Positions 1 through 64,000 of a stretch of DNA of 64,000 nucleotides are shown in pieces. Position numbers and translations under genes: made by a program. The notes beneath the pieces are model-generated. The model searched no databases and had not been told where the DNA came from. It was given only the letters and a program-made list of their open reading frames with translations. Positions within the stretch are counted from its first letter, which is position 1. Each line of letters begins with the position of its first letter. Source of the DNA: a virus. Lineage: Duplodnaviria; Caudoviricetes. Location of the stretch: the IMG/VR virus record IMGVR_UViG_3300028833_000065, one strand, 5' to 3'.

Positions 1-123
1 CTTCAAATAAATTTGTATCCCACTACATAATACTTCTATCTCCTTGCGCCACCGCGCCAATCTTTTATATGTATTTTTTTATTTTATATTTTATTATATT
101 TTTCTTTTCTTATATTACTCTAA

Positions 124-251
124 CAATTTTTGGGAAATGGTTCCCATTTTTTGGGAACGCTATCCCATTTTTCGGGAATATGATTCCCATTTTTTGGGAG
201 ACAATTTCCCAATAATTGTGACATTCAAATGTAATTCCCAAAAAATGGGAA
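124..251. repeat. Iteron-like palindromic repeats TTCCCA(T5)TGGGAA followed by AT-rich tract; candidate replication origin
   Basis: Copies at about 141, 162 and 184 (21-22 bp period), an inverted copy at 235-251 and a partial copy at 124-136. AT-rich tract at 60-123. Lies directly downstream of a wHTH gene. Confidence 0.6.
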
Positions 252-644
252 TTAGTAATCTTGAATATTTTTCAATGAATCATAATCTTGCGGTAATACT
301 GGTCGAAAAATATATTTATTAGGATGTTCTTCGGCATTTGTTTGAAAAAGATATCCTTTTTGTATTAATTCTGCAAAAGCATTATTTGGGCCATTTTTAC
401 CCATACCAGTGCTTTTAATTATTGCCGCAGGAGAAAAATCATAGTTTTTATTTGTTTTATTTACTCCATACCATTTAAGAAGATAACGCCATAATTTAAA
501 GCCATTGCCACTTAAATTACGCATTGCGGCTTCTTCATACTTAAAATCAATTGACATAATAAAAAGATTTCTGCTATCTTTATTATGTTGTATTTTATCA
601 AATTCAGTTAATTCGATATAATTTTGGTTAGCGTAATTCGCCAT
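252..644 (-). CDS. Winged-helix DNA-binding protein, replication-initiator-like
   Basis: LSGNGFKLWRYL...FSPAAIIKSTGMGKNGPNNAFAELIQKGYL fits the wHTH pattern of phage replisome organisers; adjacent to the iteron-like repeats. Confidence 0.55.
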   Translation of the reverse strand: MANYANQNYIELTEFDKIQHNKDSRNLFIMSIDFKYEEAAMRNLSGNGFKLWRYLLKWYGVNKTNKNYDFSPAAIIKSTGMGKNGPNNAFAELIQKGYLFQTNAEEHPNKYIFRPVLPQDYDSLKNIQDY

Positions 645-682
645 AATTATTCACTTCCATTGGAGTATTTGAATGTTTCAGT

Positions 683-850
683 TTAGGTGTTTTTGAGTGC
701 TTGGACTGCTTCGCGTAAAGCAGGAGTTTCTTCAAAATAATACACCATTAGCGTAGGCTTATTGCGATTAGGCTCTATATGTATAACTTTAAAGCCTTGA
801 CGTTCAAGCGCAATAACCAGTCTTCGCGTAAAAACTGGGTATAATTTCAT
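683..850 (-). CDS. Small conserved phage protein (55 aa, DUF5659-like)
   Basis: Translated by eye: MKLYPVFTRRLVIALERQGFKVIHIEPNRNKPTLMVYYFEETPALREAVQALKNT; RBS GGAG upstream. Confidence 0.6.
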   Translation of the reverse strand: MKLYPVFTRRLVIALERQGFKVIHIEPNRNKPTLMVYYFEETPALREAVQALKNT

Positions 851-856
851 GTTAAT

Positions 857-1072
857 TCACTCCCTTACAATTGCTTCAATAGTGTTAAGAATATGCTCTA
901 ATCCGTCTTTAATTGCCATCACTTTGCTACCATTTGGTAGTGATGCGCCAGTAAGATAATTTCTAATACTGGTTGAAGAACAATGGCATTCGCGCGCAAG
1001 AACATTAATTGGAATACCAAAGTCTGCGATTTTCTTCAATTTCATAACCTCATCCACGCTTCTCACCTCCAA
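857..1072 (-). CDS. HTH (XRE/Cro-like) DNA-binding protein
   Basis: GIPINVLARECHCSSTSIRNYLTGASLP fits an HTH pattern. Confidence 0.65.
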   Translation of the reverse strand: MEVRSVDEVMKLKKIADFGIPINVLARECHCSSTSIRNYLTGASLPNGSKVMAIKDGLEHILNTIEAIVRE

Positions 1073-1196
1073 TATAATTGTGATACGATTAGCTCCAAAC
1101 TATTACATTTGTTCTTTTCCTTATAAAAAATTTTTTTGAAAAATAATCAAAAGAAAAGACTAGATATCTTTTATCTAGTCTTATTATACATCAAAT

Positions 1197-1571
1197 TTAT
1201 TCAATTGTCAAAGTATAAAGTTTATCATTCCTTGGACCCGCGCACGGATGTAATGACATCTCAAAGGCTACACTACGAGAGACATCAGCAGAACACACTC
1301 TTTCTCCTCGCGCATCAACAACATATGCTTCATCGCTTTCCATACTAATACTTTCAAGCTCTGGGTGTGCCCACATACTAATATACACATCCTTATCCTG
1401 TACCAGATACTTTGGTGCCTTTAAAACAAACATTGTTGGTTCCTTACTATCAAAATCAATCATTGTAAGGTCAATAATGCGTGTGCCGCAAAATTCACAT
1501 TTAAGCCCATTAACAGGTAAGGGGCCGCCGCAATTAGGGCAATTAGTTCGTTTCATTAGTCTTTCCTCCAA
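1197..1571 (-). CDS. Zn-ribbon hypothetical protein
   Basis: N-terminal CPNCG...CEFCG. Confidence 0.65.
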   Translation of the reverse strand: MEERLMKRTNCPNCGGPLPVNGLKCEFCGTRIIDLTMIDFDSKEPTMFVLKAPKYLVQDKDVYISMWAHPELESISMESDEAYVVDARGERVCSADVSRSVAFEMSLHPCAGPRNDKLYTLTIE

Positions 1572-1714
1572 TTACGAATAGCGTTTGCGGCGCTATGTCC
1601 CATATCTTTACATAATAGCATTAGCCACATACAAATAGCAATGGATGATAGGCTGCCGCTAATAAGTTTTAAATACAATACAATTTCCTTTAATACTTCT
1701 ACCATACCTACTCC

Positions 1715-2101
1715 TTATGGTATGTCCGCAATAGTTTCTACATAGCAATTATAATAAATATAGCGCTTTCCATTCCAGTCAAACTTCACATAGCCCTGGT
1801 CCTGCTCTATATCAATCTTGCCTTCATACTGTTTCAGGACATTACCATCTGCCGTATAGATAGTAACAATGCGCTCCAAACCATTCTGTAATTCCGCTCG
1901 TTCATCTGTTCGCGCGCGAATACCACTCGCCGTATTGTTATAGTACCAAAACCCAAATACAAATATTAGTATCGCTACTACAATGCCCGCCGCAAGCCAT
2001 ATGCCGCGCCAACTTTCAAAGCAAAACACATACAGGACAATGCCGCCGCTAATGGCAACTACCGCGAGCACGAAACAAGTAAACCAGCCCTCAATCGTCA
2101 T
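1715..2101 (-). CDS. Membrane protein with two N-terminal TM segments
   Basis: Two hydrophobic helices, then a soluble domain; start reassigned to MTIEGW after GGAGG. Confidence 0.7.
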   Translation of the reverse strand: MTIEGWFTCFVLAVVAISGGIVLYVFCFESWRGIWLAAGIVVAILIFVFGFWYYNNTASGIRARTDERAELQNGLERIVTIYTADGNVLKQYEGKIDIEQDQGYVKFDWNGKRYIYYNCYVETIADIP

Positions 2102-2103
2102 CC

Positions 2104-2331
2104 TTATGCCTCCCAACCAATCCAATAGTAGGTGTCGCCGCAATAGGTAGTCTTTTCCACTGTATAGCCGTCCGCGCGCAAGATACGAATATTCTTAGGC
2201 AGCAATGCCTCAGTAATATACAATTCCAATTCGCCCTTCTTTTTCGCCATATCAATCTGTTCCTTAAGGTCCTCGCGCTGCTTATCTTCTTCCTTCATCC
2301 AAAGTCCCCAATACAGTTCATTCAAAATCAT
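2104..2331 (-). CDS. Hypothetical protein
   Basis: ORF in a tightly packed operon; overlapping start/stop. Confidence 0.6.
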   Translation of the reverse strand: MILNELYWGLWMKEEDKQREDLKEQIDMAKKKGELELYITEALLPKNIRILRADGYTVEKTTYCGDTYYWIGWEA

Positions 2332-2717
2332 AGTTCCTGTTCCGCCTTCCATTCCATATATTTGTCTTGTACCGCTTTCTCCAATACATCTTTATTGGTG
2401 AAGCGCTCACTATACTTCAATACCATATAAACATCATTTGGGTCGCTTGTCGGTGTAATGCGCTCTGGGCGCGCCCAGTCCTCATAATGTACGCCGCTAA
2501 CTTTACCACTCTTGGGCGCATAATGTAATGTCAAATACTTTTCAAATGGTTTATACTCGTCCAACTCATACTCTTCAATAGGATTAACTTCGCAGCAGGA
2601 TGCGGATGGATAGACCTCCATTGCGGCAATAGCCTTCTCCGCGCCCTCTTTCGTGCTAAAAATTCCTCTAATCGTATAGTCCGAATACTCACCTGTCGTC
2701 ACCACATAAACGGTCAT
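2328..2717 (-). CDS. Hypothetical protein (common phage VYVVTxGEYSDY family)
   Basis: MTVYVVTTGEYSDYTIRGIFSTKEGAE motif. Confidence 0.65.
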   Translation of the reverse strand: MTVYVVTTGEYSDYTIRGIFSTKEGAEKAIAAMEVYPSASCCEVNPIEEYELDEYKPFEKYLTLHYAPKSGKVSGVHYEDWARPERITPTSDPNDVYMVLKYSERFTNKDVLEKAVQDKYMEWKAEQEL

Positions 2718-2874
2718 AGTTCTCGCGCTCCTTCTCATACTCAATTGCTATTTGTTCCCAATTCGCAAACTCATAGCCGCAAAATTGACAATACCAAAAT
2801 CGTAAACTTTTAACACGCATCCGACAATTGGCGCAATACAGCACCCCATTTCTTTCCTTAATTGTCGTAACCAT
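2689..2874 (-). CDS. Small Zn-finger protein
   Basis: CANC...CQFC. Confidence 0.55.
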   Translation of the reverse strand: MVTTIKERNGVLYCANCRMRVKSLRFWYCQFCGYEFANWEQIAIEYEKERENYDRLCGDDR

Positions 2875-3073
2875 TCCAAAGCTCCCCATATCGTGTCTGA
2901 TAGGTAAATTCATTATGACAATTTAAACAAGTACATACTGTTGTTGTAATATTCCCATCAGGATTTATATTAACTCCATTCTTAATAATGGGCGCATAAT
3001 ACATAGCAGTTCTCATACTATACTTCTCAGTGTAGTAGCTTTCGCCGCATTTAGGACATCTAACCTCAATCAT
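2858..3073 (-). CDS. Small Zn-ribbon protein
   Basis: CPKC...CLNC. Confidence 0.6.
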   Translation of the reverse strand: MIEVRCPKCGESYYTEKYSMRTAMYYAPIIKNGVNINPDGNITTTVCTCLNCHNEFTYQTRYGELWNGYDN

Positions 3074-3279
3074 ACTTCTACCCACGGGCACCAATCTGGC
3101 TTTGGAAATTCCGTCCACCATTCTGGTGTCGTTTCCTCCTTCTTATAAAATAATGGCTCCGTAATTTGCTTCATTCCCATCGCATTACAACACCTCAAGC
3201 CCACACCTGTTAAATTAAGCGTATAAAGGCATGGGCAAAACAGGCAAGATTGCGGCATCTCCCTATCTAACGCAATCAT
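3070..3279 (-). CDS. Cys-rich hypothetical protein
   Basis: MPQSCLFCPC...KPDWCP, a common small phage family. Confidence 0.6.
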   Translation of the reverse strand: MIALDREMPQSCLFCPCLYTLNLTGVGLRCCNAMGMKQITEPLFYKKEETTPEWWTEFPKPDWCPWVEV

Positions 3280-3617
3280 AGCGCACTCTCCTTTAAGTTC
3301 TTGCTGGCATTCGCGCAGAACTCCAACAGCATATCACAGACCTCTTTGCTGGGGGCCTCTTTCAGCCATCTAGTCCCTACTCCCTCAAACTTAAATTCTT
3401 CCTCTTTTGGATTCCAAATTAAGTGTGCTATGGAGTAGCAACTCTCAAACGAGTACTCAAGCTGTCCTGTGCGCGCATTCCTTACAATGGCCGGAGTCGG
3501 GCGCGTCTCCCACTTCACCACATCGTACATGATTTTATTAGGCGGTGGACTGCCCATCCATACGCAATCGCGCACCTGAATGCCATCTACCCTTTTCGTA
3601 TAATTCACCATACTCAA
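3276..3617 (-). CDS. Hypothetical protein
   Basis: ORF after the sigma-A-like promoter at 3642-3669 and RBS AAAGGAG. Confidence 0.6.
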   Translation of the reverse strand: MSMVNYTKRVDGIQVRDCVWMGSPPPNKIMYDVVKWETRPTPAIVRNARTGQLEYSFESCYSIAHLIWNPKEEEFKFEGVGTRWLKEAPSKEVCDMLLEFCANASKNLKESAL

Positions 3618-4167
3618 ATCTCCTTTCTTTCTTATACTTATATTATAATATAAATTAGAAAAAAGTCAAGCATTAGCAATCTCCCCAATTTGAGCTGCCA
3701 TTTCCCTCATTCCCTACTCAATCTACTCGCGCATCTTATCACTAAGTTTTAGTTTCCCGTGCGCGAAGCGGCTAAGAGTCGTATGGGAAGTGCCGCAGTA
3801 GATTGCCAATGTCCTCAATGGAATATTGGGGCCGTCTTCCGCGGTAAGTTCTAATATCTTTTGTTCTAATGTCATATAACCACCTCGGAATTATTGTAGC
3901 TACTATGGCCCCAAATTTTGGGAAAATAATAAGTACCTCGTGAAACGACAAAAGGAAGGAAGAAAAGAAACGAAATACGACGCCTTTCAGACCAAGCAGC
4001 CTCCACTGGATGGGAGGAGGGGTCGGGCGCATTTCTTAAGTGGGTCATTATATTAGATGGATGTGCCGAAATTTCGGCTTTTGTCAAGTATTTATCAATA
4101 AAATCTCTTTTTCTTTTATTATAACATAAAAATTGAAAAAAGTCAAGTATTTGAGAGAAATTTTTGG

Positions 4168-4336
4168 TGGTACTTTTTTGGTAATGGATATAAGAGTATT
4201 ATATATAGGGGGTAAAAATACCACCATATTATAATACCATATTTTATAAAATTAAAAATAAAAATGATATTTCTAAATGTGGTATTTTTTACCCCTATAT
4301 ATAAAAGGACTACACGCGTAATGAAAAAAGTACCAC
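4168..4336. repeat. Nested inverted repeats around an AT-rich core; candidate origin
   Basis: ATATATAGGGGGTAAAAATACCAC (4201-4224) and GTGGTATTTTTTACCCCTATATAT (4279-4302); outer pair GTGGTACTTTTTT and AAAAAAGTACCAC. Confidence 0.6.
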
Positions 4337-4427
4337 ATTTAAAAATACCAGAAAAAGAAGAAAATATTAAAGTTTAAATATAAGAAAAACTACCGGTATA
4401 GTAGCAGGATTAGGGAGCGCCTAGTAT

Positions 4428-4456
4428 TTGACTACCACCCTAATCTATGTTATAAT
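4428..4456 (+). promoter_or_regulatory. Sigma-A-type promoter for the helicase
   Basis: TTGACT-17bp-TATAAT with extended TG. Confidence 0.75.
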
Positions 4457-4476
4457 AAAATTAAGAGGTGAAGTAA

Positions 4477-5817
4477 ATGGATTAGGTATATTTATCTTCA
4501 ATAGTAACTGATTCAGATTTATCTAAATTGCACCCTGGCGAATTTAATATTATTAAAGCGCCAATTGGCTTGGGTAAAACTACTTTTATGTTTGATGAAA
4601 GAATTTTAAAATTTGCGCGCGACCGCAAGCATGTGCTTTATTTAATTTAGAATAAGACTACGCGCGACATGATTGCGGAATAGCATCCAGATAAGGCAAA
4701 AGTATTTGCGGACAACAATTACAATGGGTGGTTTGAACACCGTCGTAAAGGCGTGTGGACTTCGGAAGAGGATGAAAACTATGTGCATGTAATGTGTTAT
4801 CAAACTTTTGCGGCGCTCCTGCGCAATGAAGGGACGGAGTGGTTATAGGATATTGACCTTATAGTCTGGGATGAATTTGATGATGTGAAAAAATATTATA
4901 ATTCTGAAATTAAAGCGCTAAAGAAATTGTTACCAGGGTTTTCTCCGGAATTACTGGCGGATACTATCAGGAAAGGTAATCCTCGGTCTACTGTTAACTT
5001 TGTATATTAGGTTAAGAATATAATTCTAGACCCGGGGTAGATTTTGTTAATTGCGGTTTCAGCGACACCAGAATGCGCAGCCGCATTATTTCAATCATAT
5101 GTCAATTATATTATTTCGGGTGATATAGAGGCGAAATATATTGCTAAACACACAGCCTGGATTAAAAATGTAATTACAGCTGCGCGCGAAGGTATGTTTA
5201 AACCCGATGGACGCAAATATTGGTGCTATACTAAATTTATTACTGATGCTTTAGTAATAGAAGCGGCAGTGCGCCCATGGGGCTTACATCCTATTGTACT
5301 ATGGTCTGAAAATAATATGAACTTTCAAGACCAATTTACAGAAGAAAAGCGTGCGACAATAAAAACAATTTAGAAGGACGGGTATGTGCCTTCTCAATAT
5401 GATTTTGTTATTACCACTGGGGTGCTGGGGCGAGGCATCAATATGTATGACGAAACATATTAGGACTGGATTTGTAACTCCGATGAGTATGAAGATGTGC
5501 ATTAGTTTATGCGCGCAAGGTTCTCGCCGGAGCGCCAATATTTATTAGAAAGCGCGCGAGGACTTGTTCAATTTGTATAGCATGGATTTCCAATTGAATA
5601 TTATAAATGGCATAGCATTAAAGAATTAAAATAGTTACTTATTGATGAACCTATCTATACGAGTGATTTAGACCCAAAAAAAATAACAACCCCCACAGCT
5701 TTATTGGCTGCTTATCCTAATAGAGTAGAAAAACGCCGCTATGGTACAGCGCATCAAGTACAATATAGAATTAAAGAAGGTGATAATAATGAAGTACAAG
5801 AAGATGTTAGTGAGTAA
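4477..5817 (+). CDS. SF2 helicase, possibly origin-binding type (446 aa, TAG=Gln)
   Basis: Single frame if TAG is read through. Motif I KAPIGLGKTT, motif II LIVWDEFD, motif V TTGVLGRGIN, motif VI VH(Q=TAG)FMRAR. Confidence 0.8.
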
Positions 5818-6121
5818 AGAGCGCAATTAGAAACTGTATAATACAGAGCAAGATATTACTAGACTATTTAATTTATTCATAGAGCAAAATTTTCCAGCTC
5901 TTGGCTTCATTTATGATGCGGCTTAGGGGCTATGGATGTTCGCTGGCGCGGAAGAAATGGAGCAGCTTATGAAGAGTGCTCCGTTTGCGCCTTGCGAAGA
6001 CTTTGACTTGGCATAGTATATTTCCAGCTTGTCGCACGATGATATTTTTTGGATGGTTGATTTATCAACACCTAACCTAAAATTAAATCGTTGGCAATAT
6101 GGAAAAGTGGTAGAAAATTGA
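5789..6121 (+). CDS. Hypothetical protein (110 aa, TAG=Gln)
   Basis: Overlaps the helicase end; open frame with 3 internal TAGs, ends TGA before a terminator. Confidence 0.6.
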
Positions 6122-6145
6122 TAGTGAATTTTTTAAAAATATAAA

Positions 6146-6180
6146 GGGCAAGCTTTCCAGCTTGCCCCTTTATTTATTTT
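6146..6180 (+). terminator. Intrinsic terminator
   Basis: GGGCAAGCT-TTCC-AGCTTGCCC followed by a T-rich tract. Confidence 0.7.
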
Positions 6181-6297
6181 ATAAATGTTGTAATAAAAAA
6201 ATACCATCTCATTTTATTATAACATATTTTAACCAAAATGTCAAGTGTTTGCCGGCGCGCATAAAGAAAAAGAGAAGGCTTTCGCCTTCTCTTCCAA

Positions 6298-6789
6298 TTA
6301 CGCCTTAGTATAGTAAGGCTTCTTGTCTCCCTCGCGGGAAGTTACGGTAAGTACGCCCTTCTCTACGAGTCTACGAGCGCTCTGGCCTACCTGCATTACA
6401 AGCACATTTGCGGGCAGCTTGTCTGCGAGTGCGGCACGAATATCAGTTGCCGTGTATTCGGTGAAAGAAGGAAGTCCGGAAATCATGGCATCCAGCTCGT
6501 CCCGGCGTGCCTGAGCTTCGGGGGAAGGACCCTTGGGAGCCTTAGGCTTGCTTGCTCTCTCAGCTTCGCGCAGAGCAGCAGCGGTTTCCCAATCCTTATA
6601 AGCCGCTGTCGCAGCGTCATAGTCAAAGGGAACGTGAGTCTTTGTTGCTTCCATAAGCGCCTTGCTTACACTAACCTTGGCGTAGCCGCCGTCTTCAAGG
6701 GGCACGATAACAAAATTGCTGCCCTTAACACGGCCCATAACTGCGCCTTCAACACCCATAATTACCTTGTTCAGTTCGTTAATAGTCAT
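6298..6789 (-). CDS. Protein with C-terminal wHTH
   Basis: YTATDIRAAL...QVGQSARRLVEKGVL...KKPYYTKA; related to 10672-10998 and 11269-11592. Confidence 0.7.
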   Translation of the reverse strand: MTINELNKVIMGVEGAVMGRVKGSNFVIVPLEDGGYAKVSVSKALMEATKTHVPFDYDAATAAYKDWETAAALREAERASKPKAPKGPSPEAQARRDELDAMISGLPSFTEYTATDIRAALADKLPANVLVMQVGQSARRLVEKGVLTVTSREGDKKPYYTKA

Positions 6790-6902
6790 AATTTACTCCT
6801 TTTCTGTGGTTCAGTATGCGGCAGTCCACCCTGCACAATTTTTATTTCTTGTCCTCTTGGAACATCTTTATTATAACAGAAATTCGGGAAAAAGTCAAAT
6901 AT

Positions 6903-7064
6903 TTAACTTTCAATTTCTAGCACAGGGAACCATTCATAATAGCGGCCATCTTCGTCATTCGCTTCGGCATAGTAGCAAAATTCTTCTGCCTTTTCTAGCG
7001 TATGACATACGCCGTAGAATATGTCTTCGTATCCTTCTTTGCGCCCAATAATCAAATACAGCAT
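6903..7064 (-). CDS. Small acidic hypothetical protein (53 aa)
   Basis: MLYLIIGRKEGYEDIFYGVCHTLEKAEEF...; RBS AAAGGAG and its own promoter at about 7094-7123. Confidence 0.55.
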   Translation of the reverse strand: MLYLIIGRKEGYEDIFYGVCHTLEKAEEFCYYAEANDEDGRYYEWFPVLEIES

Positions 7065-7134
7065 TTTTCCAGCTCCTTTCCTTTTTTACAATTATATTAT
7101 ACCAGAATTTTCGTAAAAGTCAAATGTTTGACTC

Positions 7135-7345
7135 TTCCAGCTTACCGGAGCCTCTGCGCGAGGCTCCGACGAAATTCCAGCTTGCGGAAGGTTCCAGCTT
7201 TCCAGCTCGTAAGCCGAACATCGCAGCTTGCTGGGAGCTAAAAATCGGTGGAACCGATTTTTTCCAGCTTGGGTAGGAATGGTAATTCCAGCTTCCAGCT
7301 TATTTTCAGCTTTCTGGCGCAGCTTGTAGCTTCTAGAAACTAGCT
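7135..7345 (-). ncRNA. Putative small RNA with repeated AAGCUGGAA motif
   Basis: 7 TTCCAGCT copies and 13 AGCT in about 210 bp, interspersed hairpins, no credible ORF, - strand promoter at about 7380-7407. Confidence 0.4.
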
Positions 7346-7423
7346 TGCCTTTCCCTTTCCCTTTCCTCTTTACATATATATTATACCATAATTTTGATAA
7401 AAAGCAAATACTTGTATATCTAA

Positions 7424-7443
7424 TAGTTAGTTATAACTAACTA
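7424..7443. repeat. Perfect 20-bp palindrome TAGTTAGTTATAACTAACTA
   Basis: Seen directly; near-copies at 25268-25284 and 25293-25311. Confidence 0.8.
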
Positions 7444-7538
7444 CTTGACAGTGCGGAAATTTAGATGTATAACATCTAAAAATTTGAATTGACATTCTTA
7501 TTATTTAGTAGTATACTTACCTTGTTCTCAGGAAGGAG

Positions 7539-7847
7539 ATGACTATAATGAAGCGAATTGTTAAGAAGCGAATTGTCTTGTATTGCCCTTGGGAAGATGA
7601 AGAAATTATTGGCACAGAAGAGTATGATAGTTCCATACCAGACGAAGATATTCTTAATGCTTTACATGAACAGGGGAAGACTATGTGGCTTCCGACTTAT
7701 CCTGACTATGATGAACTTTGGCTTATGCTACCAGACAATGGTATAATGTTGCCACATTATAAGTTTGGTGTGGATGAATTTTATGTTCAGATACCGACAT
7801 TTTGGGATAAGATAAAAGATGCGCTGTTTGGACGGAAGGAGAGGTAA
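7539..7847 (+). CDS. Hypothetical protein (inverted cassette 1)
   Basis: Promoter TTGACA(7489)...TATACT and RBS GGAAGGAG. Confidence 0.7.
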   Translation: MTIMKRIVKKRIVLYCPWEDEEIIGTEEYDSSIPDEDILNALHEQGKTMWLPTYPDYDELWLMLPDNGIMLPHYKFGVDEFYVQIPTFWDKIKDALFGRKER

Positions 7848-7849
7848 AA

Positions 7850-8062
7850 ATGTTTAAAATTGGCGATAAAGTGATGATTGATAATGAGGAACGCTTAGTT
7901 GGTTATATTGTAAGTATAACCATTGACCCGTTGGAAGAATATAGTGTAAAGACAGAAACTGAGTTCAACTTTATTACTTATGTGGTTCGTGTCTTCAAGC
8001 CGTTTTATGTTAATGGATACTCGGACTTCTATCGTATGAGTGATGATTTGACAAGGGTTTAA
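7850..8062 (+). CDS. Small SH3/KOW-like hypothetical protein
   Basis: MFKIGDKV start; RBS GGAGAGG; terminator after. Confidence 0.65.
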   Translation: MFKIGDKVMIDNEERLVGYIVSITIDPLEEYSVKTETEFNFITYVVRVFKPFYVNGYSDFYRMSDDLTRV

Positions 8063-8132
8063 GGGCGAAAGCCCTTAAATTATTTTAGATGTATAACATC
8101 TAAAATAAAACAAGGCGGTTGCCCGCCTTATT

Positions 8133-8501
8133 TTAGCTATATAACTGACTGATAGCATTGCGCCATGCGATTTCCAACATTTCATATGGGTCTGCCCATT
8201 CTGCTCGGCCAGTATAATGATTAAGTTTTGTGATATCAATTGCGTTATATTCTTTTAAGTCCGCTTCATATGCGGCGAGAATATTACGCACATGCTCACG
8301 GCTTTCTTGTGCCTTTTTAAGTTCAACATCTTTTACGGGGCCATCTGGTAGCATGTTGGCGCAACCTTCATACTTAATAACCTGGGCGCATTTAGCAATA
8401 AGTTCGTTTCTATGCGCGCTGAGGTCAATGGTCAAACGCCTGTATTCGGTATCCTGAAAACTCCACCAAGTATCTTTTGTCTGTTCTTTCTTAAACAACA
8501 T
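8133..8501 (-). CDS. Hypothetical protein
   Basis: Fills one cassette with promoter, RBS and terminator. Confidence 0.7.
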   Translation of the reverse strand: MLFKKEQTKDTWWSFQDTEYRRLTIDLSAHRNELIAKCAQVIKYEGCANMLPDGPVKDVELKKAQESREHVRNILAAYEADLKEYNAIDITKLNHYTGRAEWADPYEMLEIAWRNAISQLYS

Positions 8502-8681
8502 TTATTTTTCCTTCTTTCTATTGTTCTTGGGAACAATGCTATTATAGCATATTATAGGAAAATTACAAGAAGAAGATTTAGATGTTTTACATCTAAATAT
8601 TCCTGTTGACTTCTCAATTAAATGGAGTATAATATAGCCATGAACTGAAGGAAAACAGTTGAAACCAGAAAGGGAAAGAAA

Positions 8682-9164
8682 ATGACGAAGTATCTGATTG
8701 TGCGGTGTGAAGAACTGATGGACCAGTATGAGTGCGATGCTAACCGTGAACCGATGTTTCTGGTGGATGATTGGACGAAATGGTATCAGGAAAATCATCC
8801 GAATTATCAGTTTGAAGTGTATAAGTTTGAAGATGATAAAGAATGTACTTTGGAAAAGACTTATGAAGAGTCTATGGATTATGGAATGGCATTATACTTC
8901 TGGAATATGGATGATAGCCATGAAGAAGTAGCGCCGACCGTAATTGCGCATTATAAGGGTTATAATCGCGATAAGAAAGTGCCTAATAAAGTGTGGAACG
9001 TTTTTCGACAGGGTGCTTACTGGGCAGACGGTGATGAATTTACTGAAAAGGACTTTAAGAATGACTTGAGAAGTTGCGGATATGTTGCTTGGGATGATAA
9101 GGAGCATAAGAAATTTTGGGTATATGGGTATTATGCGGACGGGCGCTATTGCTTGGGATATTAA
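8682..9164 (+). CDS. Acidic/aromatic hypothetical protein (inverted cassette)
   Basis: Promoter TTGACT(8606)...TATAAT and conserved leader at 8643-8673. Confidence 0.75.
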   Translation: MTKYLIVRCEELMDQYECDANREPMFLVDDWTKWYQENHPNYQFEVYKFEDDKECTLEKTYEESMDYGMALYFWNMDDSHEEVAPTVIAHYKGYNRDKKVPNKVWNVFRQGAYWADGDEFTEKDFKNDLRSCGYVAWDDKEHKKFWVYGYYADGRYCLGY

Positions 9165-9229
9165 GGAGCAAATGCTCCTTTTTCTTTTTTTAATTTTAGA
9201 TGTTTTACATCTAAAATAAAAAGGATGGT

Positions 9230-9490
9230 CTAAAACCATCCATAGAGAAGAGAAAGAAAATAAATATTAAGAACTACGCTTGACAGATGCATCAGAACAT
9301 CATTGATGTGCCGATGCTGTGAGAGGTCTTTACATACGCCGAAAAGCGCGATTGCGAGTCCGAACCATGAGACTTGAAGGCCGAAGAGCATAATCAGGAC
9401 TACATTCAAGATGGTAATTCCGCACCGAACATCATTCCATTCAAAGCGGTAAGGGGTTTCAATTCCGAACCAATTCTTAATCGTTTCCAT
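9230..9490 (-). CDS. Small membrane protein ending in a TAG stop
   Basis: Three hydrophobic segments; the TAG lies in the loop of a terminator hairpin. Confidence 0.7.
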   Translation of the reverse strand: METIKNWFGIETPYRFEWNDVRCGITILNVVLIMLFGLQVSWFGLAIALFGVCKDLSQHRHINDVLMHLSSVVLNIYFLSLLYGWF

Positions 9491-9510
9491 TTCTATTCTC
9501 CATTTTATTC

Positions 9511-9768
9511 TTATTCTTCAAACATACTAATCTGTTCTCCACCGAAGCGCCTGAGTACGACTTCTCTTACCTGTCTCTGGGCATCTTCGTTCCAACTATA
9601 ATAGTTTTCATCATCAAGACCCTTGACATATTCATCAATGGCATCATCCACGACTTGCGTGATAGTTGCTTTTCTTTCTTTCATCAGACGCTCACAACTA
9701 GCATAAATGTCGTCCATATCAATATTCGCGCAATGCCAACTTTCCCATTCAACTTCAATCCAATTCAT
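9511..9768 (-). CDS. Acidic hypothetical protein
   Basis: ORF with RBS AAAGGAG. Confidence 0.7.
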   Translation of the reverse strand: MNWIEVEWESWHCANIDMDDIYASCERLMKERKATITQVVDDAIDEYVKGLDDENYYSWNEDAQRQVREVVLRRFGGEQISMFEE

Positions 9769-10091
9769 TTTTTCGTTCTCCTTTCATAAGATGGCAACTT
9801 TTTCCGTATCAGGGAAAGTTGCCGAAACCTGCCCATCTCCTTCCTTGGGATTACGGGAATTCAATGGGAGCCCGTCAGTTCTCACCTTCCTAAGTCCATC
9901 CCAGTTCCTTGGAACAATTACATTATACTACGATTTTGGAAAATGTCAAGTATTTCTTTTTTATCTTTTTCTGTGAGTGTATCATACAATTCTCTTGCCG
10001 ATGGAGTGAGATAATCATAATGGACTAGGCCCAAAGCGCATAGACAACACAGTTCTTTTTCTTCGGAATTAATTGGAAATAATAGCATTTT

Positions 10092-10346
10092 TCAAACTCC
10101 ACACTTTTCAATTATTTCTTGCGGTTCAAGGTCGGAATGTGCGAGCCAACTAAGCGCACACATGATTGTATCCACATCAGTGATTTTTCCTTCTTGAATA
10201 CGATAGACAAGCATACGGTTGACTTCTTCAATTCTTTCGGCTTCTTTTTTAAGAACATTAGCTTTGTCCGTCATTCCCTGAAGAAGCTGAAATGCCAAGG
10301 TGGAGCAGTCGCAAATATCCATAGATTCAAACTTCATTTCACTCAA
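10092..10346 (-). CDS. Hypothetical protein
   Basis: First gene after the cassette promoter at about 10368-10395. Confidence 0.65.
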   Translation of the reverse strand: MSEMKFESMDICDCSTLAFQLLQGMTDKANVLKKEAERIEEVNRMLVYRIQEGKITDVDTIMCALSWLAHSDLEPQEIIEKCGV

Positions 10347-10671
10347 CTCCTTTCGTTGATGTGCTTATTATAGCATAGAGGAAAGGAACTGTCAAGAAAA
10401 TATATTTAGATGTTATACATCTAATTATCCGATAAAGGAAAAGCCACCCGTCGGTGGCTAAAGGCGCCGAGTGGAACGTTGCGCACCGCCCACTCTATTG
10501 AACTTTTCCTCACTTGTTTATCAGCCAGAAGGGAAAAAGTTTGAAAAGCTGAATCTGTCTGGAAAGGGGCTTTAAGGATAAACCCCTTAGAACCTCTCAT
10601 GGTTCTTGGCTATACGGAGCGCTTACGCATCAATTAAGGCGAGTCAGTTTTCGCCACCAAGAAGGGAAGGT

Positions 10672-10998
10672 TTACGCCTTGCGGTAGGTATTCGGCTTGC
10701 CCTCAATCTTGACGATTTCGTCCTGCCAGAGGTGGGTCAGAGCATACTGAACCTTGCCCTTGGTGATGCCCTCAGGAAGGCCATCGGCGATGGCTTCGTA
10801 GATTTCGCTACAAGTCGCAGGAGAATCGGAGAGGTTGCTGACCAGAAGGTCGTGGAAGGACTCATAGGCTTCAAGGTTTTTCGCCTTGGCATCGGTGCCA
10901 CGGTTGATTTCCTTGTCCAGTTCAGCGAGGATTTCGGCATTGTCATAGCCAAAGTCGGTCAGAGCGGTGCGGATGGTTTCAAAAATGGACTTCTTCAT
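10672..10998 (-). CDS. wHTH DNA-binding protein (paralog 1)
   Basis: PATCSEIYEAI...ITKGKVQYALTHLW...KPNTYRKA. Confidence 0.75.
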   Translation of the reverse strand: MKKSIFETIRTALTDFGYDNAEILAELDKEINRGTDAKAKNLEAYESFHDLLVSNLSDSPATCSEIYEAIADGLPEGITKGKVQYALTHLWQDEIVKIEGKPNTYRKA

Positions 10999-11268
10999 AA
11001 TTTAATTTCCTTTCTGGTTTTGTTAGGGTTTTCCTTCCCTCGATTTCGTATTCATTATAACATGGATTAGGAAGTTTGTCAAGAGGTTGCCGAAAATTTT
11101 CTCCCTTTTATTTTCGGTCATCGGCGAAGAGTCTTGCGTTTCCATGGAGCTTTGTTTCCGCTCTCTTGCTCCCTCTGACAGTTATCATTATACTCAATTC
11201 TGAAAAAAAGTCAACAATTTATTTTTAGATGTTTAACATCTAAAATATTTAATAAGGAAAAAGGGAGA

Positions 11269-11592
11269 TTACTCTCCCTTAATCCGGTAGGTGTTGGTCT
11301 TGCCGACAATCTTCTCAACTTCATCTGCCCAGTAGTTGGTCAGACCGTAAACAATCTTACCACGGGCGAACCCGGTTTCATCTGCGATTTCCTGAGCAGA
11401 AACGGGAAGGGATGCGGACTTCAGAACTTCCATGACCGCATCGTGCATCTCTGCGTAAACCTTGCGGTTGGCATCGGCCTTTTCCTTGCCACGTTCAAGT
11501 TCGGCGGTCAGTTCGGAGAGAATGTCCATCATGTAATCATCATTCTTTTCGGTGAGGTAGGAGACGAGAGACTGGAGAGTGGACTTCTTCAT
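11269..11592 (-). CDS. wHTH DNA-binding protein (paralog 2)
   Basis: PVSAQEIADETGFARGKIVYGLTNYW...KTNTYR; start reassigned to MKKSTLQ after the conserved leader. Confidence 0.75.
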   Translation of the reverse strand: MKKSTLQSLVSYLTEKNDDYMMDILSELTAELERGKEKADANRKVYAEMHDAVMEVLKSASLPVSAQEIADETGFARGKIVYGLTNYWADEVEKIVGKTNTYRIKGE

Positions 11593-11890
11593 AATAATTA
11601 CCTTTCTGGTTTGTTGAGGTTTTCCTTCCTCTGTTGTGTATTCATTATAGCACCTTTGTGCTAGAATGTCAAGGGCTTTTAAAAATTTTGTTCCGAGGTT
11701 ATGGATGTTTGAAATCCACATTTTCCTACATTTTCTCGTTTGGCGCCTTCGGGAAGTGTATTTCCTTCTGTTGGGATTCTCACCTTGTCCCTCGGAACAA
11801 TTGTATTATATGCTAATTTAGGATTTTTGTCAACTACTTATTATTAGATGTATAACATCTAAAAATATTTTAGAATAAAAAAGTATCTCG

Positions 11891-12877
11891 TCAAGCGAGA
11901 TACTGAGCAAGTTCGGCGATAGTATTTTCAAGTCGTGTTGTATACTTAGAAGGTTCTTTATTCTGAAGATAGTTCTGCATTGCGGCAATAACAATTACAA
12001 TTTCATTCGCATCGGGACGCTTCTTTCTCAGAACAAATTCATCTGTTGTTCCGAGTTCACGGAAGGGGAAGAAGATAATTCCGTTAGAGATTGCCGCCTT
12101 TTTAGCAATCTTACTAAGAATGTATGTTTCAATGATAGCATCGTCAAGAGCGGTATGTGCTTCATCAAAATCATACTTGTCGGTCAGATAACGATAAGAT
12201 GCTTCTGCGCTTGTCTTGAAGAATGTTCCGCTTGCGGTAAGCATATCATTCTGAAGGCACTGCTTCTTGTAGGTGGCATTGTTCAGAAGATGCTTTGCGG
12301 CAAGTCCCCAAAGGTCAAACAGAGGGAAGACTTCACCATGGAAACGAAAGATATCTGCTTCAAAATCTTTATCGGGGTCTTTCTGATAGCGTTCATTTGC
12401 GATTTTAGCGCACAGATAACGCTGAGACTGTTCCCATTCAAAATAATCAGGGCTATACAGTTTATTGATATAGAGGTCCGTGAAGGGAATTGCTTTCTTA
12501 AAGTCGAACATACTATTGTATGCTCCGACCGCATCAACCGTGCGGAAGTCTTCCATCATGATTTCAACGACTTCGCGCCAAGGCTTGATAACGGTCTTCT
12601 TTTCTTCAAGCATCTTCAAATAGATTGGGCGCTTTTCCGCATAATATGCGGTATTGAATACGGCAGGAACAGAGAAAGTTTCGGCGATAAGAAACTGTTT
12701 CTTATCCAGAAGTTCGCCCTTGCGATTTGTGATAGTCCATCCAATATCATAGATGAGCGGGCGAGCGATAGCAATCTTCTTTTTCTTTTCCGGGTCATGG
12801 TTGGCGACTTCATCGGCGAACGGGAGGGTAGCGGACTCACAGTCAAGGGTAGCATAACGATTTTCTCTACGGGCCAT
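11891..12877 (-). CDS. DEDDh 3'-5' exonuclease family protein
   Basis: LDCES (ExoI), AYNSMFD (ExoII), EAHTALDD (ExoIII). Confidence 0.85.
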   Translation of the reverse strand: MARRENRYATLDCESATLPFADEVANHDPEKKKKIAIARPLIYDIGWTITNRKGELLDKKQFLIAETFSVPAVFNTAYYAEKRPIYLKMLEEKKTVIKPWREVVEIMMEDFRTVDAVGAYNSMFDFKKAIPFTDLYINKLYSPDYFEWEQSQRYLCAKIANERYQKDPDKDFEADIFRFHGEVFPLFDLWGLAAKHLLNNATYKKQCLQNDMLTASGTFFKTSAEASYRYLTDKYDFDEAHTALDDAIIETYILSKIAKKAAISNGIIFFPFRELGTTDEFVLRKKRPDANEIVIVIAAMQNYLQNKEPSKYTTRLENTIAELAQYLA

Positions 12878-13015
12878 ATCTAATCAATTCCTTTCTGGTT
12901 TTTAAGTGTTGCCTTCACTTTATGGGTAGATTATACCATCGGTTATGGTTGCTGTCAAGCGGCATTATTAGATGTAAAACATCTAAAATAGAAAAATGGG
13001 GCAAAGCCCCATTCT

Positions 13016-13192
13016 TTATTCATCTTCCACTTCGGTAATGCCCTCAACTTCACAATAGCGCGTGAACATATCACGGGCGAATTCTTCAATAGCATCAAGG
13101 TCAATTTCTTCTCCGAGTTCAACTGCGCTCTGGATTGCGGAAAAAGCAACGATACTCATCATGTGGTCTGCGGTGTTCATACTAATAGTCAT
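13016..13192 (-). CDS. Small acidic protein (58 aa)
   Basis: MTISMNTADH...EVEGITEVEDE, behind the conserved leader at 13201-13230. Confidence 0.6.
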   Translation of the reverse strand: MTISMNTADHMMSIVAFSAIQSAVELGEEIDLDAIEEFARDMFTRYCEVEGITEVEDE

Positions 13193-13235
13193 AATAAAAT
13201 CCTTTCTGGTTTGAAGTGTTTTCCTTCACTATATT

Positions 13236-13415
13236 TTAATCATCAAGGATTTGCTGAACATTTTTAACGGCGAGGATTGCTTCATCAAGCAACTTTTCTC
13301 GTTCTGCCGTCAATTCAAATTCATCGTCAAGTTCGGTTCTAATCTTGTCAAGAAAGTCATAGATATCTTCAAAATGCTGGAGTTCATCATCTGTATAAGC
13401 CAATATCTTTTTCAT
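13236..13415 (-). CDS. Small acidic protein (59 aa)
   Basis: MKKILAYTDDELQHFEDIYDFLDK...; RBS GAAAGGG. Confidence 0.55.
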   Translation of the reverse strand: MKKILAYTDDELQHFEDIYDFLDKIRTELDDEFELTAEREKLLDEAILAVKNVQQILDD

Positions 13416-13429
13416 ATTTATACCCTTTC

Positions 13430-13804
13430 TTACTCCGAGACTTCACGAGGAAGAAACTGATTTTCGTCATCCTTTTCTTCCTCTTCCTTTTCCTTGGCGC
13501 GTCTTGCCTTATCCTTGGCAATCTTTTCTGCCTTGGCCTTGGCTTTTTCTGCCTTAGCTTCCTGTTTTGCCTGATAGGCATTGATTTCACTCTGCATGAG
13601 TTCTTCGGCAGTCATGTCCTCACGCTCTTCGGCAACAATTGCGCCGATGCGGACATAGCGCTGAACGCCATTCAAATCGGTCAGAATGATACCCTGCTGA
13701 CGGTCATTGATTTTCTGAAATAAGTCAAAATCGCCTTCTTCAAGTATCTGAAAAACTCTTTCACGCAAATTCTGATCAACCACGGTCTTAGAAATCTGAG
13801 CCAT
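13430..13804 (-). CDS. Hypothetical protein with Lys/Ala-rich tail
   Basis: Distantly similar to 15146 and 18081 (D.NG..RYV.I). Confidence 0.7.
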   Translation of the reverse strand: MAQISKTVVDQNLRERVFQILEEGDFDLFQKINDRQQGIILTDLNGVQRYVRIGAIVAEEREDMTAEELMQSEINAYQAKQEAKAEKAKAKAEKIAKDKARRAKEKEEEEKDDENQFLPREVSE

Positions 13805-13973
13805 AATTTTTTCCTTTCTGGTTTGAGTTGTTTTCCTTCAACTTTCAATGATATTATAATCCATTCTAGGAAAATGTCAAGCATTAACTTTTAGATGTTT
13901 AACATCTAAAATATAAGTTGACATTTTTTTTGAAATGGTATATACTATCGGTGTTGAAAGGAAGGTGCCAATT

Positions 13974-14474
13974 ATGAGAAATAGCTATGAAATCCGTGCT
14001 GAAAAGTTCATCCATCAGATTTTTGATTACATTTGTGAATGTGAAAGTTGGCATCAGTTTAAGCGCGCTGTTGTTCGTTTTAATCTGGAACATGGTCGCA
14101 GGGTGCGTTTTGACCATGGATTGACTCGCGTGTGCTTTATTACTTCCGACTATGTTGTAAAGTATGATTTTGGCACTGAACGCAACATTCACGACTTTGG
14201 CACTTGTAATGATGAAGTCCGTATGTATGCTATTGCTGAAAGGGACGGCTTCGCGCATCTGCTTGCTAAACCTACAATGGTTGAGTATATGGGACATTCA
14301 TTCTGTATTATGCCCCGTATTTATGGGATTGGTAAGTATAGTCATGATGTTGATTGGTATCTTGAAGGCGCAGAACATGATTGGGTTAATAAACATATTT
14401 ATGATTGCCATAACCAGAATTATGGTTGGAAAAATCATCATCCTGTTATCTTTGACTATGCCTGTTGCTCATAA
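13974..14474 (+). CDS. Minimal protein-kinase-like (PKL fold) protein (inverted cassette)
   Basis: GLTRVCF, YVVK, CNDEV, DCHNQN (catalytic loop) and IFDYA (DFG-like). Confidence 0.6.
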   Translation: MRNSYEIRAEKFIHQIFDYICECESWHQFKRAVVRFNLEHGRRVRFDHGLTRVCFITSDYVVKYDFGTERNIHDFGTCNDEVRMYAIAERDGFAHLLAKPTMVEYMGHSFCIMPRIYGIGKYSHDVDWYLEGAEHDWVNKHIYDCHNQNYGWKNHHPVIFDYACCS

Positions 14475-14537
14475 GAGCAACTTTTTATTATTAGATGTAT
14501 AACATCTAAAATAGAAAGGTAATGGGAATAAATCCCA

Positions 14538-14768
14538 TTATCTCATATCAACAACCATGAAGTCATCATTTTCCCAAATCTGACCGTAGTTCTTATCTAC
14601 AAAATCAAACTTTTCTTCTTTTGCTTCGGTAAGCAAGGCCGCCATGCGGTTCTGGAGTTCTTCCTTCTTTGCTTTGCGGGCGCAAATAGCGCGAAGTTCG
14701 GTGATGATATCACGAAGTTCCTGTGTGGTCATGATGTCGGTATCAATAATAACTTTTCCAATTCTCAT
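14538..14768 (-). CDS. Hypothetical protein (paralog of 19914-20168)
   Basis: Shared DTD...EL..IIT.LR.I.ARK...EL motif. Confidence 0.7.
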   Translation of the reverse strand: MRIGKVIIDTDIMTTQELRDIITELRAICARKAKKEELQNRMAALLTEAKEEKFDFVDKNYGQIWENDDFMVVDMR

Positions 14769-14785
14769 TTTTATACTTCCTTTCA

Positions 14786-15034
14786 TTAATCAATAGGGCG
14801 GTTCAATTCTACTTCTTCAATGTAATAAACGCAAGGTGCTATATAATCATTACCTAATGTCTCGTATTCATAGCCATCAAAAGTAAATTCAAACTTTTTC
14901 ATTTCCTCTTCGGTGTAATCCTCTGCTACACGCTCAAGAATTGCTTTCTGTGCTTCGGCGAGAGAAGAATAAACTCCGTCGCCCCAATGCTCATAAGGTT
15001 CAATAATGAATTCTTTTACTGTAAATACCGTCAT
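14786..15034 (-). CDS. Acidic hypothetical protein
   Basis: ORF with RBS AAAGGAG after the cassette promoter. Confidence 0.7.
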   Translation of the reverse strand: MTVFTVKEFIIEPYEHWGDGVYSSLAEAQKAILERVAEDYTEEEMKKFEFTFDGYEYETLGNDYIAPCVYYIEEVELNRPID

Positions 15035-15145
15035 CTCTTACATCTCCTTTCGACATCATGAATTATAGCATAAGATGGAAAAGAAGTCAAAGCATTTATT
15101 TAGATGTCAAACATCTAAACCATATTTCGGGATTCAATCCCGAAA

Positions 15146-15436
15146 TTATTTTTCTTTCTTTTTCTTTGCCATCTTTTCTTCAAATTCTTCCTTATACAGT
15201 TCTGCATTGGCATACCCATCATAAGGAATGTATCCACCCTCACCATTACGAGTACCACGAGGAGTAGAAACTTTAATAACAATCCATCTCTCGTTTCCTT
15301 CTGCGTCTACGCAAGGAATAGCAAGTTCATTGGCACTTACGGGAAGTACATCAGTGTCATACTGCTTGGACAGAAGTTCCTGAATAGAATTGAGATATTC
15401 AGAGCGCAGAAGGGTTTCAAGCTGAGTTTTATTCAT
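15146..15436 (-). CDS. Hypothetical protein (paralog of 18081-18440)
   Basis: NELAIPCVDAEGNER...KVSTPRGTRNG shared. Confidence 0.75.
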   Translation of the reverse strand: MNKTQLETLLRSEYLNSIQELLSKQYDTDVLPVSANELAIPCVDAEGNERWIVIKVSTPRGTRNGEGGYIPYDGYANAELYKEEFEEKMAKKKKEK

Positions 15437-15729
15437 TTACTTTCATCCTTTCGTTAGTCATTAAGAAACATGTAAGAAAATATCAGAAGCATAAAGCCAA
15501 CTATCACAAGGAGAAGAAACGCAGGAATAAAAACACCCCAAATAATTCCCCAAAGCATCAGAATTCCGGCAAGGGCATCTGCTATGTTCATACCGTCATC
15601 TCCTTCCTTTTGACAAGTATATTATAACATAATTTTGAAAAAAGTCAATTATTAAATTAGATGTTTAACATCTAAAAATTCTATTGCTTTTTTCTTGGAA
15701 AGTGATATAATACGCATGAGGTGATAAAG

Positions 15730-16203
15730 ATGAAGCGGTTGACGGTTATTAGGCGGTTCGTTTCAGAAGTGGCATGTGAGAAAGTCGGATTGACAGATGA
15801 TGTTGAATATTGCGCTATGGCGACATTTTCGGGAAGAAAGCGTTATAAAAAGCCGACTATCGGGGTGCCAAAAGATAATTTGATTTGTGAATTACAAGAT
15901 GAAACCACTAAGATTTTTCGTAGAAATTTTACAAGTAGATATTCTGGCGCAAAAGGCTTTGCTAATATCACTTTGGTGTTATTACATGAAGTCGGGCATT
16001 TGAAAACAAGCGAAGAGTTCTGGGGAAATGAAGAAGCAGAAATGCTTGACATGATGATGCGAAGCGCAGTTGAAACGCAAGAAGAGTATATGAAAATTCC
16101 GTCTGAGTATGGCGCAACCGAGTGGGCTATTGGATGGCTACAAGATGCGAACAATCGTTCACTCGCAAAGCGGTTTGAACGGCAGTTCTTTAATGCGGAG
16201 TAA
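15730..16203 (+). CDS. Zincin-like metallopeptidase (HEXXH), inverted cassette
   Basis: LLHEVGH plus downstream E (PSEYGA). Confidence 0.65.
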   Translation: MKRLTVIRRFVSEVACEKVGLTDDVEYCAMATFSGRKRYKKPTIGVPKDNLICELQDETTKIFRRNFTSRYSGAKGFANITLVLLHEVGHLKTSEEFWGNEEAEMLDMMMRSAVETQEEYMKIPSEYGATEWAIGWLQDANNRSLAKRFERQFFNAE

Positions 16204-16276
16204 ATCCGCATTCCTTTTATTTTAGATGTTTTACATCTAAAATTAAATAAAAGAAAAAAAGGGGATATATCCCCTT

Positions 16277-17041
16277 TTATTCTTCTTCAACACCAGTAAA
16301 ATTGATAACATCTTTGCGAGTAATCTTTTTCAGATATGTGCCCTTGAACACAACTTCTTTATCAAACTTAATTGTGAAGGGCTTGGGCGCGACCCGTTCC
16401 AGAATGCGCTTTACTTCATAATCAGTATTCCACTTTGCGCCGAGAGTATCAATACAATAAGTCAGAATAGCGGTTTCAATGTCTACATCATACAGACCCA
16501 TATGCGCTTCTTCAAAAGTATCATCTTCGGCAATATACCTATAAACAACTTCTGCGCTTCCTTTGTAGTTGCCTGTATCAGTAAAGTAATTATTAATCTC
16601 GCAATAGTGCTGATATTGTGGAGTATTTGTAATGTATTGCGAAGCATAGCCCCAAATGTCATGGATAGCGATAGTATCAAAAGGATTAATACACTTGAAC
16701 CAGTCGCAATTAAAGGAGATAACTTTGTCATCAAAGTTGGAGTTGTAGGCATACGCATCAGTGATACCATACTTCTGAATATCACGATGAATCTCACGCA
16801 TTACATAGCCCCACTTGTCCATCGTGGCCTTGTGCTGGCGCATAAGCTGAACATACTGAGGACGCTTCTGAGCATAGTATGCTGATTCAAACAGCGGAAG
16901 GTTGTGCCAAATCTGCTCAATAACAAAGTGCTTGCGCTCAACCGTCATGTGCTGACAGGTGTCATACACGCAGTATCCGATATCATAGCAAAAGGGCTTG
17001 TCCAGACCAGTAGTTTCCGTGTCCATAATCATTACATTCAT
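16277..17041 (-). CDS. DEDDh 3'-5' exonuclease family protein (paralog of 11891-12877)
   Basis: MDTETTG, AYNSNFD, EEAHMGLYD. Confidence 0.85.
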   Translation of the reverse strand: MNVMIMDTETTGLDKPFCYDIGYCVYDTCQHMTVERKHFVIEQIWHNLPLFESAYYAQKRPQYVQLMRQHKATMDKWGYVMREIHRDIQKYGITDAYAYNSNFDDKVISFNCDWFKCINPFDTIAIHDIWGYASQYITNTPQYQHYCEINNYFTDTGNYKGSAEVVYRYIAEDDTFEEAHMGLYDVDIETAILTYCIDTLGAKWNTDYEVKRILERVAPKPFTIKFDKEVVFKGTYLKKITRKDVINFTGVEEE

Positions 17042-17177
17042 ATAAGTACCTTTCTGGTTTGATTTGTGGTATCCTTCCACTTCATTGCGTTCCGAGGAAC
17101 AAGTGTATTATATCATATTCTGGGAAAAATACAAGAAGAATATTTAGATGTTATACATCTAAGAAATAAAAATGGAA

Positions 17178-17627
17178 TTACTCCGCATGGAGTAATTCCG
17201 CCAGAACTGACAGAATGTCAGAAGGTTCATATGCTTCGCCAGTCCAGTCGTTTCTGATTTCTTCATTATCATCAAACAGAATGTCATTTTCCGTTTTCAG
17301 GAAACTCTGCTTTGGTGTGCCATAGTCTACAATTTCCATGATATCAAATGAAACTGAGGTCAGATGCTGATGAAGCCAGTCCATTTTTGCGTTTGCCACT
17401 GCTTCATTGTATTCAGCGTTTCCATCCTTAGAAGTCCAGCTGATGATACCGATGCCGTAGCCATGACTTTGGAGCTTATTCAGATACCGAGCAAGCAGAC
17501 TCATGTTCAGCATGACGGCCGCTTCTTCGTAGGGTGTAGGGTCAAAAGCACGCAGACGGGGAAGCCAATTCTCTACCGAATACAGGTCGGCGATTGTTCC
17601 ATCCATATCAAACCAAATCATTCTCAT
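17178..17627 (-). CDS. HAD-family 5'(3')-deoxyribonucleotidase-like protein
   Basis: WFDMDGTIADLY, IISW, K, ILFDD. Confidence 0.8.
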   Translation of the reverse strand: MRMIWFDMDGTIADLYSVENWLPRLRAFDPTPYEEAAVMLNMSLLARYLNKLQSHGYGIGIISWTSKDGNAEYNEAVANAKMDWLHQHLTSVSFDIMEIVDYGTPKQSFLKTENDILFDDNEEIRNDWTGEAYEPSDILSVLAELLHAE

Positions 17628-17755
17628 TTTCTTTCTCTCTCTTTCTGTTCCCTTGGAACGAGTATATAATAGCATAGTTTTGGGAAAAGGTCAAGTAATA
17701 AAATTTAGATGTTTAACATCTAAAAATCATAATCAAATGCGGCAAGGCCGCATTT

Positions 17756-17950
17756 TTACCTATCTACAAGAATCTTGATAATTGCCACAATAAGAGCAAT
17801 CAGCAGAACAACGCTCCATGTAATCCACAACGGCGCGAGAACCCAAACCCAACTCCAGTTGATAACGCCGCAAAGTTTAAGCACGATGAAAGCAATAGTG
17901 AGCAGTCCGAAGAAACCAATTCCATTGTTCTTAATTGTCGTGTTTTCCAT
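17756..17950 (-). CDS. Small phage membrane protein
   Basis: GFFGLLTIAFIVLKLCGVINWSWVWVLAPLW, a widespread phage TM family. Confidence 0.75.
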   Translation of the reverse strand: MENTTIKNNGIGFFGLLTIAFIVLKLCGVINWSWVWVLAPLWITWSVVLLIALIVAIIKILVDR

Positions 17951-18080
17951 TTTAATTCCTTTCTGGTTTTATGGAGTATCCTTCTCCTTTCAACACCGAT
18001 ATCATATCATAGTTTTAGGAATTGTGCAAGTATATATTTTAGATGTTATACATCTAAGAATTAAGAAGAAATGAAACCGC

Positions 18081-18440
18081 TTATGCGGTTTCCTTTTCCT
18101 TTTCCTTTTCGGCGCGCTTCTGCTTATCGCGCTCAATCTTCTCCTGCTTCTTCTTTTCGGCGGCGGCCTTCTTTTCCTTCTTCTCTTCTACTTCCAGTGC
18201 GTATGCCTCAGCGGCGGCATACGCATCATACGGGTCATAGCCGTTGCCGTTGCGAGTGCCACGAGGGATAGAAACCTTAAAGACCACAAAGCGCTCATTG
18301 CCCTCAGCGTCCACGCAGGGAACGGCCAGCTCGTTGGAGCTTACAGCGAGAGCATCAGCATCGCAAGCATTGGACAGGGCATTAGACAGGATAGTAAGAT
18401 ACTGTTCACGCAGGGCATTCTCAAGTTCGGTTTTAGTCAT
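18081..18440 (-). CDS. Hypothetical protein (paralog of 15146-15436)
   Basis: Same core motif as 15146-15436, with a K/E-rich tail. Confidence 0.75.
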   Translation of the reverse strand: MTKTELENALREQYLTILSNALSNACDADALAVSSNELAVPCVDAEGNERFVVFKVSIPRGTRNGNGYDPYDAYAAAEAYALEVEEKKEKKAAAEKKKQEKIERDKQKRAEKEKEKETA

Positions 18441-18580
18441 AATTTTTTCCTTTCTGGTTTCTGAGGTGTCCTTCCTCTTTACAGTTAGTATTATACTCTG
18501 ATTCGGGATAAAGTCAAGTATTAGTTTTTAGATGTTTTACATCTAAAAATTAAAATAAAATAAGTCGGATGTTATCCGAC

Positions 18581-18784
18581 TTATCGTTCTAAAATATCAT
18601 AAATCTTCAAAATCTGTTCAACAGTAGGAATATCCTTGTCTCTACAAGTAATAGTGAAACGGATAGTATCAGAAGAAATGCTAGGCTTGAAATCTTCAAC
18701 GCTACATCCAACACGATCAACGACGGTATTCATAATATACCGTCCAATCTGGTTGCGAGGAACATAATAGCTGCGAGTAATCAT
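18581..18784 (-). CDS. Hypothetical protein
   Basis: RBS GGAGG; last gene of a multi-gene cassette. Confidence 0.6.
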   Translation of the reverse strand: MITRSYYVPRNQIGRYIMNTVVDRVGCSVEDFKPSISSDTIRFTITCRDKDIPTVEQILKIYDILER

Positions 18785-19105
18785 CTTTCAATCCTCCAAT
18801 TCAAATCTTGATAATTCGTTGGCAATAATTTGATTTGCCCAAATTAGTCTTTTATAAAAACTAAAATCATCGGGAGCATCGACGAGTAATTCTATTAAAG
18901 CTTTGTGGAGTTCTGCTTTTTCTTTACGCTGTTCTTGCGTCATTATTCCCAATCCTTTCCCTTATACTTCGGTTTCTTAAAACGCTTATCTGGAATAACT
19001 TTGGTCGCGGGATTTACATTGCCCCAAGTCTTACGCTCGCTCTGGAATACTTCCACCCAAGTTTTGGTTTTCTTGGTCTTTTTCATTTTCAACCGCTCCT
19101 TCTTA

Positions 19106-19369
19106 TCAATCAAGTGGCGCTTCAATCCAACTGTATTCGCCCCATTCGCCATAGTCAAGAATCCATTCAATGTAATCTTCCCATGCCTGTTCCCGTTCAT
19201 CTTCCGCATATTCGCGGTCTTCTGTCCAGTAGAGAAAGTCTCGTTCTTCAGAATAATAATGGTCATTCATATACTTATGGCACTGCTGACGAATAGGTTC
19301 AATAGAAGTATAAACATGGTCGGGTTCACCCTGATAGGACAGAACATATACAACTTTACTCATACTCAA
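19106..19369 (-). CDS. Acidic/aromatic hypothetical protein
   Basis: First gene after the cassette promoter. Confidence 0.65.
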   Translation of the reverse strand: MSMSKVVYVLSYQGEPDHVYTSIEPIRQQCHKYMNDHYYSEERDFLYWTEDREYAEDEREQAWEDYIEWILDYGEWGEYSWIEAPLD

Positions 19370-19479
19370 TTGCTCCTTTCCTTATTGACAAGATAATTAT
19401 AACATAATTTAAGTAAAAGTCAAATATTTATTTAGATGTATAACATCTAAAAAATATAAAGTTGGCGCATATGCCAACT

Positions 19480-19791
19480 TTAACAGTCATCAGTATAGCA
19501 ACCTGCATACGGGTCAAATCCCATTTCAATATCGTATTCTGGTTCTTCGTATCCAAAGTGTCCCTTGGCCCATTCAATTTCTTCTTCTGAGAAATCTTCT
19601 TTCTCATCGCTGGGCGCATCAGCTTGTTCCCATTCTTCCCAGCTTGTCCATACACTAAGCCAGTCATCACAGTCCTCGCAAGGGTCATCAACATGGCATA
19701 CGCCATTCTTATCGCAGTAGGGGCAATCCCAACCGTTCACGGGGCAATAGGTGAGTTCACCGTTATAAGTTCCGGCCTTACTATCTCTCAT
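19480..19791 (-). CDS. Acidic Cys-rich hypothetical protein
   Basis: CPYC...CEDC; C-terminal GFDPYAGCYTDDC. Confidence 0.7.
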   Translation of the reverse strand: MRDSKAGTYNGELTYCPVNGWDCPYCDKNGVCHVDDPCEDCDDWLSVWTSWEEWEQADAPSDEKEDFSEEEIEWAKGHFGYEEPEYDIEMGFDPYAGCYTDDC

Positions 19792-19913
19792 TTTAGTCCC
19801 TCCTTTGTTCCTCTTGGAACTGTGATAATGATATCATACTTTGATAGAAAAAGCAAGAGAGTATTTTAGATGTATTACATCTAAAATGGAAGAAGCTGGG
19901 AAACCCAGCTTGC

Positions 19914-20168
19914 TTACTGAACCATGATTTCCATCAGCGTACCGTCGTAGTTTTCCAGCCCATAAACGCCCAGATGCAGCTCGCGTGCTTCCGCCAGCAG
20001 CTCGTTAAACTGGTTGTTCAGCTCCTGCGCACGATGCTTGCGCGCACGAATCTTACGCAGACCAGTAATAATCTGGTCAAGCTCTTCAATGGAGAGGTCA
20101 TCGGTATCAAAAGACACAACAGCGGACACGGGGTTGACGATTTCACTCAGTTTCTTTTCGGGTTTCAT
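19914..20168 (-). CDS. Hypothetical protein (paralog of 14538-14768)
   Basis: Shared helical motif; fills one cassette. Confidence 0.7.
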   Translation of the reverse strand: MKPEKKLSEIVNPVSAVVSFDTDDLSIEELDQIITGLRKIRARKHRAQELNNQFNELLAEARELHLGVYGLENYDGTLMEIMVQ

Positions 20169-20287
20169 AATCTTACTTCCTTTCGTGAGGTGATGGTTAT
20201 ATTATACTCAGATTTTAATTTTTGTCAAACATTTATTTTAGATGTAATACATCTAAAAATTATACACGGGATATTATCCCGTGGAAT

Positions 20288-20596
20288 TTACTTCCAAATT
20301 GTTTTTCCGTTTTCAGTAAACAACGACTGATTGCGGTCAACACGTTTGCGCAGATAGGGCGGAATTTTCTTTGTTCCATTGTATACAGCTACCAGCTCAC
20401 GGAAGGTAGTTACATACATTGTAATCACTTTCAGCTTGTCCTCTGTTTTTACCAGCGTAATACCAGTGTCGGTGATACACAGATAAACGCCGTTCTGATA
20501 CTTTTCGCGCACAACCTGCCCCAAGCCAATATCATTGATAATATGCTGTACCCGGTTCGCTCTTTGTACTTCGCAGTGATAAGTCATTGTTGTCAT
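20288..20596 (-). CDS. Hypothetical protein
   Basis: Fills one cassette; RBS GGAGG. Confidence 0.7.
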   Translation of the reverse strand: MTTMTYHCEVQRANRVQHIINDIGLGQVVREKYQNGVYLCITDTGITLVKTEDKLKVITMYVTTFRELVAVYNGTKKIPPYLRKRVDRNQSLFTENGKTIWK

Positions 20597-20713
20597 GGTT
20601 CATACCTCCTTTTGATGGTGTAAGTATATCATAAAATGGGAAAATTGTAAAGAGTAATTTTTAGATGTTTTACATCTAAAAACTATAATGAAATAAGCGC
20701 CAAGGCGCTTATT

Positions 20714-20935
20714 TTACATGATTTCATCAAAAGCCAAGTCAAGCCAATCATCATTTACCATACTCGCAAATTCAGATACCAGCTTGCGCAGAATAGCTCC
20801 AGCCTGCTCATCACTCATCTTGGTCAAATCCAGCCCAACATGCTTTTTCAGCCGCCGCATCAGGAGCTTGAGCATGTCGCAGTAAGTGTATTCTTTGTCA
20901 TCTTCTTCAAAGTAAACAGTCGCATTGAGTTCCAT
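20714..20935 (-). CDS. Hypothetical protein
   Basis: Fills one cassette; conserved leader at 20944-20973. Confidence 0.7.
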   Translation of the reverse strand: MELNATVYFEEDDKEYTYCDMLKLLMRRLKKHVGLDLTKMSDEQAGAILRKLVSEFASMVNDDWLDLAFDEIM

Positions 20936-21079
20936 ATTTTAGTCCTTTCTGGTTTGGGAGGTTGTCCGTCCTCTTTACAATTAGTATTATATTCATTTTA
21001 GGAAAAAAGTCAAGTAATATTTTTTAGATGTATAACATCTAAAATTATAATGAAATAAAGGGATTTCTCCCTTTATTTA

Positions 21080-21325
21080 TTAATCCAAATATCCATGGAG
21101 TTCTACATATGAAATTCTATTATTAATAGGATTAATAGTGCGCTGTGCTTTCCGCCCCAGCCTTTCTTCCAGCTTGGCGAGTTCTTCTTCAGCTTCCTTT
21201 ACGGACACAGTGTTAGCAAGTTCCAGCTTGCAGTCCTCTACGCATACGTAGATAGTAGCGCAAGAGATAGAAGGCTTGTCTTCGAAATAGGTAATCATTA
21301 CACTCATATAAGTATTATACTTCAT
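21080..21325 (-). CDS. Hypothetical protein
   Basis: Start reassigned to MKYN after AAAGGAG. Confidence 0.65.
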   Translation of the reverse strand: MKYNTYMSVMITYFEDKPSISCATIYVCVEDCKLELANTVSVKEAEEELAKLEERLGRKAQRTINPINNRISYVELHGYLD

Positions 21326-21450
21326 TGCCGTTTCTCCTTTCGTGTCCCTCTTAGGAACAACTATATTATACTCCAATTTGAAAAAAAGTCAAACATTATT
21401 TTTAGATGTATTACATCTAAAAAACATAAAAGGGGAAAATTCCCCTTTTA

Positions 21451-21723
21451 TCATTCAATTTCACCAGTATAAATATTATACTTGACATTATCATTATAAA
21501 TCTTTTTTGCCAACTGGTAAGTCATGCCGCGCTCGCGCATGAACCAACCGATGTGTTTGATGGTTGTCATGCTGTACAGTCCATTGACGATCATCCAGCC
21601 TTCCGGGTCAATCTCAATAACGGTAGTGGTGTAGCTTACCAGTTGAACAGTACCGTCCTCAAATGTCCGAACGTAGGTGCTTGCATACTTGTGACCATTG
21701 TTAAGCGATACAGTGTAATTCAT
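21451..21723 (-). CDS. Conserved phage hypothetical protein
   Basis: LVSYTTTV...YSMTTIKHI motif. Confidence 0.7.
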   Translation of the reverse strand: MNYTVSLNNGHKYASTYVRTFEDGTVQLVSYTTTVIEIDPEGWMIVNGLYSMTTIKHIGWFMRERGMTYQLAKKIYNDNVKYNIYTGEIE

Positions 21724-21868
21724 GTTTCAATCCTTCTTTCTTTTATTTCGTTCCCCTTGGAACATCTATAGTATACTGCCATTCGGGAAAAATGTCAACA
21801 GTAGTTTTTAGATGTATTACATCTAAAATTAAAATGAAATAATAGGTCCCGTTTCGGGACCTATGGAA

Positions 21869-22024
21869 TTATTCATAATACTCAACGATGTCCCAACCGC
21901 CGGACCAAATTCCGCCAAAGTGTGCGTTGTCCTCTACCCATGCCGCCGCGGCACTGATGGTTTTGAATCCATCTTCAATAATGATGTTCCATTCGATGCT
22001 TACAATACGATAGCGCTTCTTCAT
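21869..22024 (-). CDS. Small hypothetical protein
   Basis: Fills one cassette. Confidence 0.6.
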   Translation of the reverse strand: MKKRYRIVSIEWNIIIEDGFKTISAAAAWVEDNAHFGGIWSGGWDIVEYYE

Positions 22025-22146
22025 CGTTCTTACTTCCTTTCTTTTTGTGTTCCCTTGGAACAACTATATAATACACCATTTTGGGATTTGTGTCAACTTT
22101 TATTTTTAGATGTAATACATCTAAAATTAAAATGAAATACAACGGG

Positions 22147-22401
22147 TTATGTGCCCGTTGTTTTTGGTTGTGGGAAAAGCCGCTGACGCAAATTGATTGT
22201 ATCTTTAAGTTCATTTAATTTTGAAATTGCGGTTTTATGCGAAGAATAATCGATATCAATGCGATTATGGATATAGGTTCCGGGAACTAAATAAATTACT
22301 AAAGTAGAATTATAATATTCCTTTTTTGAATTGAAATTATCAACCACTTTGGCGAAAGTTATACTATTTTCGCTAAACATCATTTCTTCAAAGATAATCA
22401 T
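22147..22401 (-). CDS. Hypothetical protein
   Basis: RBS AAAGGGG; terminator after. Confidence 0.55.
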   Translation of the reverse strand: MIIFEEMMFSENSITFAKVVDNFNSKKEYYNSTLVIYLVPGTYIHNRIDIDYSSHKTAISKLNELKDTINLRQRLFPQPKTTGT

Positions 22402-22757
22402 AATATATCCCCTTTCGGGACGGCGGATTATTCCGCCGTCAAATTCGTCTTAGTGTAATAGAGATTGAAATTACCGTATTCTACGGAACAAGGGTCAGTG
22501 ATATCATCATAACCATTTTCTTCGGCATCGGTATAGAGTTCGGTTTCGGGAACGATGTAACCATTTTCTTTGTGCATCCAATAATAGTTTTTCATTTTGT
22601 AATTCCTTCCTTTCTTGTCCCTTCGGACAAGTGTATTATACTACTTTTAGGAAAAAATGCAAGTTTCATTTTTAGATGTTTTACATCTAAAAAACGAAAA
22701 AATAAAATTGAAACAAAAATATAAAGGTTGATATACTCAACCTTTATATATTAATAT

Positions 22758-23027
22758 TTAATGTTGATTATCATATCGCATTAGAATTACATTAGAATAA
22801 TGTGTTAAATATGTTATGCCTTCAATGGTAACCTGCACAACATCTGATTCATCAAAGTCGCGCCAATTGTCAATTTTACCTTCAATCATTTCACCGTTAT
22901 GTAAGATAATGATTGCTTCGTCAAAGCTTTGCTTAAAGTCAAGACCAATTTGACGATTCCCAAGAGAGCAACCTGTCATCATTAGAACACTAATCAGTAA
23001 TAGGGCAATAAGAATAACTTTTTTCAT
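22758..23027 (-). CDS. Lipoprotein
   Basis: Signal peptide with lipobox MMTGC. Confidence 0.75.
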   Translation of the reverse strand: MKKVILIALLLISVLMMTGCSLGNRQIGLDFKQSFDEAIIILHNGEMIEGKIDNWRDFDESDVVQVTIEGITYLTHYSNVILMRYDNQH

Positions 23028-23137
23028 AACGATTACTTCCTTTCTGTCCTTTGGACAAATATATTATAACATTTTTTAAAAATATTACAATGCTTCTTTT
23101 TAGATGTATTACATCTAAAATATAAAAGGTGTATTGC

Positions 23138-23446
23138 TTAGCAATACACCAATTCCATTGTAGACCATTTAAGAATACTAATCTGTTTATGTTCGCGCCC
23201 GATACGAAGCGCTTCTTTCTTTGTGCTAACACGGAAACTATGGTCAATATAGTAAATACCTTCACTATACCAGATGCCGCAGCTTCCCTCGTACAGCTTT
23301 ACAGCTTGCATAGCAGCTTCCGGTGTAGCAGCTTCCATGCCGTAGTCGGCTACCTGGTAGCCGCTCTTATATGACACAATACGTCCGTTCTTCAGTGTAA
23401 GCCCATCGTTGTTGCTCAGTTTTCGCATGGTCCGAATGTTAATCAT
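23138..23446 (-). CDS. Hypothetical protein
   Basis: Fills one cassette; RBS GGAGG. Confidence 0.7.
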   Translation of the reverse strand: MINIRTMRKLSNNDGLTLKNGRIVSYKSGYQVADYGMEAATPEAAMQAVKLYEGSCGIWYSEGIYYIDHSFRVSTKKEALRIGREHKQISILKWSTMELVYC

Positions 23447-23906
23447 TGTTTGAACCTCCATTCCTTTGATGTGTATAGTATACTAAACTATGACAGAAAA
23501 AGCAAGAGAGGATTTTAGATGTCTTACATCTAAAAAAAATACACTGCCATTAGATATGGCAGTATAATCATTATTATACAATTTCAAGTGCATTCATATA
23601 TACTTCTTCAGCTTCCCGCATATTCCATACTGCGATCATCTTATTGATAATAGTATAAATATTCTTCTTTGCCATTGCGTACATTTTCATCATTATTATT
23701 TCCTTCTTTCTATTAGTTGTGTTCATCAAGAACACCTATATTATACGCCTTTTTCTAGACATGTCAAGGCAAGTTTTTAGATGTGATACATCTAAAAAAT
23801 AAATATATATTTTTATAACTATTATAATAAATAATATATTTTATTATGTTTATAAAAATATATGTATATGAGTATAACATATATAAAAGAGGCTTATTAT
23901 CGCCTC

Positions 23907-24074
23907 TTAAATATCGTCAGATGTATACTCAATTGTATAGCCCTGTGCTTTCAGTGCTTTTACAGCTTCTCTGTCAACCGGGACAATAATTTCGTCCCAG
24001 TCAGCTGTAAAGCCAATAAAGTTGTGAACAGTAGCGATGTTTTCACAGATGGTGATTTTTGCGTATTCTTTCAT
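23907..24074 (-). CDS. Small hypothetical protein
   Basis: RBS AAAGGAG before MKEYAK. Confidence 0.55.
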   Translation of the reverse strand: MKEYAKITICENIATVHNFIGFTADWDEIIVPVDREAVKALKAQGYTIEYTSDDI

Positions 24075-24114
24075 AACTATTCTCCTTTCATGGGAAGGGC
24101 TTGCGCCCTTCCCA

Positions 24115-24339
24115 TTACATCCATGTTGTGTATTCTGTCCAGTCAAAGCCATTGGTTCCAAAGCTTACAGCTTTTTCTCTGACCATGATACAGAACAGCT
24201 TTCCATTGGGGCTTTCCGCATCATAGTCCCGTCCGCACTGGTTCACGAACCAAGCAGGGCTTTCAATAATGCGCTTTACAAGTTCCGCGCTGACTTCCAT
24301 CGTGTGCGTGTTCTCGCAATTGTGAATATAATACTTCAT
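24115..24339 (-). CDS. Hypothetical protein
   Basis: ORF between two similar hairpins (GGGAAGGG(G)CTTGCGCCC(C)TTCCC). Confidence 0.6.
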   Translation of the reverse strand: MKYYIHNCENTHTMEVSAELVKRIIESPAWFVNQCGRDYDAESPNGKLFCIMVREKAVSFGTNGFDWTEYTTWM

Positions 24340-24397
24340 TGTTCTTTTCCCCTTTCCTTTTCGTTGGGAAGGGGCTTGCGCCCCTTCCCGGTTTGTC

Positions 24398-24964
24398 TTA
24401 CTTCTGGAAGTATTCTTCCAGTGTCGGCATGTTTTCCAGCACTTCCCACAACCTGTCTTCCATCCTAGGCGTGATGGTCTGAATATTGATCTGCCTGCCG
24501 AGCTTTGTTTCCTTATCCTGCTTACTCACTTTCAGAGAGCTTGCAAGCCCGTTCTTACCGATCTTTGTGAGCGTTTCGATGAATTCCGACCGGGTGAAAA
24601 CCCAAGTCATATTCATGAAGTTGCTCTTGTTCAGGAATTGAGTGAAGGGTGCCCAGCATACGAGCACGGCATCCGGCAGGATGTTTTCCGCCGTACAATC
24701 TTCGGCCGTAAAGCCTTCACCATAGGCAACGGCGCCCGAACCTGTCTTAATCTCGATTGCGCCAATACCCTTCCGGCTTACATCGTTCGAACCGAGCTTG
24801 CGACAACGAACATCATTCGCGCGAGTGATGCCCCTAACAAGGATATAGTCGCGAACGACAACGTCCATCAGCTTTCCCATACTTCCTGTGCTGTGCTTGC
24901 TATCCTGCCGGGCAAGCTCTTTTTCATAGTTGGAAAGTTTTTCAAGATACTCAGAACGCTTCAT
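24398..24964 (-). CDS. Hypothetical protein, possible PD-(D/E)xK nuclease fold
   Basis: SNDVSRKGIGAIEIKTG; first gene of the leftward early unit. Confidence 0.55.
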   Translation of the reverse strand: MKRSEYLEKLSNYEKELARQDSKHSTGSMGKLMDVVVRDYILVRGITRANDVRCRKLGSNDVSRKGIGAIEIKTGSGAVAYGEGFTAEDCTAENILPDAVLVCWAPFTQFLNKSNFMNMTWVFTRSEFIETLTKIGKNGLASSLKVSKQDKETKLGRQINIQTITPRMEDRLWEVLENMPTLEEYFQK

Positions 24965-25310
24965 GATTGTGTCCCCCTTATAATAGTTATAGTCTTATCT
25001 TCACCGCATCGGCCTGCTCATATCATCGCCGGCTGCCCGTCTCGGTATGTCTAGATTATACTCTTTCTGTTTTAAATGTCAAGCACTTTTTTGATTTTTT
25101 TTGAAAAAAATTTTTATGCGTTTTATCCTATATAAGACGAATAATAATAATGATAAAAATATAACCATTTAAGACGCTGCCTTTTAACACTTCACCGCGC
25201 TAAAGTGCGGATAATTTTATCACTTTTTATTGATAAATATATAACCATTATCCCGGCATAAAATTGTGTTAGTTATCACTAACTCGGGCGGTTAGTTAGT
25301 CATAACTAAC

Positions 25311-25467
25311 TGTGGATAAAGTTGTGGATAAAATTATCCACAAGCCTGTGGATAATTCTGTGGAAAACCTGTGGAAAACTTTATCCACAGCCCTGTGGAT
25401 AAACCTGTGGATAACTTTATCCACAACCCGGGGGATATTTTCAGGCTGTGGATAAACCTGTGGATAA
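25311..25467. promoter_or_regulatory. DnaA-box cluster (10 perfect TTATCCACA/TGTGGATAA plus 2 single-mismatch)
   Basis: Perfect boxes at 25311, 25323, 25334, 25347, 25381, 25394, 25406, 25417, 25447, 25459; TGTGGAAAA at 25359 and 25370. Confidence 0.9.
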
Positions 25468-25547
25468 CTCGGGGCATGCCCTCCCCAAATTCCACCAACT
25501 TTTTTAAAAATGAACCTTAAAAAATAAAACTTATTAAACTCAAATAC

Positions 25548-25577
25548 TTGACAACCCATTACCCGATATGATACAAT
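25548..25577 (+). promoter_or_regulatory. Promoter for the late/packaging operon
   Basis: TTGACA-18bp-TACAAT with TG extension; RBS AAAGGAGG downstream. Confidence 0.55.
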
Positions 25578-25603
25578 TAAAATAAAGGAGGTGTTGCAAT
25601 CAA

Positions 25604-26911
25604 ATGAAAAAAGCATATTCATTAGATTATAACATAGAAAGAGACACCGACCGTTTGGAATTGGTAAAAGGTATTCTAGATACCTTACCCAACGACCCTT
25701 CGCCGCAAGATTTAGAACAAATGGCCACCTACATATTATACGGCAAGGATGAAAACGGACTGTCCTCTCTAAAGCGTGGAGAAGTATATAATAACTCCAA
25801 GCGCTACAACACATTTAAAACCTCCGACGATTATGTTCTTTCGCTAGATGAAATACTTGAAAATCCCGCTACCGACGAACAAGAATTCCGTAGTGCCTAC
25901 AAGCGCGACATTTACAAGAAATCCGTTCCTACCATATAGCGCCCCAAGTACGATAAAAAAACTGGCGAACTAATTGATATCGGAGACGCCGACATCCCCG
26001 GTATGGTAGAACTTTGGGAGCGCCTAGACCACCTAGACAAGTGGGTTCAGATGTTATCAGGCAAGTTGCCGCCAGAGGAAGGCTTTCTTATGTTTGAGGA
26101 TGACTATCGCCTCTACCGCCTCAAACATAATTTGGTAGATATGAAGAGGACGCAATACTACCTAAAGGATGTATATAAGCCGCAATTGCGCTTTTAGGCG
26201 CTAGACCACCCCAAACCCCAATTCTACGAATGGGATGGGGAATCCGCCTACTGGATACCCTATGAGGAATGGGAATATCGCGTTACCCACTCCTACACCC
26301 ATACAATTTCAACGCGCCTTGAGGACTATGAAACACGCGGCGAACCCCCGCATCTAGAAGTGCGCTGGATTGTATGCCGCCATAATTTTGATTGGGAAAA
26401 CTACAAACATATTTACGCCCTTATGAATAACTATTTGCCGCTGCGCGAATAGCTTAAAGATAAGTTAAATACATATGGGCGCACCCTTATTTGGGACCTT
26501 GAGCGCTACGTAGAAATGACCCCATTGTCCCCAATTCGCCGCGCCATTGTTTATAAAGTAATGGACCAAATGCCGCGCGAACAAATATGCCAAGAGCTGT
26601 AGGAAGAATTTGGCTTTACCTACAACGCCTACTATCTTAGCACCCTTATCGCCAACGATATCCCAAAAGAAATTGCGCGAACCGCCGCAAAGCATCGTAT
26701 CCTGTGCGAGACCCCGAAATCCGAACTAAAAGTATGTAAGGGTTGCGGCCAAGCCTTACCGCGCCATGCCCTATTCTATACAAAAAACGCCGGCCGCAAG
26801 GATGGTTTTTAGTCCTATTGCCGAGATTGCGAGCGCAAACGCCGCATAAAGAGGGGGGAATAGAATGAGTATGACGGAAGAAAAAAAGACCAAGCGATGC
26901 TATAGGTGTAA
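25604..26911 (+). CDS. Protein with C-terminal HTH-like region and C4 Zn finger (435 aa, TAG=Gln)
   Basis: ORF fragments at 25604 and 26003 share a frame joined by TAGs; CKGC...CRDC near the C-terminus. Confidence 0.65.
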
Positions 26912-27818
26912 GGTAGATAAGCCGCTAGAAGCCTATCAATATACACCATCGCGCTTCTTTCCCGGCCATCGTTCCTATATCTGTACTTCATGCCTTGAGG
27001 CAACTACCCCGCAAGACAACCTAGGTGAGGTTGACCGCGTAATGCGCTGGTTGGACTTGCCGCTGGACCTTAACAAATGGACGCAACTTTACGCGCAATA
27101 CAAGGACCATACCTTTACCGCGTACTTCAATCTACTGTATGATGACCATTATGCGGCATTAACCTGGCAAGAAGAGAACGCGCGATGGGAATTGGCGCGA
27201 AAAGAAGGCACCATTGATGATGAGATTAAGGCAATTTCAGAAGCCAAAATGAAGCACCTAAAGAAGGTATGGGGCCCAACCTATAAGGCCGATGAACTTC
27301 TTTGGCTTGAGGACTTCTACAATAAAATCGTAGCAACTCAAAACGTTTCCACTCCAATTCTTTAGGAAAAGGCGCGCGACTTTTGTGAGCTTTAGTGGCA
27401 TATTAAATAGGGACTGCGCGAAGGCATTGATGTTTCTAAGATGATGAAGCAGGCTGACGACATTGTTAAAACCTACCACTTTGAGGCATCCAATGCGAAG
27501 TCCGCGGCGGACTTTGAGTCTGTTGGGGAACTTATGGTTTATTTTGGCAAGAAAGGGTGGCATCCAAATTGGCATACTGAGCCACAAGATTCCATTGACT
27601 TTATGATGGAAAATATTCAAAATTATTTGTAGCGGCTGGTCCGCAATGAAGGCAACTTTGCCGAATAGGTAGAAGATAAGCGCGCGAAGTATAATATGAC
27701 TGAACGCCTTGAAGAAATTGAAAATGAAAAGGTTGAGTTTGACGAAACCGCCGACATTGAATATGAAGGCGATAGCGAACTTGCCGCCGAGCTATAGGGA
27801 GGGGAGTAGGATGAGTGA
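26865..27818 (+). CDS. Putative terminase small subunit (317 aa, TAG=Gln)
   Basis: N-terminal CYRC...CTSC; directly upstream of TerL; same frame through TAGs. Confidence 0.55.
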
Positions 27819-29601
27819 ATTTCAATAGGAGACCCTAATGCGCGACGGCATCCCAATTGAAAAAGGCGTCATCCTCACTAAAGATTTTTTAGATAGTAAT
27901 CAAGAATTGTTTACTAAGTATCTTAATTTATGGATACTATATCCTGACCTTTGGCTAGACATGATATAGGACAGAACAGACGCTTAGCACTTTCACTTAA
28001 TGCCTTTTCAGCGCATAGAACTTCGCGCAGCAATGCGCTATCGTTATACGTTCTGGACGGCAACCCGTGCTACATCCAAGTCCTTTACGGCATACCTTGG
28101 CGCGATTGTTAAAGCGGTATTGTTGCCCGGCTCCACGATTATGATTGCTTCTGACGTAAAAGGCACGGTTATTAAAATTGCGGAAGCGAAATTCGCAGAA
28201 ATTTTTAGGCATTGGCCTCTCCTAGAAAAGGAATTGGCAACCCGCACGGAAGATGGCAAAACTGGCATCAAATCTAGCGGCAACTACTATGAAATTCGGC
28301 TAAAGAATAAATCCGTTATTACTGTTGTTTCTAAAGATACTTCCCGTGGTTTGCGCGCAACCTCCGCTATATTGGAAGAAGCGGCGCTTATTGAAGAAGT
28401 CGCATTTAACGAAGTCCTATGGCCGCAAATGAACATTGCGCGCCGTGAAGTTGATGGCACCCTTAATCCAGACGAACCATCTGCCTCACAGATTTTCATT
28501 ACTACTGCCGCCGAACGCACTGTATTCATGTATTAGAAATTGATAGAGATAACCGTGAATGCGGTATTGCGCCCGAAGGAGTATTTCTCTTGGGGCTTGT
28601 CCTATGAAGTCCCCCTACATTATGGGCTTCTAGATAAAGCAACCTTAATGGACCAGCGCTATTCTAATACTGTAAGTGAAGAATCGTTTGCGCGAGAATC
28701 TTTATCTATCTGGAGTGGTAATAGCTCCGATGCTTGGCTTGACTCACGTCGCCTAAATAAGCATCGTTCATTACTTAAATGCGAACGCCATGCTTACTAT
28801 AGCGACACATGCCCAGATGCCTGGTATGAGATTGGCGTTGACGTTGGTCGCTATAGTGCGAATACTGCCATTATGGTTATTAAAGTCTATCCAAATGATT
28901 AGCGCTATAAAAAAAGCGTAGTTTATACCGAAGTTATTAATGGCGCCAACTACATTACAGATTAGGCACCTCGTATTAAAAAATTAATTTAGCTTTACAA
29001 ACCGCGCGAGGTCGTAATTGACGGCAACGGCCCTGGCATTGGTTTAATGGACGCAATGGCGGTTCCATCTTACGATAAAAATACCGGCGAATAGTATCCC
29101 GCCTATTATACCTTCAATAATGAGAATCATTTGCCGCCAGAGCTTAAAATAGAATAGGAGGAACCTATTCCGGCCTACAACGCTATTCTCTATGATATTA
29201 AGGCCGGTGCCTCAAATGAAGATGCTATTCATGCGGCATTCCTTACTGCCATAAATACCGGCTCAGTATCATTTTTGGCGCATGAGCGCATTGTAAAGGA
29301 TAAACTAATGAAAACCAAGAAAGGACAAAAAATGTCTGCCTATGATAGGCGCGTTTTCTTACTACCATATGAAATGACTTCTCGCCTTATGGATGAACTT
29401 AATAATCTGCGGCTGAAGCCCACAGGAGTAGAAAATAAATATAAAGTAGAACGAATTTCACGCTCTATTGAAAAAGACCGTTTTAGCGCATTGGAATATT
29501 CTTTATACCGAATTAAATACTATGAAGATAAAGAAATTTTTAAAAAACGGAAGAAAAAGTTAAAACAGTATGCTTTCTTCAGTCCTAAAAATAGGGGGTG
29601 A
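27811..29601 (+). CDS. terL: Terminase large subunit (596 aa, TAG=Gln)
   Basis: LMPFQ, Walker A-like TRATSKS, Walker B AILEEAA, coupling motif FITTA, nuclease IGVDVG and KDRFSA. Confidence 0.9.
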
Positions 29602-29606
29602 GGTTT

Positions 29607-31139
29607 ATGAAAAATTTCAAGCCATATATTCAATTTGCTAAAAACAATCGGGCATTTAAAGTACCAATTGATGGTAGTAGAGTTGGTCGCTACAATTCTT
29701 CTATGAGGAGCAATCCCGTTGGTTGGCATGATTTTACGATTGAGGAAATTGAAGATATTATTAGGTCTGGCGATTTAGACACTTTACGATAGCTATCTCG
29801 CTACTACTATCGTACAAATAGTGAATATCGCGAAAATATTGATTACTTAGCCACCTTGCCTTTTTATGATACAATTGTCACCCCTATCTTTGAAGAAGGA
29901 AAAGGTTCAAAGGCTTAGATTATTAAAGCATTCTATAGTGCTTGCGATTTTGTTGATAAGCTTGACCCAAAGAATACATTTACGCGTATCACAAAATCTT
30001 GGTTAATCAATGGTATGTATAATGGAATTTTGCGCCAAGTTGGCGACAAAGTTTCCATTCAGGACCTTCCGCTGGAGTATTGCCGCACTAGATTCAAGGA
30101 TTTTAATAATTTGAATATTCTTGAATTTAACGTAACCTATTTCGAGCGTCTTTTCCATGATGATAAAGAACGGGCACAAATTGTTGCTTCGTTCCCAGAA
30201 CCCATTCAAAAGCATTGGAGGCTCTGGAAAGAGAAAAAGACTGCCGACCCCTGGGTTATGCTTTCATCCGCCGACGGCGGCATTAACTTCTGTTTTTCGG
30301 ACGATCAAACGCCATTGTTAATCGCGGCAATTCCACGATTACGAAATCTTAAAGACGCCGTTGGGCGCGAAGAAAAGCGCGATGAAAATGAATTACACAA
30401 ATTACTAATTCAACGCATGCCTATCGATAATCAAGGTGAATTAGTATTTGAACTACCTGAAGTAGAAGATATTCATTAGGGCGTTGCGGCAATGCTTTAG
30501 GATTTAGATACGGTTGATGTTTTAACCACTTTCGGTGAAACATCTCTTGAAAATCTCTAGGATTCCTCCGCAGCATCTCAATCTGCGGACCGTATTGAAA
30601 AGTATTCAAAGAATGCTTGGAATGCTCTTGGTAGAGGCTCAATTCTTTTTAATGCTGAAAATAGCTCCACGCTGGCTTATAGCATTAAGAAAGATGAAAG
30701 CTTAATGAAAAGCTACTTGAACATGTATAGTACTTGGATAAAGTACGAAATCAATTCAAGGTTTTCGCGCACTGGATTATCATTTGATTTTGAGATTTTA
30801 CCAACTACTATGTTCAATATAAAAGACTACCAGAGTATGTATTTCTAGGGTGCCCAATTTGGTTATTCCAAAATGCGCGCGGGCGTAGCTAGCGGCATAA
30901 AGCAACTAGCACAGTTAAGCTTAATGAACTTTGAAAATGATTTCCTCAAGATGTCAGAAAAGATGATTCCTTTAATGTCATCTTATACTACTTCTGCCAA
31001 CGGAGATTCCAAGAGCGGAAGCAGCAGTGGAGGAAGTAAAACGACATCGGTAACTGTTGGAAATTAGGGTGGTCGTCCAGAGTTGCCCGATGAAGAAAAA
31101 TCTGAGAAGACTCAGGCCAATATAGCGGCCATGGGTTAA
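29607..31139 (+). CDS. Portal protein (510 aa, TAG=Gln)
   Basis: Position after TerL, size, C-terminal GGRP motif; all fragments in one frame. Confidence 0.8.
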
Positions 31140-31150
31140 GGAGAATATGT

Positions 31151-32410
31151 ATGAATAAGCAAATACCTATTTACTTTGATAGCGTAGTTATTGCTTCTCC
31201 TACAATGCCTATCTCTAGCGACAATCCAGAATTGGGCCGTTTAAAGGTTGGGGTTTTCACCAAGTATGGGAACCGGAACGGTTCCTACATTACGGATGAA
31301 ATCGCAGAACAATTGATTGCCAGTGCTACTAGGGGTGATACTCCTGTAGTTGGATTCTTTGACCCGGAATCCAAAAGCTGGGCAGGACATACTGGCCCAC
31401 TACTAGCTAGCGCATATGGCTATGTAGAATCATTTGAAGGGTGGCAACCTTTTACAGACACAGATGGAATTGAGCGCGATTACGCTGTATTTTCTGTTGT
31501 ATTGTTTAATAAATATTTTGATGAAGCAAAATTGGTTGTGGGTCAGCACCAATCAATGGAATTGAATAGGGATACTATTCAAGGTGATTGGGCAGAAATA
31601 GACAACCAAGAATATTTTGTATATACAAATGCCGCAATAATGGGGCTATGTATTATAGGAGAACATGAGCCATGTTTCTCTGTATCTACCTTCTTTGCTA
31701 AGGAAGATAATAATTACGCTTCACAATATGAAAAGTTCTCTTCACTTTTATCCGGCTTAAAGGAACAAGTTGAAGAGGCGGAAAATAAACAAAAGGGAGG
31801 AGAACAACCTATGGAAGATTTTGAAAATAACGTAGGCACTCCCGCGGAAGAGCCTGTAACTGAACCAGTTATAGAAGAACCGGCAGCAGAACCTGCTGTT
31901 GAGGAACCGGCACCCGCCGTTGAACCCGAAGCAGAACCTGCCGCTGAACCTGCGGCTGAGCCAGTTGATTTTGAAGCTCTCCAAAATTCTATTACGGAAT
32001 TAACTAACCAGAATGCTGAGCTAACTACTAATTATGAAAATGCTCAGAATCGGATCGCTGAGTTGGAGCAGGCACTTGCCGATGCTACTGCCGCGACTGA
32101 AACCGCAAATAATCGCATTACTGAATTAGAGAATTCTATTGCCCAGTATGAAGCTGAAAAAGCCGCAATAGAAGAAGAGAAGAAAAATCAGCTAATTAGA
32201 AAATATGAAAAACTCATTGACGAAGAAGAAATTACTAAAATTCGCGGTGAAGTTTCTAACTTTTCTTATAGCGAACTAGAAAGCAAACTTGCTATTAGTT
32301 TTGCTAATAAACAAATGGCTGGCAGTGAAGAACATGCTGAGACTATTCCACTACCAGAACCTACTGTTAATCAATTTGCGCTTCTAATTGAGAAGTATCG
32401 CAAAAACTAA
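31151..32410 (+). CDS. Prohead protease / scaffold
   Basis: NRNGS and QSMEL protease-like N-domain, P/E-rich linker, coiled-coil C-terminus; no TAG. Confidence 0.75.
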   Translation: MNKQIPIYFDSVVIASPTMPISSDNPELGRLKVGVFTKYGNRNGSYITDEIAEQLIASATRGDTPVVGFFDPESKSWAGHTGPLLASAYGYVESFEGWQPFTDTDGIERDYAVFSVVLFNKYFDEAKLVVGQHQSMELNRDTIQGDWAEIDNQEYFVYTNAAIMGLCIIGEHEPCFSVSTFFAKEDNNYASQYEKFSSLLSGLKEQVEEAENKQKGGEQPMEDFENNVGTPAEEPVTEPVIEEPAAEPAVEEPAPAVEPEAEPAAEPAAEPVDFEALQNSITELTNQNAELTTNYENAQNRIAELEQALADATAATETANNRITELENSIAQYEAEKAAIEEEKKNQLIRKYEKLIDEEEITKIRGEVSNFSYSELESKLAISFANKQMAGSEEHAETIPLPEPTVNQFALLIEKYRKN

Positions 32411-32424
32411 GGGAGGAAAAAATT

Positions 32425-33036
32425 ATGGGTAATATGAAAAGATTTCCTATCACCAATCCCGTTGGGGATATGGTTGATAAGTATCGCGACCCTGATGAAA
32501 AGCTATATGCCAGCCTTGAGCTAAATCAAGTAGCTTTCCCTAAGACTGGTATGGTAGTATCTCAGGTTCCGCTCGGAACTGCTTTTACAAAAGCTAATCC
32601 TTGTGAGAATGGTATGTGGCTAGTTGGCGACAAGAGCGCTGGTGCTCTAAATGCTCCTGCTGCTGCTACCGATTCTCCTATTGGTATTGTATATACCGCA
32701 GAAAAAGAATATGATATGATGCACTATGGTCTACAGCGCTTTGGCCGCAAGGTTGCTGGCGATTATCCTCGTCTTGGCCTATTTGGTCTTGGCGACACCG
32801 TAACCACAAACTGCCTACAGTATGATGACGCTGAGTTCCCTACCGAAAAAGATCTATGGGATGCTCTAGATGATATCGCTACCACACCTCTTTATGTCGG
32901 CATTGTAGCTGGTTCTCCGGTTCCACAGCTAACCGCAACCAAGCCTGTTGCTGGCGTTTATGCCAAAGTTGTAAAATTCTACACTATACCTAACGGCGGA
33001 AAGGGCGTTAAGTATCAGATTGTAAGTCTAGGTTAA
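32425..33036 (+). CDS. Head decoration / capsid-associated protein
   Basis: Between scaffold and MCP; ENGM motif. Confidence 0.6.
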   Translation: MGNMKRFPITNPVGDMVDKYRDPDEKLYASLELNQVAFPKTGMVVSQVPLGTAFTKANPCENGMWLVGDKSAGALNAPAAATDSPIGIVYTAEKEYDMMHYGLQRFGRKVAGDYPRLGLFGLGDTVTTNCLQYDDAEFPTEKDLWDALDDIATTPLYVGIVAGSPVPQLTATKPVAGVYAKVVKFYTIPNGGKGVKYQIVSLG

Positions 33037-33053
33037 TAAGGAGGTGCGAACGT

Positions 33054-34163
33054 ATGAATAATCTACAGATTTTGATGAATGGCGTGTTCGGACGTAAAGT
33101 TCCTGCTGAGTTCGCAGCCGCCGATTATGATTATGAAGCTGCTCTACGTGATGAGCTTGCTAAGCTAATGACTAAGGACGGCAGACATTTTGATCGTCAC
33201 GTCTTTAATCGCAACAAGGAAGATATTTTTGAACTACTAGAACAGAATCTAGAGGAAGTACTACCTCAGAGTGTACAGTCCGCTCTCGATATGTTCGTTG
33301 AGACTCTACATTTCGCACAGGGCACTCGTCCTGAGTTCCGTGTAACTCGTGGTAAGCAGAGGGGTAAGCAGTTCGTTACTCGCGCTACCGAGTCCGGTAA
33401 CTATGAAACCTTCCGTCTCGACCGCGATCGTTTTGATGTTTACATTCAGGCCATTGGTGGCGCTGGATATGTAGACTTCGAGCGTTATCTTGACGGTCTA
33501 GAGTCCATGACCGATATTTATGAAGTCATTCAGGAAGGTATTGTTGACCGTCTATTTGAGATGGTTCAGGAAGTATTACTTGCTTCTTGGAATGCTGCCG
33601 GTCGTCCTGCTCGCAACAAGGTTGCTGCTAATGCCTTCAATCCTGCTGCTATGAAGAAACTTTGCAATACGGTTGCTGCTTATGGTTCTCCAATTATTTA
33701 CTGCACTCCAGAATTTGCCGCTGAAATGGTAAATGCAATTGTTTATACTGCTAATAATACCACTTCTATTAAGGTATCTGATCAGGATATGGTTGATATC
33801 CGTGAGCGCGGCTATGTTGGTAAGTTCCAGGGCGTTCCTGTTGTTATTATGCCTCAGTCTTTCGTAGATGAGCAGAATGCTAAGACCGTTATGAATCCTT
33901 CCTTTGCTTATGTATTACCTGCTGGCAAAGAAAAGCTCATTAAGATGGCTTTTGAAGGCTCTCCATATTTCCGTGAATGGGACGATCATGAAGGCGACAA
34001 TTCTTTCACCCTACAGGGTTATGTAAAGGTTGGCGTTGGCATGTTCACCACTCCTAACTATTGGGGAATTTATTACAATAGCGCTCTAGACGCTGATAGC
34101 GGCTGGGCCGAATACAATCAGGGCTTGATTCCAAAGCTTGACGATGGCTCTACTAATGCCTAA
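33054..34163 (+). CDS. Major capsid protein
   Basis: 369 aa, expected position, strongly biased codons, terminator after. Confidence 0.8.
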   Translation: MNNLQILMNGVFGRKVPAEFAAADYDYEAALRDELAKLMTKDGRHFDRHVFNRNKEDIFELLEQNLEEVLPQSVQSALDMFVETLHFAQGTRPEFRVTRGKQRGKQFVTRATESGNYETFRLDRDRFDVYIQAIGGAGYVDFERYLDGLESMTDIYEVIQEGIVDRLFEMVQEVLLASWNAAGRPARNKVAANAFNPAAMKKLCNTVAAYGSPIIYCTPEFAAEMVNAIVYTANNTTSIKVSDQDMVDIRERGYVGKFQGVPVVIMPQSFVDEQNAKTVMNPSFAYVLPAGKEKLIKMAFEGSPYFREWDDHEGDNSFTLQGYVKVGVGMFTTPNYWGIYYNSALDADSGWAEYNQGLIPKLDDGSTNA

Positions 34164-34172
34164 TTAATATAA

Positions 34173-34202
34173 GGGGCGGGTTAACGCCCGCCCCACTTTT
34201 GT
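34173..34202 (+). terminator. Intrinsic terminator after MCP
   Basis: GGGGCGGG-TTAACG-CCCGCCCC plus T tract. Confidence 0.8.
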
Positions 34203-34235
34203 TATTTAACAAGGAGATAAAAGGAGGAAAATTTT

Positions 34236-34679
34236 ATGGCTATTACTATTAAAAATGTGAGTTCTTCTATGGTATCATTGTATGTACCGTCTATTCGGTT
34301 TAATCGCGAATTAACACCTGGACGTGTAATTTCTTTATCCAAAGATGAATATGATGAATTGATGTATGACCCGGGCGTTGTTGCGCTAATTAACGGTCAT
34401 TATTTGAAGGTTGAGGGTGTAAAGGAAGAAGAAAAGACAGTAGTAGACACATCTCCAGTATTTGATGTTTCTATGATTAGTGCTATGTTTGATAAGAATG
34501 ATATAACCGCATTTGCTAAATTTATTCCTAATGCTACAGTAGCCGAAAAGGAAAGTGTAATTAGATTGGCGGTTGATAAGGGAATTACTAGCCCTGCTTT
34601 TGTAGCCCTCATTAAGAAATACTGTGATGTTGACATTATTAATGCTATTAATATGAAGCATCAAGCAGAAGAGAAGTGA
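34236..34679 (+). CDS. Hypothetical virion-module protein
   Basis: Intact ORF; RBS AAAGGAGG. Confidence 0.7.
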   Translation: MAITIKNVSSSMVSLYVPSIRFNRELTPGRVISLSKDEYDELMYDPGVVALINGHYLKVEGVKEEEKTVVDTSPVFDVSMISAMFDKNDITAFAKFIPNATVAEKESVIRLAVDKGITSPAFVALIKKYCDVDIINAINMKHQAEEK

Positions 34680-34684
34680 TTTAA

Positions 34685-35158
34685 ATGGCAACCCCTTTCT
34701 TAAAAGTTTATGACGCCTTTTTGGCGCGAATAACTGCTGATGAATGGATGTTAGAGGAAGAACTCGCAATCGTTGAACGCGATTGGCAGGAACTTCTAAA
34801 AATTTCCATAGAACGTTTTAAATATCCACGAGTCAAGTTAGACATAGAAGAGGTTGGCGGCACTGAAGTTTTACCAGTAATGCAGTTTAAAGAAACATTA
34901 ACTAATGCTGAAATTTAGATGTTGGCTTTATATATGAAGCATGAATGGGTAAAACGCTGTATTGCCAGTTGGGAAAATATTCGTTAGCTATACGTTGATA
35001 GTGATTATTCTCAAGCAAACCACCTAGATAAATTAATTAAACTTGAAGCCTCAGTCGCGCTTGAGGTTCATAAAGCAGAGGGACGATATGATAGATCGCG
35101 TAACCACAGTCCTGCCATCACCTTCAAGCGATTGGCAGGAAAGCGAAATCGCGGATGA
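34685..35158 (+). CDS. Head-tail adaptor-like protein (157 aa, TAG=Gln)
   Basis: MATPFLKVYDAFL...DYSQANHLDKL; position in the neck module. Confidence 0.6.
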
Positions 35159-35420
35159 AACTTTTAGTAGCTATAAAAGCAAACTAAAAGGTAGATTATA
35201 TGGATTACTCTGTGAGCGCGAAAAAGGTGGAGAATGGGAAAAGTTTTTGGATTCTATTATTATAGAATTAATAGGACTTGGCGCGAATGCGATTAATTGG
35301 TGGCCTTTAATTGGAAAACTTTCTATGCTTAGATTTTTGTCTTATGAATATTTCAGAAAGACAATATTTGAGTGTATGAATTTAGTAGGAAGATTGGAGC
35401 AACCAGATGAATTATCTTGA
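35088..35420 (+). CDS. Hypothetical protein (start uncertain)
   Basis: KLKGRLYGLLCEREK...FRKTIFECMNL open frame. Confidence 0.55.
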   Translation: MIDRVTTVLPSPSSDWQESEIADETFSSYKSKLKGRLYGLLCEREKGGEWEKFLDSIIIELIGLGANAINWWPLIGKLSMLRFLSYEYFRKTIFECMNLVGRLEQPDELS

Positions 35421-36654
35421 GGCTTATTTCTCGCGTCTGTACCATTATGGGAAAAACACAGGAGAACGTATTACTAATGGTGGTATTCGAACATTCCAAA
35501 GATGGAAAGCAGAATCGCCGCATACAGTCCCGGCTCTCTCTGTAGAACGTGGATTATATTTTGATGGCATTATTTTACAAAGTAAGGATAAGGCTTATTA
35601 GAAGATTATGCATTTAAATGTTTCCAATGATATTCCAATTTAGGTTGGAGATATTATGAATTGGTAGCTGGCGGATGGCACGCTGGAAAAGTGGTTATTA
35701 CTGTCAGAGGAAAGAAAAACTAATGGCACTTATCGTACTTTTGATATAATTAAATGTAATTATTTAGTTAAATGGGTTAATGATAAAGGGTATTTGCGGC
35801 AATCTTGGGCCTATGTTTTAAGCTCTACCGATGAAAAGGTTAAGGGCAATTTTAGAACTTGGCATAACTTAATTACGCCGCAACCTAATAAATATGCGGA
35901 AATTATAATGCCGCGGCCCATTGACGAGAATTCATAGGTAAAAGATACAGTAGACCGCGGTACTAACTTTATTATTGAAGATGAAAGTTGGAAAATGGTT
36001 GAAGCAGATTTTACTAGTGTAAGGGGCATTATTTATATGTCTCTTACTGAAAATAAAGTTAATTTTTAGTATGATGATTTGAATGTAGATATAGCTGATA
36101 CTGATAAGCTGTTATTTCCTACGTTAGAGCCAGTATATGTGGTTGGAGAAGAAATTGTTCCTAACTTTACAGAGCAGACTTTAAATGAATGGGAAATAGT
36201 ATTAATTCCACCAGAAAACTGCGAATGTATTAGTATTGATGAGTCTACAGGGCATCTTCGCGCAATAGCGCCAGGGAATGCTCTAATTAAGATGCGTTTA
36301 AAGAATTATGATGCCAAAGAGCCACGTAGGGCAGTAACCAAAGAATTTTCAATTACAATCAATGCAAGTGCGGAAGATAGACCAATTTATATTTATGGTC
36401 CTGATAAGGTGCGACTTGATCGTTATGCTACATATGCTTTAGTAGAAGAAGGAAAAGAAGATTCTCCATTAACAGATGTAACAATGGAAATTGATGGTGT
36501 TTCTGAGTATGGAACATTAGAAGCGGACAAAGAAAAAAATTATTTATATGTTTTGCACGCTAATAATGAAAATAAGCTTGGCTCATTAATTTTAAAAACT
36601 ACTTATAATAATCAAGAATATACTAAAACAGTAGAGATTATTCCATTATGGTGA
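35407..36654 (+). CDS. Head-closure/neck protein with C-terminal Ig-like region (415 aa, TAG=Gln)
   Basis: Fragments at 35407 and 36079 are in the same frame; synteny. Confidence 0.6.
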
Positions 36655-36664
36655 GGTGAATTAA

Positions 36665-37171
36665 ATGGCAGAAATTGAATATGGTTAGCGTCGCTTTGCC
36701 GTAATGGGTACTAATACTTTTAAAATAGCAAATAAGTTAATGTCTAATTAGCGGCTATGCCGCTTATTAAAATATCAAGTGCGTGATCCTTTTAATAAAG
36801 AAAAGTATGCCGATGTAGATGGCGCGGATTTAATTAATAAATAGATATTGATAGTGCCTAAAATATTTGATGATAGTACTGAAAAAATGTCTTATGTAAC
36901 AGCACTATTTAGTAGCTTTGTAGTTAATTAGTTAAATCCAGAATTTAAAAGCTCAACAATTCGTTTTGATATTGCTTGTCCGTATGAAGAATGGTTATTA
37001 GATGAATAGTCTTTGCGCCCATATCTTATCATGCAGGAAATTGACCAAATGTTTAATGAAGCAAAAATGGCAGGCATAGGTACATTACAATTTGTTCGAG
37101 CGGATGCGCTAACCCTCAGTCCTTGGATTGGCGGTTATTCAATGGTGTATCAAATTAATGAATTTAACTGA
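36665..37171 (+). CDS. Tail terminator/completion-like protein (168 aa, TAG=Gln)
   Basis: Absent from the ORF track; LCRLLKY...LRPYLIMQEID...GIGTLQF. Confidence 0.6.
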
Positions 37172-37937
37172 TGATGAGATTTTAAAATTTTTAAAAGGGT
37201 CGCCTGTTTTTATTGACGATATTTGCGCTATTTTCCCGCCAACAGTAGGCGCTATTGTTGATGAGGGATATGATAATTTTTAGAAATATGTAAGTGTTTT
37301 AACAGCAACGAAACCTACAACATAGTATGATAAAGATAAGGAACTAAAAGAATTAATGGATAAGCTAAGTGATTTTTAGTATGTTTTATTAATGGCTAAT
37401 TTAGATCCTCAAATTCATACACTTTTGAAAAAAGGTTTTAGATTTTTTACGCACGAAGACGCATTATTTTCTTTAGAACCAGCACAAATTGTTATAGGTC
37501 CACTTGCTGAAAAACACATATTAACCGAAGGCAAATTCTATGATTTTTAGCATTTAATTCGTAGAATGTGCTTTTTAGAAACCGAAGAAGATGAGATAAT
37601 TATTTATGATGATGATCCAGAAATAACAAAGCGTCTCAAACGGTAGTAGCGTGACCGCAGAGAAAAACTTCGTAGAGCGAAGGCGAAGGAAGCTAAGAAG
37701 AATGGAACTGATTTAAAATTCTCAGACTTAATCGGTAGTATTACTCTAAACGATTGTGGTTTAAATATTACAAACGTTTGGAATGTTAGTTATTACGCTT
37801 TTCACGATCAACTTAAGCGGATGGGGTGGCGTGATTAGTTTAATATAAATCAGCGTGCCGCGCTAGCGGGCGCAAAAATTGAAAAGTCGCAACTCAAGCA
37901 TTGGATGCGTTCCATTGCTGATGGCGATAAGTCATAA
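37158..37937 (+). CDS. Tail-module protein (259 aa, TAG=Gln)
   Basis: Absent from the ORF track; open on TAG readthrough, ends KHWMRSIADGDKS. Confidence 0.6.
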
Positions 37938-37954
37938 TTTAGGAGGTAACTTTT

Positions 37955-38926
37955 ATGGCTAATAATGTTAATATTTTTGACAAGTATGGCATTAAGGAAG
38001 TTGCTAACGTATATTTTGAAGCTCTAGACGACGATCTAAAGACCGGCGTGTACAAGGGCGACATCGTTCTCTTCCTTGATACTCTAAAAGTTTCCACCAT
38101 TGAGACCACTGCCGAGAATGTCGCAGCCCAGGGTGGTTGGGGCAATCCTCGTCTAGTACAGTGGGACTATGGTAAGGAAATTAATATTACTCTTGAAGAT
38201 GCTTTGATGTCTCTTGAATCTCTTCGTTTCATGATGGGCGGCGCAATTCGTCGTACTTCTGACGAGGAAGGAAAAGCTAAGATTGTTGTTCATCATACCG
38301 AGGAAGTAACGGCTTATGGAGAAACAGATACAAGTAGCAATACTACTACTGTATATGTACCCGCCCCTAAAGATCATATTACTGGTACTCCTTTGTATCC
38401 AGCGGCAGTATCTGGTCATCCAATTAAGTTAATTAACTTAACTAAGGGATATCGTACGCAGATTACTACCGGGACCATGACTGCTAAGAATACAATTATT
38501 TTTAAGAATCCAAAGGCTGGTATTGAGCAAAATGGTGAGCAACCTGCTGATGGTGATAAGATTCGTATTTTCTGGGATGAAATCGTGGACGCTAATAGCA
38601 CCAATGAAGACGCTGTTGAAGTCACCATTTCTCCTGACACCTTCCCTGGCACCTATAAGGTTGTTGGTGATACTCTAATTCGTTCTGAAAAGACCGGCCG
38701 TGACGAGCCATTCCAGTTTATTATCAATAAAGCTAAGGTTCAGAGTAACGTTACAATTACTCTACAGGCTGAAGGCGATCCTTCTACATTTGAAATGACC
38801 CTAAACGTACTCCGTGATGGCGATGAAATGATGAAGCTTGTTCGTTATAACGTTACTGGTAATAGTGAAAGCGATGCTGGAAATGATACTGGTTCTCTAA
38901 CACCTGTTACTTCTGACGGAAACTAA
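37955..38926 (+). CDS. Major tail tube protein
   Basis: AQGGWGNPRLVQWD and AEGDPSTFEMTL motifs; TAG-free, biased codons, terminator after. Confidence 0.8.
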   Translation: MANNVNIFDKYGIKEVANVYFEALDDDLKTGVYKGDIVLFLDTLKVSTIETTAENVAAQGGWGNPRLVQWDYGKEINITLEDALMSLESLRFMMGGAIRRTSDEEGKAKIVVHHTEEVTAYGETDTSSNTTTVYVPAPKDHITGTPLYPAAVSGHPIKLINLTKGYRTQITTGTMTAKNTIIFKNPKAGIEQNGEQPADGDKIRIFWDEIVDANSTNEDAVEVTISPDTFPGTYKVVGDTLIRSEKTGRDEPFQFIINKAKVQSNVTITLQAEGDPSTFEMTLNVLRDGDEMMKLVRYNVTGNSESDAGNDTGSLTPVTSDGN

Positions 38927-38936
38927 TTTAAATAAT

Positions 38937-38973
38937 GCCCTAGAAGCTCCGCGCTTCTAGGGCTTTTCCTTTT
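38937..38973 (+). terminator. Intrinsic terminator
   Basis: GCCCTAGAAGC-TCCGC-GCTTCTAGGGC plus T tract. Confidence 0.75.
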
Positions 38974-38989
38974 AAGGTAGGTGATACCT

Positions 38990-39859
38990 TTGATAGAACA
39001 ATACTTTGGTATTAAAGAATTATATGAAGTTACTCTTCGTGCGAAAACTGCTATGTAGTTTGGCAATAGATATATTGAAGCTGACGAACCAGTTTTATAT
39101 TTCTAGAATATTGCCATGTCAATGCTTTCAGAACAAAGCAAAGAAGTTTATGCGCGTGGCGGTTGGCTAAATTAGCCTAAAGTAATATGGCAAGACCGTT
39201 CTGAAATTCGCTTTCAAATGTCCGAAGGCGTTGTATCGCAATTTGGTCTTGGAATACTTTTGGGCGCGAAAGTAGCATTGAAAGGCGTAGATAAGCCCAT
39301 TCTGATGCATAAGACTGAGGGGCCAATGGAAATAAATGATTAGCACTAGTTATTTTTAGAGCATTGGCCTGTAGAAAATAATAGAAAGAAAACGTTTATT
39401 TTTGATTATGCGCGAGATGCTGTTTAGCACAAAATTTATGGTAAGCGAATTGCTGGCAAATCTGATGGATTTGGCGGTGAAAGACCTTGCTTAGAATTAT
39501 ATGAAGATAAAGATTTGAAAACTCTCGCAGACACTGATAAAAAATATGTAGTAGATTACTACTATGATTATGGAAAAGAAGCTATTTCTTATACATTACA
39601 AAAGGAACGCTTCAATGGATTATTCACTTTGGAAGGGAAATTTTATTCCAAAGACGAGAATGAGGGCAAGAATTATACGAATATTTTGTATATGCCCAAG
39701 GTGAGGATTGTAAGCGATATTAACTTACGATTGGGAGAAAGGGCTGATCCAACGGTGTCCGCGTTTGATATAATAGGGTTGCCGGAGACTGTCGGTGACG
39801 ATAAAGATTTAATAGTTGAAATTTAGCATTTGAGTGAAGACTTGGATGCTGATATATAA
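38990..39859 (+). CDS. Second tail-tube-like protein (289 aa, TTG start, TAG=Gln)
   Basis: FGIKELYEV...ARGGWLN(Q)PKVIW...ADPTVSAF parallels the major tail protein. Confidence 0.65.
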
Positions 39860-39925
39860 AAGCCACTTTCTTTAGGGAAAGTGGCTCTTTTTTTATTTTA
39901 AGGGATAAAAGGAGAGTGAAATGGA

Positions 39926-42900
39926 ATGGCTGATAAGATTGAAATTCCAGTTAGTTTAGGCTTATAGGCCGCGACTTAGCAAATTCAAGAGCTGCGCGCA
40001 ATACTGGAGAAATCTGTAGATATTAAATCTACAGCTTTCAAGTCTATTGACTAGGCTTTATCGAAAGCTTTAAATTAGGTTAATAATTTAAAAGCAAGTA
40101 TGAGTACTGCTTTTTAGAATACTAGTAGCGCAAAAAAATTCTCTGCTGACTTAGAAAGAACGTTTCAATAGATTCAGGCAATAGGCGAGAGCTTTGGTAA
40201 TCTAGGATAGAAAGATTTAATTTTTTCTCCTGAGGCAAAAACGTAGATTGATGATTTACAAAATCAAATGCGGAATTTAAATGCTGAAATATCGCGTATT
40301 TCTGCTGGTAGAATTGGAAATATTTTTGATGACAGTAGTATTGAAAACTTTAGACAAGTATAGAATATGGCGGCTTAGCTAGGAGTAGTACTCTCTAAGA
40401 CTACATTTGAGGACTTTTCTAGTCAAATTTCAAACAAGATGGCAGAAGTGCGGCGCGAGATTGAATCAACTAAAGCTAGCGTTGAGAATCTAAAAAATGC
40501 CACTAATAATCCGACATTTACTAAAGATTCGTTATTTTAGTCTTTAACTGAAAAAACCGACTTATCTAATATTATTGAAAAATAGATTGATGCTACATCG
40601 GCAAAAGATTTACGTGAAAAAATTGCGGCGGCGTATAGTAATGTAGGATTAGAGATTAATGAAGCTCTAGTTGCTAATGTAAAATCTGGGTAGGGTATTG
40701 ATACTGTTTTAAAACAATAGACTGAGAACTTAGTAATAAGTGCGACCGCATTTGAGACTGCCGCAAAAGAGAAAAAACAAGAAATAAGTTAGGTTATTGA
40801 AGATTTGACCGGATTAACAACTAATAGTAATAGATACGGTAATTCTGGGCAAACTTATAATAGAAATGAGAAATTAGGACTTATACAAGATATAAAAACT
40901 AAATATGCTAATTTAATAGACTTCTCTAAATTTGATGAACTTGATCCAAATAAAATGGGCATTCGTGAGTACATAAGACAATTTCAAGAAGCACTAGAAC
41001 AAGGATTTAAGAACATTGATGGTTCTACTATAGAGAAAGCACTAAAGGAAAATATTAGTGCTGCTATTAATAGCGCTTTAACTAAAGATGTTATTACTGA
41101 TACTAAAAGTTTTTAGAATTAGGTTTAGACAGTATTAAAGGGGATATTTGGAAATTAGACTTTTGACATTCCATGGTCGAGCTTTAAGGGCAGCACTGTA
41201 GATAAAGCGTTTTCGGATATAATCCAAAATATTACTAATACTATTGCTTCTTTTGATCCGACTGCTGCGAGTGAAAAAATTCAGTAGTTAGAATAGAGTC
41301 TCTAGGAATTAAAATCCGTATAGGAAACCGTTAATAATACTGCAACAGCTGATGGCAGTAAATTACAAGGGTTGTAGGATAATTATAATAACCTTGCCAC
41401 AGCAGTGGCATCAGTAGTGCAAGAGACTTTAAAAGCACTAGGCGTAAATGTCAGTGATATTTTTGCTAGAACTGCGGATTCAGCCCATGGCGCGACGAGT
41501 GCGGTAAATTCAGCAACGGATTCTTTAGCTAAATTCGAATCACGCCAAAAGTCATTAGGCAATATTCAAACAGCAGTTAACCGTTGGATGGGCTTCTGGC
41601 AAGTCTTAAATATGACTAAATCAGCGATTAATGAGATGAAATAGCATATTCAAGAACTAGATAGCGTAATGACTTCTATTTCTGTTGTTACTAATTTCTC
41701 TCAAGAAGATTTATGGGGACAAATTAGTCAATATAGTGAAATTGCACGCCAGTATGGTGTTGCTATTAAGGGTGTTTACGAAGTTTCATAGATTTACTAT
41801 CAATAGGGCTTACAGTAGAATGATGTAATGACATTGACTACTGAGACCTTGAAGATGGCTCGTATTGCTGGTTTGGACTATGCTACCGCGGCAGACTATA
41901 TGACGACAGCTATTCGTGGCTTTAAGTTGGAAATGACGGATGCTGCGCATGTTACTGATGTATTTAGTGCTTTGGCTGCTACAACTGCTTCTAGCACTGA
42001 AGAAATTGCTGTCGCTATTAGTAAGACGGCTGCTTCCGCTGCAGCTGTTGGTGCAAGCTTTGAAGCTACGAGCGCTATGATGGCGACAATGATTGCTACT
42101 ACTCGTGAATCTGCTACTAATATTGGTACAGCATTAAAGTCTGTTATTTCTCGTTATGGTGAAATGACAAGCGATCCAAGCAAAACAGTAGACTCTGAGG
42201 GCGAAGAAATGAGCCTTAATAGAGTTGATAAGGCTTTGTAGACTGTTGGTATTACAATTCATGATACCGCAGGACAATTCCGTGATTTTGATGATGTAAT
42301 GCTTGAATTGATGGAGAAGTGGGATTCTCTTGATTCTTTATCTCAACGTTATATTGCTACTTTAATGGCTGGTAATAGACAGCAATCTCGTTTTTTGGCA
42401 TTGGTTAGTAATGTAGATGAATATAAGAAAGCGTTATAGACTGCGATGGATTCTGAAGGTACAGGTGAATTGTAGACATTAAAAACTTTGGATTCCATTG
42501 ATGCTAAGATTGAAAAGATGAAAGTTACAATTTAGGAATTCTATACGAGTTCTGGATTGGAAGAATTATATAAGAATATCTTAGATACTATTACCAATAT
42601 TGTTGTTGCCGCAAACAGTCTTCCAAAAATGTTTGGAAAAATTCCTGGATAGGCTATAGCAATAGGTGCCAGCATTATTAGTACAATTAAATCTGTTCTT
42701 ACCTTATTTATTAGTTCTATTTCCAATGGATTAGATTAGATTAAAGGAAAAAACACGTCATTACTTTAGGCAATAGTAGAAGCATGGGGTCGTGCAGGTA
42801 CAGAGTCTGCTACTAAATATAATACTAATTAGCAAGCTGTATTAGAGCAAGGTTACACACGTCATAGAAGGATGGAGAATCCAAATTTAAAGGCGGGACG

Positions 42901-45900
42901 TGGGAAAACTTCAAAAGAATTGAGCCCTGTCGGGAAATTAATTTCTACTTATGCAGGCGCAGCAGCTTCTATTATTGGTAGTCTTTTTACTGCGACAAGT
43001 TTAGCTAAATATGGAGCTAGTTCTAGTATTGGCTAGGATAAAGAGGCTGGTCTTTTGGGTATATTAGGTGGTTTAAGTTCTATAGGAGGTGGAGCTTTAA
43101 CTGGCCTTGCGACAGGTGGACCTTTAGGAGCTGCTATAGGAGCAATTGCATCAGCGGTAACATAGCTTCCGAGTATAGCTTCTGCTGTAGATATGATTTC
43201 TGTATCTAGTACTCGTCGTGTAGAATTAGCCGAAAAAGCTGCAACAGAAGCAAAAACTGAAGCAACAAAATAGAAAGCTGAAACTTCTAATTTAGCTAAA
43301 GCAGTTGATACATACAAAGAATTAGAAGCTAAAGCATATAGTTCTGCAGAAGCCATGCAAGAATTTAAAGATCATATGAATACTTTAGCAGAATCATATC
43401 CTAATTTAATTTCAAGAATGGATGAAAGCGGTAATTATATTGTTGAATTAGAAACGTTAGAAGGGGCCCTTGCTGCTGCTCGTGAAAAAACCGCAATTGC
43501 AACCGCAAATGCAACTAAAGCTGAATTAAATACATAGCAAGAAAATTAGAAATTGTGGAATGAAGCTTATTCAGCTAGTAATTATACATATTGGGGCAAT
43601 GATAATTCTTATAAACATTATGATGAGGCTTGGGCAGAAAAGCAGGGAAGCTGGAATGAATTATGGCGTGGATACGGCTTTACAGATGAATTTGAAGAAT
43701 TAGGAAAAACCGCTAAAGATAGATTATTAAGTCTATATAATTTATTATTTCCTGATCGAGAACAATTAACTACATTAGGAGATTTTAATAATACAGAAGT
43801 ACGAAATAAGATTAATGAAGCAGTTAATGAGTATCAAAATCTACAAATTAGTAAAATGCGAGAGAATTTAAAAACCTAGGTTGAGGCATTGTAGAAAGTT
43901 GATTCTTCTTTAACAACTCAATACTTAACAGGTTTTGATACAATTGATAATTTAAAAGATTCTGAAATAATTTTAGCTATATAGAAATTGCATAGTGTAG
44001 CATAGGATCATATAGATTTCTATACAAACAGTATAAATAATGTTGCTAAAATTTTAGTTAGTTAGACAACAGGGACTTATCTAACTTAGATGTAGAATCA
44101 TGCAGATATAACAGATTTATTTGACTATGATCAGCATTCTTCGTTAATTAAAAGTCTAGTTAGTGGAAAACAATCATTGCAATGGTTAAGTCAATCAACT
44201 ACAGATGAAGGAAAAAGAAAATATGAAAAATCTGTAAAAGATATAACAACGAAGTATGTAGATTTTTTTAAATTGCATGAGGAAATGGCAACTTGGCTAG
44301 AAAATTTAGATTTGGGTTAGATTAAATCTTAGTCTGAATTAAAAACATTATTAAAAGAACATATTACAGATGATGAATCTAAAATTGATGAAGAAATTCG
44401 ATTATATTTTCTTAACCTGTATGAAGAAAATAGTACATAGATTAAAGATAACTTTTTATCAGCTTTACAATCCAGTTTTACATAGAAAGAAAATGGGCAA
44501 GAAAAACAATTAATCAGTTCGGATATTTATAATAAATTTGCTAATTTGGTTGACCAATCTGCGGATGAGTTTGGACTAGTCAGTGTATTAAATGCATCTT
44601 TATCAAATTATATTTCTTCTTTAATGCCTACGTTTTCTTCGATGGTTAATAATACGCCAATTATGGCAGAAATTATACTAGATAATATTGCAAACCTTTT
44701 TACAAGTATTGGAACTTTGGATAGTTCTATGTAGGCCCAAATTTCTTCAATTATTACTAATATTGATTTTTTTGATTCTGATTCAATATAGATGGCTATT
44801 AATAGTTTAGAAGGGTTAGGTCCAGATTTTAATAATATTATAACTTGGTTAGGCGCTTTACAAAAAAATTTAGTTATTAATGTTAAGACTCAGTCTATTT
44901 CATTATAGAGCGAACTTACATAGTATGGGAAATCTATTGAATAGGCATTATCAAATTATAATAAAGAATTTTCTTATTCAGAAATACTTGAGCAAGCATT
45001 TTCCTTAATTGATAATGATAGTAGTCTTACACTCGACAGTTTAATTACATAGACTAAAAATGGTAAATTTATTTTTACAGACATTGGAATTGATGCTTAG
45101 TTAAAACAAGCAAAAGAAAAAGAAAGCACTAAATTACAAGAACTAAGAACTGCCACTGAAAGTAAATTACGTTATATTCAAGAATTAATTGAAGCCCCAG
45201 AAGAAGAAATATCTGATATAATTTCTTCAGAAGAGAAATATGATGAGGATGGACTATTAATTTCAGAAGATGTAATAGAATTTAATTATGATAAAGCTAA
45301 ATAGTTTTTAGGGAAGAAATATTAGGGAAAAGAATTAGATAGTCGTTTGATTGAATTGGAGCAATTATATACGAATTGGAGTAATTTAGAAGAATCCGTA
45401 AGAGGTTCTTTTTCTAATTATTTATTAGCTCAATCTTCAGATTTAACAGACATTATTAATTCAACAATAACTATAGGAGAACAACTAGATTCACTTATCG
45501 CGGATTCTTATTTACAATCTTTTGATTATAAGTCTTTGGTTTCTGGCGGTTCAACTGATTAGACAAGGATGAATTTAAAAACATTATTATCCTCTGTAAT
45601 TTCAGACGAAAAAAAGGATAGTTTTGGTGCCAAATTTGATGAAGAAATTTATCCTTTATTAATTTAGGGAAAAATTGATGAATATAATGCTGAGTTAGAG
45701 TCTTTTGGATTAAATAAATATAAAGTTTCAAAAACGGATGCTAATCGTGCGCGCTTTGAAGGTTTAAAATCATTATATAATACATTGATAGATGATAATC
45801 CTGTTTGGGCTGCTTTAGATAACACACAAAAGACTTTATTAGAATCTATTGGTATTAATGAAGAGAAGTATAATACTGAAGGTGTTTCCTCTGCTGTTGC

Positions 45901-48900
45901 CGCTGTCTGGGCTGAATTGGGTATACTAACCGATGGTGTTATTGCTAATATAGATGAATTACGTAAGGAAATTGCAGAAAAAGCTGAAGAAAACTTTAAA
46001 GATTCTAAAGCTGGTAAATAGTATGATTTATTAAGTAAATTTGAAGGCGGTTTTACAGCACCTGAAGCGGCAGAATTGGGGCTGCTTGATAAAGAAACTG
46101 GTAGATTAAAATCACAATTTACACAATATTTAAGACAGGATGAAACCGGTAATTTTGTTATGCGAGCAGGACAAAATGCGGCCGATGTCATTTATGCTTT
46201 AGCATAGTTATTAGATATCTATATTGATACTACTACTGATTAGTACAAAGATACCATTTCAAAGTCAATAGATGATGGTATTAGTAATAGGCAAAAAGAA
46301 AATAAGGGTAAGCAAATTGCTCAATAGTTAAAGACTTTTTCTGAAGCTAGTATAGGTGATGAAATTAGAATCGATTCCTTAACCGATTCTATGAAATCCG
46401 CAATTGGCGTAGACGCAACTGCAACAACGCTTACTATTGAATCAGAAGCAAGAAGAGATGCTTTGCTATTATTATTAGAAGAATCAATTAAAACATTTAA
46501 TGGCGATGGAAAAGAAGTTTTACTTAATTTATATAGTTAGATAAAAAAATCAACCACATCTCGACATAATAAATACGCCGGTATTTCTAAAATTTTATCT
46601 GAAAGATTTAGTCTTGCAGATGCAGAAGCTTTTGCTATTTCGCAGGGTTCTGATCCTACAACTATTATTCAAGATTTACGAGGATTAGGTATTGAATATA
46701 ATGAATGGACCGAAGAATTTGTTATAAATAGCTAGAAAGATATTGATAGTCTTTTATTATTTATTAATGCCTTACCAAATATTGATTAGCATTCAGAAGA
46801 ATTTTAGCAATTATTAGCTTAGGTTAATAATTTGAAAACTTCTTTATAGAATAAGCAGTACAATGCCGTTCAAGATATTGTTGAAAATTATGACAACCTT
46901 AGTGAGGAATCTATTGCCGCTTTTTCAACAGCATTCGAAGGCTTAGGAATTAATATTCGTGATTATGTCACCACTGATAAATGGGGCAAAAATAAAGTTG
47001 ATTTAGCCGCTCTTAATTAGAAACTGGCTGCGGTAGGATATAACGTTAATGAATTATTCCAATAGGAAATTACTAAGATTGGCGATTCTTACTTACAAAA
47101 TATTTCTACTGGCGTATCTTTATTGTCTAGTGGAACTAATAATCTTGCTGATATTGGTGCTTTTGTTGAATCTTATAATGAAACAATGGGAACCAACTTG
47201 TTGGCAGAGAACATTAGTTATTACGATGATATCTTAAAAGGATTTACAATTCGTCCAGAATTTATTCGTGCTTATATACAAAAATAGGCAGAAAATTTAA
47301 AGGCACAAGGTATTCTTCCTGAAGAAAAGGTAGACTAGTGGGTTTAGGATAATACAACTGAATTTGCTAGAGAAAATATTGATATTGGTAGTTTCTTATC
47401 TAGTGAAAGAACATAGGATGATACGAATAAACTTGGTAAAGCTATCTAGAATTATTATGAATTTCTTGGAAATTCCATAGATGTAGCTAATATTGAAGCT
47501 TAGTTTATTATTAATGATTTATAGCAAGGTGGAAATAAAGCTGTTGAAATTGCACAAAAATTAAAACCAAACTTAACTGAAACTGAATTAGCTGAAATTT
47601 ATTCTAATGCTATAAATCGTTGGAATGAAGCATTTAATCAAGTTGAAAATATAGTTGCTGGTTAGGTAGTAACTGGAGAACTACGTTAGGTATTGGCTTC
47701 TCTAGATATGGTAGATGAAAATGGCGTAGTAAAAGAAACTTTTGATATGGTAAGTGTCTACGCCGCCATCTATAATAAGATGAAGAGTACTGCTGGCGCC
47801 ACTACTGCCGATTTAAACAATGCTTATGCTAAATTATTAACTGCGCGTGATTAGAAAAATATTGATACGATGGATGCGTTAGAAAATGCGGCGAATATGT
47901 CATTTGACGCATTAGCATAGCTATTTAATAATTTTAATCATAATTTAGAAGCAGAATTACCGCAACTTCTTAAAGACAATACGGTTGGCTTAACAGGCTT
48001 TGGTGGCATCCGTATTTTTAATTTTAAAGCCTTCGCAGAACAACTTGGCTTAGCGGAAAATAGTCCAGAATATTACGAAGCTTATAGTAAGTATGCTGAT
48101 TCAATGGCGGATTTCTATAATAGCACAAACAATATTATAGATAATGTTGCCGAACAAATTAAAGGATTGGCTGATGCTAAACCTGGTAAGGCAATTAATG
48201 TTTCTTATCTACAACAGATGCTTGGTGATAAATTTTCTGAAGCAATTGAAGGCTATGGCTACATGATTCAAGACGGTATTATGGTACTTAATTAGGGTGC
48301 TGATATACCTGGTTTAATTGCGACTGTGGCTAATAAAGCGGCAGAAGCTGGGCAAATTTTGCCAGAATAGCTTGCGGAATTAGTCGATGCTGTAGCAGAA
48401 GTATTATCACAAATAACTTCTTTAATTACTGGCGGTATTTCTGGAAATTTAAAGAACGCCGATGCCCTTAAATTGTAGGATTGGGCAACATAGCATGGTC
48501 TTGGTAAATTAGATTTTACATAGACAGCTGATGGGTTAAAACTATCTAATGATTCCGCAAAATAGCTATATAATACTATGAATAATATTGATAGTATTCA
48601 AGGACAAATAGCATTTAAAGCTTTGAAAGAATCATTGATTGAATCTGATGACAGTTTTAAATCAATAAGTGCTTCTGCAAGTAAGGTTGCAAGTATAGAA
48701 AAAGATCTTAATTATGAAGTTATGAAAAAAGAAATATAGAGCAATGGTGGCCGTGTTTCTTTATTCGATAAAATGAATGGTAATGTGGATCTTTATAATC
48801 GTCCTATTTTAAATAATGGGGATGGTAGTTATTCTACTTTGCTTACAACAACATTAGATTCTCGTAATTATGAAACTGATATTCCTTGGGTAATGAATGT

Positions 48901-51900
48901 TACTCCTATTACTAAAGATGGCAAAAAACTGGATGATGGAGCTCTTGGAGAATATATCCAAAAATTAATTGATGGCACTGATGGTAGTTTAGAAGCAATC
49001 CTAGAAGCGGATGCGAAAGATTTAGGATTAATTATAGAATTAGCCGATGCCGCAGGAAAGGATCAGGATGCTCTTGCTAATAGTATGGGCGATCGTGCAG
49101 AAATATTACATGAAATTAGTGAAGCATACGAAGCAATTAAAAATGGCGAAACTTTTGATGATACTAAAATTAAATAGTATCAAGAAGAACTAAATCTATT
49201 ACGTGAAATTTAGGCAGAACGTGCTACAACTGAAGACGCGTCTTTCAAATTCATGGAAAACGCTATCCCAAGTGGTTAGAACAATCCTCTTAATTATTAT
49301 GAAAATTGGGGTAAAGCCTGGAAAGCATTATAGACTGGTGTAAAAGAAGGCTCTATGGCCTATCAAGACTGGTATAATATTATTACTGAAATGAATAATA
49401 TTGCTGGGGCCTCTGGCTAGACGATAGAGATAGCTGGCGTTCAACTTAATGGAAGCATGGAAGCTGCTGCCGCAGCAATTCAAAAAGGCGCGAAGGCTTT
49501 AAAAGTTACTGCTGATGGAAGTATTAAAGTTGACTTAAGCGGTTTTGGAATTGATCTGGCAGCTGGCGCTAATTCAATGCAAGAGGGCGTAGACAAGGGC
49601 ATTGATGCAATAGCCGATTCATAGATTAAAATGCTTGATAGTATGATTTAGCTAATGGAAACCATTGTAGCGATGGAGTAGCTTGGCGACATTACCGGAG
49701 AAGACAATGAAATTAATATTAAAGACATTTTGCCAGATATTAAATGGGATGATCAAGGGAACGTTATCGCTGCTGGAGAATTTAGTGAAGGATATGCGGC
49801 TTGGCGTCAATCAATGATTGATTAGCTTAAACTTACTGAAAAAGATAAAGGCTATAATAAAGATTTATAGGATGCTTTAAAAGGAATATTTATTGGCGAA
49901 GGCGAAAATAAATTTTCATTAGCAGACATTATTAATTGGAATGAAACTAAATTTGCCGGAGCAGATAAAGCTGTTCAAGACGCTTATATGGCAATGCTCA
50001 CGGCTTTTTCAGCTGCAGCGAAATCTGGAGATTATGATCTTGATAATATCATGGCTTCTGTTAAATAGGTGTTAGCCGGTACAGGGTATGAAGGTGAAAT
50101 TGATATTGGCGATATGCACCTTACTTTTAAGCAGGGTTATGTTCTTGAACGCGATTCTGAAGGGCATTATATCGTTGATAATAAAAAATTTAATGACGAA
50201 GAAACGGCATTAAATGCTATGGCTGCAAACCAACTAGAGGATTTACTAGGACAAGCAAAAGATATTGATACCGAAACTGGTGAAGTCACATATCACGGAG
50301 CTATGGATGCTACGGTTAAAGTTGATGTAACTGCTGATAAAACAACCTATACCGCTCATGTAGGAGAATATACAGTTACTTCCACATCTAGAGAAGGTAT
50401 TGCTGCTGCAATTAAAACCGCTACTATGCTTTCAGGCAAAGACTGGGAAGATACTGCATCTAATGCTGAAAATACAGATAATGCCTTGACTTATACAATA
50501 TAGCAGAACGCTTCAGCGGTAGTAAATGTTACTGTTGATACTAAAGTTGGAACAGTAACATATAGTACGGATAATCCCGATCTTGGACGACAACGGGATA
50601 GTAAAATACTATTAGAAGATCTTGAGTAGCATCAAACGTAGGTTAAAGATATTGTTCAAAATATTAAAGTTGGAACAGATGAAGCCGCCGAAGCTTTAGA
50701 TAAAAATAAAGAAGACGGTGAAAGTAAAACAGTTAATTAGGATATTACTAATGAGAAAAATGCAACCGGAGACGCTTTATAGGCGAATGCAGATTTAGCT
50801 GCCCAAGGTGTGTCATAGGCTATTACTATGAGCAGTAATGCGGTTCGACAAGCCATTTTAGATAATTAGATTTTTGCTAAAAATCATCCGGCGATTTAGT
50901 AGTTAAAAGTTAGTAAAGCTTCTGGTACAGCCGGTGGAGGAAAGACCATTACAACGGAGTCTAATGTTGCTAATTATGTTAGAGCAGCTGGTACTCTTGG
51001 TCTTGCTAAGTCTAAAGGCACTTTAATGGGCGAACTTGGCCCCGAGCTGGTAGTATCCAAAGGACGCTATTTTGTTGTTGGATAGAGCGGCCCAGAAATG
51101 GTAGATTTAGCCGATGATGCAATTGTATTTAATCATCTACAAACTCAATCTCTACTAACAAAAGGAATGTCTAGTGAGCGCGGGCATGCCGTCACAAATG
51201 AACGTAATGCTGTATCTTTCGCCACTGGTAATGTAGATGGCGGTCCAGCAATGGCTAGCGCTTCTGCAGCATTAAATGCATTAAAATAGTTACGTGATAT
51301 GTGGGAAGCTCTAAAGAGTGCTTCTGTATCCGACCTTGCCGGCGCCGGTGGCGGCGGAGGAGGCGGTGGTGGCGGCGATAAAACCACTACGCCGAAAGAA
51401 TGGGTTAAGACAGTTGAACGCTGGTATAATTTGATGCAAGAAATTGCTAAATTAGAAGCGCAAATAACTCATGAAGAAGCTCTCCGTTCTAAAATTCAAA
51501 GTGATTTTGGTAAGAATGGGAAGCATTATTTTTAGAGCTAGAAGCGTTCTCTTGAAGCAATTTAGCAACAAATTGCGGCGCAGGAATAGCTTAACTTAAG
51601 CCGTGAATCTTATTTTGATAAACGTCGAGAATCCTTAAAAGATACTCCGCTTGGACAAATTTATACATTTGATGAAGATGGATAGATGAAGTTCCGTAAG
51701 GATTTAGACCCAAATCGTTTTAATGGATTTACAGATGCGATGGAATGGAGGACTTGGCTTACTGGCTTTACACCAGAAGGCAAGGCACGGTATACTAATA
51801 AGCAAAAGTATGATTAGTTAATTGCCGCTGGAATGGGCGAGTATATGTTGTATGATTCCAATGGCTCAGAGATTCGTAAAGAAGATTTTGAAGATGAGGA

Positions 51901-53686
51901 TGAGTATTATTATACTGTTACATAGCAAGTTTTAGATCGTATTGATGATTATCAAGAAACGACTTAGTCATTACATGACAGTATTGAAGAGGGCTAGACT
52001 TAGCTATTAGAACTTCAAGAACAAGAAAATGAACTGTTGCAAGAAATGCGCGATAATCAAATGGAACTTGAAGATGAAGTTCTTAAAGCCATTGAAGATA
52101 TGCGTCAACGTGAGATTGATGCACTATAGGATGAACGCGACAAGTTAGAAGAATCTACTGGTAAATATATACAAGGCTTGTCAGATGCTTTAAATAAAGA
52201 ACAAGAAATGTATAATAATTAGGAACAGGAAAATGATTTGAACTAGCAGCGGCGGCGTCTTGCTATTCTATAGCGGTCTGGCGGCAGCGCGGCTGATATC
52301 GCGAACCTATAGAATGAAATTAATAGTAATGAACGCTCTCAATATTTTGATTTACAGCAATAGCAAATTGACGCTATCCAAAATGCTTCTGATTTGTAGA
52401 TTGAGAGAATGGATGACTAGATTTAGCTTATGACTGAAACATTAGAATACTAGAAAGAGTATGGACTCTTATGGTCTGATGTTTATCAGGTTATGAATAA
52501 ATCTGCGGCAGAAATTGCCAATTTTATTATGAACGGTAATGCTGAATTCTGGAATTTGTCTCCTTTAGGTAATGCTACAAAAGCTGATGAAATTTTATTC
52601 TCTGCTGAACGTTGGGAAGCTTAGAAAAAAGATTTGGATATTATGGCCTAGGCAGTATTACAAGATCGTAAAGAAAAAGATTATCAAGTTTTTAATAATG
52701 GAATGATTGCAAGTTTCGGAAAAGATTATGATAAGAATGGTACTTATTCTAAGAAATTTAGGGAAGTCTATGAAGAAACTGGTGATTTAACTGCGGCAGA
52801 AAATGCTGCTAGAAAAGCGTATGAAGAAGATAAGAAAGCTGAGGAAGAAAAAAAGAAGGCGGCTGCAGCTGCGGCTGCTGAAGCTGCGAAAAAACCAGCG
52901 ATTGCTTCGGCTTCTACTCCAGCAGTATCAAATAATTCTTCTAATACACATCCAGATGCGCATTTGAATGATGGAAGAGGTAAATTATTAAAATATGAAT
53001 ACTCTGATGCCGGTGATTCTGGTCATAATAAGATTCCAGTTTATTCCATTGCTGGCAAGCGAACGGATAGGGCTACTTTAGAAGCACATGATATGTCTAC
53101 AGTTTCTACTAAAAATGGTGCAACAACTTATTCGTGTAGTAAATGCGGACATTATATGGGCACAAAGAAGAGCGAAGAAAAAAAGAAAGAAGCAAATACG
53201 ACCGCAAATATTCCAAATATATCTTATTTAAGCGCTTCTGCAGCGACAGCAGTAAAAAAAGTTAATGCGGCAACTTCAATTAAAATACCAACAAAAACTT
53301 CAACATCAAAAGTACTTAAAAAAATTGGCTTTTCAGAAGGTGGAATAGATGACGCTACTGGATGGGCAATTTTACATGGTACCAAATCTCACCCAGAAGC
53401 AGTTTTTAATGCCGCACAAACCAAAGTTCTCCGTGAAAATATTCTTTCTAATAAACCTAATTCTCTCGTTACTCTCTTAAACACTTATAACGAAGCTTAC
53501 AAAGATGGCATCTCAGTCGCTCCTTAGGAAGCCTCTGAACAACTTATAATTGAAAACGCAACAGTAAATATGAATGTACAACAAATCGCAAATGACTATG
53601 ACGCACGGCGCGCGGGCGAATAGGCGTTGAATGAAATGATGCGTATTGCTCGTAAAACAAGTGCGGCAAATAGTATAAGGAGGTAA
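39926..53686 (+). CDS. Tape measure protein (about 4586 aa, TAG=Gln)
   Basis: The + strand TMP fragments from 40805 to 53527 that I checked share one frame. TMP core LKMARIAGLDYATAADYMTTAIRGF...IGTALKSVISR. Not every codon was checked for TAA/TGA. Confidence 0.8.
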
Positions 53687-53694
53687 AAGGAGTT

Positions 53695-55956
53695 ATGGCA
53701 ACTTATACAACTTTATACGGTAATGAGGTAGAGTCTCCGACTCTACCTCTTACCTAGGTTTATAAAGCGACTCATAATGGGACGGAACGTCTTCCCTATA
53801 TGAATCGTTCTTTTATTAGTTTTTCTTATGGTTCTAAAAAAAATTCAAGCGGCGTAGAGGTGCCTGTATTTATAGAAGACTTTAATTTAATTGCCACTAC
53901 TAGTGGCGATAGGATGTAGCGTGATGCTTATGCTTCGTTTGAAGATTTGACATCAACATACGATACAATTCCCGGGCAATTCTATTGGGGCACTTATTTT
54001 CATACAAATTCATTAAACTTTACTCTAGTATCTGATGGAATTACACAAAGAGAATTGGATGATTTTAAGAAGTGGTTTCGCGCAGGTTCAATACGAGAAC
54101 TTATATTGGCGGAACATCCAAATAGAGCAATTTTGGCGCGAATTGCTAATCCGCCTAGGCTTAATTTACTTCCTTTTGAAGAAAAAGTAAAAGTGCCATT
54201 TATTGTTGGCGGAAATGTGGAAGGAGAAGAAGCCTCTGAAATAACTTATGAAACAAGTACAACTCTTTATCGCGGCGAAATTGAATTGGAATTTGTAATG
54301 GATGAGCCATTCTGGTATGCGAAATAGAATATACTAGGACATTAGAATACTACTTAGGGCTATTATGAAGAACAATGGATAGATGCTAATGGAAAGCTTA
54401 CTTCTATAAAAGAATCTGAGGATGCTTTGAAAATCATATATGAAGACCATATTCCACTTGGTAGTACTACAAAGATTGATGTATTTCTTGGCGGCGATAT
54501 TTATGCTTCAGTTAAATATGAACTTTGGTCGCAAATAGTTTAGCCTATTAATAAAGAAGAATATATTGATGGTATTCAATATATTGGTGGTTCTCAAAAA
54601 GAAACCGAACAAATGCGGTCTGCATATTGGCCAATAAATTTAACTGGGGAAGTAGAAGGTAGTACACCTGAAGAAATGCCCGCGGAAGAACCGGCGACAG
54701 GAGGAGATAATACTGGAGGAGAAGATGATATACCAGTGGAAGACCCTGCTCCTGATACCGATGAACCTGGAACCAGTGGCACGCCGACAGAAGAACCAGT
54801 CGTCGATGACGAGGTGCTTACTGAACCGGATAATTCTTCTGGAGACAATGGAGATAGCGGTAGTAGCGATAGTGGTAATAGTGGCGAAGATAGCGGTAGT
54901 ACAACTCCAGTTGTAGAAAAGGCTGAATATTATAGAGGAGCGGTCATCGCTTTTACAAAAGAAGGTAGCAGTGAATATTTAGGCGGAAAGATTGGCGGCG
55001 CGCAATTACTTGGTTCAAGCGCACCTGTTAAGGGTATCTCATTGCCAATGAGCGAAAAAGCCAATTTGTATTATGCAGGAACTGCGCCAGCCCCAGTTAA
55101 ATTACGTTTTACTCTTGCGCCGGCGATGAGTTGGTACGACACTACTGGTAGCGGCAATGCCTATTATATTGTTACTCCTAAAAACAAGCACTCCGATGGA
55201 ACTGCTTATAATACTATTACATTGGAATCTTCAGAAAAACATGAATTTAAATTTACCTTGCCAACTTTCTGGCTAAGTTATAATTAGGTAATTGAGATAT
55301 TTGATAATCCTAGTATTCTCGCACAAGGACTTGGTTGGCTTACTGTTAGAGAAGCAATTCGTAATACAGTTCGTCATCCTGTCATTCGTGCTTGGGCAAA
55401 TATGCTTATTAATAAATATGACCATAAAGGTGGCTCTAGTATTATTCCATCCGATGATGAGTTACCTGCCATTCGCGGCGATCTAGAACGTGGAATGCAG
55501 ATGCTATTATTAGATAAAGATAAGCAGCCTTTTCCCGCATCTTTTATGTTTGATGGAAAGACAGGTTTAGCCATTGGTACTTTTACATATCGTTCTATGG
55601 AAGGAGTAAATGTAGGTGAATATGATTAGAATAATGATACAAGCTTAGAAAATGCTATTAATAGCAGTGTTGTTGCTCAAGTAACGCATACCGTAACTGA
55701 TGAAGAAACTGGTGAAACTACTACCACTACGGAATAGTAGGTTATAAATGAAAATTATACTTTAACATAGGAAGAAAATGTTGGAGATATGGTTAAAAGT
55801 AGCTACTTAATTTTAGATGAAAGAAATGTTCTAGATAGATACTATCAAGTATAGGCTTGGGAAGAAGCTCATCCTGATTATGCGTATAAAATTACGCATG
55901 ATGTTGATAGCGGTCTCTAGGATTTACATTTTGAGTTTAAAAATATGTATCTATAA
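53695..55956 (+). CDS. Distal tail (Dit)-like protein with acidic low-complexity insert (753 aa, TAG=Gln)
   Basis: FISFSYG...PGQFYWGT...ELILAEHPNR...F.MDEPFWY; follows the TMP. Confidence 0.7.
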
Positions 55957-55978
55957 GAGATAAAAGGAGGAATTTATC

Positions 55979-58900
55979 ATGGCTGAGGAAATATATAAGG
56001 GCAACCGAATACGCAGCTATGAAGTTTCTATTTGGACACTTCAGGACAGGTTTTTGTCTGTCCTGAAGTGGGCTACTATGGATTGTAAAGGTTAGATTTA
56101 GGAACCTGAAGTTGTTTTGCGCGATGATGGAACATAGGAATTTAGTTTTTCAATTCCAAAATTCTATTATAATGGCGCAAGTCATATTATAAATCCAATG
56201 TGGCTTCATTTAGAAAATTAGCCGTTGGAAGCCAACATGCAAAAGTTAAAGGTTATATTTAATAAAAATACTGAAGAAGAAAAAGTATTTGAATTTTTAG
56301 TTACATCAGTTACTTATGACCATTAGGACGATAACGTAGATATAAATGTTAAAGCGGAAGGCTTAGCATTTCATGAGTTGGGTAAACTTGGTTATAAGAT
56401 TGCACTTTCTGAAACTAATTATACTTTAGCTTTAGATGAATGGGAACTTAATGGATTATTAACCGAATAGCCAAAAAATAATTTACAGTTTTGGAATGAT
56501 ATAGTTTTTAAGGATAAAAAGGGTAATTGGAAAACTAATTGGACTTATGAATTACAAATGGATTGGTCTTCATTTAGTTCATTATATGCTGATGAAACGA
56601 AACGTAGCGATACATTATATGAAGATGAATATATTTCATCTTGGCAAGTAAGCGAAAGTAATTAGGTGCTACCGCGGGCAATTTAGGCAACAAGAGAAAA
56701 ATGCCGCATTATAGATGTTTCTTCTAGCAATATTTATAATATTACCCAGACTATTGCTGAACAATTTGGCGTCTTTTGCCGCTATGAATATGAACATGAT
56801 GAAAATTATTAGATAGTTGGCAGACGAGTGATTTATTATAACAACTATATTTAGGATTTAAATGGTCATATTGATTTAACATATCCTTATTCTTCTGCGG
56901 CAATAACCCGTACTGTTGATAATAGTAACATTGTTACAAAAATGTTTGTATAGGGTGTTGATTATGATTCTGATGTTGTTACTATTATGGATGTAGAAGC
57001 AAATAAAACGAAAGAAGATTATTTATTAAATTTTGATTATTTGCATGAAGTATAGGGTATTACCGATGAGTAGTATGAAGCAATTCAAGATTTTGAAGCT
57101 TCAATTCATAAAATTAATAATAGCTTAATTTCAGTTTAGGAACGTATTCGTGTATTATAGAATTAGCTTACTATAGAAGAAGCTAATGCCACTACATATA
57201 GAAATGCGGCTGCGCTTGATGTAGAAAGATATGAAGCAGCAGGGCGCAAGAGAGCTGAACTAACAGGTGGCACTAATGTTATTCCATTAAATGGGAAACC
57301 TTGTAAGGTAATGTCAAAAGAAGGCTCTGGCTTGTACATTAATATTGGTTGGGACGGCGTAAATGCTGGAACATTAAAAATTTATCGTACTTCTAATTTA
57401 ACCGGTTCTTAGAATGCTTATAGCGATTTAATTGAAGCATATAATTAGGTATATGATGAGTTTCATAATTTAATAAGAATTGACCACATGTCTGCTACTG
57501 GATTACCCTTAGCCGAAGGAGATACAGTGTGGCTTGTAGGCGAATATAATCCAACACTTGCTGAGGATAATATATAGAAAGTATGGGCTGCGCGAAAAGC
57601 TAATGATGAAGCATTGGCTGCTGCCGCAGAAAAGAATATAGAAAAGTATTCTTGGTATTTATATGGACAATAGGTTGGCTATGCTCGTGTTGGTTCTTGT
57701 ATGCTGACTGAAGCTAAATGGATACCAGCAGTAGCCTGGGATAATATAGGAGAAGGATATGAAATAAAACTAAGTAACATTGTTGGTTAGTGCCGTGTAA
57801 TTTCTGGTACACCGCCAATAATGTATAATGATGAGAGAATAATTGAAAATTATTTTGCGAATATACAGGATGATTCTAATACTCCTGATTTACTTTTTTA
57901 TCAAGACTATTATATTGAAGAAAAAGAACAATTAATTAGTAAATTTGAGCGTATGATGGGACCGGCATTGCGTGAAGGGTATTGGTAGCCAGAAAACTAT
58001 CATGATTATGGCGATATATATAAAGATGAATTAACTATTAGTTATCGTGATGAAAATATAACGGCTCCATCTACTGATAATTTATAGTTTATTTGGGATG
58101 GAGACAAATATTATGATTCTGAAGAGCCCTTAATTTATACCGCTGATGCCGCAGGAAATGTAGAATAGCATTTAACTATTGACTTAAGTGATTGTTTGGA
58201 AGATGTTTCCAAACATTTAGAAGATTTAAGTTTTGTATATTGTAATCCTTCTAATGTTGCGACAATTGATGAAATACGAGAAAATTAGACTGAAACAAAG
58301 AGTAAGATTGATAATTTCAGAAATGCTGATGAAACAACACATGTATTAACCTTTTTTAATGATCTTACTGCGATTGTAAATACAGCAGAGAATATACAAA
58401 ATACTGACTATTCATATACCAATCCAGAAACTAAAATTACATATAATTATACAAATGTAAATGGTTGGGCTGATGAAAAAACAGGTATTTATGCAGAGCT
58501 ATCAGCTCTTCATACTCTTGCACATAATTTATTATTTGAGAATGACGAAGCTATAAATGCTAATATTGTTATTAATTATGATGATCAATTAGATAATTCT
58601 CTTGCTATTTGGACTTCTATTAAGAATACAATGGAAAATTCTTTATTAAATATTGAAAGAATTATAAATGGCATGAAAGCTGAAACTGGTAGTGAGTCGC
58701 CAGAATTTAATAATCTTAAGGCCGCATTAACTGAAAACAAAAATCGGTTATAGAATTTATTTAATAGTCTCATTGATGTAAAAACTGGCTTAGTATCATT
58801 ATTAAATAATATTAAAACACAAAATTCTTGGATTAAGGCTTTGGAAAATAGTATATATTCTAGTTTTAAAATTGGCTCTGGATGTGAATTAGGATGGATT

Positions 58901-61786
58901 TCCAATAAATATAATACTGAAAGAAAACCTGTGCTAATTGTAACTGGTGCTAAATCTTTAGAAGATAATATACTAAATTTTATTGTCTCTAACTATTATA
59001 CTGTTTCTAGAATTAATACTGAATCAACCAATATTGAATATGTAGAAATTAAGGCAAGTGATAATGCGAGGTCTTTCCTTGGTTATCCATTATACGATTT
59101 AAATGGTGACCAAATTTTAAACAATTGGGGTAAAATAAAAACAGCCAATGGAAGCACAAAAATAATTGGAAGTAATGCTAGTGCGATTATTGGAGCTGTT
59201 GATAATGGTAAAGTAGTTTTTACTCGTAAGATACCAATGGCAGATTATGATAACAATGGTCGTAATCGTGCGCCTACACCGCAAGAGTACACTTGGATAA
59301 GATAGTATCCTCGTTTATATTTTAATTCTTTAAAATTAAAGTCAGAAGAATTGAAGATATATTAGTAGGCAAGACAATTAAAAGAATTTGAAGAATATTA
59401 TACTTTATAGGATGATAGATCAGTCGGTATAAATGTTAAAGGTATTGGCTATTATACCACTATTAAGCCAGAATTTATATATGCTTTACAAGATACGGCG
59501 CCATTTTCTATCGTTTATTCTTTATCTAATATTGATGTGGCAATTTATTTAGATGCTCTTAATGTAATGAATGAAAATTCTCGCCCAAAGGTATCTTATG
59601 ATGTGGAATTAAGTGTCCTAAATCCTGAGTTTGTCCATACTGCTTATAGACGCTTAAATTAGATTGTCCATATTAATGATAATGATTTATAGTTAGAAAA
59701 TGTTAGCGGATATATTTCATCAGTAACAATGAAATTGGATAAGCCTTGGGAAGATACTGTTGAAATTAAAAACTACGAGACTAAATTTGAAGATTTATTT
59801 AGCACAATTGTCGCTTAGACCGAAGCAATGAAAAGCACGCGTGTAGGTTTAAATACAGCTATTGCTGCTTTTACATCCAATGGATTAATTGATAAAAGCA
59901 TTATTTATGATAGTATTGCTAAAGCAGATTTAAATTTGAGTTTTAATTCTGGCAATTTAACTATTGATTAGAATGAAGGAATTTGGGGTACTAGTGATAC
60001 AGGCGTTGTTGCTTTCCGCGGTGGCGGTATTTTTACAGCGACATAGAAAGATAATAGCGGAAATTGGATTTGGAATACAGGCATATTGCCATCTGGTATT
60101 AATGCAGATTTAATTACAACTGGACAGTTAGATACAAATAAAATTAAAATATTTGCTGGCAATGAATTAAGATTTTAGTGGAATGGTGAAGGGCTATATG
60201 CTTATAAATCTTTTAGTACAGACCACAATATTTTATTATAGGGAACTGATATACCAGAAATCCCCACGACTTTAATAGATCAAAAACAATATGTGGTACT
60301 TAAACCTGAAGGATTATTTTTAGTAAATGAAAAAGGTGCTTATATAGCTAAAAAAACTGTTACCGATTAGGGTAACACGATTTATTCATATTTTACTATG
60401 CCTTCTACTGTTAATCGCGTTGAAATAAGTTGGGATGGTTTAATTTTACGAAATTATGAAGGTAAGTCGGTATTTTACGCCGACCCAAATACAGGCAACT
60501 TAATATTAGCAGGTAATGTTACTGCAAATGAAGGAAACATTGGCGGCTGGAATATTACTAAAACTACTCTTGTTGGTCGTGGTATTAACTTAGTTAGTGG
60601 CAATGGTGAAGGCGCTGGAACTGGTGGAATTTATTTGGCAGATAAAGAGTTATGTAAAACAGTTACAATTAATAATGAAACATATTTTGTATATAATTAT
60701 ACTGATCCAAATACCCACGAACAGAAAGAATGCTATTTAAGCACTTTTACTCCCGGAGAAACAGAGAGAGTACTGGCTCCGAATGATCAAGTATGGATTT
60801 AGAAAGAAATAGTTATTTCCGTTTCACCAAAATATACTGATAATGTATATACCGTTACTGATACGCAAGAAGAAACGCATATTGATTATGAAAATTCTGA
60901 AGAAGGACAATTAAGAGATGGCGAATCTGTTGAAGTAATTACTATTCCCACTAAAGGAGAAACAACCATATATATAGTTAAGACTCCAGGAAGTACAAAT
61001 CATGTAAAAGATATACGCGGTAACGATATCGTTTATGATATGACAACAGTCCCTACCACGCAATGGTATTAGCTTGTAAAAAAGGCAGACCCACAATTAT
61101 ATCGTGGTTATATTAATGAAATTACGACTACTGGTTATGCTTTAGAACCTATTTCTACAACAGAAAGTATTATATTAACGCCTGCCAGCGAAGCTAAAAT
61201 TACTTTTAGTGTTGTAGCAGAAACAGGAGAAGCAACAATTTTATCAGGACAAATTGGTAATTTTAATATTTACGAAGATTCTCTTGATGGCGGTGCAATA
61301 CGAAATAGTATTATAGATAAAGATAATTACTATGAAACTGGTGGAGTTAAACATAAATTTGGAGATTGCTTTTGCGATATAGAAGGTTCTTCATCTACTG
61401 GCGTATTTACTTTTACAAGAGTGGATGGTAGTACTGTAAATTTTAATATTGCCGCGATGGAAGCATATCAACAAGCCGTCGCGGCAGCGGGAGCAATTAC
61501 ATTAGTATTAACTAATAATAATGGAGTTGTTACTGCCACAGCGAGTACCATTAACAATTCAGTATCAAAGACAGTAACCGTTTCTAGTAGTTCTGGTGGC
61601 TCTAGTGGTGGTGGTAGTAGTAGTGGTAGTTCATCATGTAGCTAGTGCTCTGGTGAATGTACTCAAGGATGCTCATATAGTTGTAGTGGTACTTGTAAAA
61701 CGACATGTAGAAATACTTGCGGAGAAAACTGCAGAAAAACTTGTTCTCTTACATGTGCTACCAATTGTATTGGTACGGCTAAATAA
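55979..61786 (+). CDS. Tail tip / Tal-like (prophage tail endopeptidase-type) protein with C-terminal CXXX repeats (about 1935 aa, TAG=Gln)
   Basis: Fragments at 58841, 60398 and 61421 are in frame; GINADLITTGQL and GNIGGW repeats are typical of tail tip proteins. Confidence 0.75.
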
Positions 61787-61830
61787 AAAAATAAGCCCGG
61801 ACTCTTTACGAGTCCGGGCATTTATTTTTT
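61787..61830. terminator. Bidirectional terminator between convergent operons
   Basis: A tract, GCCCGGACTC-TTTAC-GAGTCCGGGC, T tract. Confidence 0.85.
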
Positions 61831-62219
61831 TACTCTTCTTCAATCATTAAGAAGGGTTCAAGGAAAGTCATTTCGGCGGCGGTAAATTCAAGCTTTTCAA
61901 TATCCTTAAAGTTAATCGGCTTGGCTTCAACCTCAACTTCTTCCATAATAACATTATTAAGTTCATTTACATATGCCTGCATATTCTCGGCAGTGAACTG
62001 ATATTCATTATTATCATTTAGCTCAAAAGTACCATCTTCATTCTTCTTAGCATACTTTTCAATTAGCTTAGTTCTTACTTCATTATAGGAAGTTAGAACT
62101 TCTTCTAGTTTCTTTAGTAGCCGGCCAATCTGGAAAGCCGCGCGGCCGGGTAGCGGCTGATGGCTTAGTTTCTGTAGGGTTTCCTGTCCTTCAAGTACTT
62201 CTCTTAAAATAATCTTCAT
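61830..62219 (-). CDS. Hypothetical protein (129 aa)
   Basis: Overlaps the stop of the RuvC-like gene (ATGA). Confidence 0.7.
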   Translation of the reverse strand: MKIILREVLEGQETLQKLSHQPLPGRAAFQIGRLLKKLEEVLTSYNEVRTKLIEKYAKKNEDGTFELNDNNEYQFTAENMQAYVNELNNVIMEEVEVEAKPINFKDIEKLEFTAAEMTFLEPFLMIEEE

Positions 62220-62965
62220 AAATCTTCTCCCCAAGTGCTATGCACTTTAATTTTATTACAAAAATATTTTCCAATACAAATTGCATCTGCTTCATCTTCA
62301 GAACATTGCATATCGTACCAAATTCTTACTTTAGCCTACGCAGCCTTTTTCTTAGGGTCACGATGCTAATCTCCATCGCTAATGCCGCAATATGAGCGCC
62401 ATTCACTGGAATAGACAAGGTCGCTATCAATACTTGCTTCAAAGACCGTATCAAGAATTACTCCCTGTAGGTTAGCTAAAGTTTGAAATGTTTTAACTTG
62501 CGCCTAAGCCGCGCCGGTTCCATACTTTTGTAGCTGAATATTTTCTATTCCTACAAAGTCTGGTTCCCATTCTTTTAATGCGGCTTTAAGCCACTACTTA
62601 ACCTAATTGATGCGTTCTGTTGCTGAAAGTGATGCATTTGTTTTGAATATACCATAGTGAATTAAGACTTTATCATCGTATAATGAATAACCAGTGGTTC
62701 CAGTTGCGGCGTCAAGCGCTAGTATTCTTGTAGTGTTTTCGCCTTTAACTGGAACCTTATTTTTTTTGACCTTATAAGGATCCCCGGCCATACACACATC
62801 GCATATTTTATGCTTGCGCCACTATTCAAATGTTTGATGCTGTGTATGACCACAAGGACATACCATTTCTAGTGGCGTTTTTAAGTTTTTATAAGTATCG
62901 CTTAATAGCTACCAACCTTCGGTTTCAAGGGCATTCTATACTGTATATATATTAATACTCGCCAT
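62216..62965 (-). CDS. RuvC-like Holliday junction resolvase with N-terminal Zn finger (249 aa, TAG=Gln)
   Basis: ILALDAATGTTGY, VGIE, EDEADAICIG; N-terminal CPCGH...CDVC. Confidence 0.8.
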
Positions 62966-63756
62966 TAGGCACCAGTGCTCCCGAAGCCGCCTTCACCACG
63001 GTCAGATGCTCCTAGAATATCAACTACCTGCGCCTTAAAACGATAACTTGGCATTACTAGTAGCTGCGCGATGCGGTCTCCCTTATTAACATTTACATCA
63101 TTATCGGAAGTATTATCATAAAGTACACCCAATTCGCCGCGATAACCGCTATCAATTAGCCCTACACTATTGCTGAGACGAAGTGGTGTTTTCGCACCGA
63201 TGCTTGAACGAGGTAGGATAAATGCTAGCCATCCTTCTGGTAGCTGGATACTTACGCCAGTACGAAGCTTATTGCCATATGTATTGGCCTTTACTACTGT
63301 ATCTTCTAGCGCATAAATATCTGCGGCAGCATCGGTATCATGTGCATAAGTAGGAACCTGTGCGCCTTCTTCCAACTTCATAGGAAGTTCAATAGAATAA
63401 CTATGATACTTTTCTACGACGGTATCAAACAGGCTATAGATGTTATTAACAATTGCGTCAATAATCTTACGCTTGCCGCCAGCAAGGACTGTATCACCAT
63501 ATACAATAGTATTTAGCGCATCTTTAAGGGTTTTCATCATTTCAGCGGCCTGCTCACGCGTTTGTCCCTGAAGCTCTAGATTTTGGATAATCTGATTGAT
63601 TGCCTGATTAACGAGTTCATTAGAAAAACTTCCAACAATGTTTTCGGTCACCTGATTTACAAGTTCATCAGTAAGTACGCTATCATCTAATTCTTTAATA
63701 CTATTAATAGCATCAATAAAGCCTTTTAGCTCACTATTATTTAAAAATTCATCCAT
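62965..63756 (-). CDS. dut: Trimeric dUTPase with about 120-aa N-terminal extension
   Basis: AAADIYA, PRSS, GLIDSGYRG, GDRIAQL, RGEGGFGSTG. Confidence 0.9.
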   Translation of the reverse strand: MDEFLNNSELKGFIDAINSIKELDDSVLTDELVNQVTENIVGSFSNELVNQAINQIIQNLELQGQTREQAAEMMKTLKDALNTIVYGDTVLAGGKRKIIDAIVNNIYSLFDTVVEKYHSYSIELPMKLEEGAQVPTYAHDTDAAADIYALEDTVVKANTYGNKLRTGVSIQLPEGWLAFILPRSSIGAKTPLRLSNSVGLIDSGYRGELGVLYDNTSDNDVNVNKGDRIAQLLVMPSYRFKAQVVDILGASDRGEGGFGSTGA

Positions 63757-63771
63757 ATTATAGGTCCTCCA

Positions 63772-63996
63772 TTACTCATCATAAACCAGAGTTACTTCTA
63801 CCATCCACCATTCATCAAGAATGTCGCCGGTTTTTCTATCTTTCTTAGTCTTATAATCAATTTTTGTTTTTGTAACGGTAAAATCGCCCTGTGCTGCCTT
63901 AGTCTTCCATTCATCAATTACTGAATTTGCTTCATTTTCAGTATCACACCGACTCGTCTTTACCCACTTCGTATCCACAACTGCCATTTTCTTCAT
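63772..63996 (-). CDS. Hypothetical protein
   Basis: Intact ORF upstream of dut. Confidence 0.6.
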   Translation of the reverse strand: MKKMAVVDTKWVKTSRCDTENEANSVIDEWKTKAAQGDFTVTKTKIDYKTKKDRKTGDILDEWWMVEVTLVYDE

Positions 63997-64000
63997 TCTC

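What the first reader, a model, noticed from the sequence alone, without database searches (positions are those of the whole stretch)
7461..23795. Array of 28 gene cassettes delimited by an invariant palindrome: candidate phage integron/shufflon-like system
Seen: 29 intergenic copies of TTAGATGT-NNN-ACATCTAA with no mismatch in the 8-bp arms and a variable centre (ATA, TTT, TAT, TTA, AAA, CAA, ATT, AAT, CTT, GAT). They are spaced about 260-1210 bp apart and I saw none outside this 16.3 kb. Each interval is a self-contained unit: a sigma-A promoter whose -35 lies about 8-10 bp from the site, 1-4 small genes, a terminator, then the next site. Known: T4-type PeSL elements and integron attC arrays shuffle small-gene modules, but this motif matches neither. 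Inference: the site is a recombination/insertion point, or a hairpin with a 3-nt loop, that lets the phage acquire, duplicate and reorder early host-takeover or anti-defence genes. An alternative is a phage-encoded regulator or DNA-organising protein binding near -54. No recombinase is visible in this window.
Basis: partly seen in the sequence, partly recalled or inferred. Interest (0 to 1): 0.95.

Follow-up and report, generated by a model that had tools for sequence, protein, structure and literature searches.

The report
Palindrome-bounded early gene cassettes in phage
A large gut/rumen phage that reads TAG as glutamine carries about 28 small early-gene units, each bounded by the same perfect 19-bp palindrome; the palindrome most likely binds a symmetric DNA-binding protein that works with the early promoters, and it is also the point where whole units are lost, gained and swapped between related phages.

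Summary
There are 29 exact copies of TTAGATGT-N3-ACATCTAA at 7461-23795, none degenerate and none elsewhere in the window (0 expected by chance). The same site forms arrays of 8-41 copies in about 30 IMG/VR contigs. These are 130-190 kb TAG-recoded siphophages whose terminase is distantly SPbeta-like.

- **Tied to promoters.** The site sits 9 nt upstream of the -35 of sigma-A-type promoters in about 83% of cases. Its distance to terminators is loose.
- **One per junction.** Promoter-less convergent junctions also carry a site, and those sites are just as perfect.
- **Breakpoints.** Whole-cassette indels between close relatives cross over inside the palindrome arms. Homology blocks with distant relatives end at its edge 16 times more often than chance.
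- **No dedicated recombination machinery.** Three complete relatives have no tyrosine, serine or HUH recombinase. Cassette orientation never flips (0 of 422), and shared cassettes are 88% collinear.

Best reading (about 0.5): an operator or boundary site for a symmetric DNA-binding protein, which also provides portable short homology for PeSL-like cassette turnover. A multi-copy winged-helix family encoded in the array is a candidate binder, unproven. This is not an integron or a shufflon. The scan had already noted this same stretch in an overlapping window.

The parts
7461..23795 (.). Early-gene array: 28 transcription units bounded by 29 palindromes; 24 units on the minus strand and 4 on the plus strand
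7461..7479 (.). Palindrome 1 (centre ATA). Left edge of the array, with a plus-strand promoter 9 nt to its right
8085..8103 (.). Palindrome 2 (ATA). Convergent junction with a terminator on each side and no promoter
8578..8596 (.). Palindrome 3 (TTT). Shared by divergent promoters, 9 nt from each
9196..9214 (.). Palindrome 4 (TTT). Convergent junction, no promoter
10406..10424 (.). Palindrome 5 (TAT). Minus-strand promoter to the left (10 nt), terminator to the right
11225..11243 (.). Palindrome 6 (TTA). Promoter to the left, terminator to the right
11844..11862 (.). Palindrome 7 (ATA). Promoter to the left, terminator to the right
12968..12986 (.). Palindrome 8 (AAA). Promoter to the left, terminator to the right
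13891..13909 (.). Palindrome 9 (TTA). Shared by divergent promoters
14491..14509 (.). Palindrome 10 (ATA). Convergent junction, no promoter. Left breakpoint of the cassette that relative B lacks
15100..15118 (.). Palindrome 11 (CAA). Promoter to the left, terminator to the right. Right breakpoint of the cassette that relative B lacks
15657..15675 (.). Palindrome 12 (TTA). Shared by divergent promoters
16222..16240 (.). Palindrome 13 (TTT). Convergent junction, no promoter
17144..17162 (.). Palindrome 14 (TAT). Weaker promoter to the left, terminator to the right
17705..17723 (.). Palindrome 15 (TTA). Promoter to the left, terminator to the right
18039..18057 (.). Palindrome 16 (TAT). Weak promoter to the left, terminator to the right
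18528..18546 (.). Palindrome 17 (TTT). Promoter to the left, terminator to the right
19432..19450 (.). Palindrome 18 (ATA). Promoter to the left, terminator to the right
19866..19884 (.). Palindrome 19 (ATT). Weak promoter to the left, terminator to the right
20238..20256 (.). Palindrome 20 (AAT). Promoter to the left, terminator to the right
20661..20679 (.). Palindrome 21 (TTT). Promoter to the left, terminator to the right. Left breakpoint of the second cassette that relative B lacks
21024..21042 (.). Palindrome 22 (ATA). Promoter to the left, terminator to the right. Right breakpoint of that cassette
21402..21420 (.). Palindrome 23 (ATT). Promoter to the left, terminator to the right
21808..21826 (.). 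Palindrome 24 (ATT). Promoter to the left, terminator to the right
22106..22124 (.). Palindrome 25 (AAT). Promoter to the left, terminator to the right
22672..22690 (.). Palindrome 26 (TTT). Promoter to the left, terminator to the right
23100..23118 (.). Palindrome 27 (ATT). Promoter to the left, terminator to the right
23515..23533 (.). Palindrome 28 (CTT). Weak promoter to the left. Relative A carries one extra cassette of about 336 bp at this site
23777..23795 (.). Palindrome 29 (GAT). Right edge of the array: consensus minus-strand promoter to the left, AT-rich spacer to the right
10672..10998 (-). 108-aa winged-helix protein, a candidate binder of the palindrome. It belongs to a family present in 1-4 copies per array in relatives
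11054..11082 (-). Consensus sigma-A promoter (12 of 12) without a palindrome, directly upstream of the winged-helix gene
11269..11721 (-). Second winged-helix paralogue. The ORF is called with an N-terminal extension; the family alignment places the real start at MKKSTL, downstream of the palindrome-less promoter
11644..11672 (-). Consensus sigma-A promoter (12 of 12) without a palindrome, upstream of the second winged-helix gene
6298..6789 (-). 163-aa protein just outside the left edge of the array. Its C-terminal region aligns with the winged helix of the family above

Best explanation
The palindrome is most likely a high-affinity recognition site for a symmetric, probably dimeric, sequence-specific DNA-binding protein. 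The two 8-bp half-sites are centred 11 bp apart, which is one helical turn. The site occupies about -45 to -63 of the early sigma-A promoters and marks every gap between early transcription units. From there the protein would control the whole early array at once. The most likely effects are shut-off or silencing of the palindrome-linked promoters, and insulation of neighbouring units from one another, for example by roadblock or by looping between sites. Because the same perfect 19-mer stands at every boundary, it is also the preferred crossover point for short-homology recombination and replication slippage. Whole promoter-gene-terminator units are therefore deleted, duplicated and exchanged between co-infecting relatives, as with T4-type PeSLs, without a dedicated recombinase. 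A candidate binder is the array-encoded winged-helix family (window 10672-10998, 11269-11721, and distantly 6298-6789). Shown: the site, its geometry, its conservation, its breakpoints, and the absence of canonical recombinases. Inferred: protein binding, the direction of the regulatory effect, and the identity of the binder.
For: (1) Geometry. The -35 starts 9 nt from the site in 484 of 591 promoter-linked sides and in 423 of 508. The bases in between are not conserved, so the spacing itself is under selection. The distance from terminator to site is loose, 0-19 nt. (2) Sequence recognition rather than pairing. The spacer is always 3 nt. The arms are invariant in 29 of 29 window sites and in 791 exact copies against 133 copies with 1-3 mismatches in the relatives' fetched DNA. 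Lineage variants (A3G, A5G) change half-sites semi-independently and hybrid sites are common, which fits two independently read half-sites. (3) One relative has four sites in tandem at a 21-bp period at the edge of its array. (4) The site occurs only in the early array of complete 167-190 kb relatives. It is absent from host-like chromosomal contexts, which points to a phage-encoded partner. (5) No tyrosine, serine or HUH recombinase was found, there are 0 orientation flips in 422, and collinearity is 88%. (6) Crossovers map inside the arms, and homology-block ends pile up at the site edge. (7) Candidate binder. The AlphaFold2 model has pLDDT 91. Its residues 34-108 align to Fur/PerR/Zur, Zalpha, PadR and MarR winged helices with Z 8-9.9 and rmsd 1.6-2.2 A. 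The conserved block is the recognition helix and wing. The family occurs in 1-4 copies in every well-covered array of the window's group, and related copies occur in divergent site-bearing phages. Of the strong promoters directly upstream of winged-helix genes, 51 of 54 lack the site, against 166 of 554 for other genes. This is what one would expect of a regulator exempt from its own control. (8) Precedents for many-copy phage operators exist: SPBRE/MrpR (PMC10516654) and stoperators (PMC6550527).
Against: No binding protein is demonstrated. Promoter-less terminator|terminator sites are at least as perfect as promoter-linked ones (34 of 36 against 382 of 440), so a purely promoter-proximal operator cannot explain them. 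About a third of strong promoters in the arrays (217 of 608) lack the site. A centre near -54, upstream of consensus promoters, is an unusual position for simple steric repression. The near-total invariance is stronger than in most operator sets. The winged-helix family was not detected in every site-bearing contig, and it sits in variable, multi-copy cassettes. Pfam and PHROGs give it no name.
Confidence: 0.5

Rival explanations
1. The palindrome is a dedicated site-specific recombination site, integron- or shufflon-like. A phage enzyme cuts and rejoins at the palindrome to insert, excise or invert cassettes.
For: There is one site per junction whatever the junction type, including promoter-less convergent junctions that are kept perfect. 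Whole-cassette indels have crossovers inside the arms. Tandem cassette duplications occur and about 12% of shared cassettes are out of order. A weak RuvC-like hit lies at 62216-62992.
Against: Five relatives' full records, three of them complete, gave no Phage_integrase, Resolvase or Y1_Tnp match. They also have no MrpR-like recombinase-fold protein. A symmetric site should insert or invert cassettes in both orientations, yet 0 of 422 cassette instances are flipped. The centre triplet varies freely, unlike a crossover core that must match. The 9-nt spacing to the -35 has no role in recombination. Gene indels also occur inside cassettes away from any site.
Confidence: 0.1
2. The palindrome is a passive structural or homology element with no dedicated binding protein. 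It would be part of a composite terminator-promoter module, like a PeSL stem-loop, whose hairpin acts as an extra two-way transcription stop or simply as portable homology.
For: It always lies in the untranscribed gap just after the terminator T-tract. As single-stranded DNA it folds to a 10-bp stem with a 3-nt loop at -6.5 kcal/mol, z about -7. PeSLs in T4-type phages combine a sigma-70 promoter with a stem-loop and mediate the same kind of shuffling (PMC2839356, PMC4122927).
Against: A hairpin needs pairing, not a fixed sequence. Here the arm sequence is invariant, and hybrid half-sites that would give an A-C mismatch on one strand are tolerated. The site lies beyond the terminator and upstream of the promoter, so little RNA should contain it. 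It is followed by A, not by a T-tract. Its position is tied to the promoter and not to the terminator.
Confidence: 0.15
3. The palindrome is a boundary or topological element bound by a host factor, for example a gyrase- or nucleoid-protein site like REP/BIME elements. It would isolate 28 strongly transcribed units from each other's supercoiling and read-through.
For: There is exactly one site in every inter-unit gap, including convergent ones. The units are dense, strong and differently oriented. The statement that REP elements sit between operons and bind gyrase and IHF is from my own knowledge and was not tested here.
Against: The site is not found in host-like chromosomal contexts among 185,579 species genomes. 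That scan gave only chance singletons and small phage-like contigs binned into metagenome-assembled genomes (MAGs). The exact 9-nt spacing to the -35 argues for a contact with RNA polymerase. Divergent junctions need no insulation, yet they keep a site 8-9 nt from both promoters.
Confidence: 0.15

Closest known systems
PeSL (promoter-early stem-loop) cassettes of T4-type phages (PMC2839356, PMC4122927)
   Same: Both are dense arrays of small early ORFan genes in a hyperplastic region. Each unit has a strong sigma-70-type promoter and a terminator stem-loop. Indels and replacements between relatives end at the repeated motif, and no dedicated recombinase is involved.
   Different: PeSLs are degenerate composite motifs whose stem-loop is the terminator itself and sits at variable positions. 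Here a separate, invariant 19-bp perfect palindrome sits at a fixed 9 nt from the -35, and it also occurs alone at promoter-less junctions. The hosts are Firmicutes-type and the phages are TAG-recoded siphophages. Mini-circles could not be tested.
SPBRE sites bound by the master repressor MrpR in Bacillus phage SPbeta (PMC10516654)
   Same: A conserved repeated element stands in many intergenic promoter regions of a large siphophage. The window's terminase is distantly related to the SPbeta group, at 31-37% identity.
   Different: SPBRE has about 10 copies and a different sequence (ATACA..TGTAT type), and it overlaps the -10/+1 region. MrpR has a tyrosine-recombinase fold, and no homologue was found in the relatives. 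SPbeta is temperate. No integrase or integrated copy was seen for this group.
Stoperators of cluster A mycobacteriophages (PMC6550527, PMC9283540)
   Same: There are 20-30 copies of one short site spread through intergenic gaps. Most are not in promoters, and lineage-specific variants of the motif exist.
   Different: Stoperators are asymmetric 13-bp sites oriented with transcription, bound by a monomeric repressor during lysogeny, and spread over the whole genome. Here the site is symmetric, confined to the early array, and held at a fixed distance from promoters.
Integron attC cassette arrays
   Same: A cassette array with a palindromic element at each boundary, and cassette-level gain and loss.
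   Different: Integron cassettes are promoterless and co-oriented behind the Pc promoter. attC sites are long, imperfect and variable. An IntI tyrosine recombinase is required. None of these holds here.
Shufflon (R64 sfx repeats with the Rci recombinase)
   Same: A 19-bp repeat flanks short DNA segments, and some segments lie inverted.
   Different: Shufflons invert actively through Rci and reshuffle one gene's 3' ends. Here no tyrosine recombinase was found and orientation is fixed across the phage family.

Membership tests
Integron | IntI-type tyrosine recombinase encoded next to the array | tested here: not met
   No Phage_integrase (PF00589) match in 5 relatives' full records, 3 of them complete. 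None was found in the window.
Integron | Promoterless, co-oriented cassettes expressed from a common Pc promoter | tested here: not met
   Each unit has its own sigma-A promoter and terminator, and 4 of 28 units lie on the other strand.
Integron | attC sites: imperfect, length-variable palindromes with conserved core sites only | tested here: not met
   The site is a perfect 8-3-8 palindrome of fixed length with invariant arms.
Shufflon | Rci-type recombinase and ongoing inversion between repeats | tested here: not met
   No tyrosine recombinase was found. There are 0 orientation differences among 422 cassette instances in families seen in 3 or more genomes.
PeSL-like modular cassettes | Repeated composite of a strong sigma-70-type early promoter plus a stem-loop terminator, in a region rich in small ORFans | tested here: met
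   The array proteins have almost no Pfam or PHROG match.
PeSL-like modular cassettes | Indel and replacement endpoints between related phages fall in the repeated motif | tested here: met
   Three whole-cassette indels have crossovers in the arms. 56 of 314 homology-block ends lie at the site edge, against 1.1% expected.
PeSL-like modular cassettes | Mini-circles formed by exchange between neighbouring motifs | not testable with these tools
Multi-copy phage operator set (SPBRE or stoperator type) | One short conserved site repeated in many intergenic gaps of one phage genome, with lineage-specific variants | tested here: met
Multi-copy phage operator set (SPBRE or stoperator type) | A cognate sequence-specific DNA-binding protein encoded by the phage | tested here: inconclusive
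   A winged-helix family is encoded in the arrays and has a distinctive promoter arrangement. Binding to the site is not shown.
Multi-copy phage operator set (SPBRE or stoperator type) | Binding changes transcription initiation or elongation | not testable with these tools
   This needs expression data or reporter assays.
Winged-helix DNA-binding proteins (for the candidate binder) | H1-S1-H2-H3-wing fold with a conserved recognition helix | tested here: met
   The AlphaFold2 model has pLDDT 91. VIA-align gives Z 8-9.9 and rmsd 1.6-2.2 A over 61-73 residues to PerR, Zur and Fur, with Zalpha, PadR and MarR below. All top Foldseek rows are winged helices, but at E 0.01-0.1.

The most novel reading that the evidence does not exclude
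The palindrome and its binding protein form a previously undescribed 'boundary operator' system. A protein bound at every gap between units brackets each early unit, by looping or roadblock, so that the array is switched and insulated as a set of standard parts. The same protein-DNA complex, or a new kind of nuclease acting on it, actively promotes exact exchange of whole units between phages. This would be a recombinase-independent functional analogue of an integron for phage early, anti-defence genes.
Probability: 0.15. Interest if true: 0.85.

Novelty: new variant of a known kind. Interest (0 to 1): 0.6.

Why it matters
Early 'ORFan' regions hold much of a phage's host-takeover and anti-defence repertoire, and how they turn over so quickly is poorly understood outside T4-type phages. 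This system is unusually clean. An invariant 19-bp mark defines about 860 natural promoter-gene-terminator units in some 30 uncultivated rumen and gut phages, with base-level breakpoints. If a single protein reads this mark, it would be a master switch for a whole early programme in TAG-recoded phages of Clostridia-type hosts. It would also be an easy handle for cataloguing mobile early genes, and a ready-made orthogonal operator and insulator part for use in Firmicutes.

Tried and rejected
- **GenBank phages.** Megablast of the array and of the late region against INPHARED gave no match. Only a protein-level terminase search placed the phage.
- **Whole genome.** No genome is held for this window.
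- **Virion RNA polymerase hairpin promoter (N4/crAss-like).** Rejected. The 4588-aa ORF is a tape measure protein. The search for T7-type RNA polymerase was uninformative, because its controls did not ring either. Good sigma-A promoters are present.
- **ParB/KorB-like or HU/TF1-like binder.** ParB_N and Bac_DNA_binding were not found in 5 relatives.
- **HTH_3 proteins.** Present in only 3 of 5 relatives, so not a universal partner.
- **MrpR homologue.** None found. The search had no positive control.
- **Host transcription-factor site.** The scan of 185,579 species genomes gave roughly the number of singletons expected by chance, plus small phage-like MAG contigs. A conserved copy in Neobacillus and Bacillus is an unrelated 5'-leader hairpin.
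- **Small conserved K/E-tailed protein (18081-18440, 15146-15436) as binder.** The model is confident, but it has no informative fold match.
- **Two most conserved array proteins.** They carry DEDDh exonuclease motifs and are not regulators.
- **Homodimer prediction for the winged-helix protein.** No verdict. This is not evidence either way.
- **Half-site linkage.** Comparing half-site types across a cassette and within a site did not discriminate.
- **phAss-1.** Its first 26 kb has no repeated palindrome, so the architecture is not general to TAG-recoded siphophages.
- **Literature search for the motif itself.** Nothing relevant.

Full report
**Observation.** The window holds 29 exact copies of TTAGATGT-N3-ACATCTAA between 7461 and 23795, against 0 expected. 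Allowing up to three mismatches adds no copies. Only three lone half-sites lie outside the array. The flanks show a regular layout. Reading the plus strand, most gaps run as follows: gene start, -10, -35, 8-10 nt, palindrome, a few A/T bases, then the terminator hairpin of the next minus-strand unit.

Consensus scans agree with this layout. There are 54 terminator-like hairpins against 12.5 expected, and nearly all promoters matching 11-12 of 12 positions lie beside a palindrome. Four units lie on the plus strand. As a result, four sites sit between two terminators with no promoter (8085, 9196, 14491, 16222), and three sites are shared by divergent promoters (8578, 13891, 15657). Three consensus promoters inside cassettes have no palindrome (-35 at 9949, 11082, 11672).

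**What the genome is.** From about 25.6 kb onward, long reading frames appear only when TAG is read as an amino acid. These include a 4588-aa tape measure protein, a terminase and a portal. The array genes read the same in the standard code. The terminase is 31-37% identical to those of Geobacillus E3, Enterococcus H1, phAss-1, Brevibacillus Sundance and SPbeta-like Bacillus phages. The phage is therefore a large, long-tailed, TAG-recoded siphophage of a Firmicutes-type host.

Small contigs in metagenome-assembled genomes (MAGs) of Acutalibacteraceae, Oscillospiraceae and Clostridia carry the same site-plus-promoter pattern. They look like binned phage fragments, so they give only a weak host hint.

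**Relatives.** The exact site occurs in 112 stretches of IMG/VR contigs. These stitch into arrays of 8-41 sites spanning 4-20 kb in about 30 contigs of up to 190 kb. In the three relatives that CheckV rates complete, all sites lie in one array. Some lineages use symmetric variants (TTAGGTGT..ACACCTAA, TTGGATGT..ACATCCAA). Hybrid sites are common in those lineages, and the spacer is always 3 nt.

**Coupling to promoters.** Across the phage family, the -35 starts exactly 9 nt from the palindrome in 484 of 591 promoter-linked sides and in 423 of 508. The intervening bases are not conserved. The distance from the terminator to the palindrome ranges over 0-19 nt. The site is therefore positioned relative to RNA polymerase, with its centre near -54.

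Two facts complicate this picture. Sites flanked by terminators on both sides are as perfect as promoter-linked ones (34 of 36 against 382 of 440). And 217 of 608 strong promoters in the arrays have no site. The rule that best describes the data is 'one site in every gap between units', with the site placed precisely wherever a promoter adjoins it.

**Recombination.** Three contigs are 91-97% identical to the window.
- Relative B lacks exactly the cassettes 14491-15100 and 20661-21024.
- Relative A has one extra cassette at the site at 23515.
- In each of these junctions the centre triplet comes from one parental site and the flank from the other, which places the crossover inside or right beside an arm.
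- Other indels lie inside cassettes away from any site.

Against distant relatives, 56 of 314 homology-block ends fall within 3 bp of a palindrome edge, where 1.1% is expected. Clustering 864 cassettes gave 420 nucleotide families. Non-close genomes share only 5-11 of the window's 28 cassettes. Shared single-copy cassettes are 88% collinear (848 of 960), and tandem duplications occur. Orientation relative to the array backbone never differs: 0 of 422 instances in families seen in three or more genomes.

**Recombinases.** No match to Phage_integrase, Resolvase or Y1_Tnp was found in five relatives' full records. There is also no ParB_N, no HU and no MrpR homologue. A symmetric site acted on by a dedicated enzyme should give both cassette orientations, and that is not seen. 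Together with the fixed promoter spacing, this argues against an integron- or shufflon-like machine. It favours short-homology recombination or replication slippage at a perfect 19-bp repeat, as proposed for T4-type PeSLs (PMC2839356, PMC4122927).

**Who reads the site.** The array proteins are almost all without Pfam or PHROG matches.
- **Most conserved array proteins.** These are two paralogues with DEDDh exonuclease motifs and a protein with a HAD-like phosphatase motif.
- **Small K/E-tailed family.** It has no informative fold match.
- **Winged-helix family of about 108 aa.** Window members are 10672-10998 and 11269-11721. The model is confident (pLDDT 91). Residues 34-108 align with the DNA-binding winged helices of PerR, Zur and Fur at Z 8-9.9, with Zalpha, PadR and MarR below. 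The family's conserved block is the recognition helix and wing.
- **Distribution of that family.** It occurs in 1-4 copies in every well-covered array of the window's group. A related family (window 6298-6789) reaches the divergent site-bearing phages.
- **Promoter arrangement.** These genes sit behind a consensus promoter that lacks the palindrome, with a palindrome-linked promoter 130-150 nt further upstream. Of strong promoters proximal to winged-helix genes, 51 of 54 lack the site, against 166 of 554 for other genes.

This arrangement would suit a regulator that escapes its own control. It is circumstantial: binding was not and could not be tested here.

**Comparison with known systems.** PeSLs share the promoter-plus-terminator cassette logic and the breakpoints, but they have no separate invariant palindrome. 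SPBRE/MrpR (PMC10516654) and mycobacteriophage stoperators (PMC6550527) show that one protein can read 10-30 sites in a phage genome. Those sites differ in sequence, symmetry, position and distribution: the SPBRE sequences I read in SPbeta overlap the -10/+1 region. Integron and shufflon membership fails on the tested defining features. phAss-1, another TAG-recoded siphophage, has no repeated palindrome in its first 26 kb, so the feature is specific to this group.

**Verdict.** The cassette-boundary reading is right, and the dedicated-recombination reading is not supported. The most likely mechanism is a protein-read operator or boundary site that also serves as portable homology (confidence about 0.5). 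This is a new variant of known kinds, with an unidentified binder and an unexplained requirement for a perfect site even at promoter-less junctions.

Noticed in passing
window 25604-61786: The late genes are open only if TAG is read as an amino acid (code 15). They include a 4588-aa tape measure protein (39920-53686), a 1940-aa ORF (55964-61786), a terminase and a portal. The early array reads the same in the standard code. No tRNA gene lies in the window.
   Followed up: partly
window 25311-25467: A cluster of 10 perfect and 2 one-mismatch DnaA boxes lies within 157 bp, between the array and the late operon and next to an AT-rich tract (23796-24000). It may be a DnaA-dependent origin, or a T5-like injection-stop region. 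The ORF called at 25296-25814 over it is probably spurious.
   Followed up: partly
window 16277-17080 and 11891-12877 (minus strand): Two paralogous proteins carry DEDDh (DnaQ-like) exonuclease motifs (DTET..., N..FD, H....D). They are the most widely conserved array genes, found in 32 of 36 contigs. An early nuclease function seems possible.
   Followed up: partly
window 17178-17675 (minus strand): A conserved early protein with a HAD-like FD.DGT motif, possibly a nucleotidase.
   Followed up: no
window 18081-18440 and 15146-15436 (minus strand): A paralogous small protein family with a lysine/glutamate-rich C-terminal helix, present in most site-bearing phages. The model is confident (pLDDT 90) but matches no known fold.
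   Followed up: yes
L080 9255-9336 (IMG/VR 3300021400_000113): Four palindromes stand in tandem at a 21-bp period at the edge of that phage's array, directly upstream of its first array promoter. This is the only such cluster seen.
   Followed up: partly
L085 about 4248-4300 (IMG/VR 3300033463_002846): A perfect Gram-positive LexA-type box (CGAACATATGTTCG) lies between a degenerate and a perfect palindrome, upstream of a promoter.
   Followed up: no
L134, L142, L144, L145, L149, L159, L187 and other Bacillaceae loci: An identical 19-bp palindrome is conserved in one 5' leader of Neobacillus and Bacillus genomes, between a promoter and a ribosome-binding site that repeats AGATGTC. It looks like an unrelated RNA leader hairpin.
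   Followed up: partly
window about 27772-27780 against L104 10726-11629: The closest relative carries an insertion of about 900 bp inside the terminase-region genes, possibly an intron or a homing element.
   Followed up: no
window 62216-62992 (minus strand, code 15): A weak RuvC-like Holliday-junction resolvase match (E 5e-4), with a dUTPase next to it at 62965-63756.
   Followed up: no
window 25604-26911 (code 15): The first gene of the late operon matches a PHROG annotated as sigma factor, plus HNH-like zinc-finger families. It is conserved in all site-bearing groups, including the divergent ones.
   Followed up: no
window 9922-9949 and family-wide: About a third of strong sigma-A promoters inside the arrays (217 of 608) have no palindrome. 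What distinguishes the genes they drive, apart from the winged-helix family, was not examined.
   Followed up: partly

What the first reader, a model, noticed from the sequence alone, without database searches (positions are those of the whole stretch)
7461..16240. Four cassettes are flipped exactly between adjacent palindromes, leaving promoter-less sites
Seen: 24 cassettes point left, but 7461-8103, 8578-9214, 13891-14509 and 15657-16240 point right. They keep the same internal architecture, with the -35 8-9 bp from the site. As a result, the sites at 8578, 13891 and 15657 have promoters on both sides. The sites at 8085, 9196, 14491 and 16222 sit between two convergent terminators with no promoter, yet are perfectly conserved. 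Some similar promoters (about 3650, 6880, 9930, 11060, 11650, 25060) have no site. Inference: a pure operator would not be retained between terminators. A symmetric recombination site would allow insertion or inversion in either orientation and give exactly this pattern.
Basis: partly seen in the sequence, partly recalled or inferred. Interest (0 to 1): 0.88.

Follow-up and report, generated by a model that had tools for sequence, protein, structure and literature searches.

The report
Palindrome-bounded early-gene cassettes, some flipped
A large rumen-type phage keeps its early genes as small promoter-gene-terminator units separated by one invariant 19-base palindrome; related phages have gained, lost, swapped and flipped units exactly at these palindromes, most likely by ordinary recombination between repeats rather than by a dedicated DNA-flipping enzyme.

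Summary
The window holds 29 perfect copies of TTAGATGT-N3-ACATCTAA. Four units point right, three sites lie between divergent promoters, and four lie between convergent terminators with no promoter. About 32 related IMG/VR phage contigs carry the same arrays (about 800 perfect sites). In them a site sits at 46 of 48 convergent, 18 of 21 divergent and 659 of 904 tandem gene junctions, and the -35 lies 8-10 bp from the site in 86% of tandem sites.

Close relatives differ by site-to-site cassette gains, losses and replacements. In 11 of 11 clean cases the crossover maps at the 19-mer. The gene family of the third flipped cassette occurs in both orientations among distant relatives, always between two sites. 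Near relatives (91-97% identity) keep all four flips.

Five genomes, two of them complete, have no serine or tyrosine recombinase, Y1 transposase or ParB. All four near-complete ones have a Sak4-like annealase.

Best reading: the palindrome is a protein-binding boundary element. The candidate binder is a winged-helix family present in every array. Being the longest exact, self-complementary repeat, the palindrome also guides PeSL-like cassette shuffling in either orientation. A programmed inversion or integron-like system is not supported.

This scan has reported similar cassette arrays on other DNA.

The parts
7461..23795 (.). Array of 29 perfect 19-bp palindromes (TTAGATGT-N3-ACATCTAA) bounding 28 early transcription units
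7461..7479 (.). First site of the array. The rightward promoter of flipped unit 1 starts 9 nt to its right.
7489..8081 (+). Flipped unit 1: promoter 7489-7517, genes 7548-7847 and 7850-8062, terminator 8056-8081
8085..8103 (.). Promoter-less site between converging terminators 8056-8081 (+) and 8135-8106 (-)
8578..8596 (.). Site shared by divergent promoters 8568-8541 (-) and 8606-8633 (+)
8606..9180 (+). Flipped unit 2: promoter, gene 8682-9164, terminator 9163-9180
9196..9214 (.). Promoter-less site between terminators 9163-9180 (+) and 9241-9223 (-)
13891..13909 (.). Site shared by divergent promoters 13880-13853 (-) and 13918-13946 (+)
13918..14481 (+). Flipped unit 3: promoter, gene 13974-14474, terminator 14464-14481. 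Among relatives its gene family is found in both orientations.
14491..14509 (.). Promoter-less site between terminators 14464-14481 (+) and 14540-14520 (-). It is also the left end of a 609-bp cassette that relative 3300001485_000145 lacks.
14510..15118 (-). Cassette (genes 14538-14768 and 14786-15034, promoter 15090-15062, site 15100-15118) present here and in relative 3300021400_000239 but absent from 3300001485_000145. The crossover lies in the right arm of the site.
15657..15675 (.). Site shared by promoter 15648-15621 (-) and a rightward promoter at 15684-15711
15684..16212 (+). Flipped unit 4: promoter, gene 15730-16203, terminator 16192-16212. Its gene family is co-oriented with its neighbours in the three more distant contigs that carry it and flipped only in this window's lineage.
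16222..16240 (.). Promoter-less site between terminators 16192-16212 (+) and 16278-16257 (-)
20680..21042 (-). 363-bp site-to-site cassette (gene 20714-20935) absent from relative 3300001485_000145
10672..10998 (-). Paralogue 1 of the about 108-aa winged-helix family, the candidate protein for binding the palindrome
11269..11592 (-). Paralogue 2 of the winged-helix family. The AlphaFold2 model (pLDDT 92) shows a long helix followed by a winged helix.

Best explanation
The 19-bp palindrome is the junction element of the early-gene array of a TAG-recoded siphophage whose complete relatives are about 165-190 kb. One copy sits at almost every transcription-unit boundary. It lies 9 bp upstream of the -35 of any promoter that leaves it, and a few bp downstream of any terminator that faces it.

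Shown: the four right-pointing units, and about 11% of genes across the family, have orientation switches that always fall on a single shared site. Recent cassette gains, losses and replacements have their crossovers inside the site.

Inferred mechanism: the palindromes are the longest exact repeats in the array and each is its own reverse complement. Homology-guided exchange can therefore join units head-to-tail or head-to-head and always leaves one intact site per junction. The exchange could run between sites in one genome, between co-infecting genomes, or by re-entry of an excised cassette circle. This produces the terminator-site-terminator and promoter-site-promoter junctions. The enzymes are probably the phage's general recombination system, which includes a Sak4-like annealase. 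The process is then PeSL-like modular shuffling, not a programmed switch.

Inferred primary function: the site binds a dimeric phage protein. The candidate is the winged-helix family, with 2-3 copies in each of the five genomes searched. This protein would control the early promoters from about position -54. At promoter-less junctions it would act as a boundary or roadblock, as stoperators do, which would explain why those copies stay perfect.
For: Sites and architecture in the window.

Family-wide census:
- 46 of 48 convergent, 18 of 21 divergent and 659 of 904 tandem junctions hold a site. The few exceptions carry 1-mismatch variants.
- The -35 lies 8-10 nt from the site in 584 of 680 tandem sites and on 40 of 50 sides of divergent sites. 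No promoter-like match lies on 78 of 90 sides of convergent sites.

Exchange at the sites:
- HSP ends pile up at the outer edges of sites.
- Of 36 structural differences in five close pairs, 23 have at least one end at a site, although only about 10% of the array lies that close to a site.
- In 11 of 11 clean indels the switch between parents falls at the 19-mer, with 10-26 nt of identity where the gapless comparison holds.
- The core stays with the cassette about half the time at both ends.
- One cassette family occurs in both orientations with the same internal layout.

Enzymes:
- No Resolvase, Phage_integrase or Y1_Tnp.
- AAA_24 (Sak4-like) in 4 of 4 near-complete genomes, E about 1e-45 to 1e-48.
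- An indel at a 20-27-nt promoter repeat with no site shows that general repeat recombination operates here.

Candidate binder: the winged-helix fold and its presence in 5 of 5 genomes, always inside the arrays.

Precedents: PeSL cassettes (PMC2839356, PMC4122927) and operators/stoperators (PMC9283540).
Against: - No protein has been shown to bind the site. The winged-helix candidate rests on fold and co-occurrence only, and other core array families co-occur equally well.
- Identity of only 10-26 nt is short for efficient homologous recombination, so a site-directed helper cannot be excluded.
- Annealing alone does not readily make inversions.
- The roadblock role at convergent sites is pure inference. 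Selection at the level of mobile cassettes could also keep those sites intact.
- Inter-site distances show no helical periodicity, so looping gains no support.
- There are no read-level data on orientation heterogeneity.
Confidence: 0.55

Rival explanations
1. Dedicated site-specific recombination. The palindrome is the target of an unrecognised phage recombinase or synapsis protein that inserts, excises and inverts cassettes in either orientation, as in an integron or a shufflon.
For: - Crossovers map at the 19-mer in 11 of 11 clean indels.
- Every orientation switch has exactly one site.
- Convergent sites stay perfect across diverged relatives.
- One cassette family occurs in both orientations.
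- The early array is full of proteins of unknown family.
- The best sequence match of the winged-helix family among solved structures is the Hop2 winged helix, at a marginal E of 0.08.
Against: - No serine or tyrosine recombinase and no Y1 transposase in 5 genomes, 2 of them complete.
- All four flips are identical in near relatives at 91-97% identity.
- Four gene families are always flipped, so orientation is inherited, not switching.
- Crossovers fall on either side of a variable 3-nt core, which conventional 2-bp or 6-8-bp staggered exchange would not tolerate.
- There is no sign of target duplication or exchanged cores.
- Indels also occur at repeats that have no site.
- The rigid spacing to the -35 points to another function.
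Confidence: 0.13
2. Operator only. The site regulates the adjacent promoter and nothing else, and the convergent copies are neutral leftovers of recent inversions.
For: The spacing to the -35 is rigid at 9 nt. Half-site variants such as TTGGATGT...ACATCCAA occur in relatives, in one arm or in both, as expected for a dimer operator.
Against: - 46 of 48 convergent junctions carry a perfect site and the other 2 carry 1-mismatch variants or nothing. That is at least as good as promoter-adjacent sites.
- The convergent arrangement next to the homologue of 9230-9490 persists in relatives whose flanking cassettes are only 74-83% identical.
Neutral 16-nt motifs would have decayed over that distance.
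Confidence: 0.07
3. Architectural boundary. A bridging protein pairs neighbouring sites so that each unit forms its own loop or topological domain. Promoter control is secondary.
For: Every unit is flanked by two sites whatever its orientation. The sites are confined to the early region.
Against: Inter-site distances show no helical phasing, although this is a weak test for loops of 300-1100 bp. Nothing identifies a bridging protein. The fixed 9-nt distance to the -35 is not required by this model.
Confidence: 0.12
4. RNA-level element. The palindrome acts as an 8-bp-stem, 3-nt-loop hairpin in read-through transcripts, as a processing or termination signal.
For: It lies just downstream of terminators and would be present in read-through RNA from either strand.
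Against: - The sequence is invariant rather than covarying, and relatives tolerate A/C mismatches between the arms.
- Divergent sites lie upstream of both promoters and are not transcribed.
- The site lies upstream of the start of its own unit.
Confidence: 0.03

Closest known systems
PeSL (promoter-early stem-loop) cassettes of T4-type phages (PMC2839356, PMC4122927)
   Same: Small genes of unknown function are each bracketed by a composite intergenic motif with a sigma-70-type early promoter and a terminator stem-loop. Close relatives differ by insertion, deletion and replacement of these units, with crossovers inside the motif. No dedicated recombinase is known, and the phage's own recombination system is invoked.
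   Different: - Here a separate invariant 19-bp perfect palindrome, neither terminator nor promoter, sits between the two at a fixed 9 nt from the -35 and carries the crossovers.
- Units occur in both orientations, with one shared site at head-to-head and tail-to-tail junctions.
- The phage is a TAG-recoded siphophage with a 4588-aa tape measure protein, not a T4-like myovirus.
- Excised mini-circles have not been tested.
Operator/stoperator sites of cluster A mycobacteriophages such as L5 and Bxb1 (PMC9283540)
   Same: Dozens of copies of one short protein-binding site lie both at promoters and in promoter-less intergenic gaps. This shows that a regulator's sites can be kept away from promoters.
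   Different: Stoperators are 13-bp asymmetric sites, depend on orientation, are bound by a monomeric immunity repressor of temperate phages, and are spread over the whole genome. Here the site is symmetric and confined to the early array, no binder has been shown, and no integrase or partition gene was found.
Integrons (IntI plus attC-bounded cassettes)
   Same: An array of small single-gene cassettes is delimited by a repeated palindromic element at which cassettes are gained and lost.
   Different: There is no IntI-like tyrosine recombinase. The sites are 19-bp perfect palindromes of fixed sequence, not long imperfect attC sites. Every cassette carries its own promoter and terminator.
Invertible-DNA switches and shufflons (Hin/Gin/Cin serine invertases, Rci)
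   Same: Segments are bounded by inverted copies of a short site, and both orientations are seen in nature.
   Different: No invertase gene is present. Orientation is identical in near relatives. The segments are complete transcription units rather than promoter or C-terminal exon modules.
KorB operators (OB) of IncP plasmids
   Same: One short palindrome is repeated at promoter-proximal and promoter-distal positions and bound by a single global regulator.
   Different: No ParB/KorB-type protein was found in 5 genomes. Here there are many more sites and they sit strictly at unit boundaries.

Membership tests
Integron | IntI-type tyrosine recombinase encoded with the array | tested here: not met
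   PF00589 has no match in 5 related genomes, 2 of them complete with terminal repeats.
Integron | Promoter-less cassettes expressed from a common Pc promoter | tested here: not met
   Each unit has its own consensus promoter and terminator.
Integron | attC sites: long imperfect palindromes conserved in structure rather than sequence | tested here: not met
   The site is a 19-bp perfect palindrome, invariant at 16 positions in about 820 copies. The description of attC is from general knowledge.
Invertase switch / shufflon | Serine (Hin/Gin) or tyrosine (Rci) invertase gene | tested here: not met
   PF00239 and PF00589 are absent.
Invertase switch / shufflon | Both orientations coexist in a population or among very close relatives | tested here: not met
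   All four flips are collinear in three relatives at 91-97% identity. Read-level heterogeneity could not be tested with these tools.
PeSL-type regulatory cassettes | Composite intergenic motif with a sigma-70-like early promoter and a terminator stem-loop flanking small genes of unknown function | tested here: met
   The early ORFs have no Pfam family.
PeSL-type regulatory cassettes | Indels and replacements between close relatives with crossovers inside the motif | tested here: met
PeSL-type regulatory cassettes | Excised cassette mini-circles formed during infection | not testable with these tools
   This needs inverse PCR or reads from infected cells (PMC2839356 used inverse PCR).
PeSL-type regulatory cassettes | Host phage is a T4-type myovirus | tested here: not met
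   The tail gene 39920-53683 is a PhageMin_Tail tape measure protein of 4588 aa when TAG is read through. There is no nucleotide match in the reference phage collection.
Operator/stoperator system | The same short site occurs at promoters and in promoter-less intergenic positions | tested here: met
Operator/stoperator system | A cognate repressor binds the site | not testable with these tools
   There is only a candidate winged-helix family.
Operator/stoperator system | Asymmetric site whose orientation follows the direction of transcription | tested here: not met
   The site is a perfect palindrome. The core shows only a mild 2:1 bias (TAA 223, TTA 110) relative to transcription.

The most novel reading that the evidence does not exclude
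The palindromes could be the crossover sites of a phage-borne cassette exchange system run by a protein of unknown family. One possibility is that the winged-helix paralogues act as site-specific synapsis factors for the Sak4-like annealase. Such a system would insert, excise and invert self-expressed early-gene cassettes in either orientation among co-infecting phages. That would be a recombinase-free, symmetric counterpart of an integron.
Probability: 0.13. Interest if true: 0.9.

Novelty: new variant of a known kind. Interest (0 to 1): 0.6.

Why it matters
Early 'takeover' genes are the fastest-turning part of phage genomes, and how they are exchanged is poorly understood outside T4-like phages. 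This family gives an unusually clean case. One invariant, self-complementary 19-mer marks every unit boundary in about 30 genomes, so gains, losses, swaps and flips can be read at nucleotide resolution.

The family also separates two questions that can each be tested. The first is which protein reads the palindrome and what it does at promoter-less junctions. The second is whether exchange needs that protein or only short homology. The answers bear on how phages assemble accessory and anti-defence gene sets, and on the design of modular phage expression cassettes.

Tried and rejected
- Megablast of the region against reference phages gave no match.
- No whole genome is held for the window.
- N4-like hairpin promoters for a giant virion RNA polymerase: rejected, because the 4588-aa ORF is a tape measure protein.
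- ParB/KorB-type binder: no ParB_N match.
- RecT and ERF annealases: absent.
- Target-site duplication or exchanged cores around flipped units: no signal. The identical ATA/ATA and TTT/TTT cores in the window are chance.
- Polarity of the core relative to transcription: only a 2:1 bias.
- Local inversion with both flanks collinear at the nucleotide level: none found. Orientation differences are visible only at the protein-family level.
- Helical phasing of inter-site distances: none.
- Host regulon: the 118 hits in bacterial and archaeal genomes are about the number I estimate for chance (roughly 140 for a 16-base palindromic motif in 596 Gb). The exceptions are three short phage-like MAG contigs and one conserved Bacillaceae locus.
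- The Bacillaceae locus puts the same palindrome upstream of a small DeoR-type HTH gene. Its similarity to the phage winged-helix family is not significant (hhalign probability 5%), so this lead was dropped.
- The search for related loci with the winged-helix alignment failed because it has no conserved stretch to search with.
- A distant homologue's contig returned no DNA.
No result was obtained.


Full report
**What is in the window**

The motif TTAGATGT-N3-ACATCTAA occurs 29 times between 7461 and 23795. Every copy is perfect at the 16 specified bases, and there are no 1-2-mismatch copies. Shuffles give 0.1 matches.

Each copy lies in an intergenic gap. A simple gene caller trained on the arrays, together with the ORF list, puts all genes of the array on the - strand except 7548-7847, 7850-8062, 8682-9164, 13974-14474 and 15730-16203.

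Their promoters start 8-9 nt from the site. Sites 8578, 13891 and 15657 also serve a leftward promoter at the same distance. Sites 8085, 9196, 14491 and 16222 lie between two converging hairpin-plus-T-run terminators and have no promoter-like match on either side. Consensus promoters without a site also exist.

**Context**

To the right of a cluster of DnaA boxes at about 25.3 kb, the + strand opens into long genes only if TAG is read through. One such ORF is 4588 aa and matches the phage tape measure family. The array genes are intact in the standard code.

The element is therefore the early arm of a large TAG-recoded siphophage. None of about 30 early ORFs tested has a significant Pfam family.

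**The array is a family trait**

The exact 19-mer occurs in arrays in about 35 IMG/VR contigs, with 791 copies in 112 fetched stretches. Two of these are complete genomes of 167 and 190 kb. In them, and in the window, the sites are confined to one early region.

I called genes in 32 arrays and classified every gene junction:

| Junction type | With a perfect site | Total |
|---|---|---|
| Convergent | 46 | 48 |
| Divergent | 18 | 21 |
| Tandem | 659 | 904 |

- All 46 convergent sites and 17 of the 18 divergent ones are single. One divergent junction carries two.
- Site-less tandem junctions are mostly operon-internal, with a median gap of 6 nt. Only about 50 have a gap of 80 nt or more.
- The few site-less convergent and divergent junctions carry 1-mismatch variants, with one exception.

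When sites are oriented by transcription, the -35 starts 9 nt after the site in 473 of 680 tandem sites and 8-10 nt after it in 584. The same spacing holds on 40 of 50 sides of divergent sites. At convergent sites, 78 of 90 sides have no promoter-like match.

Two things follow:
- The site is physically coupled to promoters. Its centre lies near -54, over the UP-element zone.
- It is kept just as faithfully where no promoter exists.

**Cassettes are exchanged at the sites**

- In an all-against-all blastn, 24-30% of HSP ends fall at the outer edge of a site, against 3% for random points. The peak is sharp, at 0 to 4 nt.
- Three near relatives of the window (91-97% identity) are collinear through all four flipped units. 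They differ by whole cassettes: window 14510-15118 and 20680-21042 are absent from one relative, and a 336-bp unit is present in another at window site 23515.
- At each such junction the left flank comes from one parental site and the right flank from the other. The switch lies inside the palindrome: the right arm in two cases and the left arm in one.
- Across five close pairs, 36 differences of 100 bp or more were found. Of these, 23 have at least one end within 25 nt of a site centre, although only about 10% of the array lies that close.
- In 11 of 11 clean one-site-versus-two-site events the switch interval lies at the 19-mer. Where the gapless comparison holds, the uninterrupted identity is 10-26 nt.
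- The 3-nt core stays with the cassette about half the time at both the promoter end and the terminator end. Crossovers therefore fall on either side of the core.

**Orientation**

Of 70 gene families with at least four members, 51 are never flipped relative to the array's majority strand, 4 are always flipped, and 15 are mixed. The always-flipped families include those of window units 1 and 2.

The family of unit 3 (13974-14474) has 17 members:
- 6 are flipped relative to both neighbours, in at least three different neighbourhoods.
- 10 are co-oriented with both neighbours.
- 1 sits at a point where the array itself changes direction.

In both orientations the layout is the same: a site, about 65 nt, the gene, about 17 nt, a site.

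The family of unit 4 (15730-16203) has 6 members. It is flipped only in the window and its two near relatives, and is co-oriented with its neighbours in the three more distant contigs.

Orientation has therefore changed repeatedly in evolution, always at sites, but it is stable over the 3-9% divergence of near relatives. No nucleotide-level case of a local inversion with both flanks collinear was found.

**Enzymes**

Five related genomes, two complete and four at least 93% complete, have no match to Resolvase, Phage_integrase, Y1 transposase, ParB_N, RecT or ERF. All four near-complete genomes encode an AAA_24 (Sak4-like) protein, with E about 1e-45 to 1e-48.

One indel between the window and its nearest relative is a 178-bp promoter-plus-hairpin unit. 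It is flanked by a 20-27-nt repeat of promoter and leader sequence and has no palindrome. General repeat-guided recombination therefore operates in this array.

In most relatives the core is TTA or TAA, so the sites are exact repeats of 19-21 nt, the longest available in the array.

**Who binds the site**

Clustering of array proteins gave several families present in most of the contigs. I read motifs for two of them directly from the sequences:
- DEDD-exonuclease-like paralogues (DTETTG motif; window 11891-12877 and 16277-17041).
- A HAD-like protein (window 17178-17627).
- An about 108-aa family with 2-3 copies in each of the five genomes searched (window 10672-10998 and 11269-11592).

An AlphaFold2 model of the 108-aa family, built from 34 sequences, has pLDDT 92. 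It shows a long helix followed by helix-turn-helix plus a beta wing. Foldseek ranks the winged-helix domains of CodY, Z-alpha, MarR and ArsR first, with E of 3e-3 to 5e-2. The best sequence match among solved structures is the Hop2 winged helix, at E 0.08.

More than 1200 metagenomic homologues exist, and some touch DUF6958. This is a reasonable candidate for a dimeric binder of a palindrome, but nothing here shows binding.

**Interpretation**

A unit that flipped as a whole would leave no site at the tail-to-tail junction and two at the head-to-head junction. The family shows one site at both.

The enzymology argues against a programmed, dedicated system and for PeSL-like shuffling (PMC2839356, PMC4122927) with a palindromic twist:
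- no recombinase was found;
- orientation is stable among near relatives;
- crossovers fall on either side of a variable odd-length core;
- indels also occur at other repeats;
- an annealase is present.

Because each site equals its own reverse complement, the same short homology supports joining in either orientation.

That argument is not compelling, because cluster A mycobacteriophages keep repressor sites in promoter-less intergenic gaps, where they stop elongation (PMC9283540).

Convergent sites are perfectly kept here even where flanking cassettes have diverged to 74-83% identity. This shows selection on them. I attribute it to a boundary or roadblock role of the bound protein. Selection at the level of exchangeable cassettes is the alternative.

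**Verdict**

This is a new variant of a known kind: PeSL-type regulatory cassettes combined with a multi-site regulator. Its distinctive features are a separate invariant palindrome at fixed register to the promoter and one shared site at every junction, whatever the orientation.

This scan has reported comparable cassette arrays on other DNA. Most were read as PeSL-like, and one was read as integron-like with a known recombinase site. No such link was found here.

Noticed in passing
window 25586-62000 (+ strand), e.g. 39920-53683: Late and structural genes open only when TAG is read as sense. One ORF becomes a 4588-aa tape measure protein (PhageMin_Tail), which implies an extremely long tail. 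The early array does not need the recoding.
   Followed up: partly
window 25310-25470: A dense cluster of DnaA-box repeats (TGTGGATAA / TTATCCACA) lies at the strand switch and GC-skew turn between the early array and the late operon.
   Followed up: no
window 7425-7442, 25267-25284, 25294-25311: A second palindrome (AGTTAGTTATAACTAACT) occurs three times with 0-2 mismatches, against 0.06 expected by chance. The copies bracket the whole array: one lies just left of the first site and two lie beside the DnaA boxes.
   Followed up: partly
window 11000-11038, 11587-11629, 12876-12917, 13187-13228, 13799-13840, 17040-17078, 17944-17987, 18435-18476, 20930-20971: A conserved leader motif (CCTTTCTGGTTT on the + strand, AAACCAGAAAGG in the mRNA) recurs between promoter and start codon of many array genes. 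It also appears in relatives.
   Followed up: no
L087/L081 (contig 3300021400_000239, stitched coordinates 4800-4977), opposite window 11167-11193: The nearest relative carries a 178-bp insert made of a consensus promoter and a hairpin, with no ORF and no palindrome. It is flanked by a 20-27-nt promoter/leader repeat and may be a small-RNA unit or an emptied cassette.
   Followed up: partly
L134 667-685 and 830-1039; also L130, L142, L144, L145, L149, L150, L159, L171, L175, L178, L184, L187, L146, L170: Bacillus, Neobacillus and Priestia chromosomes carry one copy of the same 19-bp palindrome. It lies downstream of a promoter and a CodY-box-like sequence and about 145 nt upstream of a highly conserved small DeoR-type HTH gene. 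This looks like an autoregulatory operator. No significant homology to the phage winged-helix family was found.
   Followed up: partly
L052 (contig 2061766007_000105) and parts of L021/L053 and L106: Some relatives use half-site variants of the palindrome (TTGGATGT...ACATCCAA), mixed with hybrid and canonical copies. Position 3 of each arm therefore tolerates A or G.
   Followed up: partly
window 127-199: There are three tandem copies of a 21-22-nt unit containing TGGGAA-N4-TCCCA inverted repeats, near the left end of the window.
   Followed up: no
L126, L157, L188: Short contigs binned into Acutalibacteraceae, Oscillospiraceae and Bacillota MAGs carry 2-5 array sites. This is a weak hint that the hosts belong to the Oscillospirales.
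   Followed up: no
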